Origin: a virus
Taxonomy: Duplodnaviria > Heunggongvirae > Uroviricota > Caudoviricetes
Strand: one strand, 5' to 3'
IMG/VR virus record: IMGVR_UViG_3300044824_000100
Coordinates: 1-64,000 of that record
DNA: 64,000 nucleotides
Shown: positions 1 to 64,000 of the stretch, piece by piece
How the letters are laid out: each line of letters opens with the position of its first letter
Position numbering within the stretch: position 1 is the first letter of the stretch
The notes under the pieces: generated by a model
Databases searched by the model: none
What the model saw: only the letters and a program-made list of their open reading frames with translations
Told to the model about the DNA's origin: nothing
Translations under genes and position numbers: made by a program

Positions 1-298
1 AGCAGTGTCGATAGGCCTTGTAGACAAGATAGTGGAGCCTAAGAAGCGCGGCAACTTACGTAAGGTGAGACAAGCAGCCATGAAGAAGACTCCAGAGATG
101 GATGAGATGAAGAAGCTATTAGCTGGCATCTACACTAGGATTAACAAGGTGAAGGTTCCTAAGCTTGAGCTCAATCCTGTTGCTAAAGAACCTGTCGATC
201 CACATCTCGTAGTGGACGATAAGCCAGCAGAAGAAGAAAAGCCCCAGCAAGTTAATGCTGAGGCTTCTCCAACGCTCACCGGCACTGAGCACTCTTAA
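1..298 (+). CDS. hypothetical protein (probably C-terminal part of a gene starting upstream of window)
   Basis: ORF open to window edge in frame; Lys/Glu/Pro-rich, no recognisable motif. Confidence 0.3.
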   Translation, partial: AVSIGLVDKIVEPKKRGNLRKVRQAAMKKTPEMDEMKKLLAGIYTRINKVKVPKLELNPVAKEPVDPHLVVDDKPAEEEKPQQVNAEASPTLTGTEHS

Positions 299-301
299 GT
301 A

Positions 302-706
302 TTAATTAGAACAGTTGCCGTCGTTCTCTTCGGTCTTCTCGACCTTGACGATGCTATAAGTTGCGTCATGCATGCAACCATATATCCTGCCGTCAGTACA
401 TCCCCAGAAAGTCATACCACATTCGGTGCGCTCTCGGCATTCGCAAACGGTCGATCCATACCTGTAGTTGTCAACCTTTTCTGGTTCAGGTGGAACTTCA
501 GGCGTCTGCACTGCTTCCGGCGTTACTTCAACGATCGGCGCATCTGGTACTGGAGAAGCGGCTACTGGAGCTTGAGTTTCCTTCTGCTCAGTTTGCTTGC
601 GCTGGTCGATCATCTTCTGCTGCTCGTCGTCCGTGCAGCAGAACAAACCAACTGCCATACCAACCATCACTAATAGACTAAGTGCTCGGCGTGTTCTTGT
701 TGTCAT
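302..706 (-). CDS. membrane-anchored/secreted protein with Pro-rich linker and Cys-rich C-terminal domain
   Basis: N-terminal hydrophobic segment LSLLVMVGMAVGLFCC, PE/PV-rich linker, 8 Cys in last 60 aa. Confidence 0.4.
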   Translation of the reverse strand: MTTRTRRALSLLVMVGMAVGLFCCTDDEQQKMIDQRKQTEQKETQAPVAASPVPDAPIVEVTPEAVQTPEVPPEPEKVDNYRYGSTVCECRERTECGMTFWGCTDGRIYGCMHDATYSIVKVEKTEENDGNCSN

Positions 707-815
707 TGTTTCCGTCCTTTTTTACTTCTTTGAAGATGGCTAGGGCGCAAGATCCGAGGAAGAATGCTCCGACGAGGACTATGATTGCTAGTGCGATATC
801 GAGTAATGCTGGCAT
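678..815 (-). CDS. small single-pass membrane protein (45 aa) downstream of SPFH gene
   Basis: Internal Met of listed ORF preceded by AAAGGAG SD 7 nt upstream; one TM helix IALAIIVLVGAFFLGSCALAIF. Confidence 0.45.
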   Translation of the reverse strand: MPALLDIALAIIVLVGAFFLGSCALAIFKEVKKDGNNDNKNTPST

Positions 816-942
816 GTTATGCTCCTTTAAAATTGTGCCCCTGTGGACTCTAACCACTCCATCCGCGAGGCCCACAGATTTTGCATTAAGAACGTCCAGT
901 GATCGACTGGCCACCGAAGTGTTTGTTACGTTGCAAACTTGC

Positions 943-2205
943 TTACTTAGTGGTCTTGCTACCGTACTCTTTGCTGATGCGCAAGAAGGACTCAAGACCT
1001 ACAGCTTCGAAGGGATCAGTGGCACTCTTGCCAGGACCTCCGCTACCGAGCACCATCATGTCCGGGAACTTCACTTTGGCAAGTTCTCCTGCGACGCCGA
1101 TGGCAGTCTCTTTATCGATGTTGGCACGTTCGAGAGGAGTCAAACCTGCAGCGACCTTGAGGCGGTTCACTTCAGCTTCAGCTTTACCGTTCGTGATGCG
1201 AGCTTGAGAGTCTTGTTCAGCTTGCTGACGATTGAGTTTAGATACTTCGAAGAGTTTCTCAGCGACAGTGACCTCTTTCATCTTCTGAACGTCTTGGTCA
1301 GCTTTCTCAGTAGCAATTCGAGCGTTACCTTGCTCACGAGCGGTGATGGCGTCTTGCTTAGCTTTCTCAGCATTGGCACGAGCCACGACCTTCATCTGCT
1401 CAGCTTCCTTCTTCTTCTGAATGAGCGACTCGATAGTCGGATCGAAATCCAACTCTTTAATCGTGAAGGAAATCACTTCTACACCGTAGGTAGCCAGAGG
1501 CGACGTCTTGCGAATGACAGGTTGTCCCTGAGCATCCTTCTTGACGAAGACTTCATGGTCCACAAGTTCGTTGCCATCTGCGTCAGCAGTCTTGATCTCA
1601 CGAGCAGTAACGTCGTAGATACCGTTCTTGATCTGGTCTTCCACGAGTGACGTGAATTCAGAACGTCGAGTCGAATAGGACTCTTCTGCTTTCATGAGAG
1701 TAGCCGTCTGCATCATGGCTTCCGACACAGTTTGGCGGATAAGGTCATGCTTGAGAGCGTCGTACGACTTAAAATCCTGGTGAATTCTTAGTCGCTTTAC
1801 AGGGTCAGTAGGCAAGCGATATTTGATAGCACCGCTGATGTCAGCAGTACCACCGTCGTTAAATCGGACGTGGATAGGATCAGATTCTGGTCCGCCACCG
1901 CCGTCCAAGTTGCTCTTGGAGAAGTAGTGCATGTCCGAGACTTGGTAGGTGTGAACATCTGCGAACAAGCGCAGGTACGAACCTGGCTGGTCGATAACCG
2001 TCATGGTTCCGGTTACAGCTGCCTGTTTCACTTGATAGAAGCCTGCGTTATTTGTTCCTACAAGTCCTCGGCCTACGCCGATGACCAAGAACAAGCCCAC
2101 GACTCCTACTACGAGGAGCGAGAGCAATTTTACTTTACGAAGATCCATACCGCTGTTTCCTTTCGATTGACTGGTTACGTTGAAACGTTGATTTGCTAGT
2201 GCCAT
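943..2205 (-). CDS. SPFH/band-7 (stomatin/prohibitin/HflK-like) membrane protein
   Basis: N-terminal TM helix, SPFH-domain-like core, long Ala/Glu/Lys/Gln coiled-coil C-terminal region typical of HflK/C and flotillin-like proteins. Confidence 0.75.
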   Translation of the reverse strand: MALANQRFNVTSQSKGNSGMDLRKVKLLSLLVVGVVGLFLVIGVGRGLVGTNNAGFYQVKQAAVTGTMTVIDQPGSYLRLFADVHTYQVSDMHYFSKSNLDGGGGPESDPIHVRFNDGGTADISGAIKYRLPTDPVKRLRIHQDFKSYDALKHDLIRQTVSEAMMQTATLMKAEESYSTRRSEFTSLVEDQIKNGIYDVTAREIKTADADGNELVDHEVFVKKDAQGQPVIRKTSPLATYGVEVISFTIKELDFDPTIESLIQKKKEAEQMKVVARANAEKAKQDAITAREQGNARIATEKADQDVQKMKEVTVAEKLFEVSKLNRQQAEQDSQARITNGKAEAEVNRLKVAAGLTPLERANIDKETAIGVAGELAKVKFPDMMVLGSGGPGKSATDPFEAVGLESFLRISKEYGSKTTK

Positions 2206-2239
2206 TTATAAAACACCTCTGCGTTGTCGTTGTTTCGAA

Positions 2240-2593
2240 TTACTTGTTTCCGAGTACGTTTCCGTAGCGTTTACGGTTACGAAGAGCGCGAAGAATACGA
2301 GCACGAGGGTTCTTGCCAAGCTCTTCATATCCCCAGCTTCCATCGTTCACGGCAGAGGCGAGGCGAGCACCACCGAAGAACTTAGCCAAAGCATTGGCAC
2401 GAGCTTTCGTAGCCAAGCTGCGCGTATTGTAAGTATTGGTGACGCGTAGATTGCTGTTTGCTGCATCACCGGCATGCCCAAGGACACAACAACGACCTAC
2501 CTCATCCACTAGATCGCATGTTGTCCACTGACTGGTTGGAATGTTCGAAAAGAAGTCGATGAAATAGTTTAACGTATAGCCTTTATGAGCCAT
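2240..2593 (-). CDS. hypothetical protein
   Basis: Clean 117-aa ORF between SPFH gene and long intergenic region; no motif recognised. Confidence 0.4.
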   Translation of the reverse strand: MAHKGYTLNYFIDFFSNIPTSQWTTCDLVDEVGRCCVLGHAGDAANSNLRVTNTYNTRSLATKARANALAKFFGGARLASAVNDGSWGYEELGKNPRARILRALRNRKRYGNVLGNK

Positions 2594-2827
2594 GGATTCT
2601 CCTTGATTGTTTGATGGAAATTACGCCGTGATTATACGATTTGATTTTTATAGGGTTAGGAATGGGTTGGCAAGCAGTCTCTCTGTAGAGTTTTCCCTAC
2701 CAACCCCCGTCTAACCTATTATCTCCAACATCCCGATTACCAAGACGACTCTTACGGATTTGTTGCACGTGTTTTTATTCTAGAGCTATGTCACGCACCG
2801 CGAACACGGAAAACTCATCGGCACGCC

Positions 2828-3046
2828 TCAAGTTACACTCATGAAGGATTTCTCCATGAGCTTCACAAGCTTTTTGTATTTTCTTCGCGCCTGCTTAATG
2901 GCGTAGGACTGGGAATTGTGGGTTGAAACTGTATGTCCGTTATGGATGTTTACGACATCAAAGACGTACTTCGAACCGATGTCTCCATCGTCGATATATC
3001 TCTCTTTGACTTCAAACGTTGTCTTCCATGTATCGTCAGACATCAT
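2828..3046 (-). CDS. hypothetical protein
   Basis: 72-aa ORF abutting HNH gene stop (start/stop adjacent). Confidence 0.35.
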   Translation of the reverse strand: MMSDDTWKTTFEVKERYIDDGDIGSKYVFDVVNIHNGHTVSTHNSQSYAIKQARRKYKKLVKLMEKSFMSVT

Positions 3047-3376
3047 TTAGTTGCCTTGCTCCCAGTGATACTTTCTATGGCAATTAGAACAGAGTATGTC
3101 GCACTTGGCAATTTCAAGGAGGATCGTCTCCTTATTACATCTGCCATGTGCCATCTTAGCTATTTCCATATCCTTTTTACTAGGATCTCTATGATGAAAG
3201 TCTAAACAAGCTGGATGGTCTTCTTGGCATTTGGTGCAGGATTTACCTAAAAGCACTTCCTGCTTCAGCCATTTCTTTATCTCATGGCGCTTATTTTGCT
3301 GCCTAATCCTTCTGTATTCGGAGTTTTCTTTATTCCACTTCTTCTGATATGCTTTGATTTTCTTTTTGGAACTCAT
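3047..3376 (-). CDS. HNH endonuclease (free-standing homing-endonuclease-like)
   Basis: CxxC...HH...CxxCH zinc-finger/HNH signature (CTKCQEDHPACLDFHHRD ... CSNCHRKYH); AT-rich, basic. Confidence 0.75.
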   Translation of the reverse strand: MSSKKKIKAYQKKWNKENSEYRRIRQQNKRHEIKKWLKQEVLLGKSCTKCQEDHPACLDFHHRDPSKKDMEIAKMAHGRCNKETILLEIAKCDILCSNCHRKYHWEQGN

Positions 3377-3422
3377 AATATAATCTCTAATAGATTATAT
3401 CAGGTCCATTGATTGGACTAAG

Positions 3423-3514
3423 TGGTCCACCCGCTCAGAATCGAACTGAGTATCGACACCAATCTAGTGCTCAAAAGAAGGTATAAGCTTCTGACCCTAC
3501 CTAAGGTCGGGTGG
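3423..3514 (-). tRNA. tRNA-like gene, 92 nt, atypical (possible anticodon UAU; long variable region)
   Basis: Minus strand: perfect 7-bp acceptor CCACCCG/CGGGTGG, discriminator A, encoded CCA, T-arm CTCAG-TTCGATT-CTGAG, anticodon arm AGAAG-CTTATAC-CTTCT with U33/A37. D-arm does not fold canonically. Confidence 0.45.
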
Positions 3515-3530
3515 ATTTGTATATTCTACC

Positions 3531-4022
3531 TTAAAATTCGTCCGGCCCAGTGCTTAGTTCTTGACGAACTTGCATCAGCGCCTTACCAAGAAGGTTCTGG
3601 CCGGTGCCAACTCCACCCTTCTCACCAGTTCCCCATACCTTGTCGTAAGGAGAATCCTCGTAGATGAGGGCGTCGCTAGTCGACAGCAAAACTTCTTTTA
3701 ATTTCAAGCTGTTACCAAATTTAGCCCTGAGAGCATCCAGCATGACGTCGTACTTAACATCATCCCAGTCCGAGCGTAGAGTAACTACTCGACCCATACG
3801 CTTTGCATCAAGCGGGGTCGAAGCCTTACGAATATCTTCCTGCTGACCTGTGTCAAGCGTCTTCATCGCAGCGAAGTAATGCTCCGTTGTTGGCCATACT
3901 TGCCCGTCGATCTCATATGGGCCTTCGAAGAAATTTGAGAAGCAACCATACTGCTCCTTATCGCTTTCACTCCAGAAGAAAATCTTTTGTCTGCTCATGT
4001 TACACCTTCCAATATTTATCAA
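3531..4022 (-). CDS. NADAR-domain protein (YbiA/DUF1768-like N-glycosidase / ADP-ribose processing family)
   Basis: Alignable to E. coli YbiA: FFWSESD..YGCFSNFF...W.TTEHYFAAMK...AKRMGR...LRAKF...WGTG..G.G.N.LGKALMQVRQEL. Confidence 0.8.
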   Translation of the reverse strand: MINIGRCNMSRQKIFFWSESDKEQYGCFSNFFEGPYEIDGQVWPTTEHYFAAMKTLDTGQQEDIRKASTPLDAKRMGRVVTLRSDWDDVKYDVMLDALRAKFGNSLKLKEVLLSTSDALIYEDSPYDKVWGTGEKGGVGTGQNLLGKALMQVRQELSTGPDEF

Positions 4023-4212
4023 CGTACTGACCCGTCATGTCATGACCACCTAGACCAATGTCCCAACCGGGACCTAGCACCTTAAGCATCACTAGGAAGT
4101 CTATGAGGTCGTAGACGTGTGCCATCCTTCTACCTCTGAGACTCTCCCATTCCTCCTGGTCCTTGTTCAGCGGCACCTCCCAGTCGTAGTCGTCCCACGC
4201 CATGCGGCTCAA
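4000..4212 (-). CDS. hypothetical protein
   Basis: 70-aa ORF between AAA ATPase and NADAR genes, start codon adjacent to upstream stop. Confidence 0.3.
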   Translation of the reverse strand: MSRMAWDDYDWEVPLNKDQEEWESLRGRRMAHVYDLIDFLVMLKVLGPGWDIGLGGHDMTGQYVDKYWKV

Positions 4213-4214
4213 CG

Positions 4215-5207
4215 TTACATTCCTAGACCGAGTGAACGACTCTCCTCGAAGTTCTTCTTGAACTTCTTAGAATGCGCTACCAGCTCTTCGATGACCTGCT
4301 TATAGCTCTTGTCATGCAGCTCGCTGCGAACTGCAACTTCCTCCAAGTGGGCGATACTGAAGTCCTCAGTACCTTTCATGCCAATACATTCCTTTTCCTC
4401 GTCAGTGAGGTCGCGCTTTGAGATGAAACCCAAGAGCAGTATTCTCTCTGCATGGTTAGGGGGAGAAAGTGCAAGCATAAGGTCGAAACGACCTGGACGA
4501 TCTGCGAGCGACTGGAGCAAATTCTCAGGATGATTGGTGGTAGCCACGATGAACGTGGGAAGCTTGAATGTTACGCCTACGCCGTCGAGCAGGTTGAGAA
4601 GGCCAGAGTCAATAGGAGCGTGACCGTGATCCCCGTCGCGCTCTCCTCCACCAATGTCCTCGATGATGAGAATGAGGCGAGTGCACTCAGTGGTGTACTC
4701 CGAGCGTGTAGTAAGGAAGCGACATACGGAGTCTGCCTCGATGTCGGACGTGGGCCAGATCATAACGACTGTACCGACATCCTCATTCATCGCGTCGCCG
4801 CAGAACTTCTCGATAGCAGAGGTCTTACCCATGCCAGGTTTGGAGTAGAGCAGAACTCCTCGTTTCTTGGGACGACCTAGCTTCTCGTATACGTGCAACT
4901 TACTGAAGAAGGTCTTGGCTTCGTGCAGGATCTGTTTAGTGCTGTCCACAGATTCGAGAAGGTTGCGAAGCTTCAGCTCAACCTTCGATGTTGCGAGGCC
5001 AGCAGCAGTCTCAACCAGGGTGTAGATACCTGGTCTGATCTCGTACTTCTTGTCTTCCTCTGCACGCTCATACTTCATCTGGATGATCTGCTCTTCGTTC
5101 TGGAAGCAGAGATCAGACTCGGGAAGCTCCAAGACTTGTCCCTCAACAAGTTCCTTGAATCGAGTAATCTTCTTGATTTTAAATCTACCTTCGGTGTTTT
5201 CTGCCAC
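4215..5207 (-). CDS. AAA+ ATPase (classical AAA clade, FtsH/Cdc48-like ATPase module)
   Basis: Walker A LLYSKPGMGKTS, Walker B LILIIEDIGG, sensor-1 TTNHPENL, arginine finger region DRPGRFD. Confidence 0.85.
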   Translation of the reverse strand: MAENTEGRFKIKKITRFKELVEGQVLELPESDLCFQNEEQIIQMKYERAEEDKKYEIRPGIYTLVETAAGLATSKVELKLRNLLESVDSTKQILHEAKTFFSKLHVYEKLGRPKKRGVLLYSKPGMGKTSAIEKFCGDAMNEDVGTVVMIWPTSDIEADSVCRFLTTRSEYTTECTRLILIIEDIGGGERDGDHGHAPIDSGLLNLLDGVGVTFKLPTFIVATTNHPENLLQSLADRPGRFDLMLALSPPNHAERILLLGFISKRDLTDEEKECIGMKGTEDFSIAHLEEVAVRSELHDKSYKQVIEELVAHSKKFKKNFEESRSLGLGM

Positions 5208-5211
5208 GTGA

Positions 5212-5490
5212 TTACCTTCCCTTTATGCGATCTTTATACCCGTTCATTTTCCGAGTCTTAGATATATTTGCTCTGCGAACTTCGCCCATTATGCTGACCT
5301 TATGGAATCTCCTGCGACCACCGTTGTCCTTATATTCCATGGCGGCGTTGTCTGCATCGAACACGCTCATCTGCCAAGACTTCTTGGACGCAAACCTGGA
5401 CTCGCTTATACTGTTTATCTCTAAACCATCCCCCGGATCTTCCTGACGATAGTCTGCCCAGCTTCTGCGCTTCCTCTTCTTACGTGCCAT
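5212..5490 (-). CDS. hypothetical basic protein
   Basis: Listed ORF trimmed to internal Met (MARKKRKRR...) that removes the 100-nt overlap with the upstream ORF. Confidence 0.3.
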   Translation of the reverse strand: MARKKRKRRSWADYRQEDPGDGLEINSISESRFASKKSWQMSVFDADNAAMEYKDNGGRRRFHKVSIMGEVRRANISKTRKMNGYKDRIKGR

Positions 5491-5716
5491 CGCTAACGGA
5501 TCCCAGAAATCGACTAACCATGGCCCTGGTCGAGACGTGATACGCTTGCTTAGACACGCCAAATATGGCGTCGTCTGCACCGCAGTCGTGCATCCACATG
5601 GCGTGGGAACCGCACGTGAACTCTTCTACTAACCCAGATACATGGTAGTTACGAGTCTGCACTCGGTACTTCTTGAGTACCTCGTTGTCTTCTAGAGTGA
5701 TCTTTCTTATATTCAC
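5480..5716 (-). CDS. hypothetical protein
   Basis: 78-aa ORF, start overlaps DUF1653 gene stop. Confidence 0.3.
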   Translation of the reverse strand: MNIRKITLEDNEVLKKYRVQTRNYHVSGLVEEFTCGSHAMWMHDCGADDAIFGVSKQAYHVSTRAMVSRFLGSVSDGT

Positions 5717-6051
5717 TTGTCTTCCAGTAGTTTGAAGCGAGGCATGCCACCATCTTCGGAGTCCACCATGACGTCCGAAGTGAACTCCTTAAGAGTCCTC
5801 ACGTAGTAGGTACCATGCTTTTCGTTCATGTAGACAACATAAGGCTTCCCGTCATCGCAGTGTGCTGCAGTGAACAGCACCACGTAGATTCCGCCCTTAT
5901 AATGTCGGTACCTTCCAGGTCTTATCATGGAAGGCCGCTGATCATTTCCAGTAGTTTTTCGGCCAGTGGGTAGCAAGCTCCAGTGACAAACAGACCAAAT
6001 ATACCTAGATATTTGAAGCCTGCGATATTCACTAGCACCAGCGCCGCACAC
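5713..6051 (-). CDS. DUF1653-family protein
   Basis: GRYRHYKGGIYVVL...H....KPYVVY....G..YVRTL..F matches the DUF1653 signature. Confidence 0.65.
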   Translation of the reverse strand: MCGAGASEYRRLQISRYIWSVCHWSLLPTGRKTTGNDQRPSMIRPGRYRHYKGGIYVVLFTAAHCDDGKPYVVYMNEKHGTYYVRTLKEFTSDVMVDSEDGGMPRFKLLEDK

Positions 6052-6086
6052 GCTATGACAATGAGTGTTGCTTTGTTCATGAATCT

Positions 6087-7562
6087 TTATACGTTCAGAT
6101 TCGCAAGAAGTCTCGCTCTGATTTCAGAGAGACTCTCATCTCGCAGGAACTTCCCGTTGAGGTAAACCGGTTGTAGCAAGCCCTTCTTTTCCTCAGCAGG
6201 AGTGACCTGTTGACTGAGAGTAAAATCTTCGTTCACTCTGAGGAGTCCCTTAGCTGACTTCTTGACGCCGTTGTCGGTTTTTGGGTTCTTATACATGTCC
6301 ACAGGAACTCCGTTGATCACACCGTACGTAGCTTTTAAGGCCATGCCGAACGTGTCTCTGGTGTTGTACTGGTAGGTGTAAGAACCGATGCCAAGCACGA
6401 CGTTGGTGGAAGCAAAGCCTTTAGCCTTGAGACCAGCCATGATTTGCTCAGCACGTTCCAGAGTGATAGAGTCCCCGTAGATGAGACCGACGTGTGGGTC
6501 AAGGCGTTTGTATCCTCTAGACGTTAACGAGCCTCCGAACGTATCCCAGAGCACCTCGATTGAACCCTTGTATTGAGGTGATCCGACAGGCGCTTCGGGG
6601 TCACCGCAGATGATCTTCACTGGGTCGCCGGAATCTGGGCGAAACACCAGCTTACCTGGACGAGCCATGATAACTGGCTTGAGCTCTGCTGCCTTCACTG
6701 TGAGCGTATCCCAGTAGTCCCAGGTATCGGAGACAACCGATAAAACTGCTGACGTGGGGTAGACGTCTTTTAAGAGGCGCAAGAAGGTCTGAACTTCAGT
6801 TTCCTGACCTCCCATGCACATGACAGAGTGTTCCGTAGCGGGAACAGAGCCACCAATGAGCTCCTTCTCGCAGTCTGCGTTGTAGTAGTCTTCGAGGTAA
6901 TCGATCGATGGGATCGTGTCCGTTCCAGTGAAGCTCAATAAGTGAGCTGCGCCAGAGCGGGTAGCAGATTCTGGGCCATCCATGCCGCGGAACGAGAAGT
7001 CGTGTCCTTGCCACTGAACAAATCCGGCGACAAGTTCAGGATCGGTTTCAACAGCTGCTGCTTGAAGAACCTTACGGTACTCAAAAGCGATGGTGGCGTT
7101 AGTGGACTGCTTCCAGGTGAGAGACGATAGGATAGTCTCCAAGAAGTTGGGCAGCCAGAAGAAGTCTTCGAACCCATCCGAGTTAGTGATGGTCCAAGGT
7201 GGAACACCGATCGGAACCAAGGTTCCTTCTGGAAGCGCCTTGACGAGGACTGGCAGGAAACCAAGATCATGTAAGCGTGCGATGTGGTCGTACGAGATGG
7301 CACCTGGTCCAAGGTAGTTATCGATGCGTCGCTTGTAGCGAGCGAGAACCTTGTCTTTTGGTTGACTGAAGAAGCTCTCTTGCCACGTCTGCTGAAGCTC
7401 CTTCAGAGCTCCTTGCAAGCCGAAGTTCACTGTTGCCTTATAGCGAGGATCGCGAGAGCTACGGAAGGTAGCGTTGGTATAGACCTTCTGCGAACCCTTA
7501 GGGTATTGACTGCGATGGTCGACCTTGTATCCGTCCTTCAAATTAACTGCAATAAGCTTCAT
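6087..7562 (-). CDS. nadV: nicotinamide phosphoribosyltransferase (NamPRT/NadV-like; or Namat-type ADPR-PP:nicotinamide transferase)
   Basis: 491 aa, type II PRTase of the Nampt family (GTDT, SVPATEHS, YGDS motifs region); same family as phage KVP40 NadV. Confidence 0.9.
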   Translation of the reverse strand: MKLIAVNLKDGYKVDHRSQYPKGSQKVYTNATFRSSRDPRYKATVNFGLQGALKELQQTWQESFFSQPKDKVLARYKRRIDNYLGPGAISYDHIARLHDLGFLPVLVKALPEGTLVPIGVPPWTITNSDGFEDFFWLPNFLETILSSLTWKQSTNATIAFEYRKVLQAAAVETDPELVAGFVQWQGHDFSFRGMDGPESATRSGAAHLLSFTGTDTIPSIDYLEDYYNADCEKELIGGSVPATEHSVMCMGGQETEVQTFLRLLKDVYPTSAVLSVVSDTWDYWDTLTVKAAELKPVIMARPGKLVFRPDSGDPVKIICGDPEAPVGSPQYKGSIEVLWDTFGGSLTSRGYKRLDPHVGLIYGDSITLERAEQIMAGLKAKGFASTNVVLGIGSYTYQYNTRDTFGMALKATYGVINGVPVDMYKNPKTDNGVKKSAKGLLRVNEDFTLSQQVTPAEEKKGLLQPVYLNGKFLRDESLSEIRARLLANLNV

Positions 7563-8362
7563 ACTTTGTATCCGTCCTCGTTTTTGGTTAAGCTATTGGT
7601 AGTATACAACTTGTCGATGCCGTTAGCCAGCAGATGGTCGCGACCCTTACTGAAGAGTCCGTGAGTGACACATAGGTCGACATAAACTGGAGTGTTCGCA
7701 CTCTTTAGCAGCTTAGCGACGCTTACGAAGGTAGCTCCGCCGTCACACAGATCATCTATGATGAGAAACTTAGTGTTGAACAAATCTGTCCTATTGAAAG
7801 GGTTGCCTTCTACGATCTCGTGACCGGTGATTGCACCCGTGAGCTGGTTGCGGGTCTTATCGCATACTACCTTAGGGATATGAGCCGTACCACTATCGTG
7901 GTAGCGATCGGCTGCCCCCTTATCTGGGAACACGATGAAGTCAGGCTCCGATGATTCGATGACATCGGAATGGAAGTCGCTGGCAGGGATATTAATGAAG
8001 CGTTTGATGAGCTTTGCCGTGCGTTTGGCATTATGTGCGTCCACTGATGATACAGTGGTGAAGTTCATCGAGTTGATGAGATCGGCGAACACGACGAGAT
8101 TGAACGTGGATTCGTTGGTGACATCCTTATCCTGCCTAGCGTAAGGTAAGTAAGGTACATGCAGGCTGACGTTCTGGTGCTTGATGAGCTTCCTAAGCGA
8201 AAGGAGGTCGATGATTTCTCGCTCACTCTCGAAGCGCCAGTCGATGCTGACACTGCTACACTGCAATATGTCTTGTGGGAGTTTCCACACCTGAGACGTG
8301 CCATCTGGAAAGATGGTGGGCTGCAGGATGAAGTTGTGATTACCGACGATTACTGTGATCAT
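7559..8362 (-). CDS. prs: ribose-phosphate pyrophosphokinase family protein (Prs-like; candidate ADP-ribose pyrophosphokinase)
   Basis: PRPP-binding loop FLIIDDLCDGGATF, N-terminal flexible loop region; start moved to MITVIVGNHNF Met with GAGGA SD 5 nt upstream. 4-nt overlap with nadV. Confidence 0.85.
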   Translation of the reverse strand: MITVIVGNHNFILQPTIFPDGTSQVWKLPQDILQCSSVSIDWRFESEREIIDLLSLRKLIKHQNVSLHVPYLPYARQDKDVTNESTFNLVVFADLINSMNFTTVSSVDAHNAKRTAKLIKRFINIPASDFHSDVIESSEPDFIVFPDKGAADRYHDSGTAHIPKVVCDKTRNQLTGAITGHEIVEGNPFNRTDLFNTKFLIIDDLCDGGATFVSVAKLLKSANTPVYVDLCVTHGLFSKGRDHLLANGIDKLYTTNSLTKNEDGYKV

Positions 8363-8534
8363 GCATGTCCTCGAATATGATTGGGTTAATGTTCCTCTGG
8401 CACCCAGCTCCATCGGAGTTGTACGTACCGTCTTGGTTGTGACAGTAGTCTACCTCACCCACCCTAGATGTGGTGCATCTTGCAACTGATACAAGTAGCA
8501 TAAAAAGTAATACGAATCTCATGACGTAAAGCAC
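8340..8534 (-). CDS. small predicted secreted protein
   Basis: N-terminal signal-like segment MRFVLLFMLLVSVARC; overlaps prs start region. Confidence 0.3.
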   Translation of the reverse strand: MLYVMRFVLLFMLLVSVARCTTSRVGEVDYCHNQDGTYNSDGAGCQRNINPIIFEDMHDHSNRR

Positions 8535-8746
8535 CTATCTGTTAGGTTATCAAGCCAATTCTTATAACCGTCTTGCACCCTTGTATCGGTGACTATGTAC
8601 CATGCGAGAGGATAGTAACCGCTATAATAGGTGAGTTGATGTGTCAACGGACATTCATTAAGCAGACATAGTTCTCTTTTACCATCTGATCTCATATGCA
8701 TCATGATGAGCTCGTCGAACCAATATAAATCTCCACAACTCTCCAC
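8519..8746 (-). CDS. hypothetical protein
   Basis: 75-aa ORF. Confidence 0.3.
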   Translation of the reverse strand: MESCGDLYWFDELIMMHMRSDGKRELCLLNECPLTHQLTYYSGYYPLAWYIVTDTRVQDGYKNWLDNLTDRCFTS

Positions 8747-8803
8747 AACTCTCTACGTCGTACATCCTGTAGGGAGGAGATAACTTCTGAAGATCAAGAT
8801 AGT

Positions 8804-9244
8804 TCAAAGTATGTAAACCCTCACTTCAGTGTTTCTAGATTCTTCTTCGATAATCTTAGATATGATGTCCCAGTTGCCACCGGCGAGACCAGCACCAATC
8901 TTTGGGATCGCAAATCCATCTGGCCATGATCGGATCAGATCGCGAATAACTTCCCTAATAGCCTGGTAAGAGACGTAAGGCCCTTCGTCTGGCTTTCCGT
9001 AGCGCTGCTGTGTAGCGCAATTGGCAATCTCTCGCCCTGAACCGTCACCGACCCCAAGTAGTTGTACATGACCGAGGCGCCACCCACAGGTATTATAGCG
9101 ATAGAGGTAGGCATCCCGAACCATTGGGTACTTTTCAGCGATTGCCTTAGCAATGCCAGAGCCGAAGCCTCCAGAGCAATTAACTCCGTGGGCAATTCTT
9201 TTCTCGTCGGAAGCAAAGATGTCTCCTTGTTTATAAACGATCAC
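8804..9244 (-). CDS. macro-domain protein (ADP-ribose / O-acetyl-ADP-ribose binding or hydrolysing)
   Basis: IVYKQGDIF...IAHGVNCSGGFGSGIAKAIAEKYP matches macro-domain N-terminal GD[IL]...VN..N..MG.GIA motif; size 146 aa. Confidence 0.7.
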   Translation of the reverse strand: MIVYKQGDIFASDEKRIAHGVNCSGGFGSGIAKAIAEKYPMVRDAYLYRYNTCGWRLGHVQLLGVGDGSGREIANCATQQRYGKPDEGPYVSYQAIREVIRDLIRSWPDGFAIPKIGAGLAGGNWDIISKIIEEESRNTEVRVYIL

Positions 9245-9453
9245 AAATCTATCTCCCTCTCGTACTCGGCAAATGTCATCAGCACGAAGCTAACACCCGC
9301 CATGAGTACTGCCACGCCCCAACCTTGAAACCCACCACCGATTAACTTGTATATGAGTGATCCAGCTCCAGCTCCCAGTCCAACTCCAACCAGTCTAGAG
9401 AATGAAGACCACATCGCGCGCTTGAACGCGCGCCTGCTAAATCGATGACCCAT
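9241..9453 (-). CDS. small membrane protein
   Basis: Gly-rich TM segments; 4-nt overlap with macro gene. Confidence 0.35.
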   Translation of the reverse strand: MGHRFSRRAFKRAMWSSFSRLVGVGLGAGAGSLIYKLIGGGFQGWGVAVLMAGVSFVLMTFAEYEREIDL

Positions 9454-9591
9454 CGTATTCTTATACTGGATACGTCAATATCAAGTTTAAGAATGATCTA
9501 AGTATGTCCGCAGACATAGCTAACGTATATGGCAATACCATGGTGAAGATCATGCTGATGGCAAAAATTCTCATGTATCCCATGTTACTCC

Positions 9592-9861
9592 CTACTGGGC
9601 TTCACCGCAGCTGCCGGGTGAGAGCTTGAGTTCACTCTCCTTGAATGTTTGAAAGATTGACTCACTCTTGCAAACCACGTTGACATCATAGATATCGTGC
9701 GTCAGGAGTACATCGGCTTGATGTAAGATAGCTTGCACCAGCCCGTGGCATCCCTTGTAGAAGCCACTCTGGATAGAGACGCAATCCTTAAAATGAAACT
9801 TAGGTTCAGTGGCTTGAGCAGGAATGCTCAGCAGTAGCAGAAGAAGCATCAGCTTTTTCAT
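9592..9861 (-). CDS. small secreted protein
   Basis: Signal peptide MKKLMLLLLLLSIPAQA, 5 Cys. Confidence 0.4.
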   Translation of the reverse strand: MKKLMLLLLLLSIPAQATEPKFHFKDCVSIQSGFYKGCHGLVQAILHQADVLLTHDIYDVNVVCKSESIFQTFKESELKLSPGSCGEAQ

Positions 9862-10273
9862 CTGTCTCTCCTAAGAGAATCTTGATGTACTTCTCTTTAT
9901 CTTTAACGTTATCGTCACTCAGGTGTTGCACCGCGGACAGTTTAAGGAGTACGTTTGTAACGCGAGCGTACTCTTCCTTAGACTTCATCATTACGAACCG
10001 GAACGTCTGGCTCTTGCCTTCGTAGTCCGTGTATACCAAGCCGCTCAAACCTACGTGAGCAGTCTCGCGGTCCTCGTCGGTGATCTCGCTGATCTTCTCA
10101 GCGTCTTCCAGGGTATGTCCGTAGGTTCCAACCTTGTACAAGTAGTCCTTATACTTCTCTTTGTTGATGGCCTTCTTCTCGCGGTTGTCCATCTCCTTCA
10201 CCTCTGCGGACAGGGAAGAGAACTCCTTCTGAATCTCGTTCATGCGTGCTCGGATCTCAATTTTGCGACTCAT
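9806..10273 (-). CDS. hypothetical coiled-coil protein
   Basis: 155-aa charged ORF. Confidence 0.4.
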   Translation of the reverse strand: MSRKIEIRARMNEIQKEFSSLSAEVKEMDNREKKAINKEKYKDYLYKVGTYGHTLEDAEKISEITDEDRETAHVGLSGLVYTDYEGKSQTFRFVMMKSKEEYARVTNVLLKLSAVQHLSDDNVKDKEKYIKILLGETDEKADASSATAEHSCSSH

Positions 10274-10518
10274 TTTTTGCCCTTCTTTTTACGGTACTCT
10301 TTACTTTTTGCAATTTCAGTATGCATCTCATACTCACCGACACGCTTCACTTCTGCAAGCAAGAGTGAGGTGAGATATAAACCAGCCCTGGAGAATGCCT
10401 TGTGCGTTTCAGCAAGCTTAGCATTCGCTGCTTCCGCATCTTTGACCCATTTAGACTTCATACCGCGTATCCTCTGTCTCGCTGACGATGAGTGCTGATG
10501 CGGCCTCAGGCGTCTCAC
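10270..10518 (-). CDS. hypothetical protein
   Basis: 82 aa, start/stop overlap with neighbours. Confidence 0.35.
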   Translation of the reverse strand: MRRLRPHQHSSSARQRIRGMKSKWVKDAEAANAKLAETHKAFSRAGLYLTSLLLAEVKRVGEYEMHTEIAKSKEYRKKKGKK

Positions 10519-10804
10519 CTAGCAGGATGTAGTCGATCTGCCTATCGTCGTGCCAGTCTTTAAACTCCTGCTGGATAGAACCTTGGATGTATGATAGGTT
10601 GCCATCTTTTGAGACCATGTACAGGTTCACTGTCTTCTTCTCTAAGATAGCTTTGATCTTGCCGAACGATGTAGCACCGGAAGAGGTCCCGCGAGTCCAT
10701 TCAGGCGCCCACCAATATGGGACTCCGCGCTTACTGAGATGATCTGGGTCTCTCAGCGGACGTTGAACTGCTGGTGCTTTCTTTGAAGGGGTTTTCTTCT
10801 TCAT
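10451..10804 (-). CDS. hypothetical protein
   Basis: 117 aa; promoter-like ATCCTGATCGTATAAT motif 9 nt upstream of ATG. Confidence 0.4.
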   Translation of the reverse strand: MKKKTPSKKAPAVQRPLRDPDHLSKRGVPYWWAPEWTRGTSSGATSFGKIKAILEKKTVNLYMVSKDGNLSYIQGSIQQEFKDWHDDRQIDYILLGETPEAASALIVSETEDTRYEV

Positions 10805-10812
10805 CGTGATGA

Positions 10813-10828
10813 ATTATACGATCAGGAT
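10813..10828 (-). promoter_or_regulatory. promoter-like motif ATCCTGATCGTATAAT (minus strand)
   Basis: Exact copy of motif that recurs at 14867-14882 and in degenerate form upstream of many minus-strand genes; contains TATAAT -10 hexamer. Confidence 0.5.
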
Positions 10829-11077
10829 TTACGCTTCACTAGGTCCAGCTTGAATAAGAGCCAAATCAGCTGATCTTTTGCAAGCGTGTCGTGCTCAGCA
10901 AATAGGGTTGCAAAGCAGAGCTCACAACCTATGTTGGAGTAGCCGCACATGTTGCATCCCATGCCAATGAGGCGAGAGCGCGGCTGATATAACGATCGTA
11001 GCTTAGACCGAGCGCTACTAGAAGTAACACTAATCTCACTCTTGCTTGATGGTCGGTTTGAAATCGCATGATGAAGT

Positions 11078-11151
11078 TGGTTGCAGGGCCGAGAGTTGAA
11101 CTCGGATCTCAAGGTTATGAGCCTCGCATGGAACCTTTCCACTACCCTGCG
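11078..11151 (-). tRNA. tRNA-Met (anticodon CAT)
   Basis: Minus strand cloverleaf: acceptor CGCAGGG/CCCTGCA (C1-A72 mismatch), D-stem GTGG/CCAT, anticodon arm CGAGG-CTCATAA-CCTTG, T-arm CCGAG-TTCAACT-CTCGG, discriminator A, encoded CCA. CAU could also be lysidine-modified Ile2. Confidence 0.7.
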
Positions 11152-11666
11152 AGATTAATTATACCATTATCTAATTCTTTATGGTGATTTGGGCACAAAT
11201 AAGCCAAATTGCTCATGCAGTTAACTTCACCCAGCAATGTATCATCGGGAAAGGAAGCGATTCCCTTTATGTGAGCCAGTTCTAAGTAAGTATCGTATCC
11301 ACAAACCTTGCAGCAATATGGCATACCAAATGCTTTAAACTTTCTTTTAGCATGTTGCCTTACTTTTACAAAAGCTGATTGAGGGGTATCAATCTTAAGC
11401 TCTTTAAGAGTTTTTGTTTCATAATCAGTTATTCGTTCCCTTTGAAGACAGCTGAAACAACTTTTAGATCGATAGGTTTTCTTATCTCCGCATAAACAGA
11501 GAAAGTCGACGTCAGTAAGGGTTTTAGGTCTTTTAAAGGATTTAGTACGTTTTCGTGGGAACAAGATATTGTTATGCTTAGTCGCACAACTCCTATTACA
11601 GTACTTTCGTTTTATGTCTGTAGTTTCAAGGGCTTGCTTACAATGAAAGCAAAATCGATTATTCAT
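11142..11666 (-). CDS. HNH endonuclease
   Basis: N-terminal CxxC zinc fingers, C-terminal CKVCGY...ELAHI...NL..LCPNHHKELD HNH motif; start moved to MNNRFCFHC Met, which has GGTATAATATAACC immediately upstream. Confidence 0.7.
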   Translation of the reverse strand: MNNRFCFHCKQALETTDIKRKYCNRSCATKHNNILFPRKRTKSFKRPKTLTDVDFLCLCGDKKTYRSKSCFSCLQRERITDYETKTLKELKIDTPQSAFVKVRQHAKRKFKAFGMPYCCKVCGYDTYLELAHIKGIASFPDDTLLGEVNCMSNLAYLCPNHHKELDNGIINLAG

Positions 11667-11810
11667 GGTTATATTATACCATGAGCCGCCGTTGCTCGAT
11701 CCTTGCGATATAAACTTGTGACGAGACGCCAAGGACAACCTTGGTTGGCGCGCATGCCTGCACTTAGCCACCCGCCTCAATTAGCGGACAGTCCCGTATG
11801 CATGTCCTTA

Positions 11811-12179
11811 TTATACCAGCGTCTTGACAAAAGCCACGAGGTCCTCAGGGAGGATGTCCATATTGATGGAGTTCAGGGCGTTTGACTGCTTAGATTGTAC
11901 CACGGCTGGTCCAACCCCGTAAATCTGATTTCCGTTCAGTTCTTTAGCCTTCTTGAGATGGTTCATCACCATCGAGCGGGCATACGAGAAGACATCGCTG
12001 CCGTTAGTGCGATCCTTCCCGTACTCTATAGTTCCCGTGTAGATGCCTTGCCCGATATCGTGCTTAAGACTCTCCAGTTGGACGCTCGTCAGCATCACTA
12101 GTGCTATGTCCTTGTAAAGATTGAAGTTTGGCAGCATCCCTACCACCGCTTCCACTACTGCTTGCTTCTGACCCTTCAC
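11811..12179 (-). CDS. hypothetical protein
   Basis: 122-aa ORF; overlaps upstream ORF by 116 nt in another frame. Confidence 0.3.
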   Translation of the reverse strand: MKGQKQAVVEAVVGMLPNFNLYKDIALVMLTSVQLESLKHDIGQGIYTGTIEYGKDRTNGSDVFSYARSMVMNHLKKAKELNGNQIYGVGPAVVQSKQSNALNSINMDILPEDLVAFVKTLV

Positions 12180-12423
12180 CGAAAACTCCTTTCAAATCTT
12201 TAACGTTAGTATGCCTGACAACGTGTGCTGTCTTAATCGAACTTCTGAACGGACTCTTTATCCATTCACTGTCTGCGGGCTTGCACCACACCGCAGTGAT
12301 ATTTAGAATCAGGTCTGGGGTTCCACCGGGTGGATATCCAGCATCGCAGTGGGTTATGTCGACTTCTACGCCATCTAAGCTTTTAACTATCATTGAGGAT
12401 CGATGCCAACTTTCTTGCGCCAT
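12064..12423 (-). CDS. hypothetical protein (possible frameshift partner of 11811..12179)
   Basis: 119-aa ORF whose C-terminal 30 aa are low complexity. Confidence 0.25.
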   Translation of the reverse strand: MAQESWHRSSMIVKSLDGVEVDITHCDAGYPPGGTPDLILNITAVWCKPADSEWIKSPFRSSIKTAHVVRHTNVKDLKGVFGEGSEASSSGSGGRDAAKLQSLQGHSTSDADERPTGES

Positions 12424-12525
12424 CGCCCGATCCCGTTATTGCGGGTGTCCCACCTCATGACATTGAGACACGACAGCAGCCACGACAGTCTTCCGTACGC
12501 ATTCAGCTTACGCGACAGTGTATAC

Positions 12526-12822
12526 TCAGAATCCATACGAGAATTCTTTACTCATGCGATCGGTGACTATGGTGATCTTGATGCGTTCCACTGGTAGGAC
12601 TTCCCAAGAATACTCTAGAAGCTGAAGCTTCTGCGCGCTAGATAGTTCTGCTAGCTTAGTATGGATTACCTTAGCAACATCGGCAGATGATCTGATTGCT
12701 CTGCCTTCCTCCCTCGAGAGAAGGTTTTCCGACTGTAGAAACTCCAGCATCTCGTCATGGCAAGCTACAAGCTCATCGAGACGCTGAAGGCACTGTATCT
12801 GTTTACTTGCTCTGTTGCTCAT
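12526..12822 (-). CDS. hypothetical protein
   Basis: 98-aa ORF. Confidence 0.4.
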   Translation of the reverse strand: MSNRASKQIQCLQRLDELVACHDEMLEFLQSENLLSREEGRAIRSSADVAKVIHTKLAELSSAQKLQLLEYSWEVLPVERIKITIVTDRMSKEFSYGF

Positions 12823-12993
12823 CTTCCATCCTTATGCTTACGGATATCCAGCTTGACGCCCAAGCCTTCGCGGTTAACATCGCGTCGTCGGGTGATGAGC
12901 ATCTATGCATGACGTACAGCGAGTATCCCTTATCAGAGTATATAGTATACTCCGATGGACCTGTCTTACGCAGGATCAAGTTCTTGTCGCACA

Positions 12994-13554
12994 TCAGAGT
13001 GATTCTAGCTTCTTTACTACTTCGATGCCGGCCATATTGTCACCGCGAGCGGTATGCCAATCGACCTTGATGCCAAAGTATTCCCCTAAGCCCGACAAAG
13101 AGTCTGGCGCATCTAGCGGCAGCTTGCCCTTGCGCTTCAAGTAGATAACCAATCCTGTGATGTCGTAGAGTCTGTACGACGTGAACACACTCCATGTCTT
13201 CTTGCCTAGGATGGTGTTATTAATCTTAATGACGTCGAAGCCTACGTTCTTACCGACAGGAACGAGCTTGATCTTGCCGTTTTGGCTATACTTCCAAAGA
13301 AAGTTTCTAAGTTCCTGCCCAGCATCACTGTAGGTCTTAGCAACCTTGTCGTGCTCGATGAGGTTGATCTTATTCACTGTAAGAGCTTCAGCTGCTACGT
13401 TATACTGCCCGTCGTTTGGCTTCGTAGCTAGTCCTAGCTCATCGATGACGTTGAAGTCAGAGTCGCACACGGCGAAGTGAGCAGTAAGTAGAGAGGACTC
13501 TTCGGTGAGACCACCAGTCTCCGTGTCAAATGGCAAGTATAAGGTGTCGATCAT
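12994..13554 (-). CDS. DEDDh 3'-5' exonuclease (DnaQ/RNase T-like)
   Basis: Exo I LYLPFDTETGGL, Exo II VGKNVGFDV, Exo III DWHTARGDNMAGIEV. Confidence 0.8.
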   Translation of the reverse strand: MIDTLYLPFDTETGGLTEESSLLTAHFAVCDSDFNVIDELGLATKPNDGQYNVAAEALTVNKINLIEHDKVAKTYSDAGQELRNFLWKYSQNGKIKLVPVGKNVGFDVIKINNTILGKKTWSVFTSYRLYDITGLVIYLKRKGKLPLDAPDSLSGLGEYFGIKVDWHTARGDNMAGIEVVKKLESL

Positions 13555-13702
13555 TTGAGAATACCTGTCCTGAATAGGATTTGACCTAGTACGAGCGAAA
13601 ACGCAATTCCTTGCAGAGCGCTAAATGGAGTCCCATGGAACACAGTGAGATTTAGGACCGCGCCCAATGCAACACCACTCAAATAACTCTTGCTCTTAAA
13701 GA

Positions 13703-14848
13703 CTAACATGCAAACCTCTCGCCGGTAGGGAAGATAGGAATTCCGTAGGCACTGATATATTGATACTTCACCGTCAGTATTTTACCCTTCCACGTAGAGT
13801 GATCGTTGAGGAAGGTTACCAGCCTCTCTCTTGGACCTCGCATCTTAACGTCGAAGGCACACTTCTTGCAGACGCATGGAGCAGGATGCTCCGCTGTTGC
13901 CACCCTGCACTGGAATATGCCGCAGCCAGCATTCGTTCCGCGACCTTCCTTGATGGAAGTGATTGGCCATTCCGCATCTTGGAATTCCTTGATCTTTTGC
14001 AGGTGATAGGAACGCTTGCCTTCGTATAGGCTGTTAGCGTTTCTAGCCATACCGCCCTCGTAACCCAGTAGTAGGTAGTTCTCGAACGCGGCCAGCATTT
14101 CGTCTTCACTGCTAACAAGAACGGTATCTACGAACCTGACGTAGTTTAAGGTAGCTGTTCCTTTTTCGTAGGAGTGGAGGTCTCCGTACAAGCTGACTGT
14201 TCTGGCTCCAAATTCACCGACCATTCTTTTGTCATAGACGTGGTATTCAACCACTTCGTGTCCTGGCTTTGGCACTTCTTGTCTAATAAAGGAAGCAAGC
14301 TCTTCGAAGCGGTCCTTATAACTATGGTTGTACAATTCACCATCCAGCTCGTGACTACCTGTGGGATAGACATCTTCAAGCTCCTTCACAATGTGAGGCA
14401 TACTGGTAATGGGCTTTCTCGTTCTAGACCATAGGGTGCACTCACCATCTACTATGATTGCTAGACACCTGTGTCCGTTAAGCTTTGGTTGTATGTAGGC
14501 TGGATACTTGATCTTATGGCCATGGTCTGCGAACTTGTGGGCGAGCATGCAGTCGTACCCGCCATCTATATCTTTTTCGCCAGCCAGCGCCCGCGAGGCG
14601 TCTTCGACATATCCTTTTTTAATCTTTCCTTCCCACTTGGAAGTAGCTTCAGCAAGAGCTTGATCAGCTGGGCTCGTCTCGTTTGATCGTCCAACATTTT
14701 TTCCCACGCTGATAGTATCTGATGTACGCTGCTTTTTGCCATCTGTTTGCCCGTGGACGGTAATGATGGTGGATTTATCGACCCCAATGGTCCACTCTTG
14801 AATTTTGCCGGAACTGGTCCGCTTATATAGCGTAGGTAAAGTTTTCAC
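13703..14848 (-). CDS. lig: ATP-dependent DNA ligase
   Basis: Motif I KLNGHRC, III LDGELY, IV GYEGGMARN, V LQKIK; GTG start with GAGGA SD. Confidence 0.9.
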   Translation of the reverse strand: MKTLPTLYKRTSSGKIQEWTIGVDKSTIITVHGQTDGKKQRTSDTISVGKNVGRSNETSPADQALAEATSKWEGKIKKGYVEDASRALAGEKDIDGGYDCMLAHKFADHGHKIKYPAYIQPKLNGHRCLAIIVDGECTLWSRTRKPITSMPHIVKELEDVYPTGSHELDGELYNHSYKDRFEELASFIRQEVPKPGHEVVEYHVYDKRMVGEFGARTVSLYGDLHSYEKGTATLNYVRFVDTVLVSSEDEMLAAFENYLLLGYEGGMARNANSLYEGKRSYHLQKIKEFQDAEWPITSIKEGRGTNAGCGIFQCRVATAEHPAPCVCKKCAFDVKMRGPRERLVTFLNDHSTWKGKILTVKYQYISAYGIPIFPTGERFAC

Positions 14849-14866
14849 GTGTAATCCTCTGCAGGA

Positions 14867-14882
14867 TTATACGATCAGGATA
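14867..14882 (-). promoter_or_regulatory. promoter-like motif ATCCTGATCGTATAAT upstream of ligase gene
   Basis: Exact 16-mer shared with 10813-10828; -10 TATAAT 18 nt upstream of GTG start. Confidence 0.5.
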
Positions 14883-15740
14883 TTAGTCTGCGATGTGAAA
14901 GTTGGCTAGGATGCCTATGGTAGGACTATAGGCAGTTCCACCGTCTTCTTCAGCTGGATACATGGCGGTATTCAAACCTAAGACGTGACCTGCCTTATCA
15001 AACACAGGTCCACCGCTCATGCCAGGGAATAGCATCCCTCCAACGGCGCATTTAACTAGGAACGCATCGTTCATCACTGGGACTAGCACCTGACAGTTTA
15101 AGGTCTTTGAACCCTGTGGGTAGCCGCACGCAAGGACTTGTGCCTGAGGTTCGAAACCTGATTCCCATACCTCAGCAGCTGGAATATCACTGAAGTCGCT
15201 CTCGAGTAGACCCCAATCCATTCTTAGATTTACGCCGACCGGTTTAGAAGTGAGTCTGATCGTGCCGTCGTCGTTCTCCACGATGACTCTCTGCCTCTTC
15301 ATAACGCCGTTCTCGTCTACAAGGCAATGGGCTGCAGTCAAAACGTAGTTTGCACCGATGACAACGCCTGAGCAGAAGAAACCCTCGTCATTATACAGTC
15401 TCACCACCGAGCGATTCCAGTCGTATTTCTTTGCTGGGAGCAGCTTAGGAAGGTTTTTCTCTACTTGTATGCTAGAAACACCTTGTCTGGGGAGATTGCG
15501 GAGCAGCATGGTGAATAGGACACCGCACATGAGTAGCACCGCTGTCGTTTTTAGTGCAGCGAAAGTGAATCTATGAGCCATACTAATACACGCTAGTATG
15601 AATCTTGGGAGGACTTTTAGACCGGCTAGTGCCAACCCAGGAACTCTCTTAAGAGCAATCCAAGTTATCGTTGGTAACGCTTTCAAACGTAGATAGACCA
15701 ACGCGGGGACTGCCTTGAGAAGAGAGATTAGCTTTCGCAT
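14883..15740 (-). CDS. trypsin-like (S1) serine protease, membrane-anchored
   Basis: Catalytic His LTAAHC, Ser GMSGGPV, hydrophobic N-terminal segments. Confidence 0.8.
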   Translation of the reverse strand: MRKLISLLKAVPALVYLRLKALPTITWIALKRVPGLALAGLKVLPRFILACISMAHRFTFAALKTTAVLLMCGVLFTMLLRNLPRQGVSSIQVEKNLPKLLPAKKYDWNRSVVRLYNDEGFFCSGVVIGANYVLTAAHCLVDENGVMKRQRVIVENDDGTIRLTSKPVGVNLRMDWGLLESDFSDIPAAEVWESGFEPQAQVLACGYPQGSKTLNCQVLVPVMNDAFLVKCAVGGMLFPGMSGGPVFDKAGHVLGLNTAMYPAEEDGGTAYSPTIGILANFHIAD

Positions 15741-15790
15741 GAGGAACCTTTCGTGTGTTCCTCTAATTTTACCCCGAAACGCGTAAGATC

Positions 15791-16534
15791 TTATTTATGG
15801 AGGGTTTCTAGCACGAGTTTGCCCGTTGCTACGGCTGTTGCTTGCGACGTCCCTGTCATTCGACCTCTTCTACCGCCAGGCAAGGTCGATTCAACGTTGG
15901 TGCCAATTTCCCACCGAGTGACACGCCTTCCATAGTTGGAACTAGGACTGCGATCTTTATCGTGTCTCTCGTCAGTGTTTGGTAACTCTATGCTACCACT
16001 GACGGAATCTAAGTTGCCCACGCTTACGATCTTGGTGTCGTAACACGCAGGATAGTAGTCACACTCTTTATCGAGATCTGACTTCTCGTTGCCGGCAGCT
16101 ACAACTAGAGTGATGTGCTTAGTTAGCGCTTCCTTTATAACACCGTATTCACTCTCGCTGAACTCTGGTCCGCCACCGCTGATATTGATAAAGTTAACGT
16201 CAATGTTTACCGCATACTGCATGGCTTTCACCAAGTTGCGTAGATTCTCCTGTCCGGAGACCGTCTCGTCGTAGTATTTGATTGCCACAAGACAGTAGTC
16301 GCCGTCGCCTGCGTTAGACGCGATAAGCCCAGACACGTGCGTGCCATGGCCGTTCTCGTCTATGAGGGGATTTGGGTATCGTCTAGCGAATGACTTATGA
16401 CCGAACTTACAAAGGTGACTTACAGAGGGATCTATACCCGTATCGATAACAGCAATGGTGACAGTTTTAGCGCTCGCCGTCCTCATCGAGGCTATCATTA
16501 TCAGAGTTGTCAAAAACACCGTCGTCTTTTTCAT
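15791..16534 (-). CDS. subtilisin-like (S8) serine protease, secreted
   Basis: Signal peptide; catalytic Asp VIDTGI, His HGTHVSG, Ser GTSQATA. Confidence 0.85.
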   Translation of the reverse strand: MKKTTVFLTTLIMIASMRTASAKTVTIAVIDTGIDPSVSHLCKFGHKSFARRYPNPLIDENGHGTHVSGLIASNAGDGDYCLVAIKYYDETVSGQENLRNLVKAMQYAVNIDVNFINISGGGPEFSESEYGVIKEALTKHITLVVAAGNEKSDLDKECDYYPACYDTKIVSVGNLDSVSGSIELPNTDERHDKDRSPSSNYGRRVTRWEIGTNVESTLPGGRRGRMTGTSQATAVATGKLVLETLHK

Positions 16535-16617
16535 ATGATCCTCTAATAGGATATATGATCGGGATCAGTGTTTCCATGGGAGCGTACTTGCGGTTCTTGT
16601 GGCGGATCCTGTCGTCC

Positions 16618-16911
16618 TCAGTCATTCCCATGCTTCTTCTTCTTTCTGGGGTAGAAGTTTCCACTCACCAGTGAGTCAGCTTCATACTCAGTATAGGTCG
16701 CATAGTTGGCATCAACTACCGGACCTGGCGGTTCTACATACTCAGCCGACGACGCCTCGAGTAACCTGTTGATCTCGTCTTGGTCTAGCACATACACCAG
16801 CACAATCTTGTACTTAGGTTTAGGTTGCTCTTCAAGCTCTTCTGATTCAAAAGGAGGTTCGTATTCTGGCAGCTCTCTGGACTTAGTCTTACGTTTGTTC
16901 TTCTTTGGCAA
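16618..16911 (-). CDS. hypothetical acidic protein
   Basis: 97 aa. Confidence 0.35.
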   Translation of the reverse strand: MPKKNKRKTKSRELPEYEPPFESEELEEQPKPKYKIVLVYVLDQDEINRLLEASSAEYVEPPGPVVDANYATYTEYEADSLVSGNFYPRKKKKHGND

Positions 16912-16965
16912 AGAAGTCTCCTTTAGGTTAATTGTATCACCCGTTTGGGGTGAGCGAACCTAAAG

Positions 16966-17328
16966 TTACTTCTTGTCTTCCTCAGTAGTCAAAGCTCCAT
17001 CCAAGGCGCTATCGAAGCCCATATCGTAAGTGACGTTGCGGCATTCTTCAACGATCTCGGTGAACATCTCATCCTTGAAGGCTTCATGGTCAGTGTAACC
17101 AATAGCCTTACAGACCTGATGCTTCACTTCCTGCTGATTGACGAAGGAAGGATTCTTAGCGAACGCAGCAAACGCGTCCTTCAATTCCTGAGGCATAGGA
17201 ACCTCAAAGTGAGTCCAAAAATCAGCAGCGCCGCTGCAATCCTCTGGGGTAATTGCTACGGTCTTAGAGACTTCCTGCAACGGATTGCTATCAACTTCTT
17301 TGCCTTCAACATCGGTATTAGACATCAT
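16966..17328 (-). CDS. hypothetical protein
   Basis: 120 aa acidic. Confidence 0.4.
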   Translation of the reverse strand: MMSNTDVEGKEVDSNPLQEVSKTVAITPEDCSGAADFWTHFEVPMPQELKDAFAAFAKNPSFVNQQEVKHQVCKAIGYTDHEAFKDEMFTEIVEECRNVTYDMGFDSALDGALTTEEDKK

Positions 17329-17337
17329 GATCTCCTG

Positions 17338-18003
17338 TTATTTGTGTCTAGTTTCGGATTTTTTACCCTTGGTATTCTTCTTGGGTGGATCCTTAGTAAT
17401 CTTTTCTTTAGGAGGAGTTACCTCTACTTGATAGAGTTTCATCCTGCTAACCTTGGGCACTCCAACAGCATCAGCGATGCCGAATTTGACGGCTTCCTCA
17501 GCACCCATCCATCTGTTTCTACCGTCTTGATCCTTTATGAGTTTACGTATGGCCTCGTAGCCACCCTTTATCTCGCAGTTCTTTGCTAGTAGTCCCATGA
17601 ACCACCTGTTGAGTCTTTTAACCTCTGCTGCGTCCGAGAACATGTTGTGGACGTCGTCTACCCCGACCCCACCGCTTACTTCATGGACCATAATTCTTGA
17701 GTTTTTACCTACAAACCTAATATCACCATGACTTAGCAGTACAGCACCGCAGCTCATTGCCATGCCGTGGGCTACTGTGATTATGGGGTTAGGAACTTCA
17801 TCCATGGTTTCGATCATTGATGCAAGACAGTCTACCGCACCGCCGTAGCTATGGATATAGACCACTATAGGCCTAAGCGGATCCTTCTTAGATGCTTCTA
17901 ATATCTCCTCTCTGAACTCTATTGCTGCGTCATCTGAGAAGTCAGTGACCCAGATTTCACCTTCGACACCACCCTTACCATCCAACAGTTTGTCTATGTT
18001 CAT
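17338..18003 (-). CDS. ClpP-family serine peptidase (S14-like)
   Basis: IHSYGGAV...MAMSCGAVLLSHG (Ser) ... RIMVHE (His) matches ClpP catalytic architecture. Confidence 0.7.
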   Translation of the reverse strand: MNIDKLLDGKGGVEGEIWVTDFSDDAAIEFREEILEASKKDPLRPIVVYIHSYGGAVDCLASMIETMDEVPNPIITVAHGMAMSCGAVLLSHGDIRFVGKNSRIMVHEVSGGVGVDDVHNMFSDAAEVKRLNRWFMGLLAKNCEIKGGYEAIRKLIKDQDGRNRWMGAEEAVKFGIADAVGVPKVSRMKLYQVEVTPPKEKITKDPPKKNTKGKKSETRHK

Positions 18004-18061
18004 ACCAGTATTGTACTTCCTGAGTTAAGGCCTAACTTAAGACCGTGATAAAATTAAGCCT

Positions 18062-18973
18062 ATGACCAAAGTAGACGAGCTCATTGCCAAGTTTAAAGAG
18101 TTTAAAGAGGAACTGAACAAGGGCAGTACTAACGCGTCCTGCGCTCCAGAGCCTAACGCTACCTCCGGCACAAGCGGCGGCGAAGGCGGCATGTATAGAT
18201 CCGAAGCTATAGATAAGAACTGCGTAGGACCAATGAACATGAGCGAGCACGACGTCAATAAGACGAATAGTCCTGCTGGCCAAGATATGATGGCAATGTC
18301 TACGGACGTTATCAAGTTCGACAAGAACGGTCAGTGGAGCTTAGACAAGAGTGCATTCAAGGCTCTCCAACATAAGATTGAAAGAGAAGGCCACGGCAAA
18401 GATTCAGCTGCAGCTATTACTGCCAGCATAGGCAGAAAAGAGATCGGTCAGAAAGAAATGACAGCAAGATCTAAAGCTGGCATGAACAAGGTCGACCCAC
18501 AAGAGAACATCAACATCCCTCATCCTCAAGGTAAGGCTAAGATGGCTAACGGCGTCAACAAAGAAGACAGCGCCTTGGATGATGGTGTTAACAGAGAAGC
18601 AAACCCAAAACCCCACCTCAGAGATTGTGGCGTTACGGGTAAGCACCGCATGGTTAAGGAAGAGAACATAAAGCTTGGCACCAACCAGCGCGTTGCCAAT
18701 CCTCCAGAGGAAGAAGTCGGCGATTGCCGCGGCAATGTTCACATGGTAAAAGAAGAAGGCACCAACGAGGAAGCTGGCACATCTAGACCCCACAATAAGG
18801 GTAAGTTCAAAGTAATGGACGAAGTAAAAGAAAAGTCTTCTGAAAAAGCAAGCCCAAAGGGAAAACCCTACAACGATAAGGGTGAAATTAAGAAGGGCGA
18901 TAAGGTTCTCGTAGGGACTGGAACTAACGACGAGAACAAGGCTCCAGGTCGTCACTCAGGCTTCGGGATGTAA
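18062..18973 (+). CDS. hypothetical Lys/Glu/Gly-rich protein
   Basis: 303-aa low-complexity ORF, only plus-strand gene in a minus block besides nrdJ/iscA. Confidence 0.45.
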   Translation: MTKVDELIAKFKEFKEELNKGSTNASCAPEPNATSGTSGGEGGMYRSEAIDKNCVGPMNMSEHDVNKTNSPAGQDMMAMSTDVIKFDKNGQWSLDKSAFKALQHKIEREGHGKDSAAAITASIGRKEIGQKEMTARSKAGMNKVDPQENINIPHPQGKAKMANGVNKEDSALDDGVNREANPKPHLRDCGVTGKHRMVKEENIKLGTNQRVANPPEEEVGDCRGNVHMVKEEGTNEEAGTSRPHNKGKFKVMDEVKEKSSEKASPKGKPYNDKGEIKKGDKVLVGTGTNDENKAPGRHSGFGM

Positions 18974-19202
18974 CTCTCGCTCATCTCCAGTTTTACCACA
19001 AGAATTATAGGATCCTTTAGATTCTTTTTAGCTTCTTCTGCTTCCTCACGCGTCGCGTAAGTTTTTATCCAGCTGTAGTTGGATTCAGTACCAAAATATA
19101 AGCAATATCTCGTCAACATTATATCTCCCCGCACTAAATATATTTCTCGTAAACTGTTCGATTTAGACCGCGTCGCCCAGTAAAATATACTTATACTTTA
19201 AC

Positions 19203-21011
19203 ATGACAATCACAAGACACATAAACGGAGCATCAGTGAACAACTTCGTTCCAACAGGCTTTTCCCATACAATATTCAAAGACAGATACGCCTTCACGGA
19301 GACCGAGACGTGGACTGAAGCTTGCGCTCGTGTTGCGCATCAGATGGCCATAGCCGAGATGCCAGAGAAGCAGCAGCAGTACAGAGAGAAGTTCTACTCC
19401 ATCCTATCCTCGAACATGTTCGTACCCGGTGGTCGCATCTGGTACAACTCTGGTCGCACCAATCCTCAACTACTTAACTGCTTTGTCCTAGATCCTAATA
19501 AGGACTCCAAAGAGGGATGGGCCAAGAGCGCATTCAATATGATAATAACCTCCATGACTGGCGGAGGATGCGGTGATGACTTCTCAGATGTGCGTCCGAG
19601 AGGAGCGTCTATCTCAGGACAGAAAGGTGTGGCACCTGGTTCTGTAGAACTTATGCGCCTCATCGACAACTGTGCTGACCCCGTAAGGAACGGTGGGCAA
19701 AGACGAGTTGCACTCATGTTCAGCTTAGATCTTGACCATCCAGACATCGAGGAGTTTCTAAACGCTAAGCTGAATAAAGGCGAACTCACACACGCCAACG
19801 TCTCGGTGAGATCCAGACGAACGAAGGAGTTCATTAAAGCTGTAAAGAATAACGGCGACTGGGAGTTACATTGGAAGGGCAAGTATAAACAAACGGTTAA
19901 GGCAAAAGCCATATGGGACACCATCGTTGCTAATGCATACAACTCAGCTGAGCCTGGGTTCCTCAATTGGGAGCTAGTAGAGAGTGAATCAAATATTTGG
20001 TACATTGAACCTCTGGTTACGACAAACCCTTGCGGGGAGATTGCTCTTTCAGCTTATGACTGTTGCTGTCTTGGTCACCTGGTGCTTACTCGCTTCATAC
20101 GTGATGGGCAGATGGACTACGCCCTACTCGGTAACACGATTCGCACTAGCGTTAGGTTTCTTGATAACGTTCTCTCGGTTAACTCGTATCCTCTTCCCGA
20201 GATGAAGCATAAGTCCCAGCAACTGCGTCGCATCGGCCTCGGGACTACTGCACTCGCTGACACTCTCGCTATACTAGGACTTCGTTACGGCTCCGCAGAG
20301 GGTAATAAGTTCATCGATAAGTTATATCGCTTTATCTCCAAGGCCGCATACGAAGCCTCCATCATGCTTGCCATCGAGAAGGGTGCATTCCCTATGTGCA
20401 ACCCCGAGAAGCACATTGAATCTGGCTTCATGAAGCGCATGCCAGCTAAGATTCGCTCTCTGATCCAGGAGCACGGTATACGCAACTGCTGCATCCTCAC
20501 TCAAGCTCCCACTGGAACTGTATCTATCCTCTCCGGAAACTGCAGCTCAGGCATCGAACCCATGTTTGCCCCTGCTTACGAGAGACGCTATTGGGACAAG
20601 GAAGTTCGCAAGATGGAACTGGTGTTTCATCCCCTATTTGAGCAGTTCATGAAGGAAGGTCGCTCAGTTGATCATTTCATTGGCTCGCACGACCTCTCTG
20701 TCAGAGACCACATGGAGGTCCAAAAGATAGTCCAAAGGCACGTTGACAATGCTGTCTCTAAGACCATCAATATAGCCCACGATTACCCCATCGAAGAGGT
20801 AGAGAAAGTATGGCTGGAATACCTGCCTCATCTAAAGGGCACGACGTTCTACCGGGACGGCACTCGCGGTATGATTGGGACCGATGGCAAGATGGAACCA
20901 CCACCGCTATCCCCGATCCCTATAGACGATGCTAAAGCCCGCTTCAATGAAACTCACAAGACCGAAGCGGAAGCCGTAGACGATTGCACTTCCGGCATGT
21001 GCTCGCTGTAG
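19203..21011 (+). CDS. nrdJ: class II (adenosylcobalamin-dependent) ribonucleotide reductase
   Basis: Active-site TNPCGEI motif, 602 aa, C-terminal Cys pair CTSGMC. Confidence 0.9.
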   Translation: MTITRHINGASVNNFVPTGFSHTIFKDRYAFTETETWTEACARVAHQMAIAEMPEKQQQYREKFYSILSSNMFVPGGRIWYNSGRTNPQLLNCFVLDPNKDSKEGWAKSAFNMIITSMTGGGCGDDFSDVRPRGASISGQKGVAPGSVELMRLIDNCADPVRNGGQRRVALMFSLDLDHPDIEEFLNAKLNKGELTHANVSVRSRRTKEFIKAVKNNGDWELHWKGKYKQTVKAKAIWDTIVANAYNSAEPGFLNWELVESESNIWYIEPLVTTNPCGEIALSAYDCCCLGHLVLTRFIRDGQMDYALLGNTIRTSVRFLDNVLSVNSYPLPEMKHKSQQLRRIGLGTTALADTLAILGLRYGSAEGNKFIDKLYRFISKAAYEASIMLAIEKGAFPMCNPEKHIESGFMKRMPAKIRSLIQEHGIRNCCILTQAPTGTVSILSGNCSSGIEPMFAPAYERRYWDKEVRKMELVFHPLFEQFMKEGRSVDHFIGSHDLSVRDHMEVQKIVQRHVDNAVSKTINIAHDYPIEEVEKVWLEYLPHLKGTTFYRDGTRGMIGTDGKMEPPPLSPIPIDDAKARFNETHKTEAEAVDDCTSGMCSL

Positions 21012-21020
21012 AATGAATAG

Positions 21021-21338
21021 ATGGTAACAGCCACACAAGCAGCCGTAGAGAAGCTAAAGACCCTCAGAGAAGGTGAAAAGGCATTGCGCGTATCAGTTGC
21101 GGGCGGCGGATGCTCAGGACTTAGCTATAAACTTGAGTGGGTCGAACCAGCATCGATAAGCAGCAATGATAAGCTCATGGTTGTGGACGACATCAAGATC
21201 GTCATAGACCCGAAGTCCTACATATATCTGGTTGGCATGGAATTGAACTATACGGACGGCTTAGATGGTGTCGGTTTTTCCTTTGTCAACCCTAACGCAA
21301 AGCGTGTTTGCGGATGTGGAAGTTCCTTCTCTACATAG
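21021..21338 (+). CDS. IscA/HesB-type iron-sulfur cluster insertion protein
   Basis: GGGCSG...GF.F.NPNA...CGCG.SF signature, 105 aa. Confidence 0.85.
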   Translation: MVTATQAAVEKLKTLREGEKALRVSVAGGGCSGLSYKLEWVEPASISSNDKLMVVDDIKIVIDPKSYIYLVGMELNYTDGLDGVGFSFVNPNAKRVCGCGSSFST

Positions 21339-21812
21339 ATAGTCTACTGCCTTGCGAAGCACAGTCACATCATCCTTCATTAGCCCTATACTTCTATTGC
21401 ATCTGTCACATAGCAACCCTCTAACTTGTCCAGTTTTATGGCAGTGATCGACGCACAGGCGTTTCTTTTTAGTTGGCTGAGAGTCACAAACGGCACACTT
21501 ATTCTGCTGTGCTGCCAGTAATTCGTTATAAAACTCTAATGTGATTCCATAGTAGTACTTGAGTCTACTGGATAATAACTTGTCCGGATTAGCTTTAACC
21601 CAATCCCTTGTTCTCTGTTTTTTGAGTTCTTTGTTGTTTTTGCGCCACTTTTTATGGTACTGGCTTAGTGTTTCGGCTTTAGCAACTCGTTCACTAGCCT
21701 TAAATTCGTTAATACATTGACGGCATATATGATTACGTCCATCGCCTTTTGCCTTATTGAAATTAAACTCCGCCACTAACTTTTCTTTTTTACATTTGAA
21801 GCATGTTTTCAT
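21261..21812 (-). CDS. endonuclease VII-type HNH endonuclease (homing-endonuclease-like)
   Basis: LCVDHCHKTGQVRGLLCDRCN matches T4 endo VII family; N-terminal CxxC fingers; AT-rich; 3' end overlaps iscA on opposite strand. Confidence 0.75.
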   Translation of the reverse strand: MKTCFKCKKEKLVAEFNFNKAKGDGRNHICRQCINEFKASERVAKAETLSQYHKKWRKNNKELKKQRTRDWVKANPDKLLSSRLKYYYGITLEFYNELLAAQQNKCAVCDSQPTKKKRLCVDHCHKTGQVRGLLCDRCNRSIGLMKDDVTVLRKAVDYLCREGTSTSANTLCVRVDKGKTDTI

Positions 21813-21845
21813 GATTACACTATATCATGAGTTTAGCTTAAGCGG

Positions 21846-22187
21846 TCAAGGATTTGTGACAGTTTCTCTGTCTAGCCAACGATCCATCCAGTCTTTGGAC
21901 TCCTTCAAGCCTAATCCGTAACTCTTACCCGTTCGCCATGGCGGTCTGGACATTGGTAAGCCTAATGCATGTAAGGTCTTCAACTCCTCGTCATGATCCA
22001 TGATGAACCTCTTAAACCCCAGCTTTCCCAGCAGGATCGTGAGGTTTCTTACCGACTTTCTCATCTCCGAGCATATGGCTATCTGCTGCGGGGTCAGGGG
22101 TTGCTTCCCTGGCGGCCTTCGCCAAGACATCACACCTTTCGTTGTGCTCGTCGCCTGCATGCCCCTTGACCCATCTAGTTTTGGCAT
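21846..22187 (-). CDS. hypothetical protein
   Basis: 113-aa ORF; overlaps RNase H 3' end by 176 nt, so the true start is probably internal. Confidence 0.3.
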   Translation of the reverse strand: MPKLDGSRGMQATSTTKGVMSWRRPPGKQPLTPQQIAICSEMRKSVRNLTILLGKLGFKRFIMDHDEELKTLHALGLPMSRPPWRTGKSYGLGLKESKDWMDRWLDRETVTNP

Positions 22188-22527
22188 TCAGGCTCCTGTA
22201 GAGCTTTCTGAGCTTGAGCATGAGGGGGAGGAGATGCATGGCTTTGCACTGGTATTCTCCGCTAGCATATCCGAGGACAAGTTTAGAGTCGCTAACAAGT
22301 GTAACCTCTGGAACTGAATCGACTCCACCCACTCCTGGAAGGTCATGAGTTGAAACGTATTCAAGTCCGGCAATCGCAGCTGCAATTTCTGCAACATTGT
22401 TAGTAGCCTTAGCAAGGTGCCCCGACCCCTCGGCGACCTTAATTCCACCGACACAGATAACAAATGCAAAACCGCCAGGTTTATCGCCTGTTGTGGCAGA
22501 CCCGTCACTGAACACCTCAACTAACAT
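22012..22527 (-). CDS. rnhA: ribonuclease H (type 1)
   Basis: FSDGSA..., TNNVAEIAA, SDSK, WVKGHAG..NE.CD.LA motifs. Confidence 0.85.
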   Translation of the reverse strand: MLVEVFSDGSATTGDKPGGFAFVICVGGIKVAEGSGHLAKATNNVAEIAAAIAGLEYVSTHDLPGVGGVDSVPEVTLVSDSKLVLGYASGEYQCKAMHLLPLMLKLRKLYRSLNAKTRWVKGHAGDEHNERCDVLAKAAREATPDPAADSHMLGDEKVGKKPHDPAGKAGV

Positions 22528-22534
22528 TAGAACC

Positions 22535-22738
22535 TTATTTAGCTAAAGCTCTCTGCGCTAATGCCTTGCAGTACTCAGCAAGCTTAGCATCGTTGATTTG
22601 CTGACCGCTAGGATCGATGATGTCGTGTGCCATGGTGGCACAACCTTCGACAAAGCCCTTTTGCTCAGCAGCCTTAGAGCCAGAGCATCCAGTCATGAAA
22701 GCCGCAAACACAATCACCAACATTAAACTTTTAAACAT
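22535..22738 (-). CDS. small lipoprotein
   Basis: Signal peptide with MTGC lipobox-like cysteine. Confidence 0.45.
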   Translation of the reverse strand: MFKSLMLVIVFAAFMTGCSGSKAAEQKGFVEGCATMAHDIIDPSGQQINDAKLAEYCKALAQRALAK

Positions 22739-22988
22739 CGCCGTTTTCCTTTATCTTTTCATCTTCGTACTGAGCAACATGTCTTCTGTACAGTTCAAGC
22801 TTGGCCCCTTCTAAGGCCCCAACAGCATCGTTATACATCTGATATGACTCAGGTTTTTGGTTTAGGTATCTATGCGTTAACATAGTTATCAAGTAGTTAA
22901 GTTCACCTGCCGTCTTGATGTCCTGTTCGTCCATCAATCTTACCAGCGGGCTCAATCTTTCTCTATCTTCTTTCTTAATGTATGGCAT
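22731..22988 (-). CDS. hypothetical protein
   Basis: 85 aa, all-alpha by composition. Confidence 0.4.
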   Translation of the reverse strand: MPYIKKEDRERLSPLVRLMDEQDIKTAGELNYLITMLTHRYLNQKPESYQMYNDAVGALEGAKLELYRRHVAQYEDEKIKENGDV

Positions 22989-23033
22989 GCGAAGATTATA
23001 CCGGCTTCATACTTAATGAGGTATAAATAACCC

Positions 23034-23315
23034 ATGCCACTAGTCGGACCTGAAATGAAAGCCAGATTCCAAAGCAGGATATATGCCGGTTTACAGCGCG
23101 TATATACCCAGTACGTCAATCACGGCAACAACTACCTCCCCATAGCTGACCATATGTGGGAACTCTTGGCCGATGCTATCTCCGATATAGCTATCGACAT
23201 AGTGAACGAGATCCACGAGAATGCCGAGGTTGTTCCAGGTCAGCAGGTGGAGACTAAAGACTCAGCAGGCGATACAGGCACCGGCGAGACCATCAGTCCA
23301 GGCAAAATCATCTAG
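23034..23315 (+). CDS. hypothetical protein
   Basis: 93-aa plus-strand ORF at strand switch. Confidence 0.35.
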   Translation: MPLVGPEMKARFQSRIYAGLQRVYTQYVNHGNNYLPIADHMWELLADAISDIAIDIVNEIHENAEVVPGQQVETKDSAGDTGTGETISPGKII

Positions 23316-23681
23316 CTACTTCTCTAGATTTCTGGTCTCTGTGGCAGTCCACCGCGATGGCCTATTCTCATTAGACGCAAAAACCTCCAAAGTATAATCG
23401 GTAGTTATCTCACCCTTCTTGTAGTCCTCGTACTGATTGGGCTTCTTGATAACGGTTGTGCTTATGACGAGGCATTCCCCTATCACACCTTCACCCGGAT
23501 TTTCTTCACGCATAGTGAGGGTGATTTCTTGGTTAGGAATGTCATGGAGTCCGGCTTCGCTTCTCAAGAAGTCAATACCCTCTTTTACCTGTGAATACTT
23601 AAACTTCATATCTCTTAACCCCAAGTATAGAACGTACAAAGTACTCATCTGCCCAAGAGTAACCCTTCTCAAACCTGACAT
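23316..23681 (-). CDS. hypothetical protein
   Basis: 121 aa. Confidence 0.35.
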   Translation of the reverse strand: MSGLRRVTLGQMSTLYVLYLGLRDMKFKYSQVKEGIDFLRSEAGLHDIPNQEITLTMREENPGEGVIGECLVISTTVIKKPNQYEDYKKGEITTDYTLEVFASNENRPSRWTATETRNLEK

Positions 23682-24006
23682 GTATTGACTCCACCACTTC
23701 GAGTGATTGATATATGCCTAACATGTAGTACCGCTTCGTGTCGCTGAACGGCTCCCACCTCCACGTAAACGTCTTTGGGACTTCTCTCCTAAGCTTGAGG
23801 AGCTCAACTCTCATCTTCCCTATGTCGTTCTTGTTCGGCTTGCTCATACACAGGTTCAAGCATCTACTCATAGCCCTCACATACGCGAACCTGTTCCTCT
23901 CGTTGTATATATTTGAGGCCGAATAAGTACACGTAGAGTCGATCAAGATTCTCACCATCTCAGCTATTTCTTTCTTCTGACTCATATGACAACCGCTATA
24001 AGCCAC
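23599..24006 (-). CDS. hypothetical protein
   Basis: 135 aa; overlaps downstream ORF by 83 nt. Confidence 0.35.
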   Translation of the reverse strand: MAYSGCHMSQKKEIAEMVRILIDSTCTYSASNIYNERNRFAYVRAMSRCLNLCMSKPNKNDIGKMRVELLKLRREVPKTFTWRWEPFSDTKRYYMLGIYQSLEVVESIHVRFEKGYSWADEYFVRSILGVKRYEV

Positions 24007-24491
24007 GCCGCATCGGCGGATAGCTCTACGCCATATTCCATGGATACCAGCTCTTTGAGCTTGTTCAAATAACCTCTCATTTTGTCTTTATAAACGTTAG
24101 GATCTTTACCATAGGCGGCGTAGGCGGCGTAGGCGGCGTCGGCGGCATAGGCGGCGTAGGCGGCGTCAGCGGCGTTGGCGTAGGCGTAGGCGGCGGCGTA
24201 GGCGGCGTCGGCGTAGGCGGAGGCGTAGGCGGCGGCGTAGGCGGCGTAGGCGGAATCTACTATCTCCTGAGAAACTTTAGCCCCTGTTTTAACGAACAGT
24301 TCGACTGCTCTAATAGCAGCAACGGAACGTTTATCAGTCATTAAAGGTTCAATGTCTAGGCAACAGTGAAGAGCAAACGATACGCAGATTTGCTGACTAC
24401 AATACGGCAATACTGCCTTAATGATTTCCAGGTCGTCTCTGCTCTGATTATCAAACTCTTTAAGAATAAGGTTTAGGTTATTTTTATTCAT
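23982..24491 (-). CDS. hypothetical protein with (A-A-Y/A-D-A) low-complexity tandem-repeat insert
   Basis: 169 aa; central YAAYAAAYASAYADAAY... encoded by GGCGGCGTA-type repeats. Confidence 0.45.
   Translation of the reverse strand: MNKNNLNLILKEFDNQSRDDLEIIKAVLPYCSQQICVSFALHCCLDIEPLMTDKRSVAAIRAVELFVKTGAKVSQEIVDSAYAAYAAAYASAYADAAYAAAYAYANAADAAYAAYAADAAYAAYAAYGKDPNVYKDKMRGYLNKLKELVSMEYGVELSADAAWLIAVVI
24112..24254. repeat. tandem 6/9-nt repeat (GGCGTA / GGCGGCGTA units)
   Basis: About 140 nt of imperfect direct repeats visible in sequence. Confidence 0.85.
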
Positions 24492-24576
24492 ATTAGCGCC
24501 GATATTTCAATAAATTATACGTTCGGGATCACAGTTTGGGTTTTTATATGTTACAATAACTCCACATGAGGTTATT

Positions 24577-25149
24577 ATGGGAAGAAAATTCAAAGACATA
24601 ACGGGTAATAAGTATGGACTATGGACTGCTCTGAGCAGAGATTTTTCGGACACAAGAGGTTCATACTGGGTTTGCAAGTGCGAATGCGGCAACATTAAAA
24701 GTATCAGGTTGTCATCTTTGGAAGAAGGAGGGTCTGAATCATGCGCCTTACGAGAATGCAAGAGTAAGGTGATTAAGGCGCATGGGGTTGTAAATGCTAG
24801 ACGCATGGAAGATAGAAACCAAGTGCTTATCAACATAGAGTGGAGTATATATAGATCTCAAGCAAAACTCGCTAAGAGAGAGTTTTGCCTGTCTAAAGAG
24901 GAGTTTACTAAGCTTATTACGTCCGATTGTCGTTATTGTCTAAATGCCCCTAATAGGTTATTAGTGGACATGTTCTCAGAAACTACAATGATGGTGCACG
25001 GAGTTGATCGCGTTGACTCTAATAGTGGATATACAAAGCAAAACTGTGTTTCATGCTGTCTAATATGCAATAGAATGAAAAATGCGCTATCAATTCGCGA
25101 GTTTAAGTCTCATATTGGTCAGATTCATACCAACTTAACTAATTTTTAA
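24577..25149 (+). CDS. HNH endonuclease (HNH_3-like)
   Basis: GVDRVDSNSGYTKQNCVSCCLICNRMK signature; AT-rich. Confidence 0.7.
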   Translation: MGRKFKDITGNKYGLWTALSRDFSDTRGSYWVCKCECGNIKSIRLSSLEEGGSESCALRECKSKVIKAHGVVNARRMEDRNQVLINIEWSIYRSQAKLAKREFCLSKEEFTKLITSDCRYCLNAPNRLLVDMFSETTMMVHGVDRVDSNSGYTKQNCVSCCLICNRMKNALSIREFKSHIGQIHTNLTNF

Positions 25150-25306
25150 GTTAGAATAAATGGATGATATGTTATATGTGCAATATAGCTCGCATGGAGC
25201 CTCATGCAGAACTTTTTTTTTTGGATCAAATGCCCTGTATGTTCATACAGTTGTGTATCGCCTGAGTTGAGTCCGGCTAACAAACTACTTGCTGAGCGCA
25301 ACCCGC

Positions 25307-25582
25307 TCACGAGGGAACCCCACATTGAGTCGATTCGACAGGTGAATCGGATTGTTGATGACTGGTTTCGACAAAATACGATATCAACAAGCCAGAAGGC
25401 CACCTCTTCACGTAAACTATAGCATCATCAGGTATTTGTAGCTCAAAGACTCTGAATTCACAGGAGTCTAGGAAGGTATACGTATCTCCAGTAGCAGTTG
25501 CGTAGTCGTAATGGAGGTCTAGGATCCTGATCCCAACCTTCCTCTGCTCATCGTTCATGTAAGCAAACTTAACTATTTTCAT
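25307..25582 (-). CDS. hypothetical protein
   Basis: 91 aa. Confidence 0.35.
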   Translation of the reverse strand: MKIVKFAYMNDEQRKVGIRILDLHYDYATATGDTYTFLDSCEFRVFELQIPDDAIVYVKRWPSGLLISYFVETSHQQSDSPVESTQCGVPS

Positions 25583-25588
25583 AAGTCC

Positions 25589-26038
25589 TCAAAATGGTAG
25601 CGGGATCGATATGCCCGTCGATGCTGAGCCCATATCCACGTGGATCGTGTGGGTGATCGACCTGAATATCGGGTCCCTGAAGTGCTGGTTGATTTGCTTC
25701 TTCACTAGAACAGTATACGCTGCACCACCAACGAGGTATAGTGTACCGGCATTCAGCGGAGTCTCATTGTTGATAATCGTGGTTGCCTTATTTTGTGCAC
25801 TCGAAGTCACGTAGCCAGCAATCCTATCTGTCATGGGTGTGACACCAGTTTGCACCAGGAATGCTTCTTGAGCTTTGAACGCAGCATCGTGGTACACAGG
25901 ATTCTGGTTAACCATGGAATAGAAGATAGGCTGGTTGTTCAAACCTAGAGTATCTGCATGCGAGTAGTGGGAAGACAACACACAGGCTATCAGCAGTATC
26001 AATCCCACTATTCTGATGACTAGTTCACGCTTTTCCAT
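25589..26038 (-). CDS. membrane-anchored hypothetical protein
   Basis: N-terminal TM IRIVGLILLIACVL. Confidence 0.4.
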   Translation of the reverse strand: MEKRELVIRIVGLILLIACVLSSHYSHADTLGLNNQPIFYSMVNQNPVYHDAAFKAQEAFLVQTGVTPMTDRIAGYVTSSAQNKATTIINNETPLNAGTLYLVGGAAYTVLVKKQINQHFRDPIFRSITHTIHVDMGSASTGISIPLPF

Positions 26039-26190
26039 TCTTCCTCTTAGAGGGTTTCTTGTATCGGGAAGAAACTCTATCTAAATAGTCCGGAATATTG
26101 TCATACCGGTCAGAGGGCGCTCTGATTATGTGCAGGCGGACGAGAAAGTTGAGGATGCTATAAGCTGCAAACAATTTATCCGAGCCCATC

Positions 26191-26706
26191 TTACGTGGGC
26201 TTCTTTTTTGATTTCTTTGGCTTTTTGTACTTGAAAAGAGGCATTCCTCTAGGTGACATACACTTCGGCATCTTGACGCCGTTAGGAAGTAGCGGCCTAA
26301 TCTGGTATTTGGTATCTAGGAGGATATTCTCCATCTTCTCGGTGGCGTTCTCGTTTAACTCCTCGCTATTAAATATCACAGCGCTTTCGCTCTGCGCTCG
26401 CTTGCGGTAATTGTTCATCCTCAAGGCGGTAACCTTGGCATAAGCAGGATTTGATTCGCCTATCAACACTATCTTAAAGAATAAGCTAGATTCAGGGTAG
26501 AAGCCGCGCATGATCCAGACCCTTGCAGTTGTCTTAAACATCCTGAAGTTTGGAGGGTGGCAGAACATATTCTGGACTTGCGTAGCGAAGAAGCCTACAA
26601 ACTCGTCCAGGTCTATACCGGCCAAAGAGGCTTGAAGCAGCAACTCAGATGTCACCTTAAGCGTATATTTATGAAGACTTCCGTCCTCATGCGACTCCAA
26701 GCTCAT
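26191..26706 (-). CDS. hypothetical protein
   Basis: 171 aa with basic C-terminal tail. Confidence 0.4.
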   Translation of the reverse strand: MSLESHEDGSLHKYTLKVTSELLLQASLAGIDLDEFVGFFATQVQNMFCHPPNFRMFKTTARVWIMRGFYPESSLFFKIVLIGESNPAYAKVTALRMNNYRKRAQSESAVIFNSEELNENATEKMENILLDTKYQIRPLLPNGVKMPKCMSPRGMPLFKYKKPKKSKKKPT

Positions 26707-26959
26707 TTAACCTCAACTTGTCACTGAATATGAATTGACCCTTGGTTGCGCCAAAGTTTGCTCTACTGTGTCCACTTGCAATCATGTCCACCAATGCTAT
26801 GTCAATTTCTTCATCTGGTACTCCGATACCCATAAGATAGTCGGATGCAGCTTCAATGGTGGGGAATGCTACTGGTTCCGGGTCCTTAGAAGAAGTCACA
26901 GCCCAGCAAACCTTTGAGACCTTGAACAAGTTGGTATCCATAGAAACCTCCACATTCAT
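26687..26959 (-). CDS. hypothetical protein
   Basis: 90 aa. Confidence 0.35.
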   Translation of the reverse strand: MNVEVSMDTNLFKVSKVCWAVTSSKDPEPVAFPTIEAASDYLMGIGVPDEEIDIALVDMIASGHSRANFGATKGQFIFSDKLRLNELGVA

Positions 26960-27194
26960 ATAAGGTCAGGATTTTTCGCTTGCCAGCTCCACAACCCTAT
27001 TATTCATCAACTCTTGGATCTCAAGCTTAGATTGCTGGTTAGTTTGCAGGTCCCTCATCCTTTTAAGGGCATTAAAAGTTTGGTCTGCATTGATCTTCTT
27101 CTGTAGCTGCTCATCTACGGAGACAAATTCCGCTCGTTGTTTGCTCATAAAATCTCCTACTAGATGATATTATACGAAAATCATTTATACCACG

Positions 27195-27425
27195 CTAGCA
27201 GTAGCATTTGTCGTCTTTACAGCGGCAGGGATAATCAGGTTCATCGTCCTGCGAACAGCTGCACTCTTCCTTGGAGTTTTCACAGTACGTGCACGGTTCA
27301 AGATTGCCGTAATCATGTGTAAGAATGTTCCATGTATTACCGGAGACTGTCACATTAAGCGTGTCAAGAAAGTCAAACAATTTACAGACGGATGTGTATT
27401 GCTCAGTCGTGTCCATCAACATCAA
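27195..27425 (-). CDS. small Cys-rich protein
   Basis: 11 Cys in 76 aa. Confidence 0.35.
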   Translation of the reverse strand: MMLMDTTEQYTSVCKLFDFLDTLNVTVSGNTWNILTHDYGNLEPCTYCENSKEECSCSQDDEPDYPCRCKDDKCYC

Positions 27426-27496
27426 TCCTCTTGATGCGCTTATAGTCTCTCTTGGTCTTGTGTCTTTTACCGGGTGGCGCGATAGGAATACGAGGC

Positions 27497-27682
27497 TTAA
27501 ACTTCTTGGGTTTCTTTCTCAACCTCTTCGGCAGTTTCATCTTCGTGTCCCTCTAAAATGCACTGAGCGCAGACACCATTCTTGTTGCACTCCACGTAAT
27601 CACCACAAATTTCGCAGTCTTGTCGCATATCGTTCTGTTTGTTATTTAGGATCAGGGATTTTGTCTGCAAGTGTAACCACAA
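27497..27682 (-). CDS. small zinc-ribbon protein
   Basis: CEICGDYVECNKNGVCAQC. Confidence 0.35.
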   Translation of the reverse strand: MWLHLQTKSLILNNKQNDMRQDCEICGDYVECNKNGVCAQCILEGHEDETAEEVEKETQEV

Positions 27683-28319
27683 CCGGGCTATTTCTCATTC
27701 TATATCGATCATCCAGTACTGAGGCATTAACTACTACGATACCATTGTGGGAATAGGTTCCAGCACCTTCGTGTATATGTCCGCTAACATGGAGCTTGAG
27801 ATCCTTCAACCTGCTATTTATGGTATCCAAAAGGTTCTCGCATCCAACAGTTTCACCGGGTTCTGAGCCGCGGTCGGAAAGGGTATCGCCGTAGCCTAAA
27901 ATAGGACCATGAGTGATCAAGATGTCCACATCGCTTGGAATGAGGTCCCAGTGTTCTTGTATCTCTGCTCCTCGACCTCTATTAAACGCCCAGTCACAGA
28001 ACCAAGGACTGACAGGTGATCCGTGCACCTTGAAGCCATTTATGACTACTGTCTCATCCTCTAGATATGTACACGTAGGAGCATGAAGAGCAACCAGCTT
28101 TCTAAACTCTGCTGGATGTCGCTCTGGGTAGAAGTCGTGATTACCAGCTATAAAAACCTTATTCTTATAGTTCTGCTTATCGAACCACTGTAAGAACTCT
28201 ATCGTTAGGTTCTCTTCGCCGCGATGGGTCCAATCCCCTGCGTGGACTAGTATATCACCTTCTGGTAGTTTTAATGCTTTGTGCTGACAATGAGTATCGC
28301 TAATCAGTACTAACCGCAT
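27642..28319 (-). CDS. calcineurin-like metallophosphoesterase
   Basis: ISDTH, GDW..RG, GNHD, ITHGP, GHIH metal-binding motifs. Confidence 0.85.
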   Translation of the reverse strand: MRLVLISDTHCQHKALKLPEGDILVHAGDWTHRGEENLTIEFLQWFDKQNYKNKVFIAGNHDFYPERHPAEFRKLVALHAPTCTYLEDETVVINGFKVHGSPVSPWFCDWAFNRGRGAEIQEHWDLIPSDVDILITHGPILGYGDTLSDRGSEPGETVGCENLLDTINSRLKDLKLHVSGHIHEGAGTYSHNGIVVVNASVLDDRYRMRNSPVVVTLADKIPDPK

Positions 28320-28572
28320 CTTTTTTCTTTCTAGATTTCTTGGGTTTTGGAAGTTGAGGAACTCCCATCACCAACTTAGTTTTTCCGTTATGTCCATGAA
28401 TACTTTCTACATCTGATATGTTTTTATAGATACATATTGAGGAATGAAAAGTTTGCCACTCCAAAACCACAGCACCAGAAGGAAAAACACAACCGCGAGC
28501 AACCAAACCAGTTCCGCTGATTCCCGTTTCGTCTTCGAGTCTAAGTAGATAAAATTCTTGAAACTTATCCAC
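28300..28572 (-). CDS. hypothetical protein
   Basis: 90 aa. Confidence 0.35.
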   Translation of the reverse strand: MDKFQEFYLLRLEDETGISGTGLVARGCVFPSGAVVLEWQTFHSSICIYKNISDVESIHGHNGKTKLVMGVPQLPKPKKSRKKKDAVSTD

Positions 28573-29107
28573 AATTTTTTCCCCTTGCCAAGTTGTCTTT
28601 TTCCCATAATGGTTGCAAGTTGCTATAATGACATACTATTTTAAGTTGTCTAATGTCTGTTAAATTAAATTTTGATAGTGGAATTATGTGGTCTATGTGC
28701 CATCCATTATTTCCATAATTTGACCAGTTCATGCCCATTAAAAACTTAGACTCTAAATGTCTCTTTAATTCATCTATTGTGCATCCTAATAATTGAATAG
28801 CAGATCCACTTTTGGAGTTGTTTTTAAGAGCCATTTTAAAACGGTTACGAATTCTATGTTTTAACTTATAACATAGGTCTTCACTTAATTTTTTACGTTT
28901 ATATTCAGCGGTTCTAGCTAGTTCATCAATGCGATTATCAATGTATTGATTGTGGCGAGCTTCTTTGCCTTTAGCAGACGATTCGTACTTAGCTTTATTT
29001 TCTTTCCATCTAGCCTTATTGTTTTTTCGCCACAAGATAGAGCGCTCAACTTTGGTCATTTTACTTCCACGGTTCTGAAGACACGTTTGTCGACTTACAT
29101 AAGTCAC
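28565..29107 (-). CDS. HNH endonuclease
   Basis: WHIDHIIPLSKF...NLQPL...N signature; very AT-rich. Confidence 0.7.
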   Translation of the reverse strand: MTYVSRQTCLQNRGSKMTKVERSILWRKNNKARWKENKAKYESSAKGKEARHNQYIDNRIDELARTAEYKRKKLSEDLCYKLKHRIRNRFKMALKNNSKSGSAIQLLGCTIDELKRHLESKFLMGMNWSNYGNNGWHIDHIIPLSKFNLTDIRQLKIVCHYSNLQPLWEKDNLARGKNCG

Positions 29108-29154
29108 ATTGGCGTGATTTTTCTTTTTGAACCACTAGACGTATTTTACAATCA

Positions 29155-29445
29155 TCACAAATAACTAGGCGGAGGCTGTCTCGTCTCGATTGCGTCTTTT
29201 TCTTGTTCTTTTTTGTTGCCACTGCACATCCTCCAGGCGAACGCGTCGACTGCGTCCATGTTTGATTTTTCCTTAGGCATCTTTATCCATAGGGTCAGCA
29301 TGCTACAAAGCCAATATGCCGCGAAGCGCATTTCTTCATATTTAAGATGATTCTTGGCCGTTGCTATGTTATTACGCACCTCAGCCCGAATCCTATCGTG
29401 GCGCTCACGCTCGCGTTTTTTTCGTTCTTGCTTATCGGATGCCAT
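29155..29445 (-). CDS. hypothetical basic protein
   Basis: Listed ORF trimmed to internal Met MASDKQERKKRER to remove overlap. Confidence 0.3.
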   Translation of the reverse strand: MASDKQERKKRERERHDRIRAEVRNNIATAKNHLKYEEMRFAAYWLCSMLTLWIKMPKEKSNMDAVDAFAWRMCSGNKKEQEKDAIETRQPPPSYL

Positions 29446-29638
29446 ACTTGATCTTGAGTGCAGCTGGGAGAGCATCGAAGTCGATCTCTTCATCGAGGGC
29501 AGCATCTTTGATAACCTTGATATATGTTCTCTTTGGACCCTTGGCACTAACCTTCTTGATCTCGCCGCCGCGAGCAACAAAATCAGCAACACTCTCAGTC
29601 TTGATTTGCTTTTGCATATTGTTTTCCTCTGCTATCAT
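29432..29638 (-). CDS. hypothetical protein
   Basis: 68 aa; promoter-like ATCCTGATCCTAAAT motif immediately upstream (29638-29652 region). Confidence 0.4.
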   Translation of the reverse strand: MIAEENNMQKQIKTESVADFVARGGEIKKVSAKGPKRTYIKVIKDAALDEEIDFDALPAALKIKYGIR

Positions 29639-29644
29639 TTAGGA

Positions 29645-29914
29645 TCAGGATGTAAGTAAATCATCGAGTGCAATCTCGGCTTCTACTTCCCTTATGAAGA
29701 CTTCCTTATCTTTCCCGTTCGTATGCCAGGTCACGTATCGCTTGAATAAACTAAGTAGTCCCATATCGTCGCACAGCTCCAGCATTTCTTGTCTGGTCCA
29801 CCTTATCATATGCTTGAGCTCTTCAGTGCTGCCGTATCCTGCCTCAAAGATCTCAGCGACCATGAGTTCTCTAGTGCTATCAGCAAGTGCCCACTTTCTC
29901 ATTTTCTCACCCAA
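29645..29914 (-). CDS. hypothetical protein
   Basis: 89 aa. Confidence 0.35.
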   Translation of the reverse strand: MGEKMRKWALADSTRELMVAEIFEAGYGSTEELKHMIRWTRQEMLELCDDMGLLSLFKRYVTWHTNGKDKEVFIREVEAEIALDDLLTS

Positions 29915-30249
29915 CCGATAGATAGCATCACTCTGTATCCATCTTGTATCGTGGTTACAAAGTGTTCCTGGATGTCTGGTCTGAATAATGCTATGCGCCA
30001 GAATTTGAACGTGGCATCTGGACAGATGAAGTCGCCGCCCTTCTTAGCTCTCTTGAGCATGACATTGAGCCTGTAATGACGTCCAGATTCGACCTGATCC
30101 GTATGAGCTCCTACTCTACTACCTTGAGGATAATAGAGCAGATAGGCGTCGCATCTTAGCAGCTTGGATTGCAGTAGACATATCTTGTTATAGCCTGTTC
30201 CTTGACGTCCTTGAGACCATGGAAGTTTCTTGAGTAGGTTTTCAAACAT
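29899..30249 (-). CDS. small 2OG-Fe(II) oxygenase-superfamily-like protein
   Basis: YPQGSRVGAHTD (HxD) ... RHYRLNVML ... GGDF resembles 2OG-FeII_Oxy_3 core; start set at MFENLL Met with GGGAG SD, ATGTTTGA start/stop overlap with upstream gene. Confidence 0.4.
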   Translation of the reverse strand: MFENLLKKLPWSQGRQGTGYNKICLLQSKLLRCDAYLLYYPQGSRVGAHTDQVESGRHYRLNVMLKRAKKGGDFICPDATFKFWRIALFRPDIQEHFVTTIQDGYRVMLSIGWVRK

Positions 30250-30463
30250 CCCAGACTCCCTTTCCTTCCACAAGGCGCGACATCTCGTCGTCCACCCAGA
30301 TGTTTGCCTCTTCGACGGAGTCACACTCGCGTTCCATCACTGTATCGCACCCAGGCTCATCATGCATGAGCTTCAGGATAGCAGCATGAAACTTATTCCC
30401 GTCAACCTGAATAACGATACCTTCATAGAGATACATACTATTTCCTCCTAGAGTTGATATCAA
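30242..30463 (-). CDS. hypothetical protein
   Basis: 73 aa, translationally coupled to downstream gene. Confidence 0.35.
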   Translation of the reverse strand: MISTLGGNSMYLYEGIVIQVDGNKFHAAILKLMHDEPGCDTVMERECDSVEEANIWVDDEMSRLVEGKGVWDV

Positions 30464-30646
30464 TCACTTCTGCCACATGCTCAGGCATATCTTGGGCTGC
30501 TTCTTCGATGGCATACTGCTCCCAGAAATCTAGGTCGCCCTGTTGATCGTCATCGACGGCAGATGCTCTTTCAAGGAACGCTTGGCGATTGCAATTGGGG
30601 GCATGGTGCCGAACTCCACGAGAATATACACGCTAAGCACGACATA

Positions 30647-30772
30647 CTATTTTTCCCCCAGTGCTGATTTAGAGTACGGTAAACCTGCTTGCTTCAATGC
30701 TAGGTTAACCTGATATATCGTACACAGAGTCGGTAAACTGATACATGCTTGGCATACGGCACATGTGCACAT
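30647..30772 (-). CDS. small Cys-rich ORF (41 aa)
   Basis: Internal Met of listed ORF preceded by GGAGGAA SD and ATCCCGACACAATAAT promoter-like motif; upstream part of listed ORF is the 15-mer repeat, not coding. Confidence 0.3.
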   Translation of the reverse strand: MCTCAVCQACISLPTLCTIYQVNLALKQAGLPYSKSALGEK

Positions 30773-30819
30773 AGATTCCTCCGTATCATTATTGTGTCGG
30801 GATATAGGCCAGGGTGCTG

Positions 30820-30834
30820 GCGTAGCAGTGTCAG
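30820..30834 (+). repeat. 15-nt repeat GCGTAGCAGTGTCAG, copy 1
   Basis: Exact 15-mer; 5 identical copies in window, all same orientation. Confidence 0.9.
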
Positions 30835-30994
30835 TAGCGGCGGCAGTACTTGCTGGCTGCATCTGTCATAAACATTTTAGATAGTAGGGTCTCGGAGCTT
30901 GAAATATTAAAATCAGAGAGCAAGTATATGAGGGTGTAGAGAGAGTTATATTTAGTGGAATTGCGCTCGGTTGGTGAACTCATTATAGTATTCT

Positions 30995-31032
30995 ACAAAA
31001 GAAAAACCCCGCCAACACTTAAGTTGACGGGG
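30995..31032 (-). terminator. rho-independent terminator after lipoprotein gene
   Basis: Minus strand: GC-rich hairpin CCCCGTCAAC/GTTGGCGGGG followed by TTTTTCTTTTGT. Confidence 0.65.
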
Positions 31033-31058
31033 TCTGCGATTATATCGCTCGGAGGAGA

Positions 31059-31754
31059 TTAGTGATAGAAGTATTCAGACGGTACCGCTGCACCGTTCAT
31101 GTACAGTTGCAGAGCTTGGTTACCGTTGTACTGGTAGAAGTCGAGCTCGAACCCATATACACCCTGGTTAAGCTGATACACCTTGGATACAGTGGTTGCC
31201 CCATGTTGGCCGTCGTTGTTTAGCTGAGCGCCATTGAGCGTTAAGATGGCACCATCATCGGATGTGAGGATCATTGGATAGAATCCCGGTGACGGACTGA
31301 CGAAATACCCGTGACACTTCAGGATGAAGAAGTTCTGGAACTGGTCCCGTAAATCGTCGTTAGTACTATCAGGTAAGATACTTAATCCTGAATTAGTAGA
31401 TGAGTTGGCCACGTCAAAGTCTCCATTGTAGGTGAAAGACCCGATGGATGTGGTATCGCCACTCACGTTGATAGCACTGTTGTTGAAGGCAGCGATGGAG
31501 ACAACCGTATTCTGTCCAGCTGCATTGATACCCCAGAGTTGGCAATCCAGTCCCTGCGTGATTGGGTCCGTACCATTGAACACAAGCTGCTGGTTGTATT
31601 GAGCAACCTCAGCCGCGATCGCTGCCTGTGTGGGATTAGATGACGGTGACTGAGCAGAAGGACCAGCAGGACCTTGCAGTCCCTGTGTTCCTTGCCCACA
31701 TCCAGATAGATAGACCAAGGCGAACACTACTGTGAATAAACCAATCTTTTTCAT
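31059..31754 (-). CDS. lipoprotein with collagen-like G-x-x segment and C-terminal PA14-like carbohydrate-binding domain
   Basis: Signal peptide plus LSGC lipobox, GQGTQGLQGPAGPS, PA14 core GYFVSPSPGFYPMILTSDDGAILTLNG...GVYGFELDFYQYNG; GGAGGAAAT SD. Confidence 0.65.
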   Translation of the reverse strand: MKKIGLFTVVFALVYLSGCGQGTQGLQGPAGPSAQSPSSNPTQAAIAAEVAQYNQQLVFNGTDPITQGLDCQLWGINAAGQNTVVSIAAFNNSAINVSGDTTSIGSFTYNGDFDVANSSTNSGLSILPDSTNDDLRDQFQNFFILKCHGYFVSPSPGFYPMILTSDDGAILTLNGAQLNNDGQHGATTVSKVYQLNQGVYGFELDFYQYNGNQALQLYMNGAAVPSEYFYH

Positions 31755-31950
31755 ATTTCCTCCGATGTTGTATTACGTGAGGAATATTAGATTCGGAAGA
31801 CTAGTTATCCGGGTAGATTGTATTTTTGCCTGAACCCGTCATAAAAACGATACGTGTCGAGATGCTCCGTTGGCCTAATAGGGTTACGACATGAACCCTT
31901 TGCTTGGCCGTCCCATGCATTAGCTAAGAGAAGAAGCAAGAGTCTTAAGT

Positions 31951-32103
31951 CTAGCATACGCCCTTGTATTTGTCCTTAAATTTGTTCCAGAAACTCACGG
32001 TACGGATAGAGCTATCCTCCACGAGAGGAGATGGCCAAAGCGCCTTTGCTCTGCCATTGTGTAGTTGACTTAAGAGGTTAAGTAAGCGCTTCAAGTCTAA
32101 CAC
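31951..32103 (-). CDS. small ORF, tandem paralog 1 of 3 (50 aa, GTG start)
   Basis: Third unit of about 150-bp tandem repeat; VLDLKRLLNLLSQLHNG...FWNKFKDKYKGVC. Confidence 0.35.
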   Translation of the reverse strand: MLDLKRLLNLLSQLHNGRAKALWPSPLVEDSSIRTVSFWNKFKDKYKGVC

Positions 32104-32246
32104 AGCTTATATTTGTCCTTAAACTTAGACCAAAATCTATTAGTGTGCACCTCGCCATCTTTCGCAATGGGAGATGCCCACGACACCTTAGCACTACCAT
32201 CGTGCAAGTAGGATAGTAAACTAAGTAAACGCTTTAAGTCTAGCAT
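32097..32246 (-). CDS. small ORF, tandem paralog 2 of 3 (49 aa)
   Basis: MLDLKRLLSLLSYLHDG...FWSKFKDKYKLC; ATG overlaps upstream stop as ATGCTAG. Confidence 0.4.
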   Translation of the reverse strand: MLDLKRLLSLLSYLHDGSAKVSWASPIAKDGEVHTNRFWSKFKDKYKLC

Positions 32247-32392
32247 ACGCCGTCGTATTTATCCTTGAATTTACTCCAGAAAGACGCTGTGTTTATAAAC
32301 TCATCCTCGACGATCGGAGATGGCCATTGCGATCTCGAATGACCATCGTGCAACTTGCTCAGAAATTTAAGTAAACGTTTTAAGTCTATCAT
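32240..32392 (-). CDS. small ORF, tandem paralog 3 of 3 (50 aa)
   Basis: MIDLKRLLKFLSKLHDG...FWSKFKDKYDGVC. Confidence 0.4.
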   Translation of the reverse strand: MIDLKRLLKFLSKLHDGHSRSQWPSPIVEDEFINTASFWSKFKDKYDGVC

Positions 32393-32544
32393 TGGTTGAT
32401 GATTGCACGGATGGTATCAACAGGCGGCGCACGATCTCGCCACCGGATACTCCGACTATGAATATGTATGTTAGATATGCTACTATAATGTGCATAAGTG
32501 TAATATGTGGAACCAGATGCAGAACACCTGGTTCCACATTGATC

Positions 32545-33039
32545 TTAGCTGTTCACCATCGAGCGAAGCTCTGCTGGCAGAGCTGCGACATCGATAGGCT
32601 TAGCAGGTTTGCGGGATGCTTTGATCTCGATGACGCGAGCATCGATAAAGGTCTGGATCTCAGCCTTCTCCGATGGATCGGTCTTGGTGCCGAGAAGAGC
32701 ACGCATCGCCTTGAGTGAAGCATCGCTGGAACCGACGCGGCTTCCAGGATTCTTGGCTTCGTACTTCACTCCACCGTTAAGACGTTCGTCTTTACGGAGC
32801 CAGTTGCTCGTGAGGCCAGAGCAGTACGTGCGGAGTTCTGCTTCGGTCGTGAACGACTTGTCGAGAGTGATTGACCCACTGTTGAAGCCTTCAACGAGGA
32901 TGTTGGTCACTTGAGCACGGAGCTCACGGTTTAACTGGGAAGAATATCCTTCACCTTCGATGACGGAGATTCCAGCTTCGGATAGAACAGAAGAAACAGC
33001 GGAAAATACTGCTTCTTTCTGTGATTGTTGAGTACTCAT
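32545..33039 (-). CDS. hypothetical protein, paralog of 40693..41151
   Basis: Shares SNWLRKD.LNGGV.Y.AKNPGSR.GS.DAS..AMR.LL....DPSE..EIQ.FID.R and LPAEL with the other copy. Confidence 0.5.
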   Translation of the reverse strand: MSTQQSQKEAVFSAVSSVLSEAGISVIEGEGYSSQLNRELRAQVTNILVEGFNSGSITLDKSFTTEAELRTYCSGLTSNWLRKDERLNGGVKYEAKNPGSRVGSSDASLKAMRALLGTKTDPSEKAEIQTFIDARVIEIKASRKPAKPIDVAALPAELRSMVNS

Positions 33040-33102
33040 CTAAAAATGCCCTCCTTATAGGGTTTATGAGTGTTTGTTGACATGGGCAAATAGTTTCAGG
33101 AA

Positions 33103-33438
33103 TTATTCGTCCATGATATCTCTTAGTGCGTCATCTACCTCCATGGTAAATATGCGTTCTAAGATATTTTTACAGTTTTCGAAGTCAGGCAGCTCGAGTG
33201 TATTAACTAGTTCGTCTCGGTTGGCTCCGTACAGATTCTTGATATGTCCCCATCTCTGGTACTGGTCAGTACGCAAGTTACGCTGTTCTTGCTTCTGCTG
33301 CTCCTTAGCATGATGAGGGTTGAGACGAGTTCTCAAGCCATAATGATGGTCCATCTGAACTATGTAATCCATAGTTTTCTTTATGTGACTCCACTTGTCA
33401 AAAGTGGATAGCGCGGTAAATTCATCTTCAGTCATGGT
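33103..33438 (-). CDS. hypothetical protein
   Basis: Listed ORF trimmed to MTEDEFTAL Met. Confidence 0.35.
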   Translation of the reverse strand, partial: TMTEDEFTALSTFDKWSHIKKTMDYIVQMDHHYGLRTRLNPHHAKEQQKQEQRNLRTDQYQRWGHIKNLYGANRDELVNTLELPDFENCKNILERIFTMEVDDALRDIMDE

Positions 33439-33682
33439 GCTTCTCCGCATATAGCACGTACAAGCGATTAAGCAGCATCCTGTACCATGACGTGTTGTAC
33501 ACGTAATTGACTGCGACACTTTTAATGTCTAGTAGGGTAAGCAATCTCATGAAGTGAGAGCATGCATCTTCCATAGCTAGGTGATTTTTCATGGCTTCCA
33601 CACCTTCAGCTTCCACAGAAGTTCGCACAGATCGTATGTACGACCGTATCCATTCTCTCTGTCGTTCTTGTTCTTGCTCCAT
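33428..33682 (-). CDS. hypothetical protein
   Basis: 84 aa. Confidence 0.35.
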   Translation of the reverse strand: MEQEQERQREWIRSYIRSVRTSVEAEGVEAMKNHLAMEDACSHFMRLLTLLDIKSVAVNYVYNTSWYRMLLNRLYVLYAEKHHD

Positions 33683-33842
33683 CTACCGCTCAACAAGGTA
33701 CATTTGATTGCCCAGTTATTAGCCCATGAATCATCAAACTCACTACTGAAGATCCTCCAATGTATCTGAACCGTCCCGTCGGACGCTAACATGGAACCAC
33801 GCAAAAAATTCAGCGATAGATTCATCTAGCCTATTATACAAA

Positions 33843-34232
33843 TTACGATTGGATTGCTTGATCGATGATGTACGACGCAAGCTTGTCCTGGAAATCTTCG
33901 GCAATCATGTTTATGATCAAATGTTGGTCCATAAATATCTTGGCGGAAAGAAGTGGTAAATTGTCCACGATAGAAAATCCCAGTTGCCAACATCTCCACT
34001 CAGAGATGTCAGAATCGGACCACTTACTTCTAGTGACCATTAAACATTTGTATGTTTTCAAGTCGAAGAAAAGTTGAACAGGGATAATATTGTGATCTGC
34101 CTTGCAATGAAAAGTAAACCTCAACGCCATTTGGGCATTCACGGAGTCAACGATGTATATTGTCCTACTTTCCTCAGAGAATGCCACCCTTCTTGCCTTA
34201 AACTCATTGACGACACTCATGCGAACGCACAC
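33843..34232 (-). CDS. hypothetical protein
   Basis: 129 aa. Confidence 0.35.
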   Translation of the reverse strand: MCVRMSVVNEFKARRVAFSEESRTIYIVDSVNAQMALRFTFHCKADHNIIPVQLFFDLKTYKCLMVTRSKWSDSDISEWRCWQLGFSIVDNLPLLSAKIFMDQHLIINMIAEDFQDKLASYIIDQAIQS

Positions 34233-34275
34233 ATGAGGAACACGATGACGATGATGAGGTAGAAGATGGGAATAG

Positions 34276-34521
34276 TCATCCGATCAGTTTAATGCCATAG
34301 TATATGAACCAACCGCCGCACCAAGCAACGCCAAATAAGGCTAATAACTTCAGCCAGGTTGGGTAAATTGACGGGTTGGCTCTGTGCATGCTCACGCTGA
34401 ATAGGTTCAGGAGTAGACAGATAAACTGTAACGCCGTGTTGAATACCATGTTCACTCCTTCTCTACTACGACTTGAGGCTGGAAACCATTCGCCAGGCAC
34501 TCGGCGTAGTATTCCTTGCAA
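34276..34521 (-). CDS. small membrane protein
   Basis: Two predicted TM helices. Confidence 0.4.
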   Translation of the reverse strand: MQGILRRVPGEWFPASSRSREGVNMVFNTALQFICLLLNLFSVSMHRANPSIYPTWLKLLALFGVAWCGGWFIYYGIKLIG

Positions 34522-34682
34522 ACCAAAACTTCTCTGGCGATCTCACTGCCGTGGCCGATAACCTCATCCTGACCCGTCTTGTAGTTGGGACGAGTATAGG
34601 TCGTGTTGCGGATATGGGTAACGAGACGATGGGCGGGTTCGTTGGGCTTGGTCATTTTTCCGGTCTTGGCGCATTTGAACAT
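34452..34682 (-). CDS. hypothetical protein
   Basis: Start set at MFKCAKTGK Met with AAGAGGGAAA SD. Confidence 0.4.
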   Translation of the reverse strand: MFKCAKTGKMTKPNEPAHRLVTHIRNTTYTRPNYKTGQDEVIGHGSEIAREVLVCKEYYAECLANGFQPQVVVEKE

Positions 34683-34696
34683 ATTAGTTTCCCTCT

Positions 34697-34891
34697 TTAA
34701 ATTTGGCAAGAACTTCGCCAACTTCGTTTGTGATCTCTACGAAATGCCCTTTCGGAGTGCCCTTTCGGAGTGCGCTGACACATGTCGCTTGCGGTCCTCA
34801 GAGCTTGTTCAAAGCTGGACTCATCAACTGCTTCAATGAGGTATTTAGCCGGACCTGGATTCTTCATTCGCATGCTCACTGTGCATTTCAT
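34697..34891 (-). CDS. hypothetical protein with C-terminus altered by 13-bp tandem duplication
   Basis: Removing one copy of TGCCCTTTCGGAG restores a more protein-like C-terminus HFVEITNEVGEVLAKFKEGN ending at the SD of the next gene. Confidence 0.35.
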   Translation of the reverse strand: MKCTVSMRMKNPGPAKYLIEAVDESSFEQALRTASDMCQRTPKGHSERAFRRDHKRSWRSSCQI

Positions 34892-34924
34892 ACGCGTTCT
34901 CCTATTTCCTAGACAGGAATAGAT

Positions 34925-35281
34925 TCAGTAATGATTCGCATAGATGTTGAGTTTATCGAGTACCCTACGAAGTGAATATTTCGCCTTGGCGTCCTTAGAT
35001 TCCTTGATTTCATTCCTCTTAGCCAGTCTGAACTCGTCATACCGTCTTAACATCTGATACTGCGTCACGTTTGCACCAACGTCGAGCCATCTCTGAATGA
35101 CGTCCCAACCCAGCGATTGGAACTCGAACACTCCATACTCTGAGTCCTCAGTAGCGGCCATGAACTTATAGATAGACCTCTTGTAAGACCTATCCGTTCC
35201 CGTCACCATAGCACCTATCTTGAAGGGAATCTTACTCTTCTTAGGTTTCTTTTTTATCGGCTTTTTCTTCTTGGACGGCAT
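34925..35281 (-). CDS. hypothetical protein with Lys/Pro-rich N-terminus
   Basis: 118 aa. Confidence 0.4.
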   Translation of the reverse strand: MPSKKKKPIKKKPKKSKIPFKIGAMVTGTDRSYKRSIYKFMAATEDSEYGVFEFQSLGWDVIQRWLDVGANVTQYQMLRRYDEFRLAKRNEIKESKDAKAKYSLRRVLDKLNIYANHY

Positions 35282-35326
35282 TTCCCTATTATACTGATTG
35301 GATCAGGACCCTGATATAATAGGAAA

Positions 35327-35632
35327 ATGGAGTACTTAACGTTCAACTCAGGATCTCAGTGGACTCTTAACAAGTCCGTTAAGCCTCCTTATTCCTCTCC
35401 CGAGGGAGGCGTATCTACTCCAAGGGATTACAGCGAACCTGGCAATGATTTTAAAGCCTACTCTAGTGTTACTGGTCAACTGCACGAAGACCACGGACAG
35501 AAGGGTTCAGTTCACGGGCAACCAGGTAATAAGAGAGCTCCTAAGCAAGGATTGCCTAGAAAGCATTGGGGCAAACCCGCTACTAAACTTCCCTCTGCTG
35601 CTGCGAACGCAGATCCTGGACTTGGGATTTAA
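35327..35632 (+). CDS. hypothetical low-complexity protein
   Basis: Plus-strand ORF with CCCTGATATAATAGG promoter-like motif upstream; divergent from minus gene. Confidence 0.3.
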   Translation: MEYLTFNSGSQWTLNKSVKPPYSSPEGGVSTPRDYSEPGNDFKAYSSVTGQLHEDHGQKGSVHGQPGNKRAPKQGLPRKHWGKPATKLPSAAANADPGLGI

Positions 35633-35783
35633 CTCTTTGCTCATACCCTATGAAGCTCCATTGGTTATCGAATCGTTCAAAATCTATTATATCGAATAGG
35701 TGCAACAGAAACAACAGACGCGTGAGCTGATTGTGGTTAACGTAGTGAGGCAACCTACTGCGGGTAAGATTGTTAGTCTTCAT
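35583..35783 (-). CDS. small ORF, paralog pair member
   Basis: LTRLLFLLHLFDIIDFERFDNQWS. Confidence 0.35.
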   Translation of the reverse strand: MKTNNLTRSRLPHYVNHNQLTRLLFLLHLFDIIDFERFDNQWSFIGYEQRVKSQVQDLRSQQQREV

Positions 35784-35979
35784 GTGTTAATCCCAGTCCA
35801 GTAAGAGATTTGATCCTGAGCGCGTATGCGTCGTAGCTCCAATGATTATTGATGTCTTCCCAATAGATTATATCTAGTAGATGAAGTAGAAATATTAAGC
35901 TAGCCAACGGGGGAACGTCATAGTTCCTACATGCTATACTATGGCGAATAAGTAGGTCTTTTTCCGTCACTCTAGACAA
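35773..35979 (-). CDS. small ORF, paralog pair member
   Basis: LASLIFLLHLLDIIYWEDINNHWS aligns with neighbour. Confidence 0.35.
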   Translation of the reverse strand: MSRVTEKDLLIRHSIACRNYDVPPLASLIFLLHLLDIIYWEDINNHWSYDAYALRIKSLTGLGLTHED

Positions 35980-36305
35980 TCTTTAGTTACCTTTGCTAGC
36001 CACTTCATCTTTTTCCTGGAAACCCTTATACTGCCGTTACGAGCCGCATCCCACATCTGGTACACCTGGTGATGGATAGCATAATGGAAGTCGGTGATGT
36101 CGAATGTCTCTAATGCCTTGCTAACGAATTCCTGAGTGAGCTCATCATGCTTCAGGCCAAGCTTACTCATTTCCTTTTCTCTCTGAGACAGATAAAATGC
36201 TATGTAGCGACATTTGTCGTTTGGGTTGAGCTTAGATAGCGTATCGTAGAATAGTTTACGAAACTTATCCAGATCGCCGGCGGAACAGACGAATCTTCTT
36301 CTCAT
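35967..36305 (-). CDS. hypothetical protein
   Basis: 112 aa. Confidence 0.35.
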   Translation of the reverse strand: MRRRFVCSAGDLDKFRKLFYDTLSKLNPNDKCRYIAFYLSQREKEMSKLGLKHDELTQEFVSKALETFDITDFHYAIHHQVYQMWDAARNGSIRVSRKKMKWLAKVTKDCLE

Positions 36306-36676
36306 GTGTCGATATTAGGATCAGAATCTTGGATTGCCCGCTCCAGGCAATAGGTTGCGTACGCCTCATCTATCATAGCGTTGTATCTGTCCTCTGGTTC
36401 TACGAAGAAGCTAAACCATTTCCAATTAGTGCCACCATGATGCATGGAGCTACCAAATTCGCGCCCGTGAACATTACCAGCATCCCATGGTTTAACGCTG
36501 CAAACTTGTCCGTCGCTGATTCCTAGCTCGAGCATTTGGTTTGCAACAACATCTCGCCCGAGTTCGAAATGCCATTTATTGCGCACTGCTCGCATCTGGA
36601 AGAAGTTAAATACCCACCCGTTTATTCTGACTTCATGTATGCTCAACCACTCCACATCACCCTTCATGCCAACCAC
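36302..36676 (-). CDS. hypothetical protein
   Basis: 124 aa. Confidence 0.4.
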   Translation of the reverse strand: MVGMKGDVEWLSIHEVRINGWVFNFFQMRAVRNKWHFELGRDVVANQMLELGISDGQVCSVKPWDAGNVHGREFGSSMHHGGTNWKWFSFFVEPEDRYNAMIDEAYATYCLERAIQDSDPNIDT

Positions 36677-36802
36677 TCCTTTTGCAGAACTCCGATATCT
36701 TTAGCTTGGTCATACCAGTTGGTACGTCAAGTTTACTTAATAGGTTTGACAAGTGGTAACAGGCCATATACATTGCGTAATTCTTCGGCCACGGACCCGA
36801 GT

Positions 36803-36973
36803 TCATCTCTTATCCCATGTCATGGCAAGTCTGTAAGCACTCCGTCTACTCATAAACGATAGTTTTCGTCTATTCATATTGAGGGCGAACAGTAGTGTAG
36901 TTAGCTTAAGAATCGAGTCCATTCGCCACTCTCGCCACATCTTTCTGTGCTTACGCTTCTGGTTACCACTCAT
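36803..36973 (-). CDS. small basic ORF
   Basis: ATGA start/stop overlap with upstream small ORF. Confidence 0.3.
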   Translation of the reverse strand: MSGNQKRKHRKMWREWRMDSILKLTTLLFALNMNRRKLSFMSRRSAYRLAMTWDKR

Positions 36974-37134
36974 CCTATTTCATCCTCGGGTCTGAAATAG
37001 GCGTACGAGCCAATCAGTTTGCTTAACAGCTTGCACAGTTGCCACCATTTGTTGGCATCCGCTCCAGCCGCAACGTGGCTTGACGAGTGCCATTCCCGCA
37101 TATGCATGTCTATCTGTTCTGGGGTTGGTCTCAT
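36970..37134 (-). CDS. small ORF (54 aa), paralog of 37131..37286
   Basis: MRPTPEQIDMHMREWH...WWQLCKLLSKLIG; a different frame from the listed 36980..37162 ORF. Confidence 0.4.
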   Translation of the reverse strand: MRPTPEQIDMHMREWHSSSHVAAGADANKWWQLCKLLSKLIGSYAYFRPEDEIG

Positions 37135-37286
37135 CTTCTACTCTTGTTGAATAAGCCCGCACCTATCAGTTTAGATAGGAGGAGTTCAAGACGTGACCAC
37201 TTATAAGCGTCTGTACCTGGTACGACCTTCTCGCAGAAGTGCCAGCGCTCCAGCATCATATCCACATCCATCGGCGTTGGTCTCAT
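37131..37286 (-). CDS. small ORF (51 aa), paralog of 36970..37134
   Basis: MRPTPMDVDMMLERWH...WSRLELLLSKLIG; ATGA coupling. Confidence 0.4.
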   Translation of the reverse strand: MRPTPMDVDMMLERWHFCEKVVPGTDAYKWSRLELLLSKLIGAGLFNKSRR

Positions 37287-37323
37287 GTAGATGATTCGTA
37301 TCAGGATGATAGTAGCACGGCCG

Positions 37324-37338
37324 GCGTAGCAGTGTCAG
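37324..37338 (+). repeat. 15-nt repeat GCGTAGCAGTGTCAG, copy 2
   Basis: Exact match. Confidence 0.9.
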
Positions 37339-37520
37339 CGTAGCGGGTTGTTTGCGTATCGCAAGCGGACGATACGACCTATGTTAATACCTTGCTCTTC
37401 GGAGATTATGCTTAGTTTCCACAGCATTCTTACTAGATTGCGAACGGCTTTGGATTGATACGTGTTTATGGAGATGCGACTCATCCACGGGTTATACCAA
37501 TGAAATGGCGGAGCTTCCAT
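37335..37520 (-). CDS. hypothetical small ORF
   Basis: 61 aa. Confidence 0.3.
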   Translation of the reverse strand: MEAPPFHWYNPWMSRISINTYQSKAVRNLVRMLWKLSIISEEQGINIGRIVRLRYANNPLR

Positions 37521-37544
37521 GCTCCTATCGGGGGAAATGACTCA

Positions 37545-37700
37545 GTGAATCATGGCGACGATAAGGCAGTACACAGTCATGATACCACATAGCATGCAGT
37601 ACCAACCAGGAAACACAGACGGATTTCTTGCCGCTCTCACAAACCAATAGAAGTTAAGTCCGGCACAGCAGAAATCCATAATCGATAGTGCACTATGCAT
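37545..37700 (-). CDS. small membrane peptide (52 aa)
   Basis: Hydrophobic, Cys-rich; shorter than the 60-aa listing threshold. Confidence 0.3.
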
Positions 37701-37709
37701 AGTTCCCTT

Positions 37710-38141
37710 TCAAGATGCGAGTTCAGAGAGGTTATCAACTTCGCCAGTTCTTACGTACTTATGATACAGTCGATCCCATACCAGCTTGCGAAACTTACTA
37801 TTCGCCTCATCAGCCGTATTCATGACATGTCTATTGTTCTGGTTATCGCTTGCAACCTTAGAATAGACTACATAGTTATTACCCTCGATGACTGTTTCAT
37901 AGTCATCGCCAAACTCCGGAATGCCAAAGGCATCGATGACGTTTATATCCCCAGCAATGAGTTGAGCTTTGATGTGAGCAAATCTCTCGGTGCGTTCAGC
38001 GATGGCTTTCTTCTCTGCCTCTTGTCGCTTTGTATGGGACCTAGCAATAGCATCAAGCTCTTGCTCGTACTTGGCTTTCATCTCCTGGGAGATATCATCC
38101 TTATCTAACTGATCGCACAGCCAATCTTCTCTACTCTTCAC
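37710..38141 (-). CDS. hypothetical coiled-coil protein
   Basis: 143 aa. Confidence 0.45.
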   Translation of the reverse strand: MKSREDWLCDQLDKDDISQEMKAKYEQELDAIARSHTKRQEAEKKAIAERTERFAHIKAQLIAGDINVIDAFGIPEFGDDYETVIEGNNYVVYSKVASDNQNNRHVMNTADEANSKFRKLVWDRLYHKYVRTGEVDNLSELAS

Positions 38142-38383
38142 AAGTTCTCCTCAGGATCGCCATTATTAGGGCAAGTGTGGGATGCATCGGGGTCATTAGT
38201 TTCCCACCCGCATTGAGCACAGCACTCGTGGTATTCTTCAGAACGGTGGGGAGAGATGGCACGCTCGTCGCACTCCTCACACTCGTCGTCAACCATAGAG
38301 TCCCAACCATCAATCCACTCGTGATTGCATTTAGGACACTTGTACTCGTTGATAAACCATTTGCCTGTGCGTATCGCTTTCAT
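38138..38383 (-). CDS. zinc-ribbon protein
   Basis: CPKCNHEW...CEECDE...CAQCGW. Confidence 0.4.
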   Translation of the reverse strand: MKAIRTGKWFINEYKCPKCNHEWIDGWDSMVDDECEECDERAISPHRSEEYHECCAQCGWETNDPDASHTCPNNGDPEENL

Positions 38384-38583
38384 GCGTGTTCTTCCTGGTT
38401 ATCGCAACCAGCACACGTGACATCGCTGCATGATTCGCATATGCCGTTGAGTTCGCAGCTGAACTCTGCCGTTACGATGCTATAGTCTTCAACTTGGGCA
38501 ATGAGCGCAGACTCAATCTCTTCTTGTTGCTCATCAGTTAGATCGCTGTCAACGATCACGGTGAATGTGATTTTGCGTGACAT
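38380..38583 (-). CDS. small acidic Cys-rich protein
   Basis: 67 aa. Confidence 0.35.
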   Translation of the reverse strand: MSRKITFTVIVDSDLTDEQQEEIESALIAQVEDYSIVTAEFSCELNGICESCSDVTCAGCDNQEEHA

Positions 38584-38712
38584 GATTCACCTCTTCTTGC
38601 TTGACTTAGAGCGCGAGCTTTACATACATCGAGCTGATTGAGGACATATAACAGCATGAATACACTCTGATCAGCGTCAACTGCCAACAAAGGCTCTAAT
38701 GGCGACCTTTTC

Positions 38713-38898
38713 CTAGCCACGGTATACCGGCCTTCTTTGCACGTACTCTATGAACTCGTACGGGTCGACTCGTGTTCCACTCCTAATGCCGAGTCTTTGC
38801 AGTATGTAGAAGAGTTTACCTGCAATGAGCCATGACTTATTCACCCTACCGTTAGTATGTAGCCCTACCGCCATAAGTTCTTCATATACCTTTCCCAC
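38713..38898 (-). CDS. small ORF of LLxxLGI(R/K)S family
   Basis: GKLFYILQRLGIRSGTRV. Confidence 0.4.
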   Translation of the reverse strand: MGKVYEELMAVGLHTNGRVNKSWLIAGKLFYILQRLGIRSGTRVDPYEFIEYVQRRPVYRG

Positions 38899-39050
38899 GT
38901 GAAATAACTCGAAGGCATAGCTGTCACCTTTAGCTTCGAAATCAGTGAAATCAGCCTACGTATGGCAATCGTCTTCTTGTGGGCAAGGACGTCATAGCTA
39001 GGATCACTCATAATTGCTCTGATGCATCGAGATATGAGGTTTAATCCCAA
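38865..39050 (-). CDS. small ORF of LLxxL family
   Basis: AIRRLISLISKLKV. Confidence 0.3.
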   Translation of the reverse strand: MGLNLISRCIRAIMSDPSYDVLAHKKTIAIRRLISLISKLKVTAMPSSYFTWERYMKNLWR

Positions 39051-39270
39051 GTTGACTCAATAGTTGACCCAGCATTGCACATCTCCTCAGGTTAAGGCGT
39101 CTGCATCCCCTGCATTCCCTATGCCGCCTACTGAAGTAGAAAGATGTCTCAACCCTATTCCATATCCAATTCCATATCCAAATCCTCACCCACTTAGTGG
39201 CTTCCTTGTGAACGAAGGCGTAGTAGGAAAGACTACCACCTAGGCATTTCCCACACTCACTCTTCACCAT
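39004..39270 (-). CDS. small ORF of LLxxLGI(R/K) family
   Basis: AMLGQLLSQLGIKPH. Confidence 0.35.
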   Translation of the reverse strand: MVKSECGKCLGGSLSYYAFVHKEATKWVRIWIWNWIWNRVETSFYFSRRHRECRGCRRLNLRRCAMLGQLLSQLGIKPHISMHQSNYE

Positions 39271-39553
39271 CTATCCTCCCCTGTGTCTGCTGGTGTAACG
39301 TATAGCCTCTGTCATGGTGACGTACAGCTTCCCTACATTCAAGCAGCGCAATATGAACATCAACAGCCAAACGCTTCTCATAGGTGCATCTGCATCGTTC
39401 TTCACCTACGCAACCGCTTCCTATATCGCTCTGTATATTCCTTACATTGATACCAATCCCACGTCCACCTAGCGATACCTAATTTCTGCAACAGGACCAT
39501 CAAGAACGACGCATTCTGTGTTTGACTAAATTTCACATGTGCCTTTACTACTT

Positions 39554-39757
39554 TCACCTGCGCACCTGCGATATATACCGAGTGCCATCTTGGACCGCTC
39601 TAAATGCTGCCCTTATAGCCTCTACCTGGGCTGTACGCTCATCCTCCCATACATCTAGCTTCATGAGGAGCACAAACAACCCATGTTTCATACCGCAGGA
39701 TATCCTGCAAGATGCATTGTGGTAGTGGGTCTTCGACGCGTAACCTGCTGATTTCAT
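39554..39757 (-). CDS. small ORF of LLxKL family
   Basis: GLFVLLMKLDVWEDE. Confidence 0.3.
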   Translation of the reverse strand: MKSAGYASKTHYHNASCRISCGMKHGLFVLLMKLDVWEDERTAQVEAIRAAFRAVQDGTRYISQVRR

Positions 39758-39830
39758 TGGAGCACCCTTGACAAACCCCTAGCATGGGCCGACGCCCGCC
39801 GAGCAACCAACCTTGCCCTACGCCTTGAAA

Positions 39831-40016
39831 TCACAGGGTATCACCGATTGGCGGGTACGCGAAGGTGAGCGATACTTCCCCTTCCCCTAGGAGCTTTGAC
39901 AAGAAATACGTGAGCTCCATCACCCTCGCGTCGTGATCATCTCTGCCCATCGTGTTGATGTACTTCCCGTAGTGGAGTTGAGACAGCATGATATCTACCT
40001 CTAGCCTCGTTCTCAT
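39831..40016 (-). CDS. small ORF of LLxKL family
   Basis: ELTYFLSKLLGEGEV; promoter-like ATCCTGATCCTAAT upstream. Confidence 0.35.
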   Translation of the reverse strand: MRTRLEVDIMLSQLHYGKYINTMGRDDHDARVMELTYFLSKLLGEGEVSLTFAYPPIGDTL

Positions 40017-40095
40017 TGGAGGAATTAGGATCAGGATATATGCTGGATAGTGGCTGATGTAGACCTGATGGTGGGCTGAGGGGTAGCCGAGCCTG

Positions 40096-40110
40096 GCGTA
40101 GCAGTGTCAG
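40096..40110 (+). repeat. 15-nt repeat GCGTAGCAGTGTCAG, copy 3
   Basis: Exact match. Confidence 0.9.
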
Positions 40111-40156
40111 CAGGGGATCGGTGGGGTATCAGCCTATCCTTGGCTGGGTTGCGGGA

Positions 40157-40339
40157 CTACTTGACGAGCTTGGTAAGGTCGCAGATGCAGGAGCTTGTGT
40201 TGCGATCCATCTTGCCCTCGTTAGGTAGGCACTTGGGTCTGCACGCTTGTCTGTCCTGCGCATCTAGATGGTCTGCGAGAGTGACGACGCCCAAAGCAAA
40301 CACGAACATGAACGCGTATATGGCTATGATTATCTTCAC
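40157..40339 (-). CDS. small secreted protein
   Basis: Signal peptide MKIIIAIYAFMFVFALGVVTLA, 4 Cys. Confidence 0.4.
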   Translation of the reverse strand: MKIIIAIYAFMFVFALGVVTLADHLDAQDRQACRPKCLPNEGKMDRNTSSCICDLTKLVK

Positions 40340-40371
40340 AGTTCCTCCACTATTCCAGGCGACATCTTGAC

Positions 40372-40521
40372 GATGTTGTAATAGTCCTCGGAGATGTCTC
40401 CGTCCGTTAGCGACTCAGTTTGGACCTGCATTGCGTCCAGCAGCTGGGCGTCATGCGGGAACTTGAGCGGCTTGTCCGTCTCAAACTCGATCGTCACTCT
40501 GTACTTAGGCATAAGTTCCTC
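40372..40521 (-). CDS. small ORF (49 aa)
   Basis: GGAGGAACTT SD and TCCTGATCTTATATAA promoter-like motif upstream. Confidence 0.35.
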
Positions 40522-40633
40522 CGATGTTGTTATATAAGATCAGGACAACGAGGTCGGATCTTGCGTGTGGCATAAGCACAGCATTGCACCTTAGTGCGTT
40601 GCCCTGATGGTTGTATATAGAGTCGGGATATAG

Positions 40634-40648
40634 GCGTAGCAGTGTCAG
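40634..40648 (+). repeat. 15-nt repeat GCGTAGCAGTGTCAG, copy 4
   Basis: Exact match. Confidence 0.9.
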
Positions 40649-40692
40649 TGGTGGGGACCAGGCGCTATGCCCGATCCCCACTCAACTCAATC

Positions 40693-41151
40693 TCAGCTGC
40701 CGTACTTAGCTTGCAACTCAGCCGGAAGATCAGAGACATTGATCGTCACGGTTTTCGCAGGGCGGATCTCGCTGAGGCGCTTGTCGATGAAGGATTGGAT
40801 CTCTTCGCGCTCAGACGGATCGTTCTTGGTCTTGAGCAACTCTCTCATTGCTCGGACGGATGCATCGGTAGATCCAGCGCGACTGCCTGGGTTCTTGGCG
40901 ACATACTGAACACCACCGTTCAGTTCTTTGTCCTTGCGAAGCCAGTTGCTCTGCAACCCGCTCACGTATGCTTTCAACTCAGAGTCGGTATACTCGCGTG
41001 AGAGTTCGATCTGCTTAGACTTGAAACCTTCGAACAAGATCTGATTCACCTGAGCGCGTTCTTCCTTGGTCGGCTTGAATGCACCGTCGGTTTCACCGCA
41101 GACGTTGATCAAAGCTTGGCGAACTGCATCTTTCTGTTTCATCTTGGTCAT
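40693..41151 (-). CDS. hypothetical protein, paralog of 32545..33039
   Basis: See 32545..33039; GGAGGAACAGAGT SD. Confidence 0.5.
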   Translation of the reverse strand: MTKMKQKDAVRQALINVCGETDGAFKPTKEERAQVNQILFEGFKSKQIELSREYTDSELKAYVSGLQSNWLRKDKELNGGVQYVAKNPGSRAGSTDASVRAMRELLKTKNDPSEREEIQSFIDKRLSEIRPAKTVTINVSDLPAELQAKYGS

Positions 41152-41318
41152 ACTCTGTTCCTCCGAACATTGTTATCGTTATGTACTTGATTAGATTCAG
41201 GATCTTATATCTTTGAACCATCATCTTGCTTACAACTTAATATAGAGTCGGGTAATCATGCAATCCGGATTGGATGGGGATTCTACATGTAGAGTCAGGA
41301 TAGCTGCTATGCCCCTGT

Positions 41319-41333
41319 GCGTAGCAGTGTCAG
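41319..41333 (+). repeat. 15-nt repeat GCGTAGCAGTGTCAG, copy 5
   Basis: Exact match; followed on plus strand by perfect hairpin GGTAGGAC-TACG-GTCCTACC (41337-41356). Confidence 0.9.
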
Positions 41334-41373
41334 CCAGGTAGGACTACGGTCCTACCCAGCCAACTGTTCTATT

Positions 41374-41528
41374 ACTATCCTGTCCTGCTCCAACCGCTCG
41401 TGCACTGCTCGCAGTCGCACTCGAAGTCTGCCTCATACAGCGACTCGTTCCTCGCCTGCTCCTTCTCGTCCTCCGCCTTCAAGAATGCCTCAAACCTCGC
41501 CATCAATGCTACATCATCTTTACTCATG
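41374..41528 (-). CDS. small acidic Cys-rich ORF (50 aa)
   Basis: ATGA coupling to upstream gene. Confidence 0.3.
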
Positions 41529-41751
41529 CGGCCTTCCTTTCAGTTGAGTATTCGATCTCTGTCTCCAATACCTTCACCAGCATTCCCTGCCTGTGAGCGA
41601 TGCTGAGCAGGATCTGGTTGCGGGCGCAGAGCAATCTCTCCAGGTGTATGGTTCTCCCAGCACGATGCTCTCTGCTCAGCTCAACACCCGCTTTGGCATA
41701 AGCCATCGTCAGCTCGCGTATCTCCAGCTTCAAACTCTCTTTAGTTCGCAT
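41524..41751 (-). CDS. hypothetical protein
   Basis: 75 aa, first gene of minus block next to divergent region. Confidence 0.4.
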   Translation of the reverse strand: MRTKESLKLEIRELTMAYAKAGVELSREHRAGRTIHLERLLCARNQILLSIAHRQGMLVKVLETEIEYSTERKAA

Positions 41752-42010
41752 ACGTTCTCTCCTTATATCTATCCTTAGGTTCGGGCACGGTCAGACCCAG
41801 TCTGAGTGGTTCTAGTTGCGCCCAATACTCTATCGTTTCAGGAATGGCCGTGTCATCGCTGACCTGTGTCAAAACAGGGCCCGCTGGCCTCGTCTTACAA
41901 GGGATCCCTTGAGTCGGGACCGGTACCCACGGCGAAGACTTTCTGTATATACACTTTTCCTATAGGTTCACAGGTACCCTGTACCCAACCCACACCGGTA
42001 TAATATAAAC

Positions 42011-42124
42011 ATGTTTGACGATCCCTACTACAACCTACTCGTACTCCTCGTCAAGCTCAACGTAGTCCACCACGCCATAGCCCACGCTGCATACAACAAC
42101 GGCTATAACACATACTCCTATTAG
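42011..42124 (+). CDS. small ORF of LLxKL family (37 aa)
   Basis: YNLLVLLVKLNVVHH; GGTATAATATAAAC immediately before ATG. Confidence 0.35.
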   Translation: MFDDPYYNLLVLLVKLNVVHHAIAHAAYNNGYNTYSY

Positions 42125-42166
42125 GTTCAACCAGGTACCAGTACCCATTTTCGTATAATATAAAAA

Positions 42167-42319
42167 ATGGAAAAACGCAAGGCCTTCGGCCACCTCATCA
42201 CTCTCCTCTTCAAGCTCGGCGCCACCAGGTATGTCCACATCCCCGTCGTCAGCAACGCCTACCATCTCGAAGACTACGAAAATCTCATGGGCGGTCTCAA
42301 GTATCGGACCTACCGATGA
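42167..42319 (+). CDS. small ORF of LLxKLG family (50 aa)
   Basis: FGHLITLLFKLGATRYVH; CGTATAATATAAAAA immediately before ATG; upstream module duplicated from previous gene. Confidence 0.35.
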   Translation: MEKRKAFGHLITLLFKLGATRYVHIPVVSNAYHLEDYENLMGGLKYRTYR

Positions 42320-42480
42320 AGCATCGCATGGTCACCAAAGTAGATACAACAAAGCCTGAGCACGTGTCGTTCAACCATCGCGTCCGCTTGATATCACTCC
42401 TGGTCTCCCTCGATGTCTGGGTGCCTCACCACGCCGATTGGCCCACGACAGGGATACTCGTAGGTGACAAATGGCCGTGA
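42316..42480 (+). CDS. small ORF of family (54 aa)
   Basis: VRLISLLVSLDVWV; ATGA coupling. Confidence 0.35.
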   Translation: MKHRMVTKVDTTKPEHVSFNHRVRLISLLVSLDVWVPHHADWPTTGILVGDKWP

Positions 42481-42683
42481 TACTCACAGGATCTAAAGTG
42501 TCAATAACGGTCGTCGGCAGGCCCATCCTATGGGCAGCCGACGTAACGTGGGAACTCCACACCAAGTGCTCTTGCCCACGCAACTCGTGGCATGAGAATG
42601 ACGTGAGGTCCAACTCCCAAGCTGGCCTCGTCAACCTTCTCCATAAGCTACTTCATAAGAACATCTATGAACATACTAGATAA
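42471..42683 (+). CDS. small ORF of family
   Basis: AGLVNLLHKLLHKNI. Confidence 0.35.
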   Translation: MAVILTGSKVSITVVGRPILWAADVTWELHTKCSCPRNSWHENDVRSNSQAGLVNLLHKLLHKNIYEHTR

Positions 42684-42861
42684 CGCCGCTGGCGCCGTGC
42701 ACCTCGTGCGCACGCCAGGCGAAACCGACGCGCAGCTTCTCACGAGGATAAAGGCGTACTACGCGATGCGGGCGATCGAGGCATACCTGCCCTTGCTCAT
42801 CATGCTTAATAAGCTCAACCTCATAAGCGCCAAGTTTATGCTAAGGAAACCGCTACCATGA
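42667..42861 (+). CDS. small ORF of family
   Basis: EAYLPLLIMLNKLNLIS. Confidence 0.35.
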   Translation: MNILDNAAGAVHLVRTPGETDAQLLTRIKAYYAMRAIEAYLPLLIMLNKLNLISAKFMLRKPLP

Positions 42862-43028
42862 GGTGCTGGTGCAACTCCCCGCAGCCACGCCACGCCCACG
42901 TGAATGCTTACGCGTACGACTCACATACAAACTTGATCAACAGCAAGTTGTATCACTGGCAGCGAACGCAGCAATGGTTTGACCTCATGACCATTTTGTA
43001 CAAGCTTGGCATTACGGTGGCCTACTGA
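42858..43028 (+). CDS. small ORF of family
   Basis: QQWFDLMTILYKLGITVAY; ATGA coupling. Confidence 0.35.
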   Translation: MRCWCNSPQPRHAHVNAYAYDSHTNLINSKLYHWQRTQQWFDLMTILYKLGITVAY

Positions 43029-43162
43029 TGATTGACTACACCGAGCATGCCTTCTACGGGTATCCAAACAATCGACAAGCCCGGCAGTATAACGCTAGAC
43101 TGTACCTATGCATACTTCTTCAGAAGCTGGGCTTGAGGTCCCATCGTCAGAGGTACATGTGA
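43028..43162 (+). CDS. small ORF of family (44 aa)
   Basis: NARLYLCILLQKLGLRS. Confidence 0.35.
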   Translation: MIDYTEHAFYGYPNNRQARQYNARLYLCILLQKLGLRSHRQRYM

Positions 43163-43326
43163 ACCGTGGACCTCAAGCTGCCCAGCGTTTGTTCTCGCTA
43201 CTTCTGTACCTTGGACTCAAGAGTACTCGCAAGCATGTGTGGGCTTACCGCGCGATGAAGCACCAAAGCGCTAAGCACTTGGCCTCGTATCAACCGCAGG
43301 GGGCGCTATTTTTAAGCCCAAGGTAG
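43108..43326 (+). CDS. small ORF of family
   Basis: AQRLFSLLLYLGLKST; alternative GTG start at 43159 would remove the overlap. Confidence 0.35.
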   Translation: MHTSSEAGLEVPSSEVHVNRGPQAAQRLFSLLLYLGLKSTRKHVWAYRAMKHQSAKHLASYQPQGALFLSPR

Positions 43327-43335
43327 AATACCTCC

Positions 43336-43593
43336 ATGAAAATGCTATTCATCTCGCTTATTGCCGTCATGCTTGCATCTTGTGTTTCCGCGCCCCAGCC
43401 TTACGATATCACCCAGCACCTCTACCGCGTCCAGCCCAGGATTGCTAACAATTTAAAGTGCGTGATATCTCATAAGATTCTACTCCCAGGTGATCACTTG
43501 CAGATACTCGACGTCCCCGCAGAATCATGCCACATGCTGGTTCCAAAAGAGCCGCTAAGCAACGGTATGCCTACGTTCGACTGCTGGAGATAG
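43336..43593 (+). CDS. small lipoprotein
   Basis: Signal peptide MKMLFISLIAVMLASC. Confidence 0.45.
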   Translation: MKMLFISLIAVMLASCVSAPQPYDITQHLYRVQPRIANNLKCVISHKILLPGDHLQILDVPAESCHMLVPKEPLSNGMPTFDCWR

Positions 43594-43594
43594 T

Positions 43595-43729
43595 GTGGCA
43601 ATACGCGTAACATTTAACAGAGCTACAATTTATAAGCCAGGCGTATACGGACCAACTAAGCCGTGGCATTTCCAGCTGCTAATGTTCTTGAGCAAGCTAG
43701 ATATCAAGGCTAGATACAGTGAGATGTAA
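43595..43729 (+). CDS. chimeric small ORF: copy of the first 17 sheath codons fused to a family motif
   Basis: VAIRVTFNRATIYKPGVY matches the sheath N-terminus MAINVTFNGATIYKPGAY (about 84 percent nt identity over 56 nt), then WHFQLLMFLSKLDIKA. Confidence 0.35.
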   Translation: MAIRVTFNRATIYKPGVYGPTKPWHFQLLMFLSKLDIKARYSEM

Positions 43730-43889
43730 GCATAAGTATCGTCACCTATGTGCTGAGGAGTTGCTCCACTTAATATACGTGCTGGGCATCAAGAGTACCG
43801 AGAAACCTCTCATAAGGGTGGGTCGATCGACCGCCGGCAAGTGCGGCTACTTCTACAACGGTAAACTCTTCCGAATGGTGCGCTGGTAG
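43719..43889 (+). CDS. small ORF of family (GTG start)
   Basis: AEELLHLIYVLGIKSTEKP. Confidence 0.3.
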   Translation: MRCKHKYRHLCAEELLHLIYVLGIKSTEKPLIRVGRSTAGKCGYFYNGKLFRMVRW

Positions 43890-43898
43890 AATATATAG

Positions 43899-44117
43899 AT
43901 GCTAGCACCACATCAGCAATTTCCAGCCACTTCTAAGTGGCCACCTAAGCCAACTATAGAGGAAGAGTACCTTCTCAACTGGGGAGGGCGCTTTTTCCTT
44001 CTCGGCAGTAACTATCCATTGTCTCGTCTTATGATCTTACTGATAAAGATGGAAGTGGTGGACGGCTGCACCGACATGAATAGGATCTTACTTATGAACG
44101 GAAGGACGATGGAGTAG
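43899..44117 (+). CDS. small ORF of family
   Basis: LSRLMILLIKMEV. Confidence 0.3.
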   Translation: MLAPHQQFPATSKWPPKPTIEEEYLLNWGGRFFLLGSNYPLSRLMILLIKMEVVDGCTDMNRILLMNGRTME

Positions 44118-44338
44118 TGGACATAGGAGATAGACGACTAGGTCTGCTTATGCTTCTCGTTAGGCTCGACGTCCTGGGCATAAGGAAGGTGAGCTACAGC
44201 CACCTGTCGCAGATGATAAATCCACAACCTGACCCGCCATGCAGCATACCTTGTGCCTTGGTGAACCTATCTAAGGAATTTATGCAATTCGTTCCCAAGG
44301 CTAAGTACAAGGGAGAGGACTGGTATAACCCACCATGA
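44117..44338 (+). CDS. small ORF of family
   Basis: RRLGLLMLLVRLDVLGIRKV. Confidence 0.35.
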   Translation: MDIGDRRLGLLMLLVRLDVLGIRKVSYSHLSQMINPQPDPPCSIPCALVNLSKEFMQFVPKAKYKGEDWYNPP

Positions 44339-44541
44339 TTGATCTACCATCTACTAAGCATGGCCTGTACCACAGCTGTGCCTACTGTCAATATCATACC
44401 AGCATGAACCATATCATACCAAGCGTTCGCGCGCACGGTTTTATAGCCGCGTTCAACCTGTTGCATCTTCTTCGTACGCTCAACGTAGGGAATGCTATCG
44501 ATAACCGCAACAATATCTTGCTCACCTCTGGAGCTATATAG
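44335..44541 (+). CDS. small ORF of family
   Basis: AAFNLLHLLRTLNVGNA. Confidence 0.3.
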   Translation: MIDLPSTKHGLYHSCAYCQYHTSMNHIIPSVRAHGFIAAFNLLHLLRTLNVGNAIDNRNNILLTSGAI

Positions 44542-44676
44542 ATGAATACTACTCCTTTGAGCGCTTACGCCCTGCTTGAACTACTGACGGACCTTGGCAT
44601 AAGGAGTGCTTTGTACGTACATGGCGAAGAAGTTCAAGAGTTCATTATAAGTCACGGATCCTGGGAGTCAGTGTGA
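44542..44676 (+). CDS. small ORF of family (44 aa)
   Basis: AYALLELLTDLGIRSALYV. Confidence 0.35.
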   Translation: MNTTPLSAYALLELLTDLGIRSALYVHGEEVQEFIISHGSWESV

Positions 44677-44906
44677 GCATGTTTCCATCGTACGGTGAGA
44701 TAGGCAAAAAAGAAAAGGCCCGCGACGACCTTAATACCCTACTACGTAGACTTGGTATCCGCTCAGCAAGGTCGTCATACTTTGGTGGGGCTCTATCTGA
44801 AGCTGAACTGCAGGCTGCATTCAACAGGATACAAAGTGATTACGGGAAGCCAGATTGTTTCATGATGGATGCACAGACGTTGGCTGCTATGAAGAACCTT
44901 AAGTAG
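44673..44906 (+). CDS. small ORF of family
   Basis: DLNTLLRRLGIRSARSSY; the GIRS codons differ from other members, so conservation is at the protein level. Confidence 0.4.
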   Translation: MSMFPSYGEIGKKEKARDDLNTLLRRLGIRSARSSYFGGALSEAELQAAFNRIQSDYGKPDCFMMDAQTLAAMKNLK

Positions 44907-44907
44907 C

Positions 44908-45198
44908 TCAGTCCGTACCGCGTAGATGATGTCTTCTGGAAATTCTTCCGAACACCTTTTCTAACAGTTCTTCTTGGCAAATCTTGGTTTTGTCGCTGCT
45001 GTATCCATCCTTCACTACAGAGTAGTCAGCCCCAGTGAAGTCGTGTATGGTGTAATCGCCAAATACGTCCCCGCCATCTTCCACGGCCTTCTCGGTGTGG
45101 GCGCTTAGATGACCAATCACTCTCAGCCTTTGCAACATCTTGAATAGCTGGTAGGTGGAGGAAACCTGATCTGCGGTGAGTTTCGAATAGAATGTCAC
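44908..45198 (-). CDS. hypothetical protein (possible divergent family member)
   Basis: TYQLFKMLQRLRVIGHLS. Confidence 0.35.
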   Translation of the reverse strand: MTFYSKLTADQVSSTYQLFKMLQRLRVIGHLSAHTEKAVEDGGDVFGDYTIHDFTGADYSVVKDGYSSDKTKICQEELLEKVFGRISRRHHLRGTD

Positions 45199-45401
45199 TT
45201 CTGCTTTATACTATAGACCCTTGGATGGTTGTATAGTAGAGTGCGTATAAAATTCCTCAGCTCGATACGGTAGAAAAGGGCAACAAGCTCCTTATGTTCC
45301 TTCTTGACGTCGACCTTGTCTATACGGCTTTCCATATGACTTCCTTTGCTGAGGGTGTGGAAAATAGCAGAGGCGACTATGGTTAGAACTAAGTTTAACA
45401 T
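45195..45401 (-). CDS. hypothetical small membrane protein
   Basis: N-terminal TM. Confidence 0.3.
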   Translation of the reverse strand: MLNLVLTIVASAIFHTLSKGSHMESRIDKVDVKKEHKELVALFYRIELRNFIRTLLYNHPRVYSIKQK

Positions 45402-45575
45402 ACATCCTCCTCGGCCAGATCACTGAGCGTGACCGTATATCTATCTTAACATTTTATTGAGTTAACGCTTGGGGGATTCTGTCTCTGAAGCGTTCAGGAT
45501 GGAGAAGTTTTTGAACGAAGACTACTAGGAATGCTCTATCTAATTCTTTAACCCACTCTTCATGTATTTGGGTAC

Positions 45576-45827
45576 TTATTTTTTGTCCCATTTGAAATCT
45601 TTCTTAATATCCTCTACCTCAACCTCGTTATCGATGAGGTAATGATGCGCCAGAACATCTTGCGCCATCTTCAATCTCTGTTCCCGACTTGGAGGTATCG
45701 GGTTTAGGAACTCAGGCAAGCATATAGCGCGGAATGGACATCTCTCGCAGCGCTTGGAGCTCATGCAGTGCCCATCTGTGGACGCTATCTCCTCTAGGAT
45801 ATTCTTGTCGGAGGTGGAGAGTGCCAT
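45576..45827 (-). CDS. Cys-rich small protein, paralog of 45827..46075
   Basis: ILEEIASTDGHCMSSKRCERCPFRAIC. Confidence 0.4.
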   Translation of the reverse strand: MALSTSDKNILEEIASTDGHCMSSKRCERCPFRAICLPEFLNPIPPSREQRLKMAQDVLAHHYLIDNEVEVEDIKKDFKWDKK

Positions 45828-46075
45828 CAGTCAGCCTCGAATATCTTATCGACGGCTATATCGCCCAGTTTACTAGTAGCAGCTTCTTTATACTTTATAT
45901 CTGCCTCTTCTTCACTTAGGTTTTCTATGTTTAACGCTTCTACACAGCTCATGTATTTACCGTCATCTGACCTTATGAGGTTACCTAGGGGACAGCTTAT
46001 ACATACAGCGGGGGTTGCCCAGCAGCAACTACCCTCCTCGGCGATAATACGCTCAAGAATTTTCACACCATCCAT
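45827..46075 (-). CDS. Cys-rich small protein, paralog of 45576..45827
   Basis: ILERIIAEEGSCCWATPAVCISCPLGNL. Confidence 0.4.
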   Translation of the reverse strand: MDGVKILERIIAEEGSCCWATPAVCISCPLGNLIRSDDGKYMSCVEALNIENLSEEEADIKYKEAATSKLGDIAVDKIFEAD

Positions 46076-46140
46076 AGAATCGGATCTTCCTACCTTCTAT
46101 TGTACAGACGCTTCAGTTAGATGTTTAAACACGGTATAAT

Positions 46141-47058
46141 GTGAGTATGAAGTCATCTAAGTCTGGACAAGGAGGACCACCGTTCGTAAACACGGACGTT
46201 GTAAGTGGAAGAAACCCTCAACAGTCAGCAATAAGCGCGGTCAACCCACCTGCCATCCCGTCATATCCTCCTCCTGCCAAGTCGATTACCTCGACTCCCA
46301 GCGAGATGCCTGTTTATCAACCCGACTTCAGCATAAACGGAAACAACTTCGATCAACTAGTATCGCAGCGCGGTATCAGGATGATCCATGAGAAGGCAAC
46401 ACCATGCCCGAACATATTGACGCTTGACAGTAATGCTCACGAGCCAAACTGTCCCTTCTGCGACAACAACGGTTTTCTCTTCTATGGTAAGGAAGAGATC
46501 TTCGGGGTGTTCAGCGGCAACTCTATACAGAAGACGTTCGAAGCTCACGGTGTGTGGGAAGTTGGTACCGCAGTGGTTACATTGCCAACCCATTATCCTG
46601 ACGGTAGAGAGGCTGACTTCAATAGCTTTGATAGACTTGTGATACCTGACTTCACAGTGAGACTCTGGGAACTTAAAGAATACGAACCTAGACCTGGTAA
46701 CATCCAAGAACTTAGGTATCCTGTAAGAAGTGTAGACTACGTGTCCTCCATTTCCAAGGACGGTAAGACCGAGACACGCTACATGGTGAACGTAGATTTC
46801 ACTATCAATGCTGACGGCGAGATAGTGTGGATAGATGGTAGACAGCCATACTATAACCCACACACGCAGCACGGTGATGTGCTCACATGGGCATTCTACG
46901 CTGCTCCAGTCTACTTGGTAGTTCAAGTACTCCGCGAGCTGAGAGTTACCCAGGAAATGAACGCTAAGGGGCAGAAGGTAGCTAGGAAGCTCCCGCAGCA
47001 GGTTCTTGTGAAAAGAGATTTCTTGCCTACAGCTTCTGAAACCATAGTTAAAGCATGA
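46141..47058 (+). CDS. hypothetical protein (first gene of plus-strand structural block)
   Basis: 305 aa; Pro/Ser-rich N-terminus; position suggests virion/neck protein. Confidence 0.45.
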   Translation: MSMKSSKSGQGGPPFVNTDVVSGRNPQQSAISAVNPPAIPSYPPPAKSITSTPSEMPVYQPDFSINGNNFDQLVSQRGIRMIHEKATPCPNILTLDSNAHEPNCPFCDNNGFLFYGKEEIFGVFSGNSIQKTFEAHGVWEVGTAVVTLPTHYPDGREADFNSFDRLVIPDFTVRLWELKEYEPRPGNIQELRYPVRSVDYVSSISKDGKTETRYMVNVDFTINADGEIVWIDGRQPYYNPHTQHGDVLTWAFYAAPVYLVVQVLRELRVTQEMNAKGQKVARKLPQQVLVKRDFLPTASETIVKA

Positions 47059-47117
47059 TGTTAACTCTTAACTTAAGTTATAATGAGCATAGTAACGAAT
47101 TGGAGTTTTCTTAACTT

Positions 47118-48665
47118 ATGCCTCAAGCCGTCTCACGCAGACAATATAGAATGATGATGGCTATCGTGCACGGCAACGTGAAGGACGGTCCTCGCGGACG
47201 TCCTCCCAAGTCTGTCGCTGCTAAATACACCGATCCAGGTAAAGACGCTGCAGAATCCAAGCATAACGATCGCGGCGGAACGTGGGGCGAGAAGCACCAC
47301 AAGAAGAACAAAGAAAAAGTTCAAGCAGATCGCATCAGCAGGAAGAAGTCCAAGAAGGAACTTAAGAAATCCTTTGAAGAGTATATGGAGAAGAAGCACA
47401 AGACCAATAACTGTGCAGCTGTCCTAGTTATGGATCAGCACAATAGAATTCTCCTAGGAACTCACAATAAGGGTGGCTTAGCATTCCCTGGTGGGCACTG
47501 CCATGAAGATGAAGGCTTTGAACAGGGTGCTATCAGAGAGGCCAGCGAAGAAACTGGTTGTCCTGTAAGGATCAGCGCCGAGATATTCAGAGGCAAGACC
47601 AACGGAAACAACACTGTTGTATACCTAGGCGAAATCGTTCATGGGAAGCCTAAAAACACCAAGAGCGATCACGGCAAAGAATCTATGACCGATTGGAAGT
47701 GGCACGAGATGGATGAGATCCCGTGGAAAGAACTTCGCGACTGTTGCAGAGCTCCTATCAGCGACTTTGTATCCAAGAGATTTGGAAAGTCTCTAAAGGG
47801 TATGATCGCTATGGAGAAGTTAGAAAAGAACATCATCCGCCAGAAGTCTGACGCTGTGTTTGAAGTAACACACGGAGATGCGCTAAGGCTCGTTGGCAAC
47901 GGCATGTTCAGAACCCTGCGCAAAGTTGTAGCAGGTATGCAGGACGAAGAGTTTAAGGATGTACAGATTGATACGTACACCATGAGCATCAGGAGACACA
48001 TGAGCGACGTGTACTCCGGCAGACTTAACGACGGGCATAAGACAGTTTATCAGTTCACCAACAAGTCACTTCCTGAGTTAACCGCAGCCTTGATGAGCGT
48101 GTTCGAATGGTACATGCCGGAAGATGAAAAAGAATTGCACATGCTGGAAGATGCATCGATCGACGATGATGCTGTTCACGGTGGATTGAATCACCTTATT
48201 GAAGAATACAAGCGCCACAACATAGGCGACATCTACGAAGAGATGGAATCGATCCGTGAGACCATGCGTAACGGAATGGCCGTAGACCTTCAACAAATTG
48301 AAGGTCGAATCATGAGTTTATTTGATAAGCTAGAGACAGTAGTTCATGACGTTGCAGGTAAGCATAACCAGCTTGCACAAGCAGTGGGAAAAGACATAGA
48401 CGAGCTCGAAGCAAAACTCAGAGAGCTGCAGAGTAAGATAAGCGACGAGCCAAAGATGCCTCAAACAGTAGAAGCGTTCTCTGCAAATCCTGCCAACAAG
48501 GATAAAGTTCACGACGAGTACTACTCGTACTTGACCAAGCCAAAGATTGAGATTGCTCCAAACGGCAAGATCACTATATCATTTGCCCGTGACTGGCAAG
48601 ACGAAGAGAAATCTAACTTTCTACACGATATGAGAGCAAGGGTTATAAACAAGGCGGGCAAATAA
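47118..48665 (+). CDS. Nudix-hydrolase-domain protein with long coiled-coil C-terminal extension
   Basis: Nudix box GGHCHEDEGFEQGAIREASEETGC in residues about 115-140 of 515. Confidence 0.7.
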   Translation: MPQAVSRRQYRMMMAIVHGNVKDGPRGRPPKSVAAKYTDPGKDAAESKHNDRGGTWGEKHHKKNKEKVQADRISRKKSKKELKKSFEEYMEKKHKTNNCAAVLVMDQHNRILLGTHNKGGLAFPGGHCHEDEGFEQGAIREASEETGCPVRISAEIFRGKTNGNNTVVYLGEIVHGKPKNTKSDHGKESMTDWKWHEMDEIPWKELRDCCRAPISDFVSKRFGKSLKGMIAMEKLEKNIIRQKSDAVFEVTHGDALRLVGNGMFRTLRKVVAGMQDEEFKDVQIDTYTMSIRRHMSDVYSGRLNDGHKTVYQFTNKSLPELTAALMSVFEWYMPEDEKELHMLEDASIDDDAVHGGLNHLIEEYKRHNIGDIYEEMESIRETMRNGMAVDLQQIEGRIMSLFDKLETVVHDVAGKHNQLAQAVGKDIDELEAKLRELQSKISDEPKMPQTVEAFSANPANKDKVHDEYYSYLTKPKIEIAPNGKITISFARDWQDEEKSNFLHDMRARVINKAGK

Positions 48666-49306
48666 TGGCCAACATCTTGTTTGAACTTCAAAAATTAAGA
48701 CTCACCCTTAGAAACAAGGGATTGGATGCTCGAGCTATAGAGACAATAGTTAATAAGGCGGGTAGGGAAATAAGTGCCGTGTTCGAGGAACAAGGAGAAT
48801 CTGCTATGCAGCTTGCCGTTGAGGCGGGTGTTGCACAGAGAAGTCCCGAGTTCATCAATGAGCTACAAATAGATCCTACGGCCATGGAGATCACTACTGA
48901 ATCCGGTAATACTGAGTTCACAGATCCTCCATACCCAATGCTAAGCAGACTACTCCAGAATGCTAAACCTATGAAGGATGGATCCGGTGTATATAAGGTA
49001 ATCCCAGTGGGCGCATCTGGCGACAGCAGACCAAAGGTCTCCACTAATATATACGACGCCGTAAAGAAGGTTAGTGCTGAGCGCGCTGAGAATGCCAAGA
49101 GGCAATATAGTGCAATAGTACCAGGCGGCTCAAGAGCAACACAGTTTAGGACAGCGACAAGCAAGCAAGACGCAAACACGCAGTGGGTAAAGCCAGCAAA
49201 AACTAAAGACTTTACGTCTGACATGCAGTCAATCAATCAAGAGTTAGCAACAACCATGGACGAGAAGATCAGAGACATACTAAGAAGCTACGAGGACGGA
49301 TTCTAA
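48665..49306 (+). CDS. hypothetical (putative virion/morphogenesis) protein
   Basis: 213 aa, ATGG overlap with neighbours in tail module. Confidence 0.4.
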   Translation: MANILFELQKLRLTLRNKGLDARAIETIVNKAGREISAVFEEQGESAMQLAVEAGVAQRSPEFINELQIDPTAMEITTESGNTEFTDPPYPMLSRLLQNAKPMKDGSGVYKVIPVGASGDSRPKVSTNIYDAVKKVSAERAENAKRQYSAIVPGGSRATQFRTATSKQDANTQWVKPAKTKDFTSDMQSINQELATTMDEKIRDILRSYEDGF

Positions 49307-50070
49307 TGCCATTCGTCATGCCAGAAGTAGTTGTAAGAAGGTTGATTGACCTAGGAATAAAGGAGTTGAGGGCTGATAAGCGTGCCTTCGACGACCTGTT
49401 TCTGCAATTTGATGATCCTGAACTTAATGTCGACTTTGGTCCCGGATACAGAGATCAGATCTGGGAGTGGTTCACAACCACCAAGATACCTGTGGTTCAA
49501 GCTTGGAGCTTCAACGCTCAGAAGATACCATGCGTAAGCATCCACTTAGCTAACGAGACAGAGGATGAATCTAAGGCTGCTATGGATGACATAGCCGGAG
49601 TTGGCGAACATGCTGACATAGGGACAGCCGCATTTACAGTGATGGTTGATGTTGGAATTCATGTCGCAAAAGGTGGAGATCATGTTCTATGGTTGTATTA
49701 CATAGTGTCCTACATTCTGTTCAAGTATAAGCCCATAGCTGAGAGGTGGGGTCTGAAGCTTCAAACGTACAGTGCCTCGGATTACAGCAAGGATGCAGAC
49801 AAGGCAATGAACAACATCTGGACTAGGTGGGTTAGATTCAGGTGTACGACTCAGAACTTCTGGGAAGCAGACGCTCTAAGAAGGTTCGATCATGTTAACA
49901 CCAACCCTTCGATACAAGGTCCATTCTCTGAAGATGTGGCAACTAGCTTAGATGTTAAGCCATGTGCCGTCGATAGGAGAGCTAATAAGGGCGTCATAGC
50001 GGAGCCCGTTGGTGTAGCAGAGAACGACGAGTATTCAGGGCTCATAGACCCAGAAGATATAGACATTTAA
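49306..50070 (+). CDS. hypothetical (putative virion/morphogenesis) protein
   Basis: 254 aa. Confidence 0.4.
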   Translation: MPFVMPEVVVRRLIDLGIKELRADKRAFDDLFLQFDDPELNVDFGPGYRDQIWEWFTTTKIPVVQAWSFNAQKIPCVSIHLANETEDESKAAMDDIAGVGEHADIGTAAFTVMVDVGIHVAKGGDHVLWLYYIVSYILFKYKPIAERWGLKLQTYSASDYSKDADKAMNNIWTRWVRFRCTTQNFWEADALRRFDHVNTNPSIQGPFSEDVATSLDVKPCAVDRRANKGVIAEPVGVAENDEYSGLIDPEDIDI

Positions 50071-50107
50071 CCGCTTATACGAGTTAGTATTAAGCAAGGA
50101 GCAAAGT

Positions 50108-50323
50108 ATGGCAAGTAAGATAGAGAACGCAAAGCCTCAAGCAGCGCCTCAGCAGCCAAAAGTCGATTTCGACGCTTGGTGGGCTATGAACGAGAAGAAG
50201 ATCCCCGTGCAACACCGCAAGGAGATAATTCAGGCCGACTTCCGTGCTAGAGGATTGTCGACAAAAGAAACAATTCAGTCCTATAACGAGGGACTTAAAA
50301 AGTACGGTGTAAAACTCAAGTAA
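50108..50323 (+). CDS. small hypothetical protein
   Basis: 71 aa, AGGAGCAAAGT SD. Confidence 0.4.
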   Translation: MASKIENAKPQAAPQQPKVDFDAWWAMNEKKIPVQHRKEIIQADFRARGLSTKETIQSYNEGLKKYGVKLK

Positions 50324-50380
50324 CTAACTATAGCCACATGTTATAATTAGTGTTGACTTAACTGACTTAGGAGATTTGCC

Positions 50381-53212
50381 ATGGCAATCAATGTAACATT
50401 TAACGGAGCTACAATTTATAAGCCAGGTGCTTACTCTGAGGAGATCATCGACGTAAGCGGTGGCTTCCCTGTAGGACCAACTGGCCTGGTCGCCATCTTC
50501 GGCGAAGCAGTGTCGGGTCCTCCCGGATCTAGTATCTCCGATATCTCTACGAACTCGTACTCACCAGATCAACTTCCTGCGATTCAAGCACTATATGGAA
50601 GCGGTCCTATCGTGGACGCTTGCTCGTTTCTATTCGCACCTGGCGCAGACGGCGCTATCCCAGGCGGAGCGCAAACTGTATACATCTATAAGACCAATGC
50701 ATCTACGCAGGCTTCGCTAGCAATGGGAGGCAACTTCGGTACTCTCACGGCTCAAGCTTATGGCACCAGCGGAAACTTGATCACATATCAGGACGTGGCG
50801 GTTCCAGCTCAAGCAGCTCAAACTACTTCTACTGCATCATTCGATCTAACTGGTGCTCCATTCGATGCAATCGTAAGTGGATCGCCACACCTGAACGACG
50901 CACTTGCTCAGGAAGCACAAGCAAATGCCCTCTCTGCATATACAACCTTCGAAGGTGAAACAGCAACCCCAATCTCTGCGGTTCTTGACGGACAAACTCT
51001 TACTCCTGGCGTTTACAGCACTGGCGCAGCAAGCTTAGCAGCTTCCGGCGATGGAACACTCACCTTCAACGGTGCAGGTGTTTATGTCATTCAAACTGCA
51101 AGCACCTTAGTAACTGGTTCTGGTGGCATTCCAACTATGACCCTATCTGGCGGCGCGACTGCTGCTAACATCTTCTGGGTAGTTGGTTCTTCCGCAACCA
51201 TTAACTCTGGTTTCTCTGGAATCTTCCAAGGTAACGTGATCGCTCAGGCAAGTATTACTGATACTCTTGGCGGTACAGTGAATGGTAGCTTGATCGCATT
51301 AACAGGTGCAGTGACTTTCTCTGCAGCATCGACCGTGCATGCTCAGGCATCTTCTCAGTTGGGCGCTGCTAGTAGCTTTGCGGCACTAGCTGACAGCGCA
51401 ATCACAAACACTGGCGCAAGCTTCTTCTACGGAAACGTTGGAACAAGTCCCGGAACGTCCGTGACCTTAGGCGGTGGAACAATCGTCGCAGGCGCTGGAC
51501 TAACGATGGTACTTCGTCTAAACGGTGCAGCTGCATCGCTTGACAACACCTTCACTCTTCCTAGCGGAACAGTAACTAGAGCATTACTGCAAACTGCTCT
51601 TGCAAGTTCTGGTAACTGGTCTCTAGGTCTTCCTGCTGGAATGACCTTCACCGTTTCTGGCTCTTCGGATACTGCAGCGTTCCTAAACATTGCTCAATCC
51701 AATGGATCATCTCCAGGATATGGCATAAACTTTGACTTAGTGAGTGGAGCATTCCCTGCAGCAGTACATATTGCTCTGGGCCTTTACGCTGCTGAGACTG
51801 AAGGCATGTCGGTAATCACTATCAATAACACTGGCACTCTTACTACTGAGTCTGGTACTGTTGGTGGAACGATTGTCCTTAATCTTGGAAGAACCGGTGG
51901 CGGCAGCGTAGCTCCGATGGTTACAGTGAATTCTACGAGCCTATTGTTAATCAATAACTCTGTCATCGAATACACGATCCCATTGGCTAACTTCCCATCG
52001 CTGTACTCTCTAGTTCAGTTTATCAACGGCAGCACCGCTGGCAACTGGTCTGCAGCATTGCCAAGCACGCTAGTTGGTCAACTCCCTGCAACTTCTCTAG
52101 ATGAAGTTACAAACGTTGGTGCAAACGGCGCGAACGCAGCTCAGATCAAGAATGACGCATACTCCGTAGCACAGTTCTTCGTACAGAGTTCTAACGTAAC
52201 GCTTGCCCAGGCATCTGGACAAGGTGTTGTTGGTCTTCCACCTGCACAAGGTCCAACCTATCTTGCTGGTGGCAATCTCGGTGGAACGCAATCCGCTGAT
52301 ATCGTAAACGCATTGACGGCAATCCAAGCAGTTCACGTAAACTCGGTTGTACCTCTCTTCTCGAGAGATGCATCTCAGGACATCTTGGACTTGATCACTG
52401 ATCCAAGCTCGAACTACACTATCGATGCTATCCATCAGGCTGTCAAGACATTCCTAAGTCTACAAGCTACAACTAAGGCTCGTAACGAGTGCCAAGGCTA
52501 CTTGTCATTGCACGATACGTACCTCAACTGTAAGCTTGAGTCTCAGAACATGGCTGATGCCCGCATCCAGCTTGTAATCCAAGACATGTTGCAAGTCAAC
52601 TCGCTTGGTAACCTTGTGTGGTTCTTGCCTTGGGCAGGAGCATGCTTGCTAGCAGGTGCTCGTGGCGGTTCTCCAGTAGGACTTCCAATGACCTTCAAGT
52701 ACTTCAACACCTCTGGTATTCGCCAGACGGGTCAGTTGCTATCTACTCCTGAAGCTCAGATTGTCACGGACTTCAATCCTCAGACCCAGTACGACGACGC
52801 CATCATGAATGGCATCACCTTCTGGGAGAAGCCATCGACCGGTGGTTTCCGTCTGGTTGTGGATAACACCACGTACGGTGCTGACGCAAACTGGGTATAC
52901 AACCGTGCGAACGTGCTGTATGCTGCTGACGTCCTTGCTTATGACTTCCGCAACCAACTTGAGAATATCTATGTTGGTGCTAAGAACACAGTTTCTGCTG
53001 CAGAAGTTAAGTCTACCTGCGACAGCATCTTGACAAGCTACCTAGCTCAGGGCATCACGGTCTCAACGACCGATGCTCCTAGCGGCTATAAGCAGCTCGT
53101 TGTGCAAATAGTTGGTAACACTATTAATATTAGCGTCGTAGTTAAACTGGTGGAGGGCATAGATTTCGTTCTAGCTACCATCACGTTGCAGCGCGCAACA
53201 TCAAGCGCTTAA
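50381..53212 (+). CDS. contractile tail sheath protein
   Basis: 943 aa; C-terminal region NGITFWEKPSTGGFRLVVDNTTYGADANWVYNRANVLYAADVLAYDFRNQLENIYVG resembles conserved sheath C-terminal domain; followed by tube genes; GGAGATTTGCC SD. Confidence 0.75.
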   Translation: MAINVTFNGATIYKPGAYSEEIIDVSGGFPVGPTGLVAIFGEAVSGPPGSSISDISTNSYSPDQLPAIQALYGSGPIVDACSFLFAPGADGAIPGGAQTVYIYKTNASTQASLAMGGNFGTLTAQAYGTSGNLITYQDVAVPAQAAQTTSTASFDLTGAPFDAIVSGSPHLNDALAQEAQANALSAYTTFEGETATPISAVLDGQTLTPGVYSTGAASLAASGDGTLTFNGAGVYVIQTASTLVTGSGGIPTMTLSGGATAANIFWVVGSSATINSGFSGIFQGNVIAQASITDTLGGTVNGSLIALTGAVTFSAASTVHAQASSQLGAASSFAALADSAITNTGASFFYGNVGTSPGTSVTLGGGTIVAGAGLTMVLRLNGAAASLDNTFTLPSGTVTRALLQTALASSGNWSLGLPAGMTFTVSGSSDTAAFLNIAQSNGSSPGYGINFDLVSGAFPAAVHIALGLYAAETEGMSVITINNTGTLTTESGTVGGTIVLNLGRTGGGSVAPMVTVNSTSLLLINNSVIEYTIPLANFPSLYSLVQFINGSTAGNWSAALPSTLVGQLPATSLDEVTNVGANGANAAQIKNDAYSVAQFFVQSSNVTLAQASGQGVVGLPPAQGPTYLAGGNLGGTQSADIVNALTAIQAVHVNSVVPLFSRDASQDILDLITDPSSNYTIDAIHQAVKTFLSLQATTKARNECQGYLSLHDTYLNCKLESQNMADARIQLVIQDMLQVNSLGNLVWFLPWAGACLLAGARGGSPVGLPMTFKYFNTSGIRQTGQLLSTPEAQIVTDFNPQTQYDDAIMNGITFWEKPSTGGFRLVVDNTTYGADANWVYNRANVLYAADVLAYDFRNQLENIYVGAKNTVSAAEVKSTCDSILTSYLAQGITVSTTDAPSGYKQLVVQIVGNTINISVVVKLVEGIDFVLATITLQRATSSA

Positions 53213-53862
53213 TCAATCCAACTTCTCCCCAGAAGCTTAAGACAAAGTTCTTCGGCTTCTGGGGTTTTGTTATCCGATTTAGCGAAATTTCCATCTTCAC
53301 CATGAGTCTTCATAGGTCTTAAATTAAGATAAGACTGCAACTTAATCATTTCGTCTTCTGTTTTTGCTTGATTACATGGACAGATATGATCTATGGACCA
53401 ATAAGAACCGTAGTTATCCCAAGACATGATGCCAACAAATTGTTGCTCAATCGTCATAACAAAATCTTCAAAAACACAACCTAAATATCCTTCTAGCTTC
53501 TTATGCTTCTTTAAGTTTTTACGTGTCAAATGGTTATACATTAGTGATCGCATATTAGAAAGAAGTTTAAACTTAGGATCAGAGGCCTTTCTGTCTTTTT
53601 GATATTGAGCTACATATTCGCTATGTATATCGGGGTTTTCTTCACGCCATTTATATGTAGCCTCTTTATGGCGATCTTTATTTTGCGAATTCCAGCGTTT
53701 TCTATTTTCTATTTCACGCTCTTGATTGTTCAACTTCCAAGCTTGTGTCTTTTTAAAAATACACTCAGCACACTTAGACTTACGTCCAAACTTACCGGCA
53801 GTTTCCTTGTGAAACAAATCTAACTCTTTATCATCACCGCAACCTGTACAAATTTTCTTCAT
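53209..53862 (-). CDS. HNH endonuclease inserted between sheath and tube genes
   Basis: WSIDHICPCNQA...NLRP HNH core, N-terminal CxxC; AT-rich; opposite strand within structural operon. Confidence 0.7.
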   Translation of the reverse strand: MKKICTGCGDDKELDLFHKETAGKFGRKSKCAECIFKKTQAWKLNNQEREIENRKRWNSQNKDRHKEATYKWREENPDIHSEYVAQYQKDRKASDPKFKLLSNMRSLMYNHLTRKNLKKHKKLEGYLGCVFEDFVMTIEQQFVGIMSWDNYGSYWSIDHICPCNQAKTEDEMIKLQSYLNLRPMKTHGEDGNFAKSDNKTPEAEELCLKLLGRSWID

Positions 53863-53931
53863 GCTACTATTATACCCAATACCTTCAACAAATAAACTAA
53901 TTATAAGTAATATTTTTGATACAATGGTCTT

Positions 53932-54684
53932 ATGTATGAAGAGGTACTAAAATTTGCCGCCAACGGCCAATGGACCCTAGAGAAAAACTGGAAGGGTCCT
54001 CAAGTTAAAGCCGTTGAAAATTGGGCGGACACTGGCAACAGATCCCACTTGTCTAAGCTGCCCGCAGCTACAGGAAAACTTAGGGAGAACATGCTAGGCA
54101 AACTCAACATGGAGTCCAGCAGTAGACTTAATCCTAAAACTAACGAAAAAGAATATAAAGTCTACAGAGCTGCACATATAGATGACAATACACATAATAA
54201 TAAACTTACTTCATGGACGGTAGCACCAAGCTTTGCCCACTATTGGGCAAACAATGGTGGCCCAGAAACACAAAAAGTAATGCATGCGTGGGTACCAGAA
54301 AAACACGTCCACTCTTATTTACCATACATACAAGAAAAACACAAGCAAGCGAAGGATGAGGGTGAGCTGCTGGTTAACCCGCATAAGTTTAATATTGAGC
54401 GCACCGTAACTGGGCAAAACCTGTTAAGAGAGGGCGCGAAACACGGCGAACCATACAAAAAGCCTAAATACCACGTTCAATTTGGAGATTTAAAGTTAAC
54501 ACGCGAACAATCTAGAAAAATGCACAACCAACCTCACCCTACACAGCCTGGTAGAGTTTATAATCATAGCGACAATCGCAATGAAAGCGGATATAATGAG
54601 TTACCGGGCTATAAATACGACATAGAAGGCAATAATTGGGTTGGAAAAAAGAACGGCAAGGTCGTACATACCGAATCCCTATGA
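53932..54684 (+). CDS. hypothetical protein (AT-rich cargo ORF next to HNH gene)
   Basis: 250 aa, His/Lys/Asn-rich; base composition differs from flanking structural genes. Confidence 0.4.
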   Translation: MYEEVLKFAANGQWTLEKNWKGPQVKAVENWADTGNRSHLSKLPAATGKLRENMLGKLNMESSSRLNPKTNEKEYKVYRAAHIDDNTHNNKLTSWTVAPSFAHYWANNGGPETQKVMHAWVPEKHVHSYLPYIQEKHKQAKDEGELLVNPHKFNIERTVTGQNLLREGAKHGEPYKKPKYHVQFGDLKLTREQSRKMHNQPHPTQPGRVYNHSDNRNESGYNELPGYKYDIEGNNWVGKKNGKVVHTESL

Positions 54685-54778
54685 TTAACCCAACTCCTGA
54701 TATACTAGACCTAATCTATAGCAATTAGGTTATAGAGTTAAATTCAAGGTAGCCAGAACCGAACTGGCAGGAGTCAAT

Positions 54779-55354
54779 ATGGCAGGAAAAGTTCCTAGCT
54801 TCGTTACTGGGGCCAACGCAAAAATAACTGCAGGTGGGGTTACTTTCGCTTATGCAGCGGATGTAAGTTACAACGTATCAATCGACACAGTGCCAATCGA
54901 AACAATGGGTCGTTATGAAACAGTCTCTAACGAACCAGTTAACTACTCTGTAAGTGGTGAACTTAGCGTAGTTCGCTATACTGGTATCGCTAACAATAAT
55001 AACATGGCAGGCGCTGCTGTTAACGGCAACGGCTTGGGTAACGTAAATTATAAGACTGGTGGCAACGGTGCTGACCAGATCAATCCAGGAAACATGCTGA
55101 TCTCTGAGACATGGGATTTGAACGTCTATCAAAAGATCGCTTCAGGTAACCCAGCTACTACGTCTCCAGCAGAAACTAACACAGGTGCTCCTTCAAGCGG
55201 CGCAGTGATCACGATCACAGATTGTCGCTTTAACCGTAAGGCTGCTGGCATCAATAAGCGTGGAATTTTGGTTGACAGATTAAGTTTTGTCGGCATCCTA
55301 GCTTACGACGACAGCTTCCAAGCTGGTACCTCAGGAGACATCGACCTCAGCTAA
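54779..55354 (+). CDS. tail tube protein (paralog 1, probably major)
   Basis: 191 aa immediately after sheath; followed by strong terminator; paralogous to next two ORFs. Confidence 0.6.
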   Translation: MAGKVPSFVTGANAKITAGGVTFAYAADVSYNVSIDTVPIETMGRYETVSNEPVNYSVSGELSVVRYTGIANNNNMAGAAVNGNGLGNVNYKTGGNGADQINPGNMLISETWDLNVYQKIASGNPATTSPAETNTGAPSSGAVITITDCRFNRKAAGINKRGILVDRLSFVGILAYDDSFQAGTSGDIDLS

Positions 55355-55381
55355 TCGATCAAGTTCAATAAAGTCAATGAA

Positions 55382-55416
55382 GAAGGCACCTCAAAAGGGT
55401 GCCTTTTTTATTTTTC
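55382..55416 (+). terminator. rho-independent terminator
   Basis: AGGCACC-TCAAAAG-GGTGCCT hairpin followed by TTTTTTATTTTTC. Confidence 0.75.
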
Positions 55417-55449
55417 TAAGTTAACCTATTCAGACTTATAATAAATCCT

Positions 55450-56088
55450 ATGGCAGGCGTAAAACCTTTCTTCCTCACAGGCGACAAACTTAAGTTGGTT
55501 CTCAACGGTAAGACCATAGCGTTCGCTACCGACCTATCCTGCTCTATACAGGTCTCTCATCAGACCCCACACGTCCTAGGCATGTATGAAGGGGTTTCTG
55601 TTGAGCCATTAGCTTATAACGTTTCTGGTAGTTTTAGCATTATTAGATATGTCCATAACGCTATCGCTAACATAGGTGGAACTCCGCCTAATGGAGTTAG
55701 TCCATCTGATGCAGGTAACGGCGTGGGTAATTGGGGCTCTGTCTGGGGCGGCGGTGTTCTAAACAATGTTCTGTCTACAATAGGTAATCCGTTCAGTGGG
55801 GGCACTGATGGACGAGCTAATGAGGCCCTTGATCCTAGCACCTATCAAACAGGAACCACGTTTGACATCCTAGTTTATCAACAAGTCGCTAATAATGCGG
55901 CTGATACAGGTTCTACAACCACCGACGTATTAGGCGTAATTAGGATCAGAAGCGCCAGAATAACTAGAGCAGATTTCAGCGTTAACAAGAAAAGCCCAGC
56001 TCAGGATAGATTTGAGTTCACTGCACTCTATGTCGATGGAGATGCCTATCAGGCAAACCCATCTGGTACGGGTCAGCAGAACTCTTAA
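55450..56088 (+). CDS. tail tube protein paralog 2
   Basis: N-terminus MAGVKPFFLTGDKLKLVLNGKTIAFATDLSCS aligns with paralog 1 MAGKVPSFVTGANAKITAGGVTFAYAADVSYN. Confidence 0.55.
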   Translation: MAGVKPFFLTGDKLKLVLNGKTIAFATDLSCSIQVSHQTPHVLGMYEGVSVEPLAYNVSGSFSIIRYVHNAIANIGGTPPNGVSPSDAGNGVGNWGSVWGGGVLNNVLSTIGNPFSGGTDGRANEALDPSTYQTGTTFDILVYQQVANNAADTGSTTTDVLGVIRIRSARITRADFSVNKKSPAQDRFEFTALYVDGDAYQANPSGTGQQNS

Positions 56089-56096
56089 GGTAACTT

Positions 56097-56762
56097 ATGG
56101 CAGAAACAGGTTTTGATACATCGCCAGGTTTTGTAGAAAACACGATTAACAACGTTGTAAGTAACGTTGCAGGTGTGTTCTCTACCAGACCAAATGCTAA
56201 ATTCATGAGTGGAGCTAGGTGCACACTTAAGATAAACGGTAAGTTGGTTGGTTTTGCTTTTGCTATTAATTGGAACATAAATACTACTTATACTGAAGTG
56301 ACCACAGTAGATGATTATCTAGCGTATGAACTGGCTCCTCAAAGAGTTACAGTAGATGGAAGCATATCAGCATTGCATGTACCCGGTACTAGTGCCACTA
56401 CGCAGGGTTGGCAATCAGATATTTTGTCGTTTCTGTTCGCTCCGTATGTATCAATTGAAGCTAGAGATTCTGCAACCAACCAAGTTATATTTTCTACAGA
56501 TAAAGCCGTAATAGTATCTCGCTCTGAGGATATAAGAGTTGATTCGCTATCACAAGTAACGCTGAGATGGAAGGCTATTGGGTTCATCGATGAGAAGACT
56601 CCAGCTCCGCCAAATAACTATAACGAACCTAATAACACTCGTCCTGGAAGTCCTCCTACTCCAGTGACTAGACAAACTAACTTAGGCAATACAGGTCCTG
56701 CGGGTATACCAACGTTGTCAGGTAATGGCACTTTGTCAACCGGTAAACCTACTCTCCCATAA
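56097..56762 (+). CDS. tail tube protein paralog 3
   Basis: KFMSGARCTLKINGKLVGFAFAINWN aligns with paralogs 1 and 2. Confidence 0.5.
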   Translation: MAETGFDTSPGFVENTINNVVSNVAGVFSTRPNAKFMSGARCTLKINGKLVGFAFAINWNINTTYTEVTTVDDYLAYELAPQRVTVDGSISALHVPGTSATTQGWQSDILSFLFAPYVSIEARDSATNQVIFSTDKAVIVSRSEDIRVDSLSQVTLRWKAIGFIDEKTPAPPNNYNEPNNTRPGSPPTPVTRQTNLGNTGPAGIPTLSGNGTLSTGKPTLP

Positions 56763-56792
56763 ATTAGGTATAATAATCTAGAGGTTTAAGAT

Positions 56793-57179
56793 ATGGAACT
56801 ACCAAAGAACGAAGCTACGTTTGACATTGACTCATTAGGCGATACGACCTTCAAGCATTATGAAGGGCAATTTACTTGTCGTTGCGTCCTTACGATGGGA
56901 CAAAAGCACTCGATGGAACTTGAGAAATCACGACTCCTTGGAAGCTATACCAATCCCACTGAGGAGTTGGAAGGTCTTGCTATCATATTCGCAAATTTGA
57001 GAGCGAAAGTTATCGAGGCTCCAGAATGGTGGAAGCAGAGCATGGGTGGAGCTACCATCAATGATGAGAACGTCCTCGTCGACATATACACTAAAATTCA
57101 AAAGGCAGAGCAAGAATGGCGTCAGAAGGTGAAAGAACTGGCGAATCCAGCACCGGACTCTCAGTCGCAGAATCTATAA
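56793..57179 (+). CDS. putative tail assembly chaperone
   Basis: 128 aa between tube and tape measure; overlaps next ORF. Confidence 0.45.
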   Translation: MELPKNEATFDIDSLGDTTFKHYEGQFTCRCVLTMGQKHSMELEKSRLLGSYTNPTEELEGLAIIFANLRAKVIEAPEWWKQSMGGATINDENVLVDIYTKIQKAEQEWRQKVKELANPAPDSQSQNL

Positions 57180-57616
57180 GGAAAATAGCGGCTAACAACG
57201 CTAGAGCTAACCTCGATGATGAGGAACAGCTTAAACTATTCCTGCAGAGTTGGTGGTCAAGAACTTATAATAGACCACTGAAGGACCCATTGCTTGAGAC
57301 ATACACCCTAGAGGAACTCTTGTACGAGTTCTACGACCGAGTAGAGCGCCGAGCTGCGGAAGAAGAACGTATAAAGACAGTAGAGATAGAGCAGGAAGAA
57401 CAGAAGGACAAAACTGATCTTGACTGGGCTGACAAGATGGAACAGGAAGAACTTGATCAGATGAAAGCTAAAGCTGCCACTGAGGAAGTAAAGAAAACTG
57501 AAGATCCAACCAAGGATCCTGAGAACATTAAGTGGATGGAAGAACAGATGAAGATCCACAAGCAGCAGTTCGGTGAGACGTTCGGGGAAGATATAGATGC
57601 CAACTTCGAAGAATAA
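57116..57616 (+). CDS. putative tail assembly chaperone (acidic), -1 frame relative to upstream ORF
   Basis: 166 aa, highly acidic; 64-nt overlap in -1 frame, analogous to lambda G/GT and P2 E/E'; own ATG present. Confidence 0.45.
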   Translation: MASEGERTGESSTGLSVAESIRKIAANNARANLDDEEQLKLFLQSWWSRTYNRPLKDPLLETYTLEELLYEFYDRVERRAAEEERIKTVEIEQEEQKDKTDLDWADKMEQEELDQMKAKAATEEVKKTEDPTKDPENIKWMEEQMKIHKQQFGETFGEDIDANFEE

Positions 57617-57884
57617 CAACCCATATTCAAAATATAGATTTGATAACAATAGGTCACTTAAGGTAAGAACAAACATTACCAACGATGATATTGTGGATGT
57701 TTTTGGTGCCGAGGTTTGTTCTATGGCTAGCGACGTAAAGATCAAACTATACGACACAGAATCAGTGCCATACGGGACCACAGTTATCCAAGACTACGTT
57801 TATAAGGTTAACCGCATAAACGAAGTTGATAATCCTATAGTTCCACCTTCCTATAAAGGGCCTACCTACTTTAAACCCTTTTAA
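57597..57884 (+). CDS. hypothetical protein
   Basis: 95 aa between chaperone and tape measure. Confidence 0.35.
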   Translation: MPTSKNNNPYSKYRFDNNRSLKVRTNITNDDIVDVFGAEVCSMASDVKIKLYDTESVPYGTTVIQDYVYKVNRINEVDNPIVPPSYKGPTYFKPF

Positions 57885-57900
57885 GTTATAATAGCCTTCT

Positions 57901-60678
57901 ATGGCTAGAGACCCAAACAGCAGCGACGATAACAGTACTCCTAATATGATAGGAGACCTTGGACTATCTAGGGTTGCTCAAATAGCATCACAAAATAGAA
58001 TTTCTGCGGAAGACGCGGCCGACAGAAGAAGGATGGAAGGCGTCAATGCAAGAATTGATGCTTATGAAAGTCTAACTAGCGTTCAACGCAAATTACCCAT
58101 ACTACAAAAAGGTTATGTTAATGACCTAACTACTCGTGTCAGACTCACTCCTAGGATTAGAATTAGAGCAGAAGCTGCTGAGAATAGACTTACTTCTCAA
58201 GTAGTTAATTCGCTTGGTAGAGAATATTCTGAATCCGGCATCAACGGAATAATAAACGCAATATCAGGTTCGCCAGAGGCACAATTTGCTGCCATGGGCA
58301 TGATGAACACATCTTATAATGATCTCATTACTCAGCAACGTGAAAAACGCTCGCGCCTTGGCGCAGTTAGTGAAATCAATCAAGCATTAGGTTCTGTTGT
58401 AGTGAATAGACGCGGTATGGATCAAGGCGTGTATGGTCAAATGCAAGCAAACACAAAAGAAGCTCAGGGTTTGATTAATGAGCTTGGTAGTATTAATGCG
58501 GCCATTAGTCATAAAAAAATAATAGGTGAAGATCCTAGATCTGGGGCCACATCTGCCATAAGAGATGTAGCATTTGCTAAAACAATACCAGAATCTGACC
58601 ACGCGTATAAGGCCGCTCAGGATTTAATAAAGGCATTTGAGAATTTAAAATCTATGTCCGATGCCACATCGGAAGAATTTAAACAATTACAGAAGAATTT
58701 AGCTGACGCATCAGGAGGTGGAGGTAAATTAGGCAAAATGGCAGGTCTAGCCTCACCATGGTTAAATGCTGGCGCAGCCATGATGGGGGCAATGGGCAAT
58801 GCAACCATGCAGATAGGCGTTAATCAGCGTCTAGGACAAGCAAATAACGCGGGTGGTTTTGCTGACTGGGAAAATCAGAAGTATCAAACCTATAAGGCGG
58901 CTGCGGGCGGAGATATTGCTTCTCTTATGCAATTATCTCAATTTGGTGGAGCTGAAGCATTTGGTGGTAACTTAAGTAACAATGCAAACATTGCTCTTTC
59001 TGAGAAGACTGCAAGTTCTGTTTTTGGCGGTTTGGGAAATATCTTATCGGGAGCAGCTAAGGGTGCTGCAATAGGTACACTGGTCGAACCAGGTGGCGGT
59101 ACAATTGTAGGTGGAATTCTTGGTGCTATATCTGCCGCATCTGGCGACGTAGCCAATACCACGGTTACTGCATCAGACATAACAAGAAATGTTACAGGCG
59201 GACAGGCAGACATCGCAGCACGTCAAGCTCAACTTAATGTAGTTCGTGCTGCTCAAGCGGTTGGTGCTGAACAAGTTCAAGGTTTTAGTGACTTTACTAA
59301 AGGAATGGGTTTAGCGGCGCGTGGTGCAGGCAGTGCAGGTTCAAGTTTATTAGCAAACACTATCACTGATGCCAACCTGGCTAACATGGCCACAGCAAGA
59401 ATTAGTCCAGAACAATTTGCTCAAATGTCTCAGATGGGTGTAGCAAGTATGGGTTCTATGTTTAACACAGATCAAATATTTGCAGCGCGTGGATTAGAAG
59501 CGCATGGACATGGGACAATGCAAGAAAACATGGGAAGATTTGCGACACTTTCTGCAGCGGGTTCTAATAATCCTCAAGAGTCGTTTGGCAGCATATTAGA
59601 AACAGCCATGGGCAAAAGCCTAGATAACTCTAAAAATCTTAACTCTATCGCTGAACATTCAGCTCAGATGGCTAGTGGCTCTATTGGCAGGGGAATAGGT
59701 TTAGACACTGCTTCGTCTGCAGGTGCTATGATAATGGCAGGAATAAACAAGGACACACCAAATAGAGATGCTGCATTGGAACGTAGTGGTGATGCACAAG
59801 CTGCATTAAACGCTGTTAGTGGAAATACAAGTGCTGGCTTTATGGGTTATGTCAATACTGCAACTAACCAAAAACTAAGTGGTTTAAAGGGAGCAGGTAA
59901 CGTTTTTGCTACTGGTACAGACAGTGCAACTCTAATAGCAATGAAGGGGTTAAAGGGAGAAGCTTTAGCGAGAGCTGAACGTTTAGCTGGTTGGGGTAAT
60001 ATAACAGCAGGACCAGAAGCAGAAAAAGCTCTTGCCGGAACGCTTGAACAACATGAGTTGAGTTTAATTAAAGGTAACAATGCAGCGGTAACACCATCTG
60101 CCGCTATGGTTGCAAGCATATCAAAAAAACTTAAAGCCGCAGCTGCAGCTGGAAGCAACTACACAGATGCCTTAAATAGTTTGTCACCAGCAGAGCAAGG
60201 TGCAGCAGGACAAGTGGCCAGAGCGTCAGGTTTGGCGCCAGACATTTGGGCCAGCGGAATCATGGGTCTTGAAGCCAAAGTTCCAAACGGCAAAGGTGCA
60301 GCAGGTGAAATGAAGACGTTCGATGCGAACGATCCTTCTCAACGAGCAGGAATAGATAAGATTTTGACGGCCGGAGCGGCACAGCTAGCAGAAGCAGCTA
60401 AGACAGGAGCGACAGCACTAGGTGGAGCAACCAAGGGTGCAGATGCACTCGCTACTGCTTTTGATCTTCTTATAAAAGCTATGCCAAAAACTGAGCAAGA
60501 AGCTACAACAGCTGCAGGAAAAGCTGCCGCTAATCGCGGAGCAGGTGGCCTTGATGTAAGCATTACAAACCTAGGTACAGCCATTGGAAATTTAAACACA
60601 GTATTGAATAACGCGTTGGGCAAGAATAACATGTATCCTGTTGACGATAAAGCAGCTAAAAAGGGTTTAAGTCACTAA
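57901..60678 (+). CDS. tail tape measure protein
   Basis: 925 aa, Ala/Gly-rich, low complexity, downstream of chaperones. Confidence 0.75.
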   Translation: MARDPNSSDDNSTPNMIGDLGLSRVAQIASQNRISAEDAADRRRMEGVNARIDAYESLTSVQRKLPILQKGYVNDLTTRVRLTPRIRIRAEAAENRLTSQVVNSLGREYSESGINGIINAISGSPEAQFAAMGMMNTSYNDLITQQREKRSRLGAVSEINQALGSVVVNRRGMDQGVYGQMQANTKEAQGLINELGSINAAISHKKIIGEDPRSGATSAIRDVAFAKTIPESDHAYKAAQDLIKAFENLKSMSDATSEEFKQLQKNLADASGGGGKLGKMAGLASPWLNAGAAMMGAMGNATMQIGVNQRLGQANNAGGFADWENQKYQTYKAAAGGDIASLMQLSQFGGAEAFGGNLSNNANIALSEKTASSVFGGLGNILSGAAKGAAIGTLVEPGGGTIVGGILGAISAASGDVANTTVTASDITRNVTGGQADIAARQAQLNVVRAAQAVGAEQVQGFSDFTKGMGLAARGAGSAGSSLLANTITDANLANMATARISPEQFAQMSQMGVASMGSMFNTDQIFAARGLEAHGHGTMQENMGRFATLSAAGSNNPQESFGSILETAMGKSLDNSKNLNSIAEHSAQMASGSIGRGIGLDTASSAGAMIMAGINKDTPNRDAALERSGDAQAALNAVSGNTSAGFMGYVNTATNQKLSGLKGAGNVFATGTDSATLIAMKGLKGEALARAERLAGWGNITAGPEAEKALAGTLEQHELSLIKGNNAAVTPSAAMVASISKKLKAAAAAGSNYTDALNSLSPAEQGAAGQVARASGLAPDIWASGIMGLEAKVPNGKGAAGEMKTFDANDPSQRAGIDKILTAGAAQLAEAAKTGATALGGATKGADALATAFDLLIKAMPKTEQEATTAAGKAAANRGAGGLDVSITNLGTAIGNLNTVLNNALGKNNMYPVDDKAAKKGLSH

Positions 60679-60695
60679 GGTAATTTATAAACGAT

Positions 60696-62525
60696 ATGGC
60701 ACTTAATCAAACAAACAACTACAAGATAACAACCCCTCATGCTGCTGTTATCATATGGAATTACAATGATAGGTTAGGTGTAGTTCCAACTCAAAACAGC
60801 ACGATAAATGATGTTGACGAGATAATAATTAGCACGGTTTCTTGTGTCTCTATACAAACAAATAAATCTAAAGGATCTCCGGCTGGATCTTTTAGTATAG
60901 CTTTAGCTCCAACCAGAGATTGGGTTTCCCTAATTACTGCAGGTAGTTGGTGTGCCATATTGATGTCGGATCAACCTATTACAAAAGATCAATTGCCATC
61001 ATCTGGACAATCCACTAAAAAATCCCTATCTCAGTTCGTTAAGATGATAGGAAAGATTGAAACAGTTAGATTAAGCACTACAATGAACGACGAAGTACTT
61101 AGACAAACAATGTATACGATAACTGGAAGTGATTGGGGTTACATATTTAACAATACTCTCTATGTAGATAACTTAATAGCTGATTCAAATGCTCCTGCCG
61201 ATCAAGGCAATGCTATAGCTATTTATCTTCGTAATCAACTTTTAGGTGACGGTAATGCTCCACAGAGTTTTAAGGTTGCCGACAACCTTGACTCGTTAAT
61301 AGGCATATTTGGAACATCTGACCCTACTGTTCAACAAGTAGGTGGAACCATCAACAGGATCGATAAATCTATGTACGATTTCTTGATACCACAAAAAATG
61401 ACTGCATATTTTAACTTTATTGATGCTAACAACACAATTAATCCATCTACTAAAGTATCTAACTTGTTGACGTTAGAAACTGGTAGACTTAGTGCTTACA
61501 ACACATATGAAGACACTAATGAAGCTTATGGTTTCATAGATCCATTTTCACTTCAAGGAACAAATTCCTTTTGGCAAATACTGATGGATAATAGTAATCC
61601 CGCACTTAACGAGATGTTCAACGAGATCGTGTGGGAAACAGATAACGACGGTAATTTAGGTCCAGCGCTCTATCTATATAATAGAATTAAGCCATTTTCA
61701 TATCAGAGTCAGGCGCCTACAACAATATCTCAAAATGGGCAAACAGTTACACTATCTCAGGGTCAGCAAACATTAGTGAACCAAATTAGGTCACCATTTA
61801 CACTACTTTATACACATACAATAGAGAATATTAAAGTTACATCGATCGACATGGGCACTAATTGGCGTGATAAATACAACTTCATAGAAATTAGACCGCA
61901 ATTTCAAGATTTTGAAATATTACAAGGATGGACAGCGCAAAAATCACAAAGCGCAGATTCTAACGCTTTTAATAGGGAAGGGTTCAGACCTTTAATTGTT
62001 GGTACAAAGCAATTCCCCGTTGATCCTTCTAAATCAGGATCTACATACAATGCTGAGTTACTTACGAGTTGGATTGCCCTTTTGAAGGAGTGGTACTTCG
62101 ACACGCACAGATTGTTAAACGGAACACTAACCATGAGAGGCACCTCTGAATATATTGGCGTTGGAAACAATATCTTGTTTGAAGCTGGATTGATTAATCC
62201 AACCATGAATCTTAATAATGGGACAACTACCAACAAGAGTACAAACTATATATTAGCACACGTAGAAAATGTGGGTCACAGTTTTACTGTAAATTCTGAT
62301 GGCACTAGAACATACGTTACTACAATTCAGTTTGTAAGAGGCATAACAGTTAATAAGTCTAACGGTGGTTATACGCTTGTTGGCAGTGGTTCACTAGACA
62401 AACTTGCTTCTGCTCAAACAGAAAGTGCATATAATAACTCAGTAAACACGTTTGGAACATCTGATGGTCTAAGCAACCCTACTCGCCCAATAGATCCAGA
62501 CCCGCGTAAGTTGCGTGGAGACTAA
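60696..62525 (+). CDS. tail/baseplate protein
   Basis: 609 aa directly after tape measure. Confidence 0.45.
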   Translation: MALNQTNNYKITTPHAAVIIWNYNDRLGVVPTQNSTINDVDEIIISTVSCVSIQTNKSKGSPAGSFSIALAPTRDWVSLITAGSWCAILMSDQPITKDQLPSSGQSTKKSLSQFVKMIGKIETVRLSTTMNDEVLRQTMYTITGSDWGYIFNNTLYVDNLIADSNAPADQGNAIAIYLRNQLLGDGNAPQSFKVADNLDSLIGIFGTSDPTVQQVGGTINRIDKSMYDFLIPQKMTAYFNFIDANNTINPSTKVSNLLTLETGRLSAYNTYEDTNEAYGFIDPFSLQGTNSFWQILMDNSNPALNEMFNEIVWETDNDGNLGPALYLYNRIKPFSYQSQAPTTISQNGQTVTLSQGQQTLVNQIRSPFTLLYTHTIENIKVTSIDMGTNWRDKYNFIEIRPQFQDFEILQGWTAQKSQSADSNAFNREGFRPLIVGTKQFPVDPSKSGSTYNAELLTSWIALLKEWYFDTHRLLNGTLTMRGTSEYIGVGNNILFEAGLINPTMNLNNGTTTNKSTNYILAHVENVGHSFTVNSDGTRTYVTTIQFVRGITVNKSNGGYTLVGSGSLDKLASAQTESAYNNSVNTFGTSDGLSNPTRPIDPDPRKLRGD

Positions 62526-62528
62526 CGT

Positions 62529-63485
62529 ATGCCAGGCACAGTAAAAGATAGTTCTATCTGGTCAGATCCTGGGAACTTAACAGCTGTAAATAGGCTTGAT
62601 GGTTTAATCAGGATTGGCATAGTTAAAGGCGCATTCAACGACACAGACACTGGAGAACTCAGGTATCTAGTCGAGATACAGGATCAGGCTAAGAAGATTA
62701 ATGTAAACTGCCGAATGATGAGAAGGTTCGGTGGTGTTTATAACTATGAAGATTATATTGATCGCGGCTACAACATTAATGATTTTCCAGATCCTGTGTC
62801 GGGATTCAGCGCTAAGGCCGGTGACGCTGTACTAGTTGGGCAGTTAAACGGACAAGGTAGAGAAGGCGTCATACTGGGCGGCTTAACGCATGCCGCCCGC
62901 ACAACTACTATACAGGCGACTAATGGTCCTCAGTATGACGCTGAATTTAATGGTATTCATACCAACATAAATCAAAATGGCGAGTGGACACTTACATTTA
63001 AGGGTCAACCTACAAACTTAAGCGGTCTTAATAATGTTCCATCTGGTGCAATACCAGCGCCGCAATACAATACAACTATCGGTAGTAGCTTTATGAAGTT
63101 TGACGTAACAGGTAGCTATACTGTTAGCGACAATGCTACCAACAACCCTCAGTCAGTTTTTATAGATAAACCAAACGGAGTCCTAACCATAACAGCAGGA
63201 CCGGTGTCTATGGTCATGGACAAAAATGCTCAGTCAATGGTTTTAACATGCGAAGTATATAAGTTAGAAGCTAGTGCTACCGCAATCGTCAATTCTCCTA
63301 AGGTTGCTATTGGTAACGGCACTATTGAACTACTAGATCAACTTACTCAACTAATAGACGCCTTAGGTAAGGTTACAACCATTTCTCCTGTCGGTCCATG
63401 CACTTCACTCAATGAAGTAGAGGATTGGCCTGTGGTTGAACAAATTAAGGCCAACATTAACAAAATCAAAGGAACCTTGAGTTAA
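62529..63485 (+). CDS. tail/baseplate protein
   Basis: 318 aa, ATG 4 nt after previous stop. Confidence 0.45.
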   Translation: MPGTVKDSSIWSDPGNLTAVNRLDGLIRIGIVKGAFNDTDTGELRYLVEIQDQAKKINVNCRMMRRFGGVYNYEDYIDRGYNINDFPDPVSGFSAKAGDAVLVGQLNGQGREGVILGGLTHAARTTTIQATNGPQYDAEFNGIHTNINQNGEWTLTFKGQPTNLSGLNNVPSGAIPAPQYNTTIGSSFMKFDVTGSYTVSDNATNNPQSVFIDKPNGVLTITAGPVSMVMDKNAQSMVLTCEVYKLEASATAIVNSPKVAIGNGTIELLDQLTQLIDALGKVTTISPVGPCTSLNEVEDWPVVEQIKANINKIKGTLS

Positions 63486-63509
63486 CGGGTATCGGGTTAT
63501 AATTTAATT

Positions 63510-64000
63510 ATGTCGCTAATAACATCACTTCAAGAGAACTTAGGATTAAGCTCACCAACTCCTGCTCAGGTCCCTAAGCAATCTCTAAACGATATTAACA
63601 AGAACAGTAATGCTGCTGGGTTAACTGCTGACAACATACAGACAGCCAATAACCCTAATCAACTGCAGATGAACGCACTGTATACGCCTGTTGCTAGTAA
63701 TTGGTATGCAGCTAAACCTTATGGTTTTAGAATGAATCGCCGCGATGGCAAACAGTTTGTTATGTTTTTACCAATCAGTCCAAGTAACATAAATATAGTA
63801 ACAAACTTTGCTACTAATATTATACCTACACTATACGGCACAGTAGAAGAGCACTCAGATATTAGATATTACGACATATCCATTGAGGGCACTACTGGGA
63901 TGGCTCCTAAGTTTGTAAACCCAACTGCGTCCGGAGATGAGTTCAATGCGTATAACTCTTCTGCACAACCAGGTAGAGCTAGATTTCCTATTAACTCAAA
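63510..64000 (+). CDS. tail/baseplate protein (partial, runs off window)
   Basis: ATG at 63510, open to end of window (MSLITSLQENLGLSSP...). Confidence 0.4.
   Translation, partial: MSLITSLQENLGLSSPTPAQVPKQSLNDINKNSNAAGLTADNIQTANNPNQLQMNALYTPVASNWYAAKPYGFRMNRRDGKQFVMFLPISPSNINIVTNFATNIIPTLYGTVEEHSDIRYYDISIEGTTGMAPKFVNPTASGDEFNAYNSSAQPGRARFPINS

Follow-up and report, generated by a model that had tools for sequence, protein, structure and literature searches.

In the NARP1 pathway, the ADP-ribose pyrophosphokinase Adps turns ADP-ribose (ADPR), together with ATP, into ADPR-PP and AMP, and the nicotinamide ADP-ribose transferase Namat then combines ADPR-PP with nicotinamide to give NAD+. This two-gene system was described by Osterman et al. 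2024, with structures given in PMC12774641 and PMC13586617. NARP1-AP, in which Adps and Namat are joined by the macro phosphatase Adpp, was described in January 2026 (Osterman et al., bioRxiv 10.64898/2026.01.28.702374), with Vibrio phage Gary as the test case. In RyDEP-NARP1, an RyR-domain glycosidase encoded inside the NARP1 operon converts 2'/3'cADPR to ADPR (PMC13232231). NARP2 (Nampt plus Nmnat-Nudix; NadV/NatV in KVP40) has the same overall purpose as NARP1, but its route runs through PRPP and NMN, where that of NARP1 uses ADPR-PP. The occurrence of NADAR genes beside phage NAD-salvage genes was remarked upon in 2022 (PMC9503650).

The region examined here lies within a 64,000 nt stretch (the window) of an uncultured myovirus of ~176 kb, and is probably an accessory NAD+ conflict cassette with a NARP1-AP core plus NADAR. 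The locus is a new instance of the described NARP1-AP, the adjacency of NADAR being the added element. The six domains named in the original prediction were all confirmed by Pfam or PHROG profile matches at the positions it gave, and all six genes are on the minus strand, but six small ORFs, counting the alternative one at 8340-8534, intervene so that they are not strictly consecutive (Table 1).

Table 1. Features of the NAD+/ADPR locus and the distant Nudix gene
Feature	Position	Strand	Profile match or basis
NADAR, YbiA subfamily; predicted N-glycosidase freeing ADPR from N-linked adducts	3531..3998	-	PF08719, E 5.9e-39
70-aa ORF separating AAA from NADAR	4000..4212	-	no family matches
Classical AAA+ ATPase, Cdc48/NSF D2-like	4215..5207	-	PF00004, E 1.1e-7
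Backbone ORF, 92 aa, overlapping the next	5212-5490	-	no family matches
Backbone ORF, 78 aa	5480-5716	-	no family matches
DUF1653 protein, 71 aa	5713..5928	-	PF07866, E 9.6e-16
Hydrophobic ORF of 51 aa in the gap between Namat and DUF1653	5925..6080	-	direct sequence reading
Namat (predicted)	6087..7562	-	PF04095, E 6e-36; PF18127
Adps (predicted)	7559..8413, likely start 8362	-	phrog_619, E 7.8e-63
Alternative small ORF	8340-8534		
75-aa ORF separating macro from Adps	8519..8746	-	no family matches
Macro-domain protein, Adpp-like; predicted ADPR-1''-phosphate phosphatase	8804..9244	-	PF01661, E 5.1e-5
Nudix protein	47118-48665		PF00293, E 1e-12

Start sites were corrected by reference to an 8.3 kb Logan contig whose genes run in the same order and whose Namat is identical; its public gene calls place the NADAR start at 3998 (155 aa; ORF 3531-4022) and the DUF1653 start at 5928 (ORF 5713-6051). 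The true start of Adps is most likely the Met at 8362 (267 aa), judging by its match to the orthologues. From Adps through NADAR every gene abuts or overlaps its neighbour, the stop of the 51-aa ORF overlapping the DUF1653 start. Since this co-directional packing extends far past the cluster on the ORF map of the window, packing alone does not delimit an operon. Promoter-like and terminator-like sites across the cluster were in no excess over shuffled expectation. The 75-aa ORF is missing from the relatives L003 and L004, where the macro gene nearly abuts Adps, and is thus not conserved; the 70-aa ORF is kept in L004, L075 and L080. The Nudix gene, which had been suggested to be functionally linked to the cluster, is 38 kb away, flanked by the tail sheath gene and one for a virion structural protein, and so its position lends no support to such a link.

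The Prs-like protein falls in phrog_619 together with the biochemically verified Adps of Gary and SPbetaL1. It scored below the cut-off of all eleven NCBIfam PRPP synthetase models (best 79 bits vs 296; TIGR01251 76.6 bits, cut-off 113), and its Pfam matches to Pribosyl_synth and Pribosyltran were sub-threshold with Pribosyltran_N absent, while a genuine phage PRPS in contig L102, serving as an internal control, passed all three Pfam PRPS domains. Neither collection, then, assigned it to housekeeping PRPP synthetase. In the alignment it retains ICP1 Adps residues F18, R87, H121, D161, K185 (essential; equivalent to K192, mutated in the NARP1-AP study), D212, D213, C215, D216 and F221, including those of the PP-loop and beta-hairpin; the numbering was verified against PMC13586617. 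It differs from ICP1 Adps at the adenine-contact positions F92, F223 and C197 (V, S and H, respectively), which are also variable among verified Adps. The protein is short, ending right past the conserved TTNSL motif in the Adps alignment; loss of the alpha11-alpha12 module at the C-terminus of PRPS is regarded as an Adps signature in PMC13586617.

The Adps stop overlaps the start of Namat, and the two genes are translationally coupled as in NARP1-AP. The closest solved structure to the window Namat is that of SPbetaL1 Namat (9W5X/9W5W, E 4.7e-155), with human Nampt at ~1e-57, and it shares 53% identity with SPbetaL1 Namat, 50% with ICP1 Namat and 32% with KVP40 Nampt. The adenine selectivity clamp R40, F392 and Y396 (PMC12774641) is represented by R, Y and Y, with the clamp motif GIGSYTYQYNTRDT, in which KVP40 Nampt differs, and the catalytic His is retained, as is the essential residue mutated as H243 in the NARP1-AP study. 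The failed PRPS models, the conserved ICP1 Adps residues and the Namat clamp bear out the earlier identification of this pair as NARP1. As a further difference from NARP2, an Nmnat is absent from the window, where the Nampt-family protein belongs with the Namats.

The macro protein falls in phrog_335 (E 2.4e-35), the family of Gary's verified Adpp and of the listed Adpps, and is 29-37% identical to the Adpps in Table S1 of bioRxiv 10.64898/2026.01.28.702374. Its His19 aligns with the essential H24 of Gary, and Gln79 occupies the position of the DarG catalytic K80, as Gln does in all aligned Adpps. Its gene is within two genes of Adps, the distance by which Adpps were defined in that preprint. 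The protein thus belongs to the verified Adpp family, has the essential His and does not have the catalytic Lys of DarG/TARG1, which makes NARP1 together with this macro gene a case of NARP1-AP; the proposed role of the macro protein as an ADPR-handling partner is plausible. The window differs from Gary in gene order (Macro-(small ORF)-Adps-Namat rather than Adps-Adpp-Namat), and protein identity to Gary is low (Adpp 29%, Namat 42%). The reading relies on family membership and the conservation of essential residues, each enzymatic step in the window phage being a prediction. The claim that the combination was not a described unit has been partly overtaken by the January 2026 description of NARP1-AP and by the NADAR-salvage adjacency noted in PMC9503650. 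Phrog_335 macros are common in phages that have no NARP1 next to them; phage 121Q, whose copy is the best homologue from an isolate, carries it near Nudix and head-tail genes. Furthermore, the same macro gene accompanies NARP2 in the relatives L164, L187 and L189, and since NARP2 uses no ADPR, the macro protein may have a NARP1-independent role.

The window NADAR shares the fold and ADPR-site residues of the AdfN/DarG1-type NADARs (PMC11825919, PMC11543638) and E. coli YbiA (PDB 2B3W). The PnNADAR contacts E43, K50, R79, W89, E125, D130 and W133 are kept (PMC11543638), with Lys at the position of R93. It has the YbiA-type Glu where DarG1 has Asp and T4 gp30.3 has His, and is a stand-alone bare domain like YbiA and phage AdfN, without an N-terminal DNA-binding extension. 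Only one phage NADAR in PMC11825919 is near the YbiA group. NADARs belonging to three or more sublineages lie directly against NARP1 genes (L017, L037/L083, L135 and L060). Among dereplicated public viral contigs, 10 of 53 Namat clusters have a NADAR within 10 kb (11/53 a macro gene) and 15 of 63 NADAR clusters have a Nampt-family gene within 10 kb, an enrichment judged against rough estimates of chance rather than computed nulls. Phage accessory genes tend to cluster anyway, which tempers these counts. In Herelleviridae, NADAR is not adjacent to NARP1. The intact binding site and the recurrent NADAR neighbours of NARP clusters are consistent with the suggested link of this protein to ADPR.

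That all six genes, AAA+ ATPase and DUF1653 included, evolved together as a single multi-layer NAD/ADPR counter-defence unit, as originally predicted, appears very unlikely. The order Macro-Adps-Namat-DUF1653-...-AAA-...-NADAR is indeed preserved whole in L003 and L004, but their flanks are syntenic too, so that the shared order stems from common descent. In other relatives the same slot holds NARP1, NARP2 (L164, L183, L184, L187 and L189), remnants or nothing. The AAA gene is present in 13 of 13 relatives examined, including every NARP2 relative and three that lack NAD genes altogether (L185, L186 and L188), and is therefore a lineage backbone gene and not a member of the unit. The 78-aa and 92-aa ORFs upstream of it are likewise backbone outside the pathway: most relatives, L186 and L188 without the cassette among them, have orthologues upstream of their AAA gene. 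An unrelated contig (L118) does carry AAA-NADAR-Macro-x-SIR2 with DUF1653 5 kb off, and in L102 and L123 an AAA gene is beside NadM-Nampt-NADAR-Macro. However, the window AAA, an unfoldase-like protein with 880 metagenome homologues, is nearer to its closest solved relatives, NSF and Cdc48/p97 (E ~1e-16), than to the L118 type (4e-8), and only 2 of 51 Namat clusters outside the window's lineage have an AAA-like gene within 10 kb of NARP1. DUF1653 has just one solved relative, the uncharacterised 3be3. Its gene adjoins NADAR in L175/L176 and comes directly after the Nampt-family gene in relatives of both the NARP1 and the NARP2 kind, yet among ~14 viral DUF1653 lineages only 3 have it near NAD genes.

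Ordinary salvage, with a PRPP synthetase supplying Nampt, a host NMN adenylyltransferase finishing from NMN and NADAR acting as a YbiA-type housekeeping N-glycosidase of riboflavin intermediates, is extremely improbable given the Prs-like protein's grouping with verified Adps and failure of the PRPS models. The clamp residues are missing from the L164 Nampt as from that of KVP40, relatives with a true Nampt pair it with Nmnat-Nudix and not with the window-type Prs-like gene, and riboflavin genes were not found among the window ORFs scanned. These points outweigh the passing of NF006629 by the Nampt-like protein, the NMN synthesis from PRPP that Namat retains in vitro (PMC12774641), and the similarity of NADAR to E. 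coli YbiA (49% identity) and TIGR02464, the riboflavin-intermediate N-glycosidase model (135 bits, cut-off 73.7). It is possible, though not likely, that NADAR and macro are independent anti-defence enzymes drawn near NARP1 by accessory-island clustering, with no metabolic channelling: NADAR would clear DarT1-type ADP-ribose from phage DNA as AdfN does, and macro some other ADP-ribose adduct or signal. Phage NADARs are proven anti-DarTG1 factors (PMC11825919), and all tested NADAR/YbiA proteins hydrolysed guanosine-ADPr in vitro, although that study saw no in vivo rescue from DarT1 toxicity by E. coli YbiA or T4 NADAR (PMC11125620). NADAR also occurs with NARP2 in L187, as macro does in L164 and L189, and outlasts NARP1 in L080; in the window it occupies a second variable spot ~2 kb from Namat with backbone genes between. 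Against such independence, NADAR lies between Adps and Namat or abuts NARP1 genes in the unrelated phages listed above, just as the proven feeders Adpp and RyDEP are placed (bioRxiv 10.64898/2026.01.28.702374; PMC13232231), and the weak scores of macro with DarG models are countered by its Gln79 and Adpp-type His.

We therefore favour the NARP1-AP core plus NADAR, and propose that the Adpp-like macro protein would take ADPR-1''-phosphate, which RES-type NADases generate, and strip off its 1''-phosphate. Adps would then move pyrophosphate from ATP to ADPR, and Namat would couple nicotinamide to the resulting ADPR-PP, refilling the NAD+ pool after depletion by SIR2-, TIR-, DSR- or RES-based defences. 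NADAR would most likely liberate ADPR from N-linked adducts such as ADP-ribosylated bases or small N-linked ADPR conjugates, so that a lesion or signal would be removed and a substrate for Adps gained. We infer this coupling from genomic context and by analogy with RyDEP: NADAR, wedged like RyDEP into NARP1 operons in some phages, may be an accessory hydrolase that supplies Adps with linear ADPR from an ADPR derivative, its 2 kb distance from Namat in the window being a difference. The NADAR-NARP1 association is the one testable lead to come from this locus.

The neighbouring Nampt-like and Prs-like genes of the window, judged from their sequences, are a NARP1 pair, in which the Prs-like protein is an Adps, predicted to make ADPR-PP from ADPR and ATP, and the Nampt-like protein a Namat that would join ADPR-PP to nicotinamide to give NAD+. 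The original prediction of NARP1 was thus borne out, by the Namat match, the selectivity clamp, the assignment to phrog_619 and the failure of the PRPP synthetase (PRPS) models. The Nampt-family protein matched 9W5X and 9W5W, identified as SPbetaL1 Namat (PMC12774641), with an E value of 4.7e-155 versus about 1e-57 for human Nampt, and was 53% identical to SPbetaL1 Namat and 50% to ICP1 Namat, whereas its identity to KVP40 Nampt, a true Nampt, was 32%. The clamp, which in SPbetaL1 comprises the SCL residue R40 and the two aromatic SCH residues F392 and Y396, is represented in the window protein by R37 and two tyrosines in the motif GIGSYTYQYNTRDT. Where the window Namat has this motif KVP40 Nampt carries GMGGGLLQQLDRDT, and at the same position the Nampts of KVP40 and of L164, a relative of the window phage, read GMGG(G/A)LLQQ. 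The catalytic His lies in the motif PATEHSVMC and aligns with H243 of the Namat of phage Gary, and VFRPDSGDP aligns with VIRPDSGDP around SPbetaL1 R306.

The possibility that the Prs-like ORF is a housekeeping PRPP synthetase, which would have undone the NARP1 assignment, was examined with profiles and at the level of residues and did not hold. One expected mark of an Adps is the loss of the C-terminal alpha11-alpha12 module of PRPS. The window protein has 267-284 aa and ends soon after a TTNSL motif, but archaeal PRPS, at about 286 aa, are just as short, so that length alone is not specific. The protein failed the curated PRPS profiles, including that of the N-terminal domain, which speaks against this identity. 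All 11 NCBIfam PRPP synthetase models scored the protein below cut-off (best 79 bits versus 296; TIGR01251, 76.6 versus a cut-off of 113), a Pribosyltran_N match was absent, and the other two Pfam PRPS domains stayed below their gathering scores. As an internal control, the genuine phage PRPS of L102, a contig from a large uncultured phage, passed all three Pfam domains. The window protein instead fell in phrog_619 (E 7.8e-63), the family that also holds the verified Adps of Gary (1.8e-82) and SPbetaL1 (2.1e-73), and by this family membership it groups with the phage Prs-like clade, apart from the cellular PRPP synthetases. For the alignment, the ICP1 Adps gene was taken from GenBank and its numbering matched to PMC13586617, in which the structure was solved. 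F18, R87, H121, D161, K185, D212, D213, C215, D216 and F221 of ICP1 Adps are all kept in the window protein; among them are the essential catalytic lysine (ICP1 K185, Gary K192), the acceptor residues R87, H121, D161, D212 and D213, and the Phe221 that ends the PP loop. The differences from ICP1, at F92, V195, C197, A218, S220 and F223, fall at positions that also vary among verified Adps.

Features of the window: strand, coordinates and profile matches
Feature	Strand	Coordinates	Profile matches
Band_7/SPFH protein	minus	943-2205	
109-aa ORF	minus	3047-3376	
NADAR	minus	3531-3998	PF08719, E 5.9e-39
AAA	minus	4215-5207	PF00004, E 1.1e-7
DUF1653	minus	5713-5928	PF07866, E 9.6e-16
51-aa hydrophobic ORF		5925-6080	
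Nampt family (predicted Namat)	minus	6087-7562	NAPRTase and NAMPT_N
Prs-like (predicted Adps)	minus	7559-8413	Pfam PRPS matches sub-threshold; phrog_619 strong
Macro	minus	8804-9244	PF01661, E 5.1e-5; phrog_335
ATP-dependent DNA ligase		13703-14848	
Trypsin-like peptidase beside subtilase	minus	14883-16534	PF13365; PF00082
Nudix protein	plus	47118-48665	weak match to a portal-fusion PHROG
Tail sheath (943 aa)	plus	50381-53212	N-terminal Ice_binding-like domain PF11999, E 1.4e-28

All six minus-strand ORFs originally proposed for the cluster, from NADAR to macro, are present at the proposed coordinates, and profile searches confirm their domains. Public annotation of an 8.3 kb Logan contig that has the same gene order and encodes an identical Namat places the NADAR start at 3998 (155 aa) and the DUF1653 start at 5928 (71 aa), which makes both genes shorter than first drawn. 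Six small ORFs are interspersed among the cluster genes, and the apparent gap between Namat and DUF1653 is occupied by the hydrophobic 51-aa ORF. Neighbouring genes abut or overlap from Adps to NADAR, the Adps stop overlapping the Namat start at 7559-7562. Sites resembling promoters or terminators were not above chance in this stretch. The tight co-directional packing extends far past the cluster and therefore marks out no unit. Just downstream of NADAR, the 109-aa ORF contains CxxC and HH motifs of HNH-like appearance on visual inspection and gave no Pfam match; since it is absent from the relatives L003 and L004, it may be a mobile endonuclease insertion.

The phage itself is tailed, and the window encodes a tail sheath, a ribonucleotide reductase and a DNA ligase besides one tRNA. 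No cultured phage is closely related to it: its DNA ligase is at most 34% identical to those of isolates, and a nucleotide search of positions 3400-9500 against 50,697 phage records gave no match. The nearest relatives are found among IMG/VR contigs, at about 176 kb. The trypsin-like peptidase and subtilase adjoin the ligase gene, and the tail sheath carries an Ice_binding-like domain. A functional link between the cluster and the 515-aa Nudix protein had also been suggested. We found no support for it: the gene sits in the virion module, flanked by the genes for a virion structural protein and for the tail sheath, and the protein fits the packaged virion Nudix proteins of PMC9503650.

The macro gene extends the NARP1 assignment. 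RES-domain defence proteins (aRES) cleave NAD+, releasing nicotinamide and ADPR-1''-phosphate. The latter is no substrate for Adps, and the macro phosphatase Adpp returns it to ADPR, forming NARP1-AP together with NARP1; a macro gene lies within two genes of the operon in 15% of NARP1 phages (10.64898/2026.01.28.702374, a preprint of January 2026). The window macro and the verified Gary Adpp are both in phrog_335 (window E 2.4e-35), and the window protein is 29-37% identical to the six listed Adpps, inside the range found among those Adpps. Its His19 stands in an invariant alignment column with Gary H24, the mutation of which to Ala inactivated Gary Adpp (10.64898/2026.01.28.702374). With a match to Poa1p (6LFQ, E 4e-5), the window macro groups by sequence with the Poa1p/TARG1-like branch and the Gary Adpp family. 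That it acts as an ADP-ribosyl glycohydrolase of the DarG/TARG1 type is unlikely, because Gln79 stands opposite the catalytic Lys80 of T. aquaticus DarG (5M3I), equivalent to K84 of TARG1, and because it scored 46 bits against DarG models with a cut-off of 250. Gln is found at this position in all aligned Adpps. We conclude that the window macro is Adpp-like, a predicted ADPR-1''-phosphate phosphatase. Between it and Adps the window has a single small ORF; in L004 the distance is about 130 bp and no intervening ORF was detected. Two points call for caution. Macros of phrog_335, close homologues included, are also common in phages without a neighbouring NARP1, and in the relatives L164, L187 and L189 the same macro gene accompanies NARP2 (Nampt plus Nmnat-Nudix). 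No homologue of aRad1, a small aRES inhibitor, was found in the window by tblastn or profile. The suggestion that the macro protein belongs to a multi-layer counter-measure is thus supported by phrog_335, the essential His and the position near Adps, but the claim that the gene combination had not been described fails for macro plus NARP1, which is NARP1-AP.

Comparison of 13 members of the lineage, window included, showed that these genes occupy a variable slot. NARP1 with macro, DUF1653 and NADAR is found in the window, L003 and L004. L080 has macro, only the last 45 codons of Namat (L080:3398-3532), AAA and NADAR, and L077 has an N-terminally truncated Namat remnant (L077:274-1164). The slot holds NARP2 in L164 (6291-9721), L183, L184, L187 and L189, with Nmnat-Nudix and a true Nampt that matches NAMPT_N strongly and shows the Nampt-type motif, and in L185, L186 and L188 it is without any NAD gene. 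Since NARP1, NARP2, decayed remnants or nothing are found in one slot, the NAD+ reconstitution modules of this lineage behave as cassettes that can be swapped or lost between conserved backbone genes. The AAA gene, to which a role in an NAD/ADPR unit had been ascribed, is present in 13/13 members including the three free of NAD genes, and that role is rejected: it is a backbone gene flanking the slot. It encodes a classical Cdc48/NSF-like ATPase with 880 metagenomic homologues; tblastn among isolates retrieved only two huge uncultured phages, and a metagenome scan with the AAA alignment only four loci. Upstream of AAA, orf78 and/or orf92 were detected in most of the 13 and neither in L184 nor L185.

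The Band_7/SPFH gene is kept downstream of the cluster and in L183-L189 is followed by the gene for a ClpP/NfeD-like protease, on the opposite strand, and one for a DUF2201 (VWA/metallopeptidase-like) protein, these three and AAA forming a conserved backbone block. Five relatives (L164:4159-5370, L184:237-1442, L187:144-1349, L188:4871-6160 and L189:1-987) encode an RtcB RNA ligase immediately upstream of the macro/NARP slot; no RtcB-sized ORF is present at the corresponding window position. DUF1653, for which there is one solved and uncharacterised relative, comes directly after the Nampt-family gene whether a relative has NARP1 or NARP2, and the cassette-free relatives lack it. Its tblastn search among isolates gave four weak matches. 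A scan of viral contigs centred on DUF1653 found NADAR nearby in 3 of about 14 lineages, which is suggestive and not significant; besides the window's own these are L118/L168 and L175/L176. The latter, jumbo-phage contigs of 364 and 388 kb, have NADAR and DUF1653 adjacent and divergently oriented near 9500-10100.

The window NADAR passes TIGR02464 and shares 49% identity with E. coli YbiA; the Glu in its last strand (LIYEDS) aligns with YbiA VEHT and PnNADAR E125. The residue at this place is Asp in the DarG1 type and His in the T4 gp30.3 type, and the window protein is neither; its sequence assigns it to the YbiA subfamily. Using contacts from the PnNADAR-ADPR structure (PMC11543638) and the 8BAU alignment, with a two-residue numbering offset, we found E43, K50, R79, W89, D130 and W133 kept and R93 replaced by Lys. 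NADARs are known as N-glycosidases on riboflavin intermediates. Every NADAR/YbiA tested hydrolysed guanosine-ADPr, and in vivo specificity is not predictable from sequence (PMC11125620); the phage NADAR AdfN, an enzyme that strips guanine-linked ADP-ribose from DNA, protects phage against DarTG1 (PMC11825919).

The NADAR-NARP linkage was assessed in 68 IMG/VR loci around Namat relatives and 80 around NADARs of a second sublineage, dereplicated at 90% identity; the NADAR scan used a subgroup alignment, the mixed NADAR alignment being too diverse. NADAR lay within 10 kb of NARP genes in 10/53 Namat clusters, eight of them outside the window's lineage, and macro in 11/53. Conversely, 15 of 63 NADAR clusters had a Nampt-family gene within 10 kb, six of them within 500 bp. 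The expected proximity of 2-4% is a rough estimate rather than a computed null, made from published genome-level frequencies (PMC9503650; 10.1101/2024.02.11.579819) and random placement. L037/L083 and L135 have NADAR between Adps and Namat; in L017 it comes immediately after Namat and in L060 immediately after Adps. Since the NARP-adjacent NADARs come from at least three sublineages, with mutual identities of 25-50%, repeated recruitment seems indicated. NADAR in neighbourhoods with NadV and NadM has been remarked before (PMC9503650), and a published test of the link was not found in the literature searched. Besides macro and NADAR, the recurrent same-strand genes within 4 kb of NARP1 (IMG/VR L003-L070) included, at 10 loci each, those for a metallophosphoesterase-like protein and for an unannotated one of about 146 aa, and further Nuc_deoxyri_tr2 (PF15891, seven loci), Thg1, an AAA_33 kinase, DUF6915 and WYL_2.

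For NADAR, then, the multi-layer reading is plausible, with the ADPR contacts kept and a recurrent place beside NARP genes, but three observations speak against strict coupling to NARP1: NADAR is found together with NARP2 in L187, persists in L080 after NARP1 deletion, and was not found near NARP1 in two Herelleviridae isolates. A correlation of NADAR with NARP1 over NARP2 within the lineage was dropped on account of L187. It is conceivable, if rather unlikely, that NARP-associated NADARs are a third class of feeder for phage NAD+ reconstitution, beside Adpp and RyDEP, a RyR-domain glycosidase. Such a NADAR would cleave an N-glycosidic ADP-ribose linkage to release free ADPR, which Adps and Namat would recycle to NAD+. 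Candidate substrates would be guanine- or cytidine-ADPr on nucleic acids, or the N-linked signals His-ADPR, N7-cADPR and canonical cADPR. As a weaker extension, DUF1653 might be an uncharacterised partner.

NADAR and macro also meet elsewhere. The unrelated locus L118:8740-15979 (IMGVR_UViG_3300033067_001587) has AAA, NADAR, Macro, a 128-aa ORF and SIR2 in a row; DUF1653 follows 5 kb downstream, and a Nampt-family gene is absent within 10 kb. In large uncultured phages, L102:4550-15012 (contig of 93 kb) and L123:2832-17289 (362 kb) have, in this order, AAA, Nmnat-Nudix, a P-loop protein, Nampt, adjacent NADAR and Macro, and a PRPP synthetase of full length, for which all Pfam PRPS domains pass. 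Such a cluster resembles a NARP2-type module that brings its own source of PRPP.

Taken as a whole, the region belongs by its sequence to the known NARP1-AP system and lies in an exchangeable NAD+ cassette. What is firmly supported is ordinary, one further NARP1-AP operon in an uncultured lineage that is apparently abundant in environmental metagenomes; variants that gained or lost the cassette in nature are available in this lineage for comparison. The macro phosphatase has already been shown to extend NARP1 (10.64898/2026.01.28.702374), and several NADAR sublineages are embedded in or beside NARP clusters about as often. If NADAR does feed NARP1, the reversal of N-linked ADP-ribosylation, or the degradation of an N-linked signal, would be tied to NAD+ repair, and one enzyme would both disarm a defence and fuel that repair.

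Follow-up and report, generated by a model that had tools for sequence, protein, structure and literature searches.

Results

A repeat in five gaps of one phage genome

What is the role of a 15-nt sequence that recurs, unchanged, in the gaps between the small genes of an uncultivated phage? The window, by which we mean the whole 64-kb stretch of DNA analysed here, holds five exact copies of GCGTAGCAGTGTCAG on the + strand, at 30820, 37324, 40096, 40634 and 41319. This whole-window search recovered every one of the five same-orientation copies listed by the first-pass annotation. On the minus (coding) strand the sequence, hereafter motif A, reads CTGACACTGCTACGC.

41319..41333, minus strand: motif A copy 1, CTGACACTGCTACGC, then A; starts 41 nt past the stop of a 50-aa gene (41375-41527)
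40693..41151, minus strand: p152, the family-wide companion gene, with a unit of motif A and B box (described below) on either side
40634..40648, minus strand: motif A copy 2, then C; starts 44 nt past the p152 stop
40096..40110, minus strand: motif A copy 3, then C; starts 46 nt past the stop of gene 40157-40339
37324..37338, minus strand: motif A copy 4, then C; its internal TGA is the stop codon of ORF 37335-37520
30820..30834, minus strand: motif A copy 5, then C; ~170 nt downstream of a strong intrinsic terminator (31004-31035)

The location described by the first-pass annotation, a short gap after a minus-strand gene stop, fails for the copy at 30820, which no convincing gene stop precedes, and otherwise stands. 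The partly conserved flanks also hold, the G reported before the motif in four of five copies being the C that follows it in the sense direction. When up to three mismatches are allowed, 7 sites match in the window where 1.3 would be expected, and none of 100 shuffles yields as many. Gene 7559-8413 contains, in opposite orientation, a near-copy with one mismatch at 8247; it arises by coincidence from the coding sequence, since its codons read C-S-S-V and the orthologue in locus L229 carries four mismatches. A site at 50502 (two mismatches, within the sheath gene) is compatible with chance.

Motif A is practically invariant across a phage family

The search of related phages that had been suggested found motif A in at least 121 metagenomic loci, as ~250 distinct sites, all from one family of uncultivated myoviruses of ~150-180 kb; chance would account for only 0.4 sites. 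Among 50,697 phage records, megablast of window positions 36000-42000 and tblastn of p152 returned no match. The element spans 16 bases, of which a 13-nt core, GACAC(T/c)GCTACGC, is practically invariant family-wide. Positions 3-7, 9, 11 and 13 never change over these sites, and the only variable ones are 1, 2, 8 (T>C) and 16. The flanks are unconserved, with information content at background beyond +16 and no conserved column outside -3 to +16. Moreover, the 13 invariant bp persist although identity of p152 between lineages is only 31-86%.

The arrangement is equally regular. Motif A is intergenic, between co-directional ORFs, and has the same orientation as p152 in 107/107 loci; both strands are never used within one locus. 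Each genome carries ~4-7 copies, clustered in the early arm and restricted to a single 10-25 kb region.

A compact promoter-like box follows motif A at helically phased distances

Each window copy is followed by a compact 15-nt box, B (ATCCYGAYCNTATAW), whose consensus is aATCCYGAyCnTAtAw in the window and CCGA..TATA family-wide.

41287..41301, minus strand: B box ATCCTGACTCTACAT; CYGA starts 20 nt after motif A copy 1
41241..41254, minus strand: second B box TACCCGACTCTATA, upstream of p152
41189-41203, minus strand: third, weaker B box in the p152 upstream region
40615..40629, minus strand: B box ATCCCGACTCTATAT; CYGA starts 7 nt after motif A copy 2
40533..40546, minus strand: second B box GTCCTGATCTTATA, then Shine-Dalgarno and ATG of gene 40336-40512
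40023..40037, minus strand: B box ATCCTGATCCTAATT; CYGA starts 61 nt after motif A copy 3; upstream of gene 39831-40016
37293..37307, minus strand: weak B box ATCCTGATACGAATC; CYGA starts 19 nt after motif A copy 4; the ATG that follows at 37286 has no Shine-Dalgarno
30789..30803, minus strand: weak B box ATCCCGACACAATAA; CYGA starts 19 nt after motif A copy 5; then Shine-Dalgarno and ATG

A promoter-like element downstream of every copy had been proposed, and an ATCCYGA box is indeed there, but it is this compact box and not a sigma-70 -35/-10 pair, with a poor TATA part near 37324 and 30820. B also occurs alone, before at least 7 further minus-strand genes of the window, with no conserved -35. 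B boxes lie before early and metabolic genes, not before structural genes. Across the family, CCGA lies within 45 nt downstream of motif A at 164/230 sites; about a quarter of motif A sites have no B box as defined here. Almost every Shine-Dalgarno sequence begins at least 11 nt past the T of TATA, and start codons (ATG) peak at +9 to +11, a placement that fits a -10-like role for the TATA part. Because all family members are uncultivated, we infer from sequence that B is a promoter with its own start site.

The distance between the two elements is variable but not random. Inside one genome it already ranges widely (7, 19, 19, 20 and 61 nt in the window), and the TATA part lies ~12 to >60 nt from motif A. 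Family-wide, the distances from motif A to CYGA cluster at 7, 15-16 and 25-28 nt and, less strongly, at 37-40, 49 and 61 nt; they dip at 10-12, 20-22 and 30-34 nt. The period is ~10.5-11 nt (Rayleigh p ~3e-8, 137 sequence-independent clusters), a test sensitive to the regular expression that picks out the first B box and to the collapsing of related sites; p rises to 0.005-0.04 under over-aggressive clustering that chains sites via a common B box. In 5000 runs of a jitter null R never exceeded 0.32, with a 95% limit of 0.19; the observed R is 0.35. The peaks are broad, about +/-2-3 nt. Orthologous sites after p152 shift by steps of ~9-10 nt (7, 16 and 25; 14 or 29 in L047).

Such a period points to face-of-helix contact on DNA and not to an RNA site, and motif A shows the restriction to one face (period about 10.5 bp) of helically phased upstream activators. 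On balance, we favour the reading that motif A is an asymmetric, orientation-fixed, upstream cis-regulatory element of double-stranded DNA serving a subset of B promoters, most likely as the docking site for a transcription factor. Activator sites are usually far less tightly conserved, which counts against an activator. The view of the first-pass annotation, that the sequence is specifically recognised and goes with a promoter-like box, is strongly supported by family-wide invariance and uniform orientation. Among the three mechanisms it offered, an upstream activating element fits best because the A-to-B spacing is helically phased.

Could motif A itself be a promoter?

An unlikely alternative is that another form of RNA polymerase uses motif A as its promoter, or as the upstream half of it, with A and B acting as tandem early and middle promoters. 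Motif A could be read by a phage RNA polymerase, by a phage sigma or, at time zero, by the host sigma-70 holoenzyme, with CTGACA/TTGACA as the -35. A near-identical, asymmetric, co-oriented, multi-copy 16-mer has the classic look of phage-polymerase promoters; moreover, the motif begins with CTGACA, or TTGACA in variants, and in AT-rich lineages it directly follows true intrinsic terminators. In favour of this alternative, too, canonical sigma-70 promoters are not in excess in the region (21 consensus matches against 26 expected). The closest spacing class, TGACAC-N16-CGA, also resembles ECF-type promoter geometry.

However, conservation ends at -3 on one side and +16 on the other, which leaves no -10 or initiation region at a set distance from motif A. 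This holds for a sigma-70 -35, which would need a conserved column 16-19 nt downstream (a weak 9-of-12 sigma-70 match occurs at only 1/5 window copies), and for the promoter of a single-subunit phage RNA polymerase. Spacers that differ by 10 and 20 nt are not tolerated in sigma-type -35/-10 pairing, two promoters working independently in tandem leave the helical phasing unexplained, and the window was found to contain no RNA polymerase gene, of the single-subunit phage type or otherwise.

A further candidate is the RfaH ops/JUMPStart element, GGCGGTAGnnTG, found downstream of promoters and on the non-template strand. The reverse complement of motif A, GGCGTAGCAGTG, is similar to ops only if two indels are allowed, and the flanking genes would require it on the opposite strand.

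Stem-loops accompany motif A but are not tied to it

Two stem-loops border copies of motif A in the window.

41329..41364, minus strand: stem-loop upstream of motif A copy 1, with a perfect 8-bp core at 41337-41356, GGTAGGAC-cgta-GTCCTACC
40651..40681, minus strand: 13-bp stem-loop past the p152 stop, ending 2 nt before motif A copy 2

The first contains the perfect hairpin already reported beside the copy at 41319; counting G-U pairs, its stem is 16 bp and reaches into the first 5 nt of motif A. The second is orthologous to those of L016, L025 and L047. Motif A is not tied to such hairpins: the stems end anywhere between -24 and +8 of it, and some sites have no hairpin. Most stem-loops near motif A in GC-rich lineages lack a T-run, and true terminators adjoin it in only some lineages (L069, L012 and L025). 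Motif A itself has neither stem nor T-run and is not an intrinsic terminator.

It is improbable that motif A acts in RNA, as a cleavage, stability or protein-binding site of read-through polycistronic early transcripts, paired with the stem-loop before it; it could, for example, be nut-like, or be cut by a phage endoribonuclease so that a hairpin protects the new 3' end. Its strict co-directionality with transcription would suit such a role, as would upstream hairpins much stronger than in a control region (score 20 against 11) and stems that take in the first 2-5 nt of motif A in 22/94 cases, some through G-U pairs that form only in RNA. Yet where the hairpin is a true terminator motif A would seldom be transcribed, and copy 5 sits 170 nt past a strong one. 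The RNA processing site proposed by the first-pass annotation is disfavoured because a fixed RNA structure and an Rfam match are both lacking, and because the spacing of motif A to a DNA box has a period with no RNA-level rationale. At the gathering threshold a tRNA-Met was the sole Rfam hit in the whole window, and at E<=1 region 39900-41500 gave zero hits.

Gene shuffling and DNA processing

A recombination substrate, in which stem-loop, motif A and B provide micro-homology for PeSL-like shuffling of small early ORFs, seems quite improbable as the main function. The ORFs that the units border are indeed small and highly variable; the genes that follow copies 2-4 lack homologues in related loci, where motif A and p152 are kept, and the terminator-plus-promoter composite is similar to PeSLs (PMC4122927). 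However, a conserved stretch of just 13-16 bp is short for an exchange by homology, and its flanks vary, whereas copy-paste mobility would conserve them. Nor would recombination call for a single orientation, for phasing to B or for invariance among deep lineages; it is at best a side effect of a regulatory element. Finally, a DNA-processing site (a strand-specific nick of the T5/phiKMV type, a priming or a replication signal) is very improbable: an invariant, strand-specific recognition sequence present in few copies per genome, with the extreme conservation of an enzyme site and a likeness to the T5 and phiKMV nick sites, speaks for it, but the sites are limited to one early region, always intergenic, and coupled and phased to a promoter-like box, and no associated nickase or primase gene was identified.

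Sigma factors that lack the -35 reader co-occur with motif A

Many motif A-bearing lineages encode sigma-70 homologues that end right after region 4.1. These are clearly group-1-like, with regions 1.2, 2, 3 and 4.1, and lack region 4.2, the -35 reader. Motif A lies within 3 kb of 5/22 sigma loci without region 4.2 and elsewhere on the contig of a further 4/22, against 0/58 loci with a full-length sigma. A search of the 64-kb window found no sigma gene; the window's own genome probably encodes a truncated one as well.

p152 represents a novel 150-aa early protein family that co-occurs with motif A, and has a paralogue at 32545-33039. It gave no fold match, and the small early ORFs of the window gave no Pfam hits. 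Neither these proteins nor the sigma search of the window provided a DNA-binding candidate for motif A.

Discussion

We propose that motif A, as an upstream regulatory element, would be bound by a conserved, sequence-specific factor that contacts the transcription complex at B on the same face of the helix, from one, two, three or more helical turns upstream. B would be read as CCGA/CYGA, 3-4 nt and a TATA-like part, without a -35. If transcription starts ~12 nt after the first T of TATA, motif A would be centred near -35, -44 and -54. In much of the family, the RNA polymerase reading B is probably directed by the phage sigma-70 homologue without region 4.2; a sigma of this kind would account for a B without a -35 element and would make an auxiliary upstream anchor useful. 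Most likely, the A-linked genes that head the leftward arm, p152 among them, would in this way be activated or timed; we call this class early from its position. Repression through the same A-B geometry may instead be at work; of the operator suggested by the first-pass annotation, the recognition site stands, and a repressive or an activating role would leave the same sequence.

A more specific form of this proposal, possible but doubtful, is that promoter recognition is split, the region-4.2-less sigma reading B and a separate, highly conserved phage protein, possibly p152, binding motif A and providing the upstream contact that this sigma lacks. A flexible tether of the A-binding protein would then give rise to the helically phased spacing.

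Comparison with known systems

A close parallel is the T4 middle promoter, where a MotA box and AsiA-remodelled sigma-70 act together in "sigma appropriation" (PMC11598898); the box has the consensus (a/t)(a/t)(a/t)TGCTT(t/c)A (PMC4122927). On the reading proposed here, in both cases a phage upstream DNA element replaces -35 recognition, the promoter retains a -10-like element, and region 4 of sigma is unavailable, being remodelled by AsiA in T4 and missing from the phage sigma here. Motif A even includes TGCT. However, the MotA box is ~9 bp, degenerate and fixed at -30, whereas motif A is 16 bp, essentially invariant and placed at variable, helically phased distances from a CCGA..TATA box in place of a plain sigma-70 -10. 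Motif A does not match the MotA box, having TGCTAC, not TGCTTTA, and a varying spacing to TATA; 60 window ORFs (64 kb of the ~170 kb genome) searched against Pfam and PHROGs gave no hit to a MotA or AsiA homologue.

PeSL cassettes of T4-like phages combine a stem-loop with an early promoter of sigma-70 type (-35, N17, -10) whose sequence differs between phage pairs (PMC2839356, PMC4122927). The units described here are likewise composites of stem-loop and putative promoter, repeated beside small ORFans in intergenic gaps of an early region that may be similarly plastic. They are nevertheless not PeSL cassettes: the promoter part has no -35/N17/-10 pair, the stem-loop distance is not fixed, and an extra invariant 16-mer, outside any such pair, is kept across a whole deep family.

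T7, T3 and SP6 polymerase promoters are also multi-copy, near-identical, oriented motifs (15-23 bp), and motif A shares TGACACT with that of SP6. Here, though, no conserved initiation region lies at a fixed distance and a separate promoter-like box follows.

Class I/II activator sites and UP elements share with motif A upstream positions at integral helical turns on one DNA face. CRP-type sites are centred at -41.5, -61.5 and -71.5; motif A, with centres that would lie elsewhere, differs from them in being asymmetric, GC-balanced and invariant.

T4 late transcription (gp55, gp33 and the gp45 clamp) resembles the system proposed here in that its sigma does not recognise a -35, its compact promoters have none, and an activator assists. 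There gp55 is a minimal sigma without region 4, whereas the sigma here is a group-1-like sigma-70 homologue, and a DNA sequence of fixed composition, not a clamp tracking along DNA, appears to provide the auxiliary signal; B boxes, for their part, precede early and metabolic genes and not structural ones. If recognition is indeed split between B and motif A, this would be a third phage solution to -35-independent transcription, beside T4 MotA/AsiA and gp55/gp33/gp45, and a potential compact, orthogonal pair of promoter and activator.

Motif A in the window

Five perfect intergenic copies of a 15-nt word had been reported in the first-pass annotation, and all were recovered. The word GCGTAGCAGTGTCAG lies at 30820, 37324, 40096, 40634 and 41319, always on the plus strand, and all five copies read CTGACACTGCTACGC on the minus (coding) strand, the orientation in which we describe it as motif A (15–16 nt; copies numbered from 1, at 41319, to 5, at 30820). 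With up to three mismatches, the window holds 7 matches against 1.3 expected, and 7 were reached in 0/100 shuffles. The finer points of that annotation also stood. Four of the five copies are followed by C on the coding strand, a perfect hairpin (GGTAGGAC-cgta-GTCCTACC) occupies 41337–41356, and every copy is followed by an ATCCYGA promoter-like box, with 20, 7, 61, 19 and 19 nt (copies 1 to 5) between the 15-mer and the start of CYGA. All of them fall within 11.5 kb of the start of the leftward arm, amid small ORFs of no known family.

The source of the window is a novel large myovirus, in which the minus-strand genes extend leftward from ~42.3 kb and the structural genes rightward from 46.1 kb. 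Its genes include those for NAMPT, ribonucleotide reductase, DNA ligase and a 943-aa tail sheath that shares only 30% identity with the sheath of Myxococcus phage Mx1. Megablast of window positions 36000–42000 against 50,697 phage genomes gave no nucleotide match, and there is no A in the first 50 kb of Mx1. A search for the host returned only MAG contigs, from one Cytophagales MAG and one Saccharibacteria MAG, which are probably mis-binned phage.

Where the early arms diverge, there are two ~60-bp direct repeats (41955–42012 and 42110–42170), both containing TTATATTATAC and a GGTAC..GGTACC palindrome. A plus-strand TATAAT stands 6–7 nt before the ATG of small ORFs 42011–42124 and 42167–42319, an arrangement that looks leaderless. 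These elements recur in a distant related locus, L234 (2735–2850 and 3950–4000), where TTATATTATAC precedes a truncated sigma gene, and the repeats are a candidate immediate-early control region. Other features of the window are as follows.

NAD/ADP-ribose gene cluster (3531–9244 and 47118–48665) and further features
3531–4022: NADAR gene
6087–7562: NAMPT gene
7559–8413: PRPP-synthetase-like gene
8804–9244: Macro domain gene
47118–48665: gene for a NUDIX-containing protein of 515 aa, in the structural module
11078–11151: tRNA-Met (CAU), sharing a few bases with the end of an HNH endonuclease-domain ORF (11142–11780)
24077–24253: 9-nt tandem repeat, GGCGGCGTA-like, ~12 or more units, inside minus-strand ORF 23982–24491
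31805–32392: four tandem paralogous mini-genes of ~50 aa each, direct repeats with a period of 143–146 nt
43596–43648: 53 nt at the start of a small plus-strand ORF, matching the opening codons of the sheath gene (50382–50434) at 85% identity; it may be a duplicated 5′ end

A one-mismatch copy of A lies in opposite orientation at 8247–8261, within the PRPP-synthetase-like gene. It was considered as an antisense partner (one G-U pairing with A-RNA) and rejected as a coding coincidence, because it spells the codons Cys-Ser-Ser-Val and has four mismatches in the orthologue at related locus L229.

Conservation of A across a phage family

When related phages were searched for the 15-mer, as the first-pass annotation had proposed, A was found to recur across a large metagenomic phage family. 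An exact-match scan of IMG/VR yielded 104 stretches with A and a JGI metagenome scan at least 120 more; many contigs of 146–177 kb carry 4–7 copies each, grouped within 10–25 kb. Family loci were defined by at least two copies of A, or by a homologue of p152, an early protein encoded next to A. After filtering, the IMG/VR and JGI matches listed comprised at least 121 such loci and at least 230 distinct A sites. Allowing two mismatches gave about 250 sites among the matches listed, against 0.4 expected by chance.

Positions 3–7, 9, 11 and 13 of A show no variation among the family sites listed, and positions 10, 12, 14 and 15 each vary in just one or two. Only at positions 1, 2, 8 and 16 is there real variation, the T to C change at position 8 being found mainly in one lineage, and information content is at background beyond −3 to +16. 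Between lineages the flanks, GC content and promoter-like boxes are widely different and p152 identity is 31–86%, so that the constraint on A far exceeds that on its surroundings. The ORFs on either side of A are co-directional; A shares the direction of p152 in 107/107 loci, and occurs on both strands of no locus. A is a real, non-random and deeply conserved feature. Its sequence was found in none of the papers searched.

The downstream box and its phased spacing

The box that follows A, here B, is compact (15 nt), with the window consensus aATCCYGAyCnTAtAw and no conserved −35. Family-wide it takes the form of CCGA, then 3–4 nt, then a TATA-like part, and CCGA lies within 45 nt of A in 164/230 sites among the matches listed. 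Without A, B precedes at least seven other minus-strand genes in the window, for example at the following positions.

A-less B boxes in the window (examples)
10828, minus strand: B box
14881, minus strand: B box
16565, minus strand: B box
24529, minus strand: B box
26972, minus strand: B box
27655, minus strand: B box
29651, minus strand: B box

Further minus-strand boxes occur at 40546 and 41254, among others, and the leftward genes with B in front include ligase and protease genes. No B box was found ahead of the plus-strand structural genes of the window. B probably represents an early/middle class of promoter belonging to the phage itself.

Shine-Dalgarno sequences starting <11 nt past the T of TATA are very rare, and ATG codons peak at +9 to +11. 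This placement fits a putative −10-like role for the TATA part, with a start that we infer to lie ~12 nt downstream. The TATA parts of the A-linked boxes in the window (TACA, TAAT, GAAT and AATA) are poorer than those of A-less boxes, a difference that, in this very small sample, would be characteristic of promoters that depend on a factor.

Distances between A and the CYGA of the first B box are multimodal, with peaks at 7, 15–16 and 25/28 nt, minor peaks at 37–40, 49 and 61, and valleys at 10–12, 20–22 and 30–34. A Rayleigh test for a period of 10.5–11 gave p ~2e-7 in the first data set (46 clusters) and p ~3e-8 in an enlarged set (137 clusters among the matches listed, with fewer than 10 flanking 8-mers in common). 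An over-aggressive clustering at six or more shared 8-mers, which chains sites via the B box itself and in place of which the stricter rule was used, still gave p of 0.005–0.04. Against a jitter null in which every distance was shifted by ±5.5 nt and periods of 9–12 were scanned, the observed R of 0.35 exceeded both the 95% limit (0.19) and the highest value of 5000 runs (0.32). Anchoring on CYGA gives a sharper periodic signal than anchoring on TATA. Spacing varies inside one genome (7, 19, 19, 20 and 61 in the window), and orthologous sites behind the same p152 stem-loop have spacings of 7, 16 and 25, about one helical turn apart, with 14 or 29 at related locus L047. A period of ~10.5 nt points to two DNA-bound components that must face each other, and A has the geometry of a phased upstream activator site. 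A reading of A and the downstream TATA as the −35 and −10 of a sigma-70 promoter was rejected, as their spacing is not fixed.

Stem-loops upstream of A

A stem-loop is usual upstream of A (score 20 vs 11 in a control region). Its 3′ end lies anywhere from −24 to +8 relative to A, and the stem is absent in 3 of the first 94 A sites. The upstream stems are complete intrinsic terminators abutting A in AT-rich lineages and stems without a T-run in GC-rich ones, and window copy 5 lies 170 nt past a complete terminator. Taken together, the scattered stem ends, the stemless sites and copy 5 show that A goes with the downstream part, not with the hairpin. A fixed RNA motif of hairpin plus A was rejected on the same stem ends and stemless sites and on the lack of an Rfam match.

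Candidate partners: p152 and a truncated sigma factor

The p152 proteins (150–165 aa, all-helical, early) have more than 1,000 metagenomic homologues, with 2–3 paralogues per genome and the invariant motif SNWLRKD..LNGG..Y.AKNPGSR.G. The window holds two of the genes.

p152 genes in the window
40693–41151, minus strand: p152 gene
32545–33039, minus strand: p152 gene

The window's own p152 protein is recorded on a JGI contig of 85,577 bp; further assemblies of this phage are fragmented. Searches for p152 gave no match in Pfam, PHROG or PDB, no fold match, and no match among the phage records searched. Its genes typically have A sites on both sides, and p152 is a candidate binder of A by this genomic association only. 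No DNA-binding candidate was found among the small early ORFs. Adjoining the structural module is a paralogous pair of Cys-rich proteins of 82–83 aa (C-x5/6-C-x2-C-x5-C; window 45576–45827 and 45827–46075, minus strand; 7930–8151 in related locus L079), conserved across the family and with only weak sub-threshold Pfam matches.

A search that started from a weak match of the Mx1 sigma factor revealed that A-bearing lineages encode a sigma-70 homologue of 225–233 aa, with Pfam regions 1.2, 2 and 3, which stops directly after region 4.1 (ending LSPREEKxxRxKFGxx) and so has no region 4.2, the −35 reader. It makes up a large and conserved family (>115 clusters at ≥61% identity), on contigs of 150–171 kb, with a region-4 domain in none, and its end point is unchanged down to 44% identity.

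Truncated sigma genes in related metagenomic loci
L079, 7125–7823: truncated sigma gene
L291, 10001–10645: truncated sigma gene
L292, 10001–10699: truncated sigma gene
L307, L310, L324 and L344: truncated sigma gene in each

In L291 and L292, which hold 3–4 A sites and p152, the sigma gene is flanked by the A-bearing early arm on one side and the structural module on the other, and structural gene order is as in the window. L293 has the same gene order and includes just 4 kb of the early arm, free of A sites; in four large A-bearing contigs the truncated sigma is encoded at another place in the genome. Among 80 sigma-bearing loci 22 are truncated, with A within 3 kb in 5/22, and full-length sigma loci have A in 0/58. 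No sigma gene was found in the 64-kb window. The genomic association of A with a sigma without region 4.2 is interesting.

Proposed role of A and comparison with known systems

In the best-supported reading, A would be a site in duplex DNA where a conserved, sequence-specific factor docks to act on the adjacent B promoter. The factor would act from the same helical face, with A centred near −35, −44 and −54 if the start is ~12 nt beyond the T of TATA. For a large part of the family the polymerase partner would likely be the host core enzyme with a phage sigma unable to read −35, which fits a B without −35 and makes an auxiliary upstream anchor plausible. The factor would most likely activate the early genes linked to A or time their expression, and the same geometry could possibly serve repression.

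The strongest reason to keep other readings alive is the extreme 13-bp invariance of A. A may instead be an independent promoter read by a different form of polymerase, a site acting in RNA, a recombination substrate like the promoter-early stem-loop (PeSL) cassette of T4-like phages, or a nick or priming site. Tandem independent promoters, an RNA site or a nick site would give no rationale for the ~10.5 nt period. Comparison by eye with the respective consensuses led to the rejection of ops/RfaH-, sigma-54-, boxA-like or palindromic operator sites, by wrong strand or spacing or the lack of a dyad.

If the docking-site reading is true, the early genes with A form a regulatory class in a phage family that is large, uncultured and sampled worldwide. 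A would offer a handle on transcription redirection, with the 16-bp word as bait, the p152 family as companion and a sigma without a −35 reader. It is unusual for a regulatory site to stay almost invariant while the promoter boxes drift between lineages. The 16-mer is also a specific metagenome tag for the family, having flagged the early arm in every case seen.

In function, the nearest analogue of A is the T4 MotA box with AsiA-remodelled sigma-70, and T4 gp55, gp33 and gp45 offer a comparison as another −35-free route (both summarised in PMC11598898). In layout it is the PeSL terminator-promoter cassette of T4-like phages (PMC2839356, PMC4122927). A lacks the fixed −30 position, the sigma-70 hexamers and the contiguous initiation region that mark known systems, and we do not assign it to any of them because it departs from the defining sequence and geometry of each. 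A reads as an upstream promoter element that is unusual in its near-absolute invariance and multi-turn phasing.

Follow-up and report, generated by a model that had tools for sequence, protein, structure and literature searches.

We found that a family of about 20 real, very small genes in this uncultured, large tailed phage has one short leucine-rich helix in common, and that these genes are conserved throughout one phage clade. The shared element, a block of 14 residues, reads L-[LFI]-x-[LF]-L-x-K-L-[G/N/D]-[I/V/L]-[K/R]-S-A-[R/K] and is found repeatedly in small ORFs from 33.4 to 45.2 kb of the window, the 64,000-nucleotide stretch analysed here. The block is conserved and selected at the protein level. 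Our preferred reading, to which we assign a probability of roughly 0.4, is that it is a portable docking helix through which small basic proteins are tethered to one shared partner, probably a part of the virion.

The block was scored with an independent HMM, trained on 69 motif instances from related phage contigs and on no sequence of the window, across the window's full set of 1,404 stop-to-stop ORFs, with 30 residue-shuffles as control. At thresholds of at least 9, 7, 5 and 3 bits, 14, 18, 25 and 37 ORFs matched, against 0.07, 0.5, 1.9 and 6.9 expected from the shuffles. The recurring motif described in the initial annotation is thus present where it had been placed, and far above the shuffled translations named there as a check. 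The protein-level conservation that had been claimed is also borne out, since all six leucine codons are in use at the conserved leucines, and GIRS is encoded by GGC ATA AGG AGT at 44.59 kb and by GGT ATC CGC TCA at 44.75 kb. Moreover, orthologue pairs of motif ORFs show pN of 0.27-0.48 against pS of 0.59-0.90, and the JGI gene calling includes two family members (P0001 and P0005). Helix position 7 (K) is basic in 81% of the paralogues and the cap position is G, N or D in 94%, which argues for a defined geometry and a contact beyond hydrophobicity alone. As N or D replaces the cap glycine in one third of the instances, a helix cap fits better than a flexible hinge.

On the plus strand, 16 ORFs form the tight array at 42011-44906 that had been recognised earlier, and 15 of them carry the motif or a variant. 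Start and stop codons overlap as ATGA at 42316, 42858 and 44335, as GTGA at 44673 and by one base at 43028 and 44117; a Shine-Dalgarno sequence is absent from most of these ORFs. The virion module adjoins the array in the same orientation. Scores given below are from the independent HMM unless another is named. The array's first gene (42011..42124, 37 aa, NLLVLLVKLNVV, 19.0 bits) has a promoter-like start, TATAAT preceding its ATG by 6 nt, and its upstream region and that of 42167..42319 (50 aa, HLITLLFKLGAT, 11.3 bits) are duplicates. Two weak members are 42316..42480 (54 aa, RLISLLVSLDVW, 8.4 bits with a window-trained HMM only), which starts at an ATGA overlap, and 42471..42683 (70 aa, GLVNLLHKLLHK, 4.4 bits), whose N-terminus faintly resembles a tube N-terminus (blastp E 0.08 against 54779-55354), a likeness not significant in the HMM scan. 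The 64-aa product of 42667..42861 (15.2 bits) represents subfamily (b), in which GL.R.PGETD..L..RI precedes the motif, and has 7 homologues, each of 63-72 aa. In 42858..43028 (56 aa, 15.5 bits) the motif lies at the extreme C-terminus, LMTILYKLGITVAY being followed directly by the stop codon, and this end is kept by orthologues in the related contigs L010 and L024 (KLGITVAY-stop against KLGICVLY-stop).

Further along the array are 43028..43162 (44 aa, CILLQKLGLRS, 17.9 bits) and 43108..43326, a member of at most 72 aa with an uncertain start (LFSLLLYLGLKST, 11.7 bits with a window-trained and 3.6 with the independent HMM). The 44-aa ORF 43595..43729 (13.9 bits) is a sheath chimera, in which about 18 sheath residues, VAIRVTFNRATIYKPGVY, are followed by the motif QLLMFLSKLDIKA; as had been noted, this ORF and 42858..43028 stop 7 and 4 residues past G-I, respectively. 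A score of 4.7 bits was obtained for 43719..43889 (56 aa, LLHLIYVLGIKST) and of 14.1 bits for its orthologue L010_8017_8322 (pN 0.33 against pS 0.73), and the membership of the weakly matching 43899..44117 (72 aa, RLMILLIKMEVV, 2.7-3.5 bits with window-trained and independent HMMs) is uncertain. The 73-aa member 44117..44338 (GLLMLLVRLDVLGIRK, 9.0 bits) has orthologues at 3 loci with dN/dS of 0.17-0.40, and its counterpart in a relative is fused with the next-but-two gene (P0115). Orthologues at 4-5 loci were found for 44335..44541 (68 aa, 12.4 bits), in which a Cys/His cluster, H..CAYCQYH, precedes NLLHLLRTLNV. The array closes with 44542..44676 (44 aa, ALLELLTDLGIRSA, 17.8 bits) and 44673..44906 (77 aa, 12.7 bits), a member of subfamily (a), in which N[FY]GxPDxhhM.P follows the motif.

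On the minus strand, the block scores highest in 38713..38898 (61 aa, KLFYILQRLGIRSG, 15.8 bits), with a probable second helix after the motif, 39402..39557 (51 aa, FLMVLLQKLGIA, 13.1 bits), 38556..38720 (54 aa, FMLLYVLNQLDV, 11.4 bits) and 39554..39757 (67 aa, GLFVLLMKLDVW, 8.8 bits with the independent and 17.4-18.1 with window-trained HMMs). The 88-aa member 39004..39270 (6.6 bits) carries CxxC...CxxC and then LGQLLSQLGIK, and has a homologue, L022_657_944. Moderate members are 36657..36806 (49 aa, LSNLLSKLDV, 7.1 bits) and 33428..33682 (84 aa, FMRLLTLLDIKS, 5.2 bits), and an adjacent paralogue pair of 66 and 68 aa at 35583..35979 carries LLFLLHLFDI and LIFLLHLLDI (5.9 and 6.0 bits). Motif variants occur in the conserved 96-aa protein 44908..45198 (YQLFKMLQRLRVIG, 5.6 bits), with orthologues at 13 loci, and at the C-terminus of the 118-aa Lys-rich protein 34925..35281 (LRRVLDKLNIYANHY up to the stop codon, 4.3 bits), which starts with TATAAT-N6-ATG and whose orthologue L013_14167_14529 reaches 12.0 bits.

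At least 25 members had been proposed. The expanded family is real, but about 20 members are firm within the range, because two of the sets included score at noise level (2-4 bits), and some 8-10 of the claimed 25 are indistinguishable from chance. The LLSKLHDG copies, of which there are four rather than three, are tandem 50-aa paralogues at 31805..32392 on the minus strand (M[LI]DLKRLLxLLSxLHDG, 2.1-2.7 bits, mutual E 1e-9 to 1e-22), and the two LLSKLIG copies, equally present in the sequence, lie at 36970-37286; these are separate tandem paralogue sets. Motif matches at 22188-22520 and 52692-52805 were rejected as artefacts of alternative frames, of RNase H and within the sheath gene, respectively. 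Weaker candidates beyond the range are found, all on the minus strand, at 30834-30992, 27195-27425, 21846-22187 and about 10840-10869.

Only a single clade of uncultured, roughly 175-kb myophages carries the family, which is absent from Pfam and PHROGs. All 163 matches of at least 9 bits fall in ORFs of at most 140 aa, and no real large protein carries the motif at 8 bits or more among the 231,000 residues scanned. Subfamily (a) is the largest and most widespread, with 134 cluster representatives among 1.84e9 proteins, and the median pI of the family proteins is 9.5. Outside the block there is no conservation across 86 distinct instances. The block can be N-terminal, internal or C-terminal, with 5th and 95th percentiles of about 2 and about 53 residues for its distance to the stop codon, which agrees with the earlier view that it is neither a signal peptide nor a complete helix-turn-helix. 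The profile comparison suggested at that time gave an hhalign probability of 88% between subfamilies (a) and (b), over 25 columns only, and in relatives two members can be merged into one ORF (P0115) or permuted (P0169). AlphaFold, likewise proposed as a check for a common helix, predicts the block to be the C-terminal end of a helix capped by G, N or D: in 42667-42861 the motif closes helix 21-49 (pLDDT 81.6), and in 44673-44906 helix 5-25 terminates at the motif glycine, with no confident tertiary packing (pTM 0.29). Overall, the block acts like a portable helix. The best PDB matches to the motif are of a generic helix-Gly-strand type that is also found in designed proteins.

Beyond the initial annotation, which had not seen that the family is clade-wide, several members are chimeras with the phage's own sheath or tube or resemble a capsid segment. 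The first 18 or so codons of the tail sheath gene (50381..53212, plus strand; phrog_279, E 4.5e-28) are the source or model for the N-terminus of 43595..43729. Over about 55 nt this ORF is near-identical to the 5' end of the sheath gene, GGAGAT stands just upstream of both start codons, and the ORF matches the sheath HMM at E 5e-4. The chimera of sheath N-arm and motif is conserved in at least four phages, with orthologues in L024, L010 and L040; differences from the sheath gene at conserved codons are mostly synonymous (in L024 almost entirely), and the arm residues F-N-G..I..PG.Y are retained under protein-level selection. Three tube-like paralogues of 191, 212 and 221 aa (54779..56762, plus strand) share their N-terminal 30 or so residues with motif ORFs of the related phages L040, L005 and L010, with HMM matches to L040_7471_7713 (E 2e-5) and L005_7651_7938 (E 0.002-0.02). 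Members of subfamily (a) resemble a segment of HK97-type major capsid proteins weakly (best E about 1e-3, PDB E 0.42) but recurrently, matching SU10_MCP (13 of 146 members), four 'major head protein' PHROGs and the HK97-fold particle 2e0z; the clade's own capsid gene was sought for direct comparison and not found. Subfamily (b) has two faint baseplate matches. The chimeras with the phage's own sheath and tube, together with the capsid-segment likeness, point to a common partner in the virion rather than the host, although a host target may be involved instead. The basic pI of the proteins and the position of the plus-strand array beside the virion module also speak for a virion link.

In the docking reading, the family would consist of clade-specific, modular, very small and mostly basic proteins, each with a variable head and one module of 14-20 residues. 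This module, a short amphipathic Leu-rich helix L-L-x-L-L-x-K-L with a G/N/D C-cap, a hydrophobic residue and a basic K/R-S-A-R/K tail, would dock every family protein onto one partner, most likely the phage's own particle, in the interior of an HK97-type capsid or on the tail. The proteins might then travel inside the virion and be delivered alongside the DNA, or act on assembly. We infer all three parts of this reading, namely that the module binds, that the partner is shared and that it is virion-associated. Against it count the scarcity of Shine-Dalgarno sequences in the array, the weakness of the capsid likeness and the non-significant tube match of 42471..42683. As a further counterpoint, a short Leu-rich helix could be the sole stable core of rapidly diverging paralogues.

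Such divergence is central to a second reading, rather unlikely in our view, in which the genes are fast-evolving paralogues of small early ('host-takeover') proteins with separate targets and the motif, a helix with its cap, is the most constrained piece to survive divergence, truncation and fusion. Tandem duplication is visible in the 42011/42167 upstream regions and in paralogue pairs and quartets, AF2 yields plain helices, no known domain was identified in the proteins, and the surroundings consist of unannotated small genes as in typical phage early regions. However, similarity ends abruptly at the block even in well-sampled subfamilies, the block shifts position and can form a protein's last residues, paralogues keep the polar K7 and the basic tail, and the same block is joined to heads that arose independently (the sheath arm, the tube N-terminus and Cys clusters), all of which makes module shuffling look likelier than divergence.

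The virion-derived heads may also mimic interfaces and thereby modulate or poison the assembly of virions. Heads copied from the sheath N-terminal arm, the tube N-terminus, a capsid A-domain segment or a baseplate wedge segment would cap or block their cognate subunits, with the shared helix blocking or recruiting, in order to prevent premature polymerisation, sabotage co-infecting relatives or decoy host sensors of structural proteins. Sheath subunits of contractile tails are interlocked by strands exchanged at both termini, and mimicry of a scaffold helix is known from SaPI CpmB, a satellite protein. The selection on the sheath-arm residues, the tube chimeras and the capsid and baseplate matches would fit. 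On the other hand, a recognisable virion-derived head is present in a minority of members only, resemblance to capsid and baseplate proteins is weak, and the phage's own assembly would be poisoned too, unless the peptides were timed or degraded. To our knowledge, no phage-encoded battery of assembly-interface mimics has a precedent, and we consider this explanation improbable.

We doubt still more that the ORFs encode nucleic-acid-binding mini-proteins, the block forming helix 1 and the turn after it in a degenerate helix-turn-helix or in a SAP/HeH/Rho_N-like helix-loop-helix, with the K/R-S-A-R tail and the basic pI contacting DNA or RNA. The median pI, a second helix about 5-10 residues past G-I in many members, and the hydrophobic spacing and G-[ILV]-[KR]-S, which we take to resemble first helices of SAP and Rho_N, are consistent with it. 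Nevertheless, among about 170 members no Pfam HTH, SAP, HeH or Rho_N match was found except one SAP_new25 at E 0.015, AF2 gives no compact two-helix unit, and about one quarter of the ORFs stop within some 10 residues of the block, where a second helix is impossible.

It is very improbable that the module is a shared degron, an exposed Leu-rich tag for timed clearance by a host or phage protease. Among the phage's gene products are ClpP-like, trypsin-like and subtilase peptidases as well as an AAA ATPase, a relative carries another ClpP/SppA-like gene along with a MoxR-type ATPase just past the window, and the module is hydrophobic and position-independent; but known Clp/Lon tags are mostly terminal and have no such defined cap geometry, and the ClpP-like gene adjoins a scaffold-like protein and may simply encode the prohead protease. 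Least probable of all are decaying fragments (homing-endonuclease debris, LAGLIDADG remnants) or chance Leu/Lys-rich ORFs: the top PDB motif matches include the LAGLIDADG intein endonuclease 7qsu/7qss, the genome has at least five HNH or EndoVII-type endonuclease genes and many ORFs have no Shine-Dalgarno sequence, but this is largely refuted by the conservation data, given the shuffle controls, pN below pS, the ORF ends kept by orthologues, the 134 clusters of intact small proteins in subfamily (a) and the lack of any match of the family to LAGLIDADG or other endonuclease models.

For a docking module, the closest analogues are the targeting sequences of T4 internal proteins and the encapsulin targeting peptides. 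The latter bind HK97-fold shells via L-G-I and basic residues (PMC7925596). Unlike these two analogues, which are flexible and sit at a terminus, the module described here is usually internal and lies within a long helix.

We found that small ORFs between 33.4 and 45.2 kb share a 14-residue, leucine-rich block, L-[LFI]-x-[LF]-L-x-K-L-[G/N/D]-[I/V/L]-[K/R]-S-A-[R/K], which is joined in each protein to a variable remainder, here called the head. Across 86 distinct instances the block reads L(93%)-[LFI]-x-[LF]-L(99%)-x-K/R(81%)-L(99%)-G/N/D(94%)-I/V/L(98%)-K/R-S-A-R/K, and outside of it there is zero conservation. The cap position is G in 59% and N or D in 35% of these instances; it is preceded by L (99%) and followed by I, V or L (98%) and then by K or R (44%). 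Most members are basic, with a median pI of 9.5. As the initial annotation had pointed out, the distance of the motif from the termini varies: it starts between about residue 8 and residue 107 of the ORF, and roughly one instance in four is no more than about 10 residues away from the stop.

With a strict regular expression, the window yielded 19 matches, of which 13 fall at 38.6-44.6 kb. An HMM trained on 69 non-redundant instances from related loci only, which avoids circularity, was scored on the 1,404 stop-to-stop ORFs of the window, where 14 reached at least 9 bits (against 0.07 in residue-shuffled sequences), 25 at least 5 bits (1.9) and 37 at least 3 bits (6.9). At each of these thresholds the matches outnumber those in shuffled translations, a comparison that had been proposed. 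All 163 matches at 9 bits or more, in window and related loci together, fall in ORFs of at most 140 aa, and none was seen at 8 bits in 231,000 residues of real large proteins. Two matches are alternative-frame artefacts, one inside the sheath gene and one inside the RNase H gene (22012-22527). The latter match, at 22188-22520(-), scores 8 bits and is conserved in the relative L015, at 5723-6076(+), with 13 bits; it is most likely a by-product of conserved DNA and warns against motif counts that ignore the frame. The N-terminus of a 254-aa protein encoded upstream of the sheath (VVVRRLIDLGIKELR) was tried as a model for the motif and dropped, scoring 0.7 bits only.

The initial annotation had counted at least 25 members between 31951 and 45198. 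The family is real, with about 20 credible members in that range; the LLSKLHDG and LLSKLIG groups included in the count score at noise level and are distinct tandem paralogue sets. At 31805-32392(-), four tandem 50-aa paralogues of the type M[LI]DLKRLLxLLSxLHDG...FWxKFKDKY follow each other with overlaps of a few bases; since no homologue was found in the fetched related loci, this quartet is a recent local expansion. Small ORFs are densely packed at 31-46 kb, and the plus-strand array at 42011-44906 consists almost wholly of credible members. The sole gene of this array without the motif, at 43336-43593(+), encodes 85 aa with a lipoprotein-like signal (MKMLFISLIAVMLASC).

In a codon alignment, GIRS is encoded by the two codon sets that had been quoted, the conserved leucine positions use all six leucine codons and third positions vary; conservation is therefore at the protein level and not at the DNA level. 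A DNA or RNA element that is merely read through (repeat, promoter, ribosome-binding site) was ruled out, since codons vary freely and the matches concentrate in the long-ORF frame. Joining of the ORFs by stop-codon recoding was also ruled out, because adjacent ORFs lie in different frames. Many members have orthologues in related phages, with pN of 0.27-0.48, well under the saturated pS of 0.59-0.90, and the ORF ends are kept between them, for example ...KLGITVAY* and ...KLGICVLY*. Two members are predicted as genes by the JGI gene caller.

The start/stop overlaps described for the array hold, most plus-array ORFs overlapping their neighbours by 1-4 bases. Most of them have no Shine-Dalgarno sequence, and the first two carry TATAAT 6-7 nt ahead of the ATG. 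At least ten genes of the window show TATAAT, then 6-8 nt, then ATG, without a Shine-Dalgarno sequence, which is the layout of leaderless transcripts (42005-42013, 42160-42169, 35321-35329(+), 35281-35293(-), 33825-33838(-), 53862-53874(-), 55443-55452(+), 22988-23000(-), 11666-11678(-) and 10804-10818(-)). The string GTATAATA occurs 10 times in the window, with 2 expected. Because other window genes carry strong GGAGG sites, two classes of translation start may coexist. A scan for sigma-70 promoters and terminators gave no enrichment.

The block behaves as a module. Clustering yielded many small orthologue groups with the block as their sole common part, and a profile-profile comparison of the two subfamilies with the best sampling, (a), the type of 44673-44906(+), and (b), the type of 42667-42861(+), gave 88% probability over 25 columns, which correspond to the block. 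In the metagenomic protein P0115 (132 aa), homologues of 44117-44338 and 44673-44906 are fused, so that two copies of the module are present. A second relative, P0169, carries the module behind the C-terminal half of subfamily (a), in permuted order; it is either a circular permutation or the result of tandem genes being joined.

Some of the heads are copies of the N-termini of sheath or tube. The ORF at 43595-43729 (44 aa) opens with about the first 18 residues of the phage's own sheath; about 55 nt are nearly identical between the two genes, and GGAGAT stands just upstream of both start codons. The same chimera, with the sheath arm followed by Y-G-P/D...W and then by the motif, was found in at least three other phages. 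In one of them, L024, 10 of 11 synonymous sites differ between the chimera and the sheath gene while F-N-G..I..PG.Y is kept, indicating protein-level selection. When HMMs of every large window protein were run systematically over 16,388 small ORFs, they picked up the sheath-arm ORFs (E 5e-5 to 0.014) and, in addition, motif ORFs with the N-terminus of the tube (L040_7471_7713, E 2e-5; L005_7651_7938, E 0.002-0.02). The tube-like candidate of the window, at 42471-42683, was not significant in the same scan. Other heads carry Cys clusters. A baseplate origin of subfamily (b) was dropped, as it had two faint matches to baseplate proteins (E about 0.3) and no larger homologue among 5.8e9 proteins.

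Three consecutive tube-like paralogues (54779-55354, 55450-56088 and 56097-56762, plus strand) have in common the N-terminal ..TG...K[IL]...G....[FY]A..... The window has at least five genes of HNH or endonuclease VII type that resemble homing endonucleases (11142-11780(-), 21261-21812(-), 24577-25149(+), 28565-29107(-) and 53209-53862(-)), and one of them is inserted immediately behind the sheath gene, on the opposite strand. Genes of this type could have driven the partial duplications of the sheath and tube 5' ends.

For subfamily (a), a likeness to capsid proteins is suggestive only. The Pfam profile SU10_MCP matched 13 of 146 members below the gathering score (best E 0.0011), aligning residues 36-76 to profile positions 159-199 of 292, and four PHROGs annotated as major head protein gave nine sub-threshold member matches (best E 7e-4). 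In a PDB profile search, the HK97-fold particle 2e0z aligned with both the block and the C-terminal half, at E 0.42. The major capsid gene of the clade was not found in the window, in the fetched loci or beyond both window ends.

Of the earlier suggestion, that these may be injected or early host-takeover proteins with a common helix, the helix part agrees with AlphaFold2 predictions, as both models place the block at a helix end. For 42667-42861 (alignment of 7 sequences; pLDDT 81.6), the predicted helix 21-49 stops at K-L and is capped by N, and for 44673-44906 (33 sequences; pLDDT 70.7, pTM 0.29), helix 5-25 ends at the L-G of the motif; the latter model has no confident tertiary packing. 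A hydrophobic residue after G, N or D makes a classical helix C-cap, and Leu at i, i+3, i+4 and i+7 forms one amphipathic face.

The family is new and unannotated. Pfam-A and PHROGs gave nothing above threshold, sub-threshold matches only, for 10 window members, 7 relatives and 146 members of subfamily (a), and no paper containing its peptide strings was found in the literature. With the bare motif, a PDB profile search returned only generic helix-Gly-strand matches (intein endonuclease, designed proteins, alpha/beta hydrolase). Remnants of LAGLIDADG homing endonucleases were rejected as an origin, since only this helix-Gly-strand piece matches the intein endonuclease and there is no Pfam LAGLIDADG match. 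Among 1.84 billion proteins, subfamily (a) has 134 representatives at 50% identity, nearly all of them stand-alone proteins 51-106 aa long. In this subfamily L..[LF]L.KLGIKSA is nearly invariant and N[FY]GxPDxhhM[SD]P forms a further conserved stretch; within K-L-G-I-K-S-A, each position is kept in about 65-95% of 144 members. Subfamily (b) has 7 members. Relatives with genomes of about 175 kb form a clade in IMG/VR, and 65 related loci were fetched around two anchor genes flanking the region. A scan of all IMG/VR for [LF]LxKLGIKS returned 77 stretches, by a rough estimate about the chance level, and the family is therefore clade-restricted; the five loci confirmed by tblastn all lie in contigs of the same clade or of samples that yielded it.

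The window derives from a large uncultured myophage and encodes ribonucleotide reductase, NAMPT, DNA ligase, a 943-aa tail sheath and a probable tape measure. No near match to it exists among 50,697 GenBank phage records, and the closest sheath, from Myxococcus phage Mx1, shows 30% identity over half of the protein. A second short module, F..NGQW[ST]L.K, stands at the N-terminus of a 101-aa protein (35327-35632(+)) that is divergent within the minus-strand block and occurs in 14 loci. It is also N-terminal in a 250-aa protein between sheath and tube (53932-54684(+)) and internal in a scaffold-like 303-aa protein (18062-18973(+)), and small copies of about 100 aa occur within the motif arrays of related phages. 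Paralogues of 164 and 152 aa (32545-33039(-) and 40693-41151(-)) bracket much of the minus-strand small-gene block and are found in 43 related loci; the former has no Pfam match and the latter no match among GenBank phages. An N-domain paralogue of this pair lies at 11814-12191(-), and a 68-aa protein at 29432-29638(-) shares the C-terminal ending of the pair, ...LPA.L..KYG.

The protease and quality-control set is unusually rich, with trypsin-like, subtilase (S8), ClpP-like, AAA ATPase and SPFH/HflC-like genes (14883-15740(-), 15791-16534(-), 17338-18003(-), 4215-5207(-) and 943-2205(-)). Just past the position of the left window end, the related contig L074 carries a second ClpP/SppA-like gene, a MoxR-type ATPase and a VWA-like gene (12502-17303). 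NAD-related genes comprise NADAR, NAMPT, a PRPP-synthetase-like gene and the gene of a 515-aa NUDIX-domain protein, which lies within the virion module (3531-4022(-), 6087-7562(-), 7559-8413(-) and 47118-48665(+)). A single tRNA-Met (CAT) at 11078-11151(-) is the only Rfam or ARAGORN match of the window.

We propose that the block may serve as a portable docking peptide on small basic proteins, which would dock to the phage particle. The particle is the likely partner given the virion-derived heads, the adjoining structural module and the L-G-I-plus-basic core. Plain divergence of paralogues may also account for the family, the block being the residue of a diverged fold; a docking peptide fits better because four features combine, namely a sharp, position-independent block, conserved internal polar residues, confinement to small basic proteins and heads of separate origin. 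Nucleic-acid binding is a less probable alternative. In SAP, HeH, Rho_N and HTH domains, too, a helix ends in G or N, [ILV]-[KR/x]-S comes next, and the hydrophobic residues of the first helix are similarly spaced. Unlike these domains, many members have no second helix. In line with the initial annotation, the motif is not a complete HTH, as the second helix is missing from members that end 4-7 residues after G-I, and HTH, SAP, HeH and Rho_N profiles gave no match save one SAP_new25 (E 0.015) among 146 subfamily (a) members. With low probability, the block may also be a degron; the phage does encode ClpP-like, trypsin-like and subtilase peptidases.

A further reading, which we regard as improbable, takes the family as a battery of interface mimics, in which short copies of the phage's own virion contact segments (sheath N-terminal arm, tube N-terminus, capsid A-domain segment and possibly a baseplate wedge segment) would each be carried on one common docking helix. 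In trans, such proteins would serve as caps or placeholders during particle assembly or would poison it; alternatively, they would decoy host sensors that recognise structural proteins. If true, this would provide modular, evolvable control or sabotage of virion assembly, and to our knowledge no such modular assembly-control system has been described in any phage genome. That the ORFs are junk or endonuclease debris is largely excluded, as the conservation data count against it.

If the docking tag is real, it would give a handle on injected or particle-associated 'dark matter' proteins across a clade of uncultured large phages, and, as a portable peptide, it would be a candidate for bringing cargo into HK97-type shells or tails. 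The sheath-arm and tube chimeras would then be a natural example of small proteins assembled from pieces of structural-protein interfaces. Even with a mundane function, the block defines a new small-protein family, of which subfamily (a) alone comprises 134 clusters at 50% identity, none of them annotated.

Short common tags on unrelated small proteins are the way in which T4 loads its internal proteins and encapsulins load their cargo. The T4 internal proteins (IPI, IPII, IPIII and Alt) carry a short N-terminal capsid targeting sequence (CTS) of about 10 residues, which docks to the assembling particle; the prohead protease cuts it after L/I-x-E and the proteins are injected with the DNA. Like them, the proteins described here are small, basic, otherwise unrelated and fast-evolving, and are encoded in a variable cluster with one short common peptide. 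Unlike the strictly N-terminal CTS, the block is found anywhere in the protein, differs in sequence and has no conserved cleavage site; after S-A, E follows in 26 of 144 subfamily (a) members and otherwise R, K, N or D. By this analogy, the T4 internal proteins with their CTS would be the closest phage precedent.

Satellite-encoded hijackers of assembly offer a second comparison, as the C-terminal helix of SaPI CpmB mimics the 80alpha scaffold. The likeness lies in small helical proteins that copy a segment of a virion or scaffold interface, an action on assembly being proposed here. The CpmB-type hijackers are satellite-borne single genes with no shared module, whereas here the phage has its own family of about 20 members. 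Large families of small, otherwise unrelated proteins known only by one short delivery motif are the oomycete RxLR, Plasmodium PEXEL and T6SS MIX effectors; this likeness is one of architecture only, as those belong to other organisms, with other motifs and N-terminal placement.

Encapsulin targeting peptides, with NTGGDLGIRK as a native example and DGSLGIGSLKG as the consensus, fix cargo of various kinds to the inside of an HK97-fold shell through an L-G-I core and the following basic residues, and are defined by two hydrophobic residues split by Gly (L-G-I or G-S-L) and then one or more basic residues (PMC7925596). The core of the block, K-L-G-I-[KR]-S, fits this definition, and phage capsids also have the HK97 fold. 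The encapsulin peptide is C-terminal and flexible, following a Gly/Ser/Pro linker, whereas the core of the block ends a rigid, Leu-rich predicted helix, its cap G is often N or D and only about 25% of the instances lie near the C-terminus. Because the defining terminal position fails, the block should be said to work like the T4 CTS or the encapsulin peptide and not to be one of them. Overall, the architecture is a variant of a known theme, in which diverse small proteins have one short tag in common; the chimeras with fragments of virion proteins add something unexpected to it.
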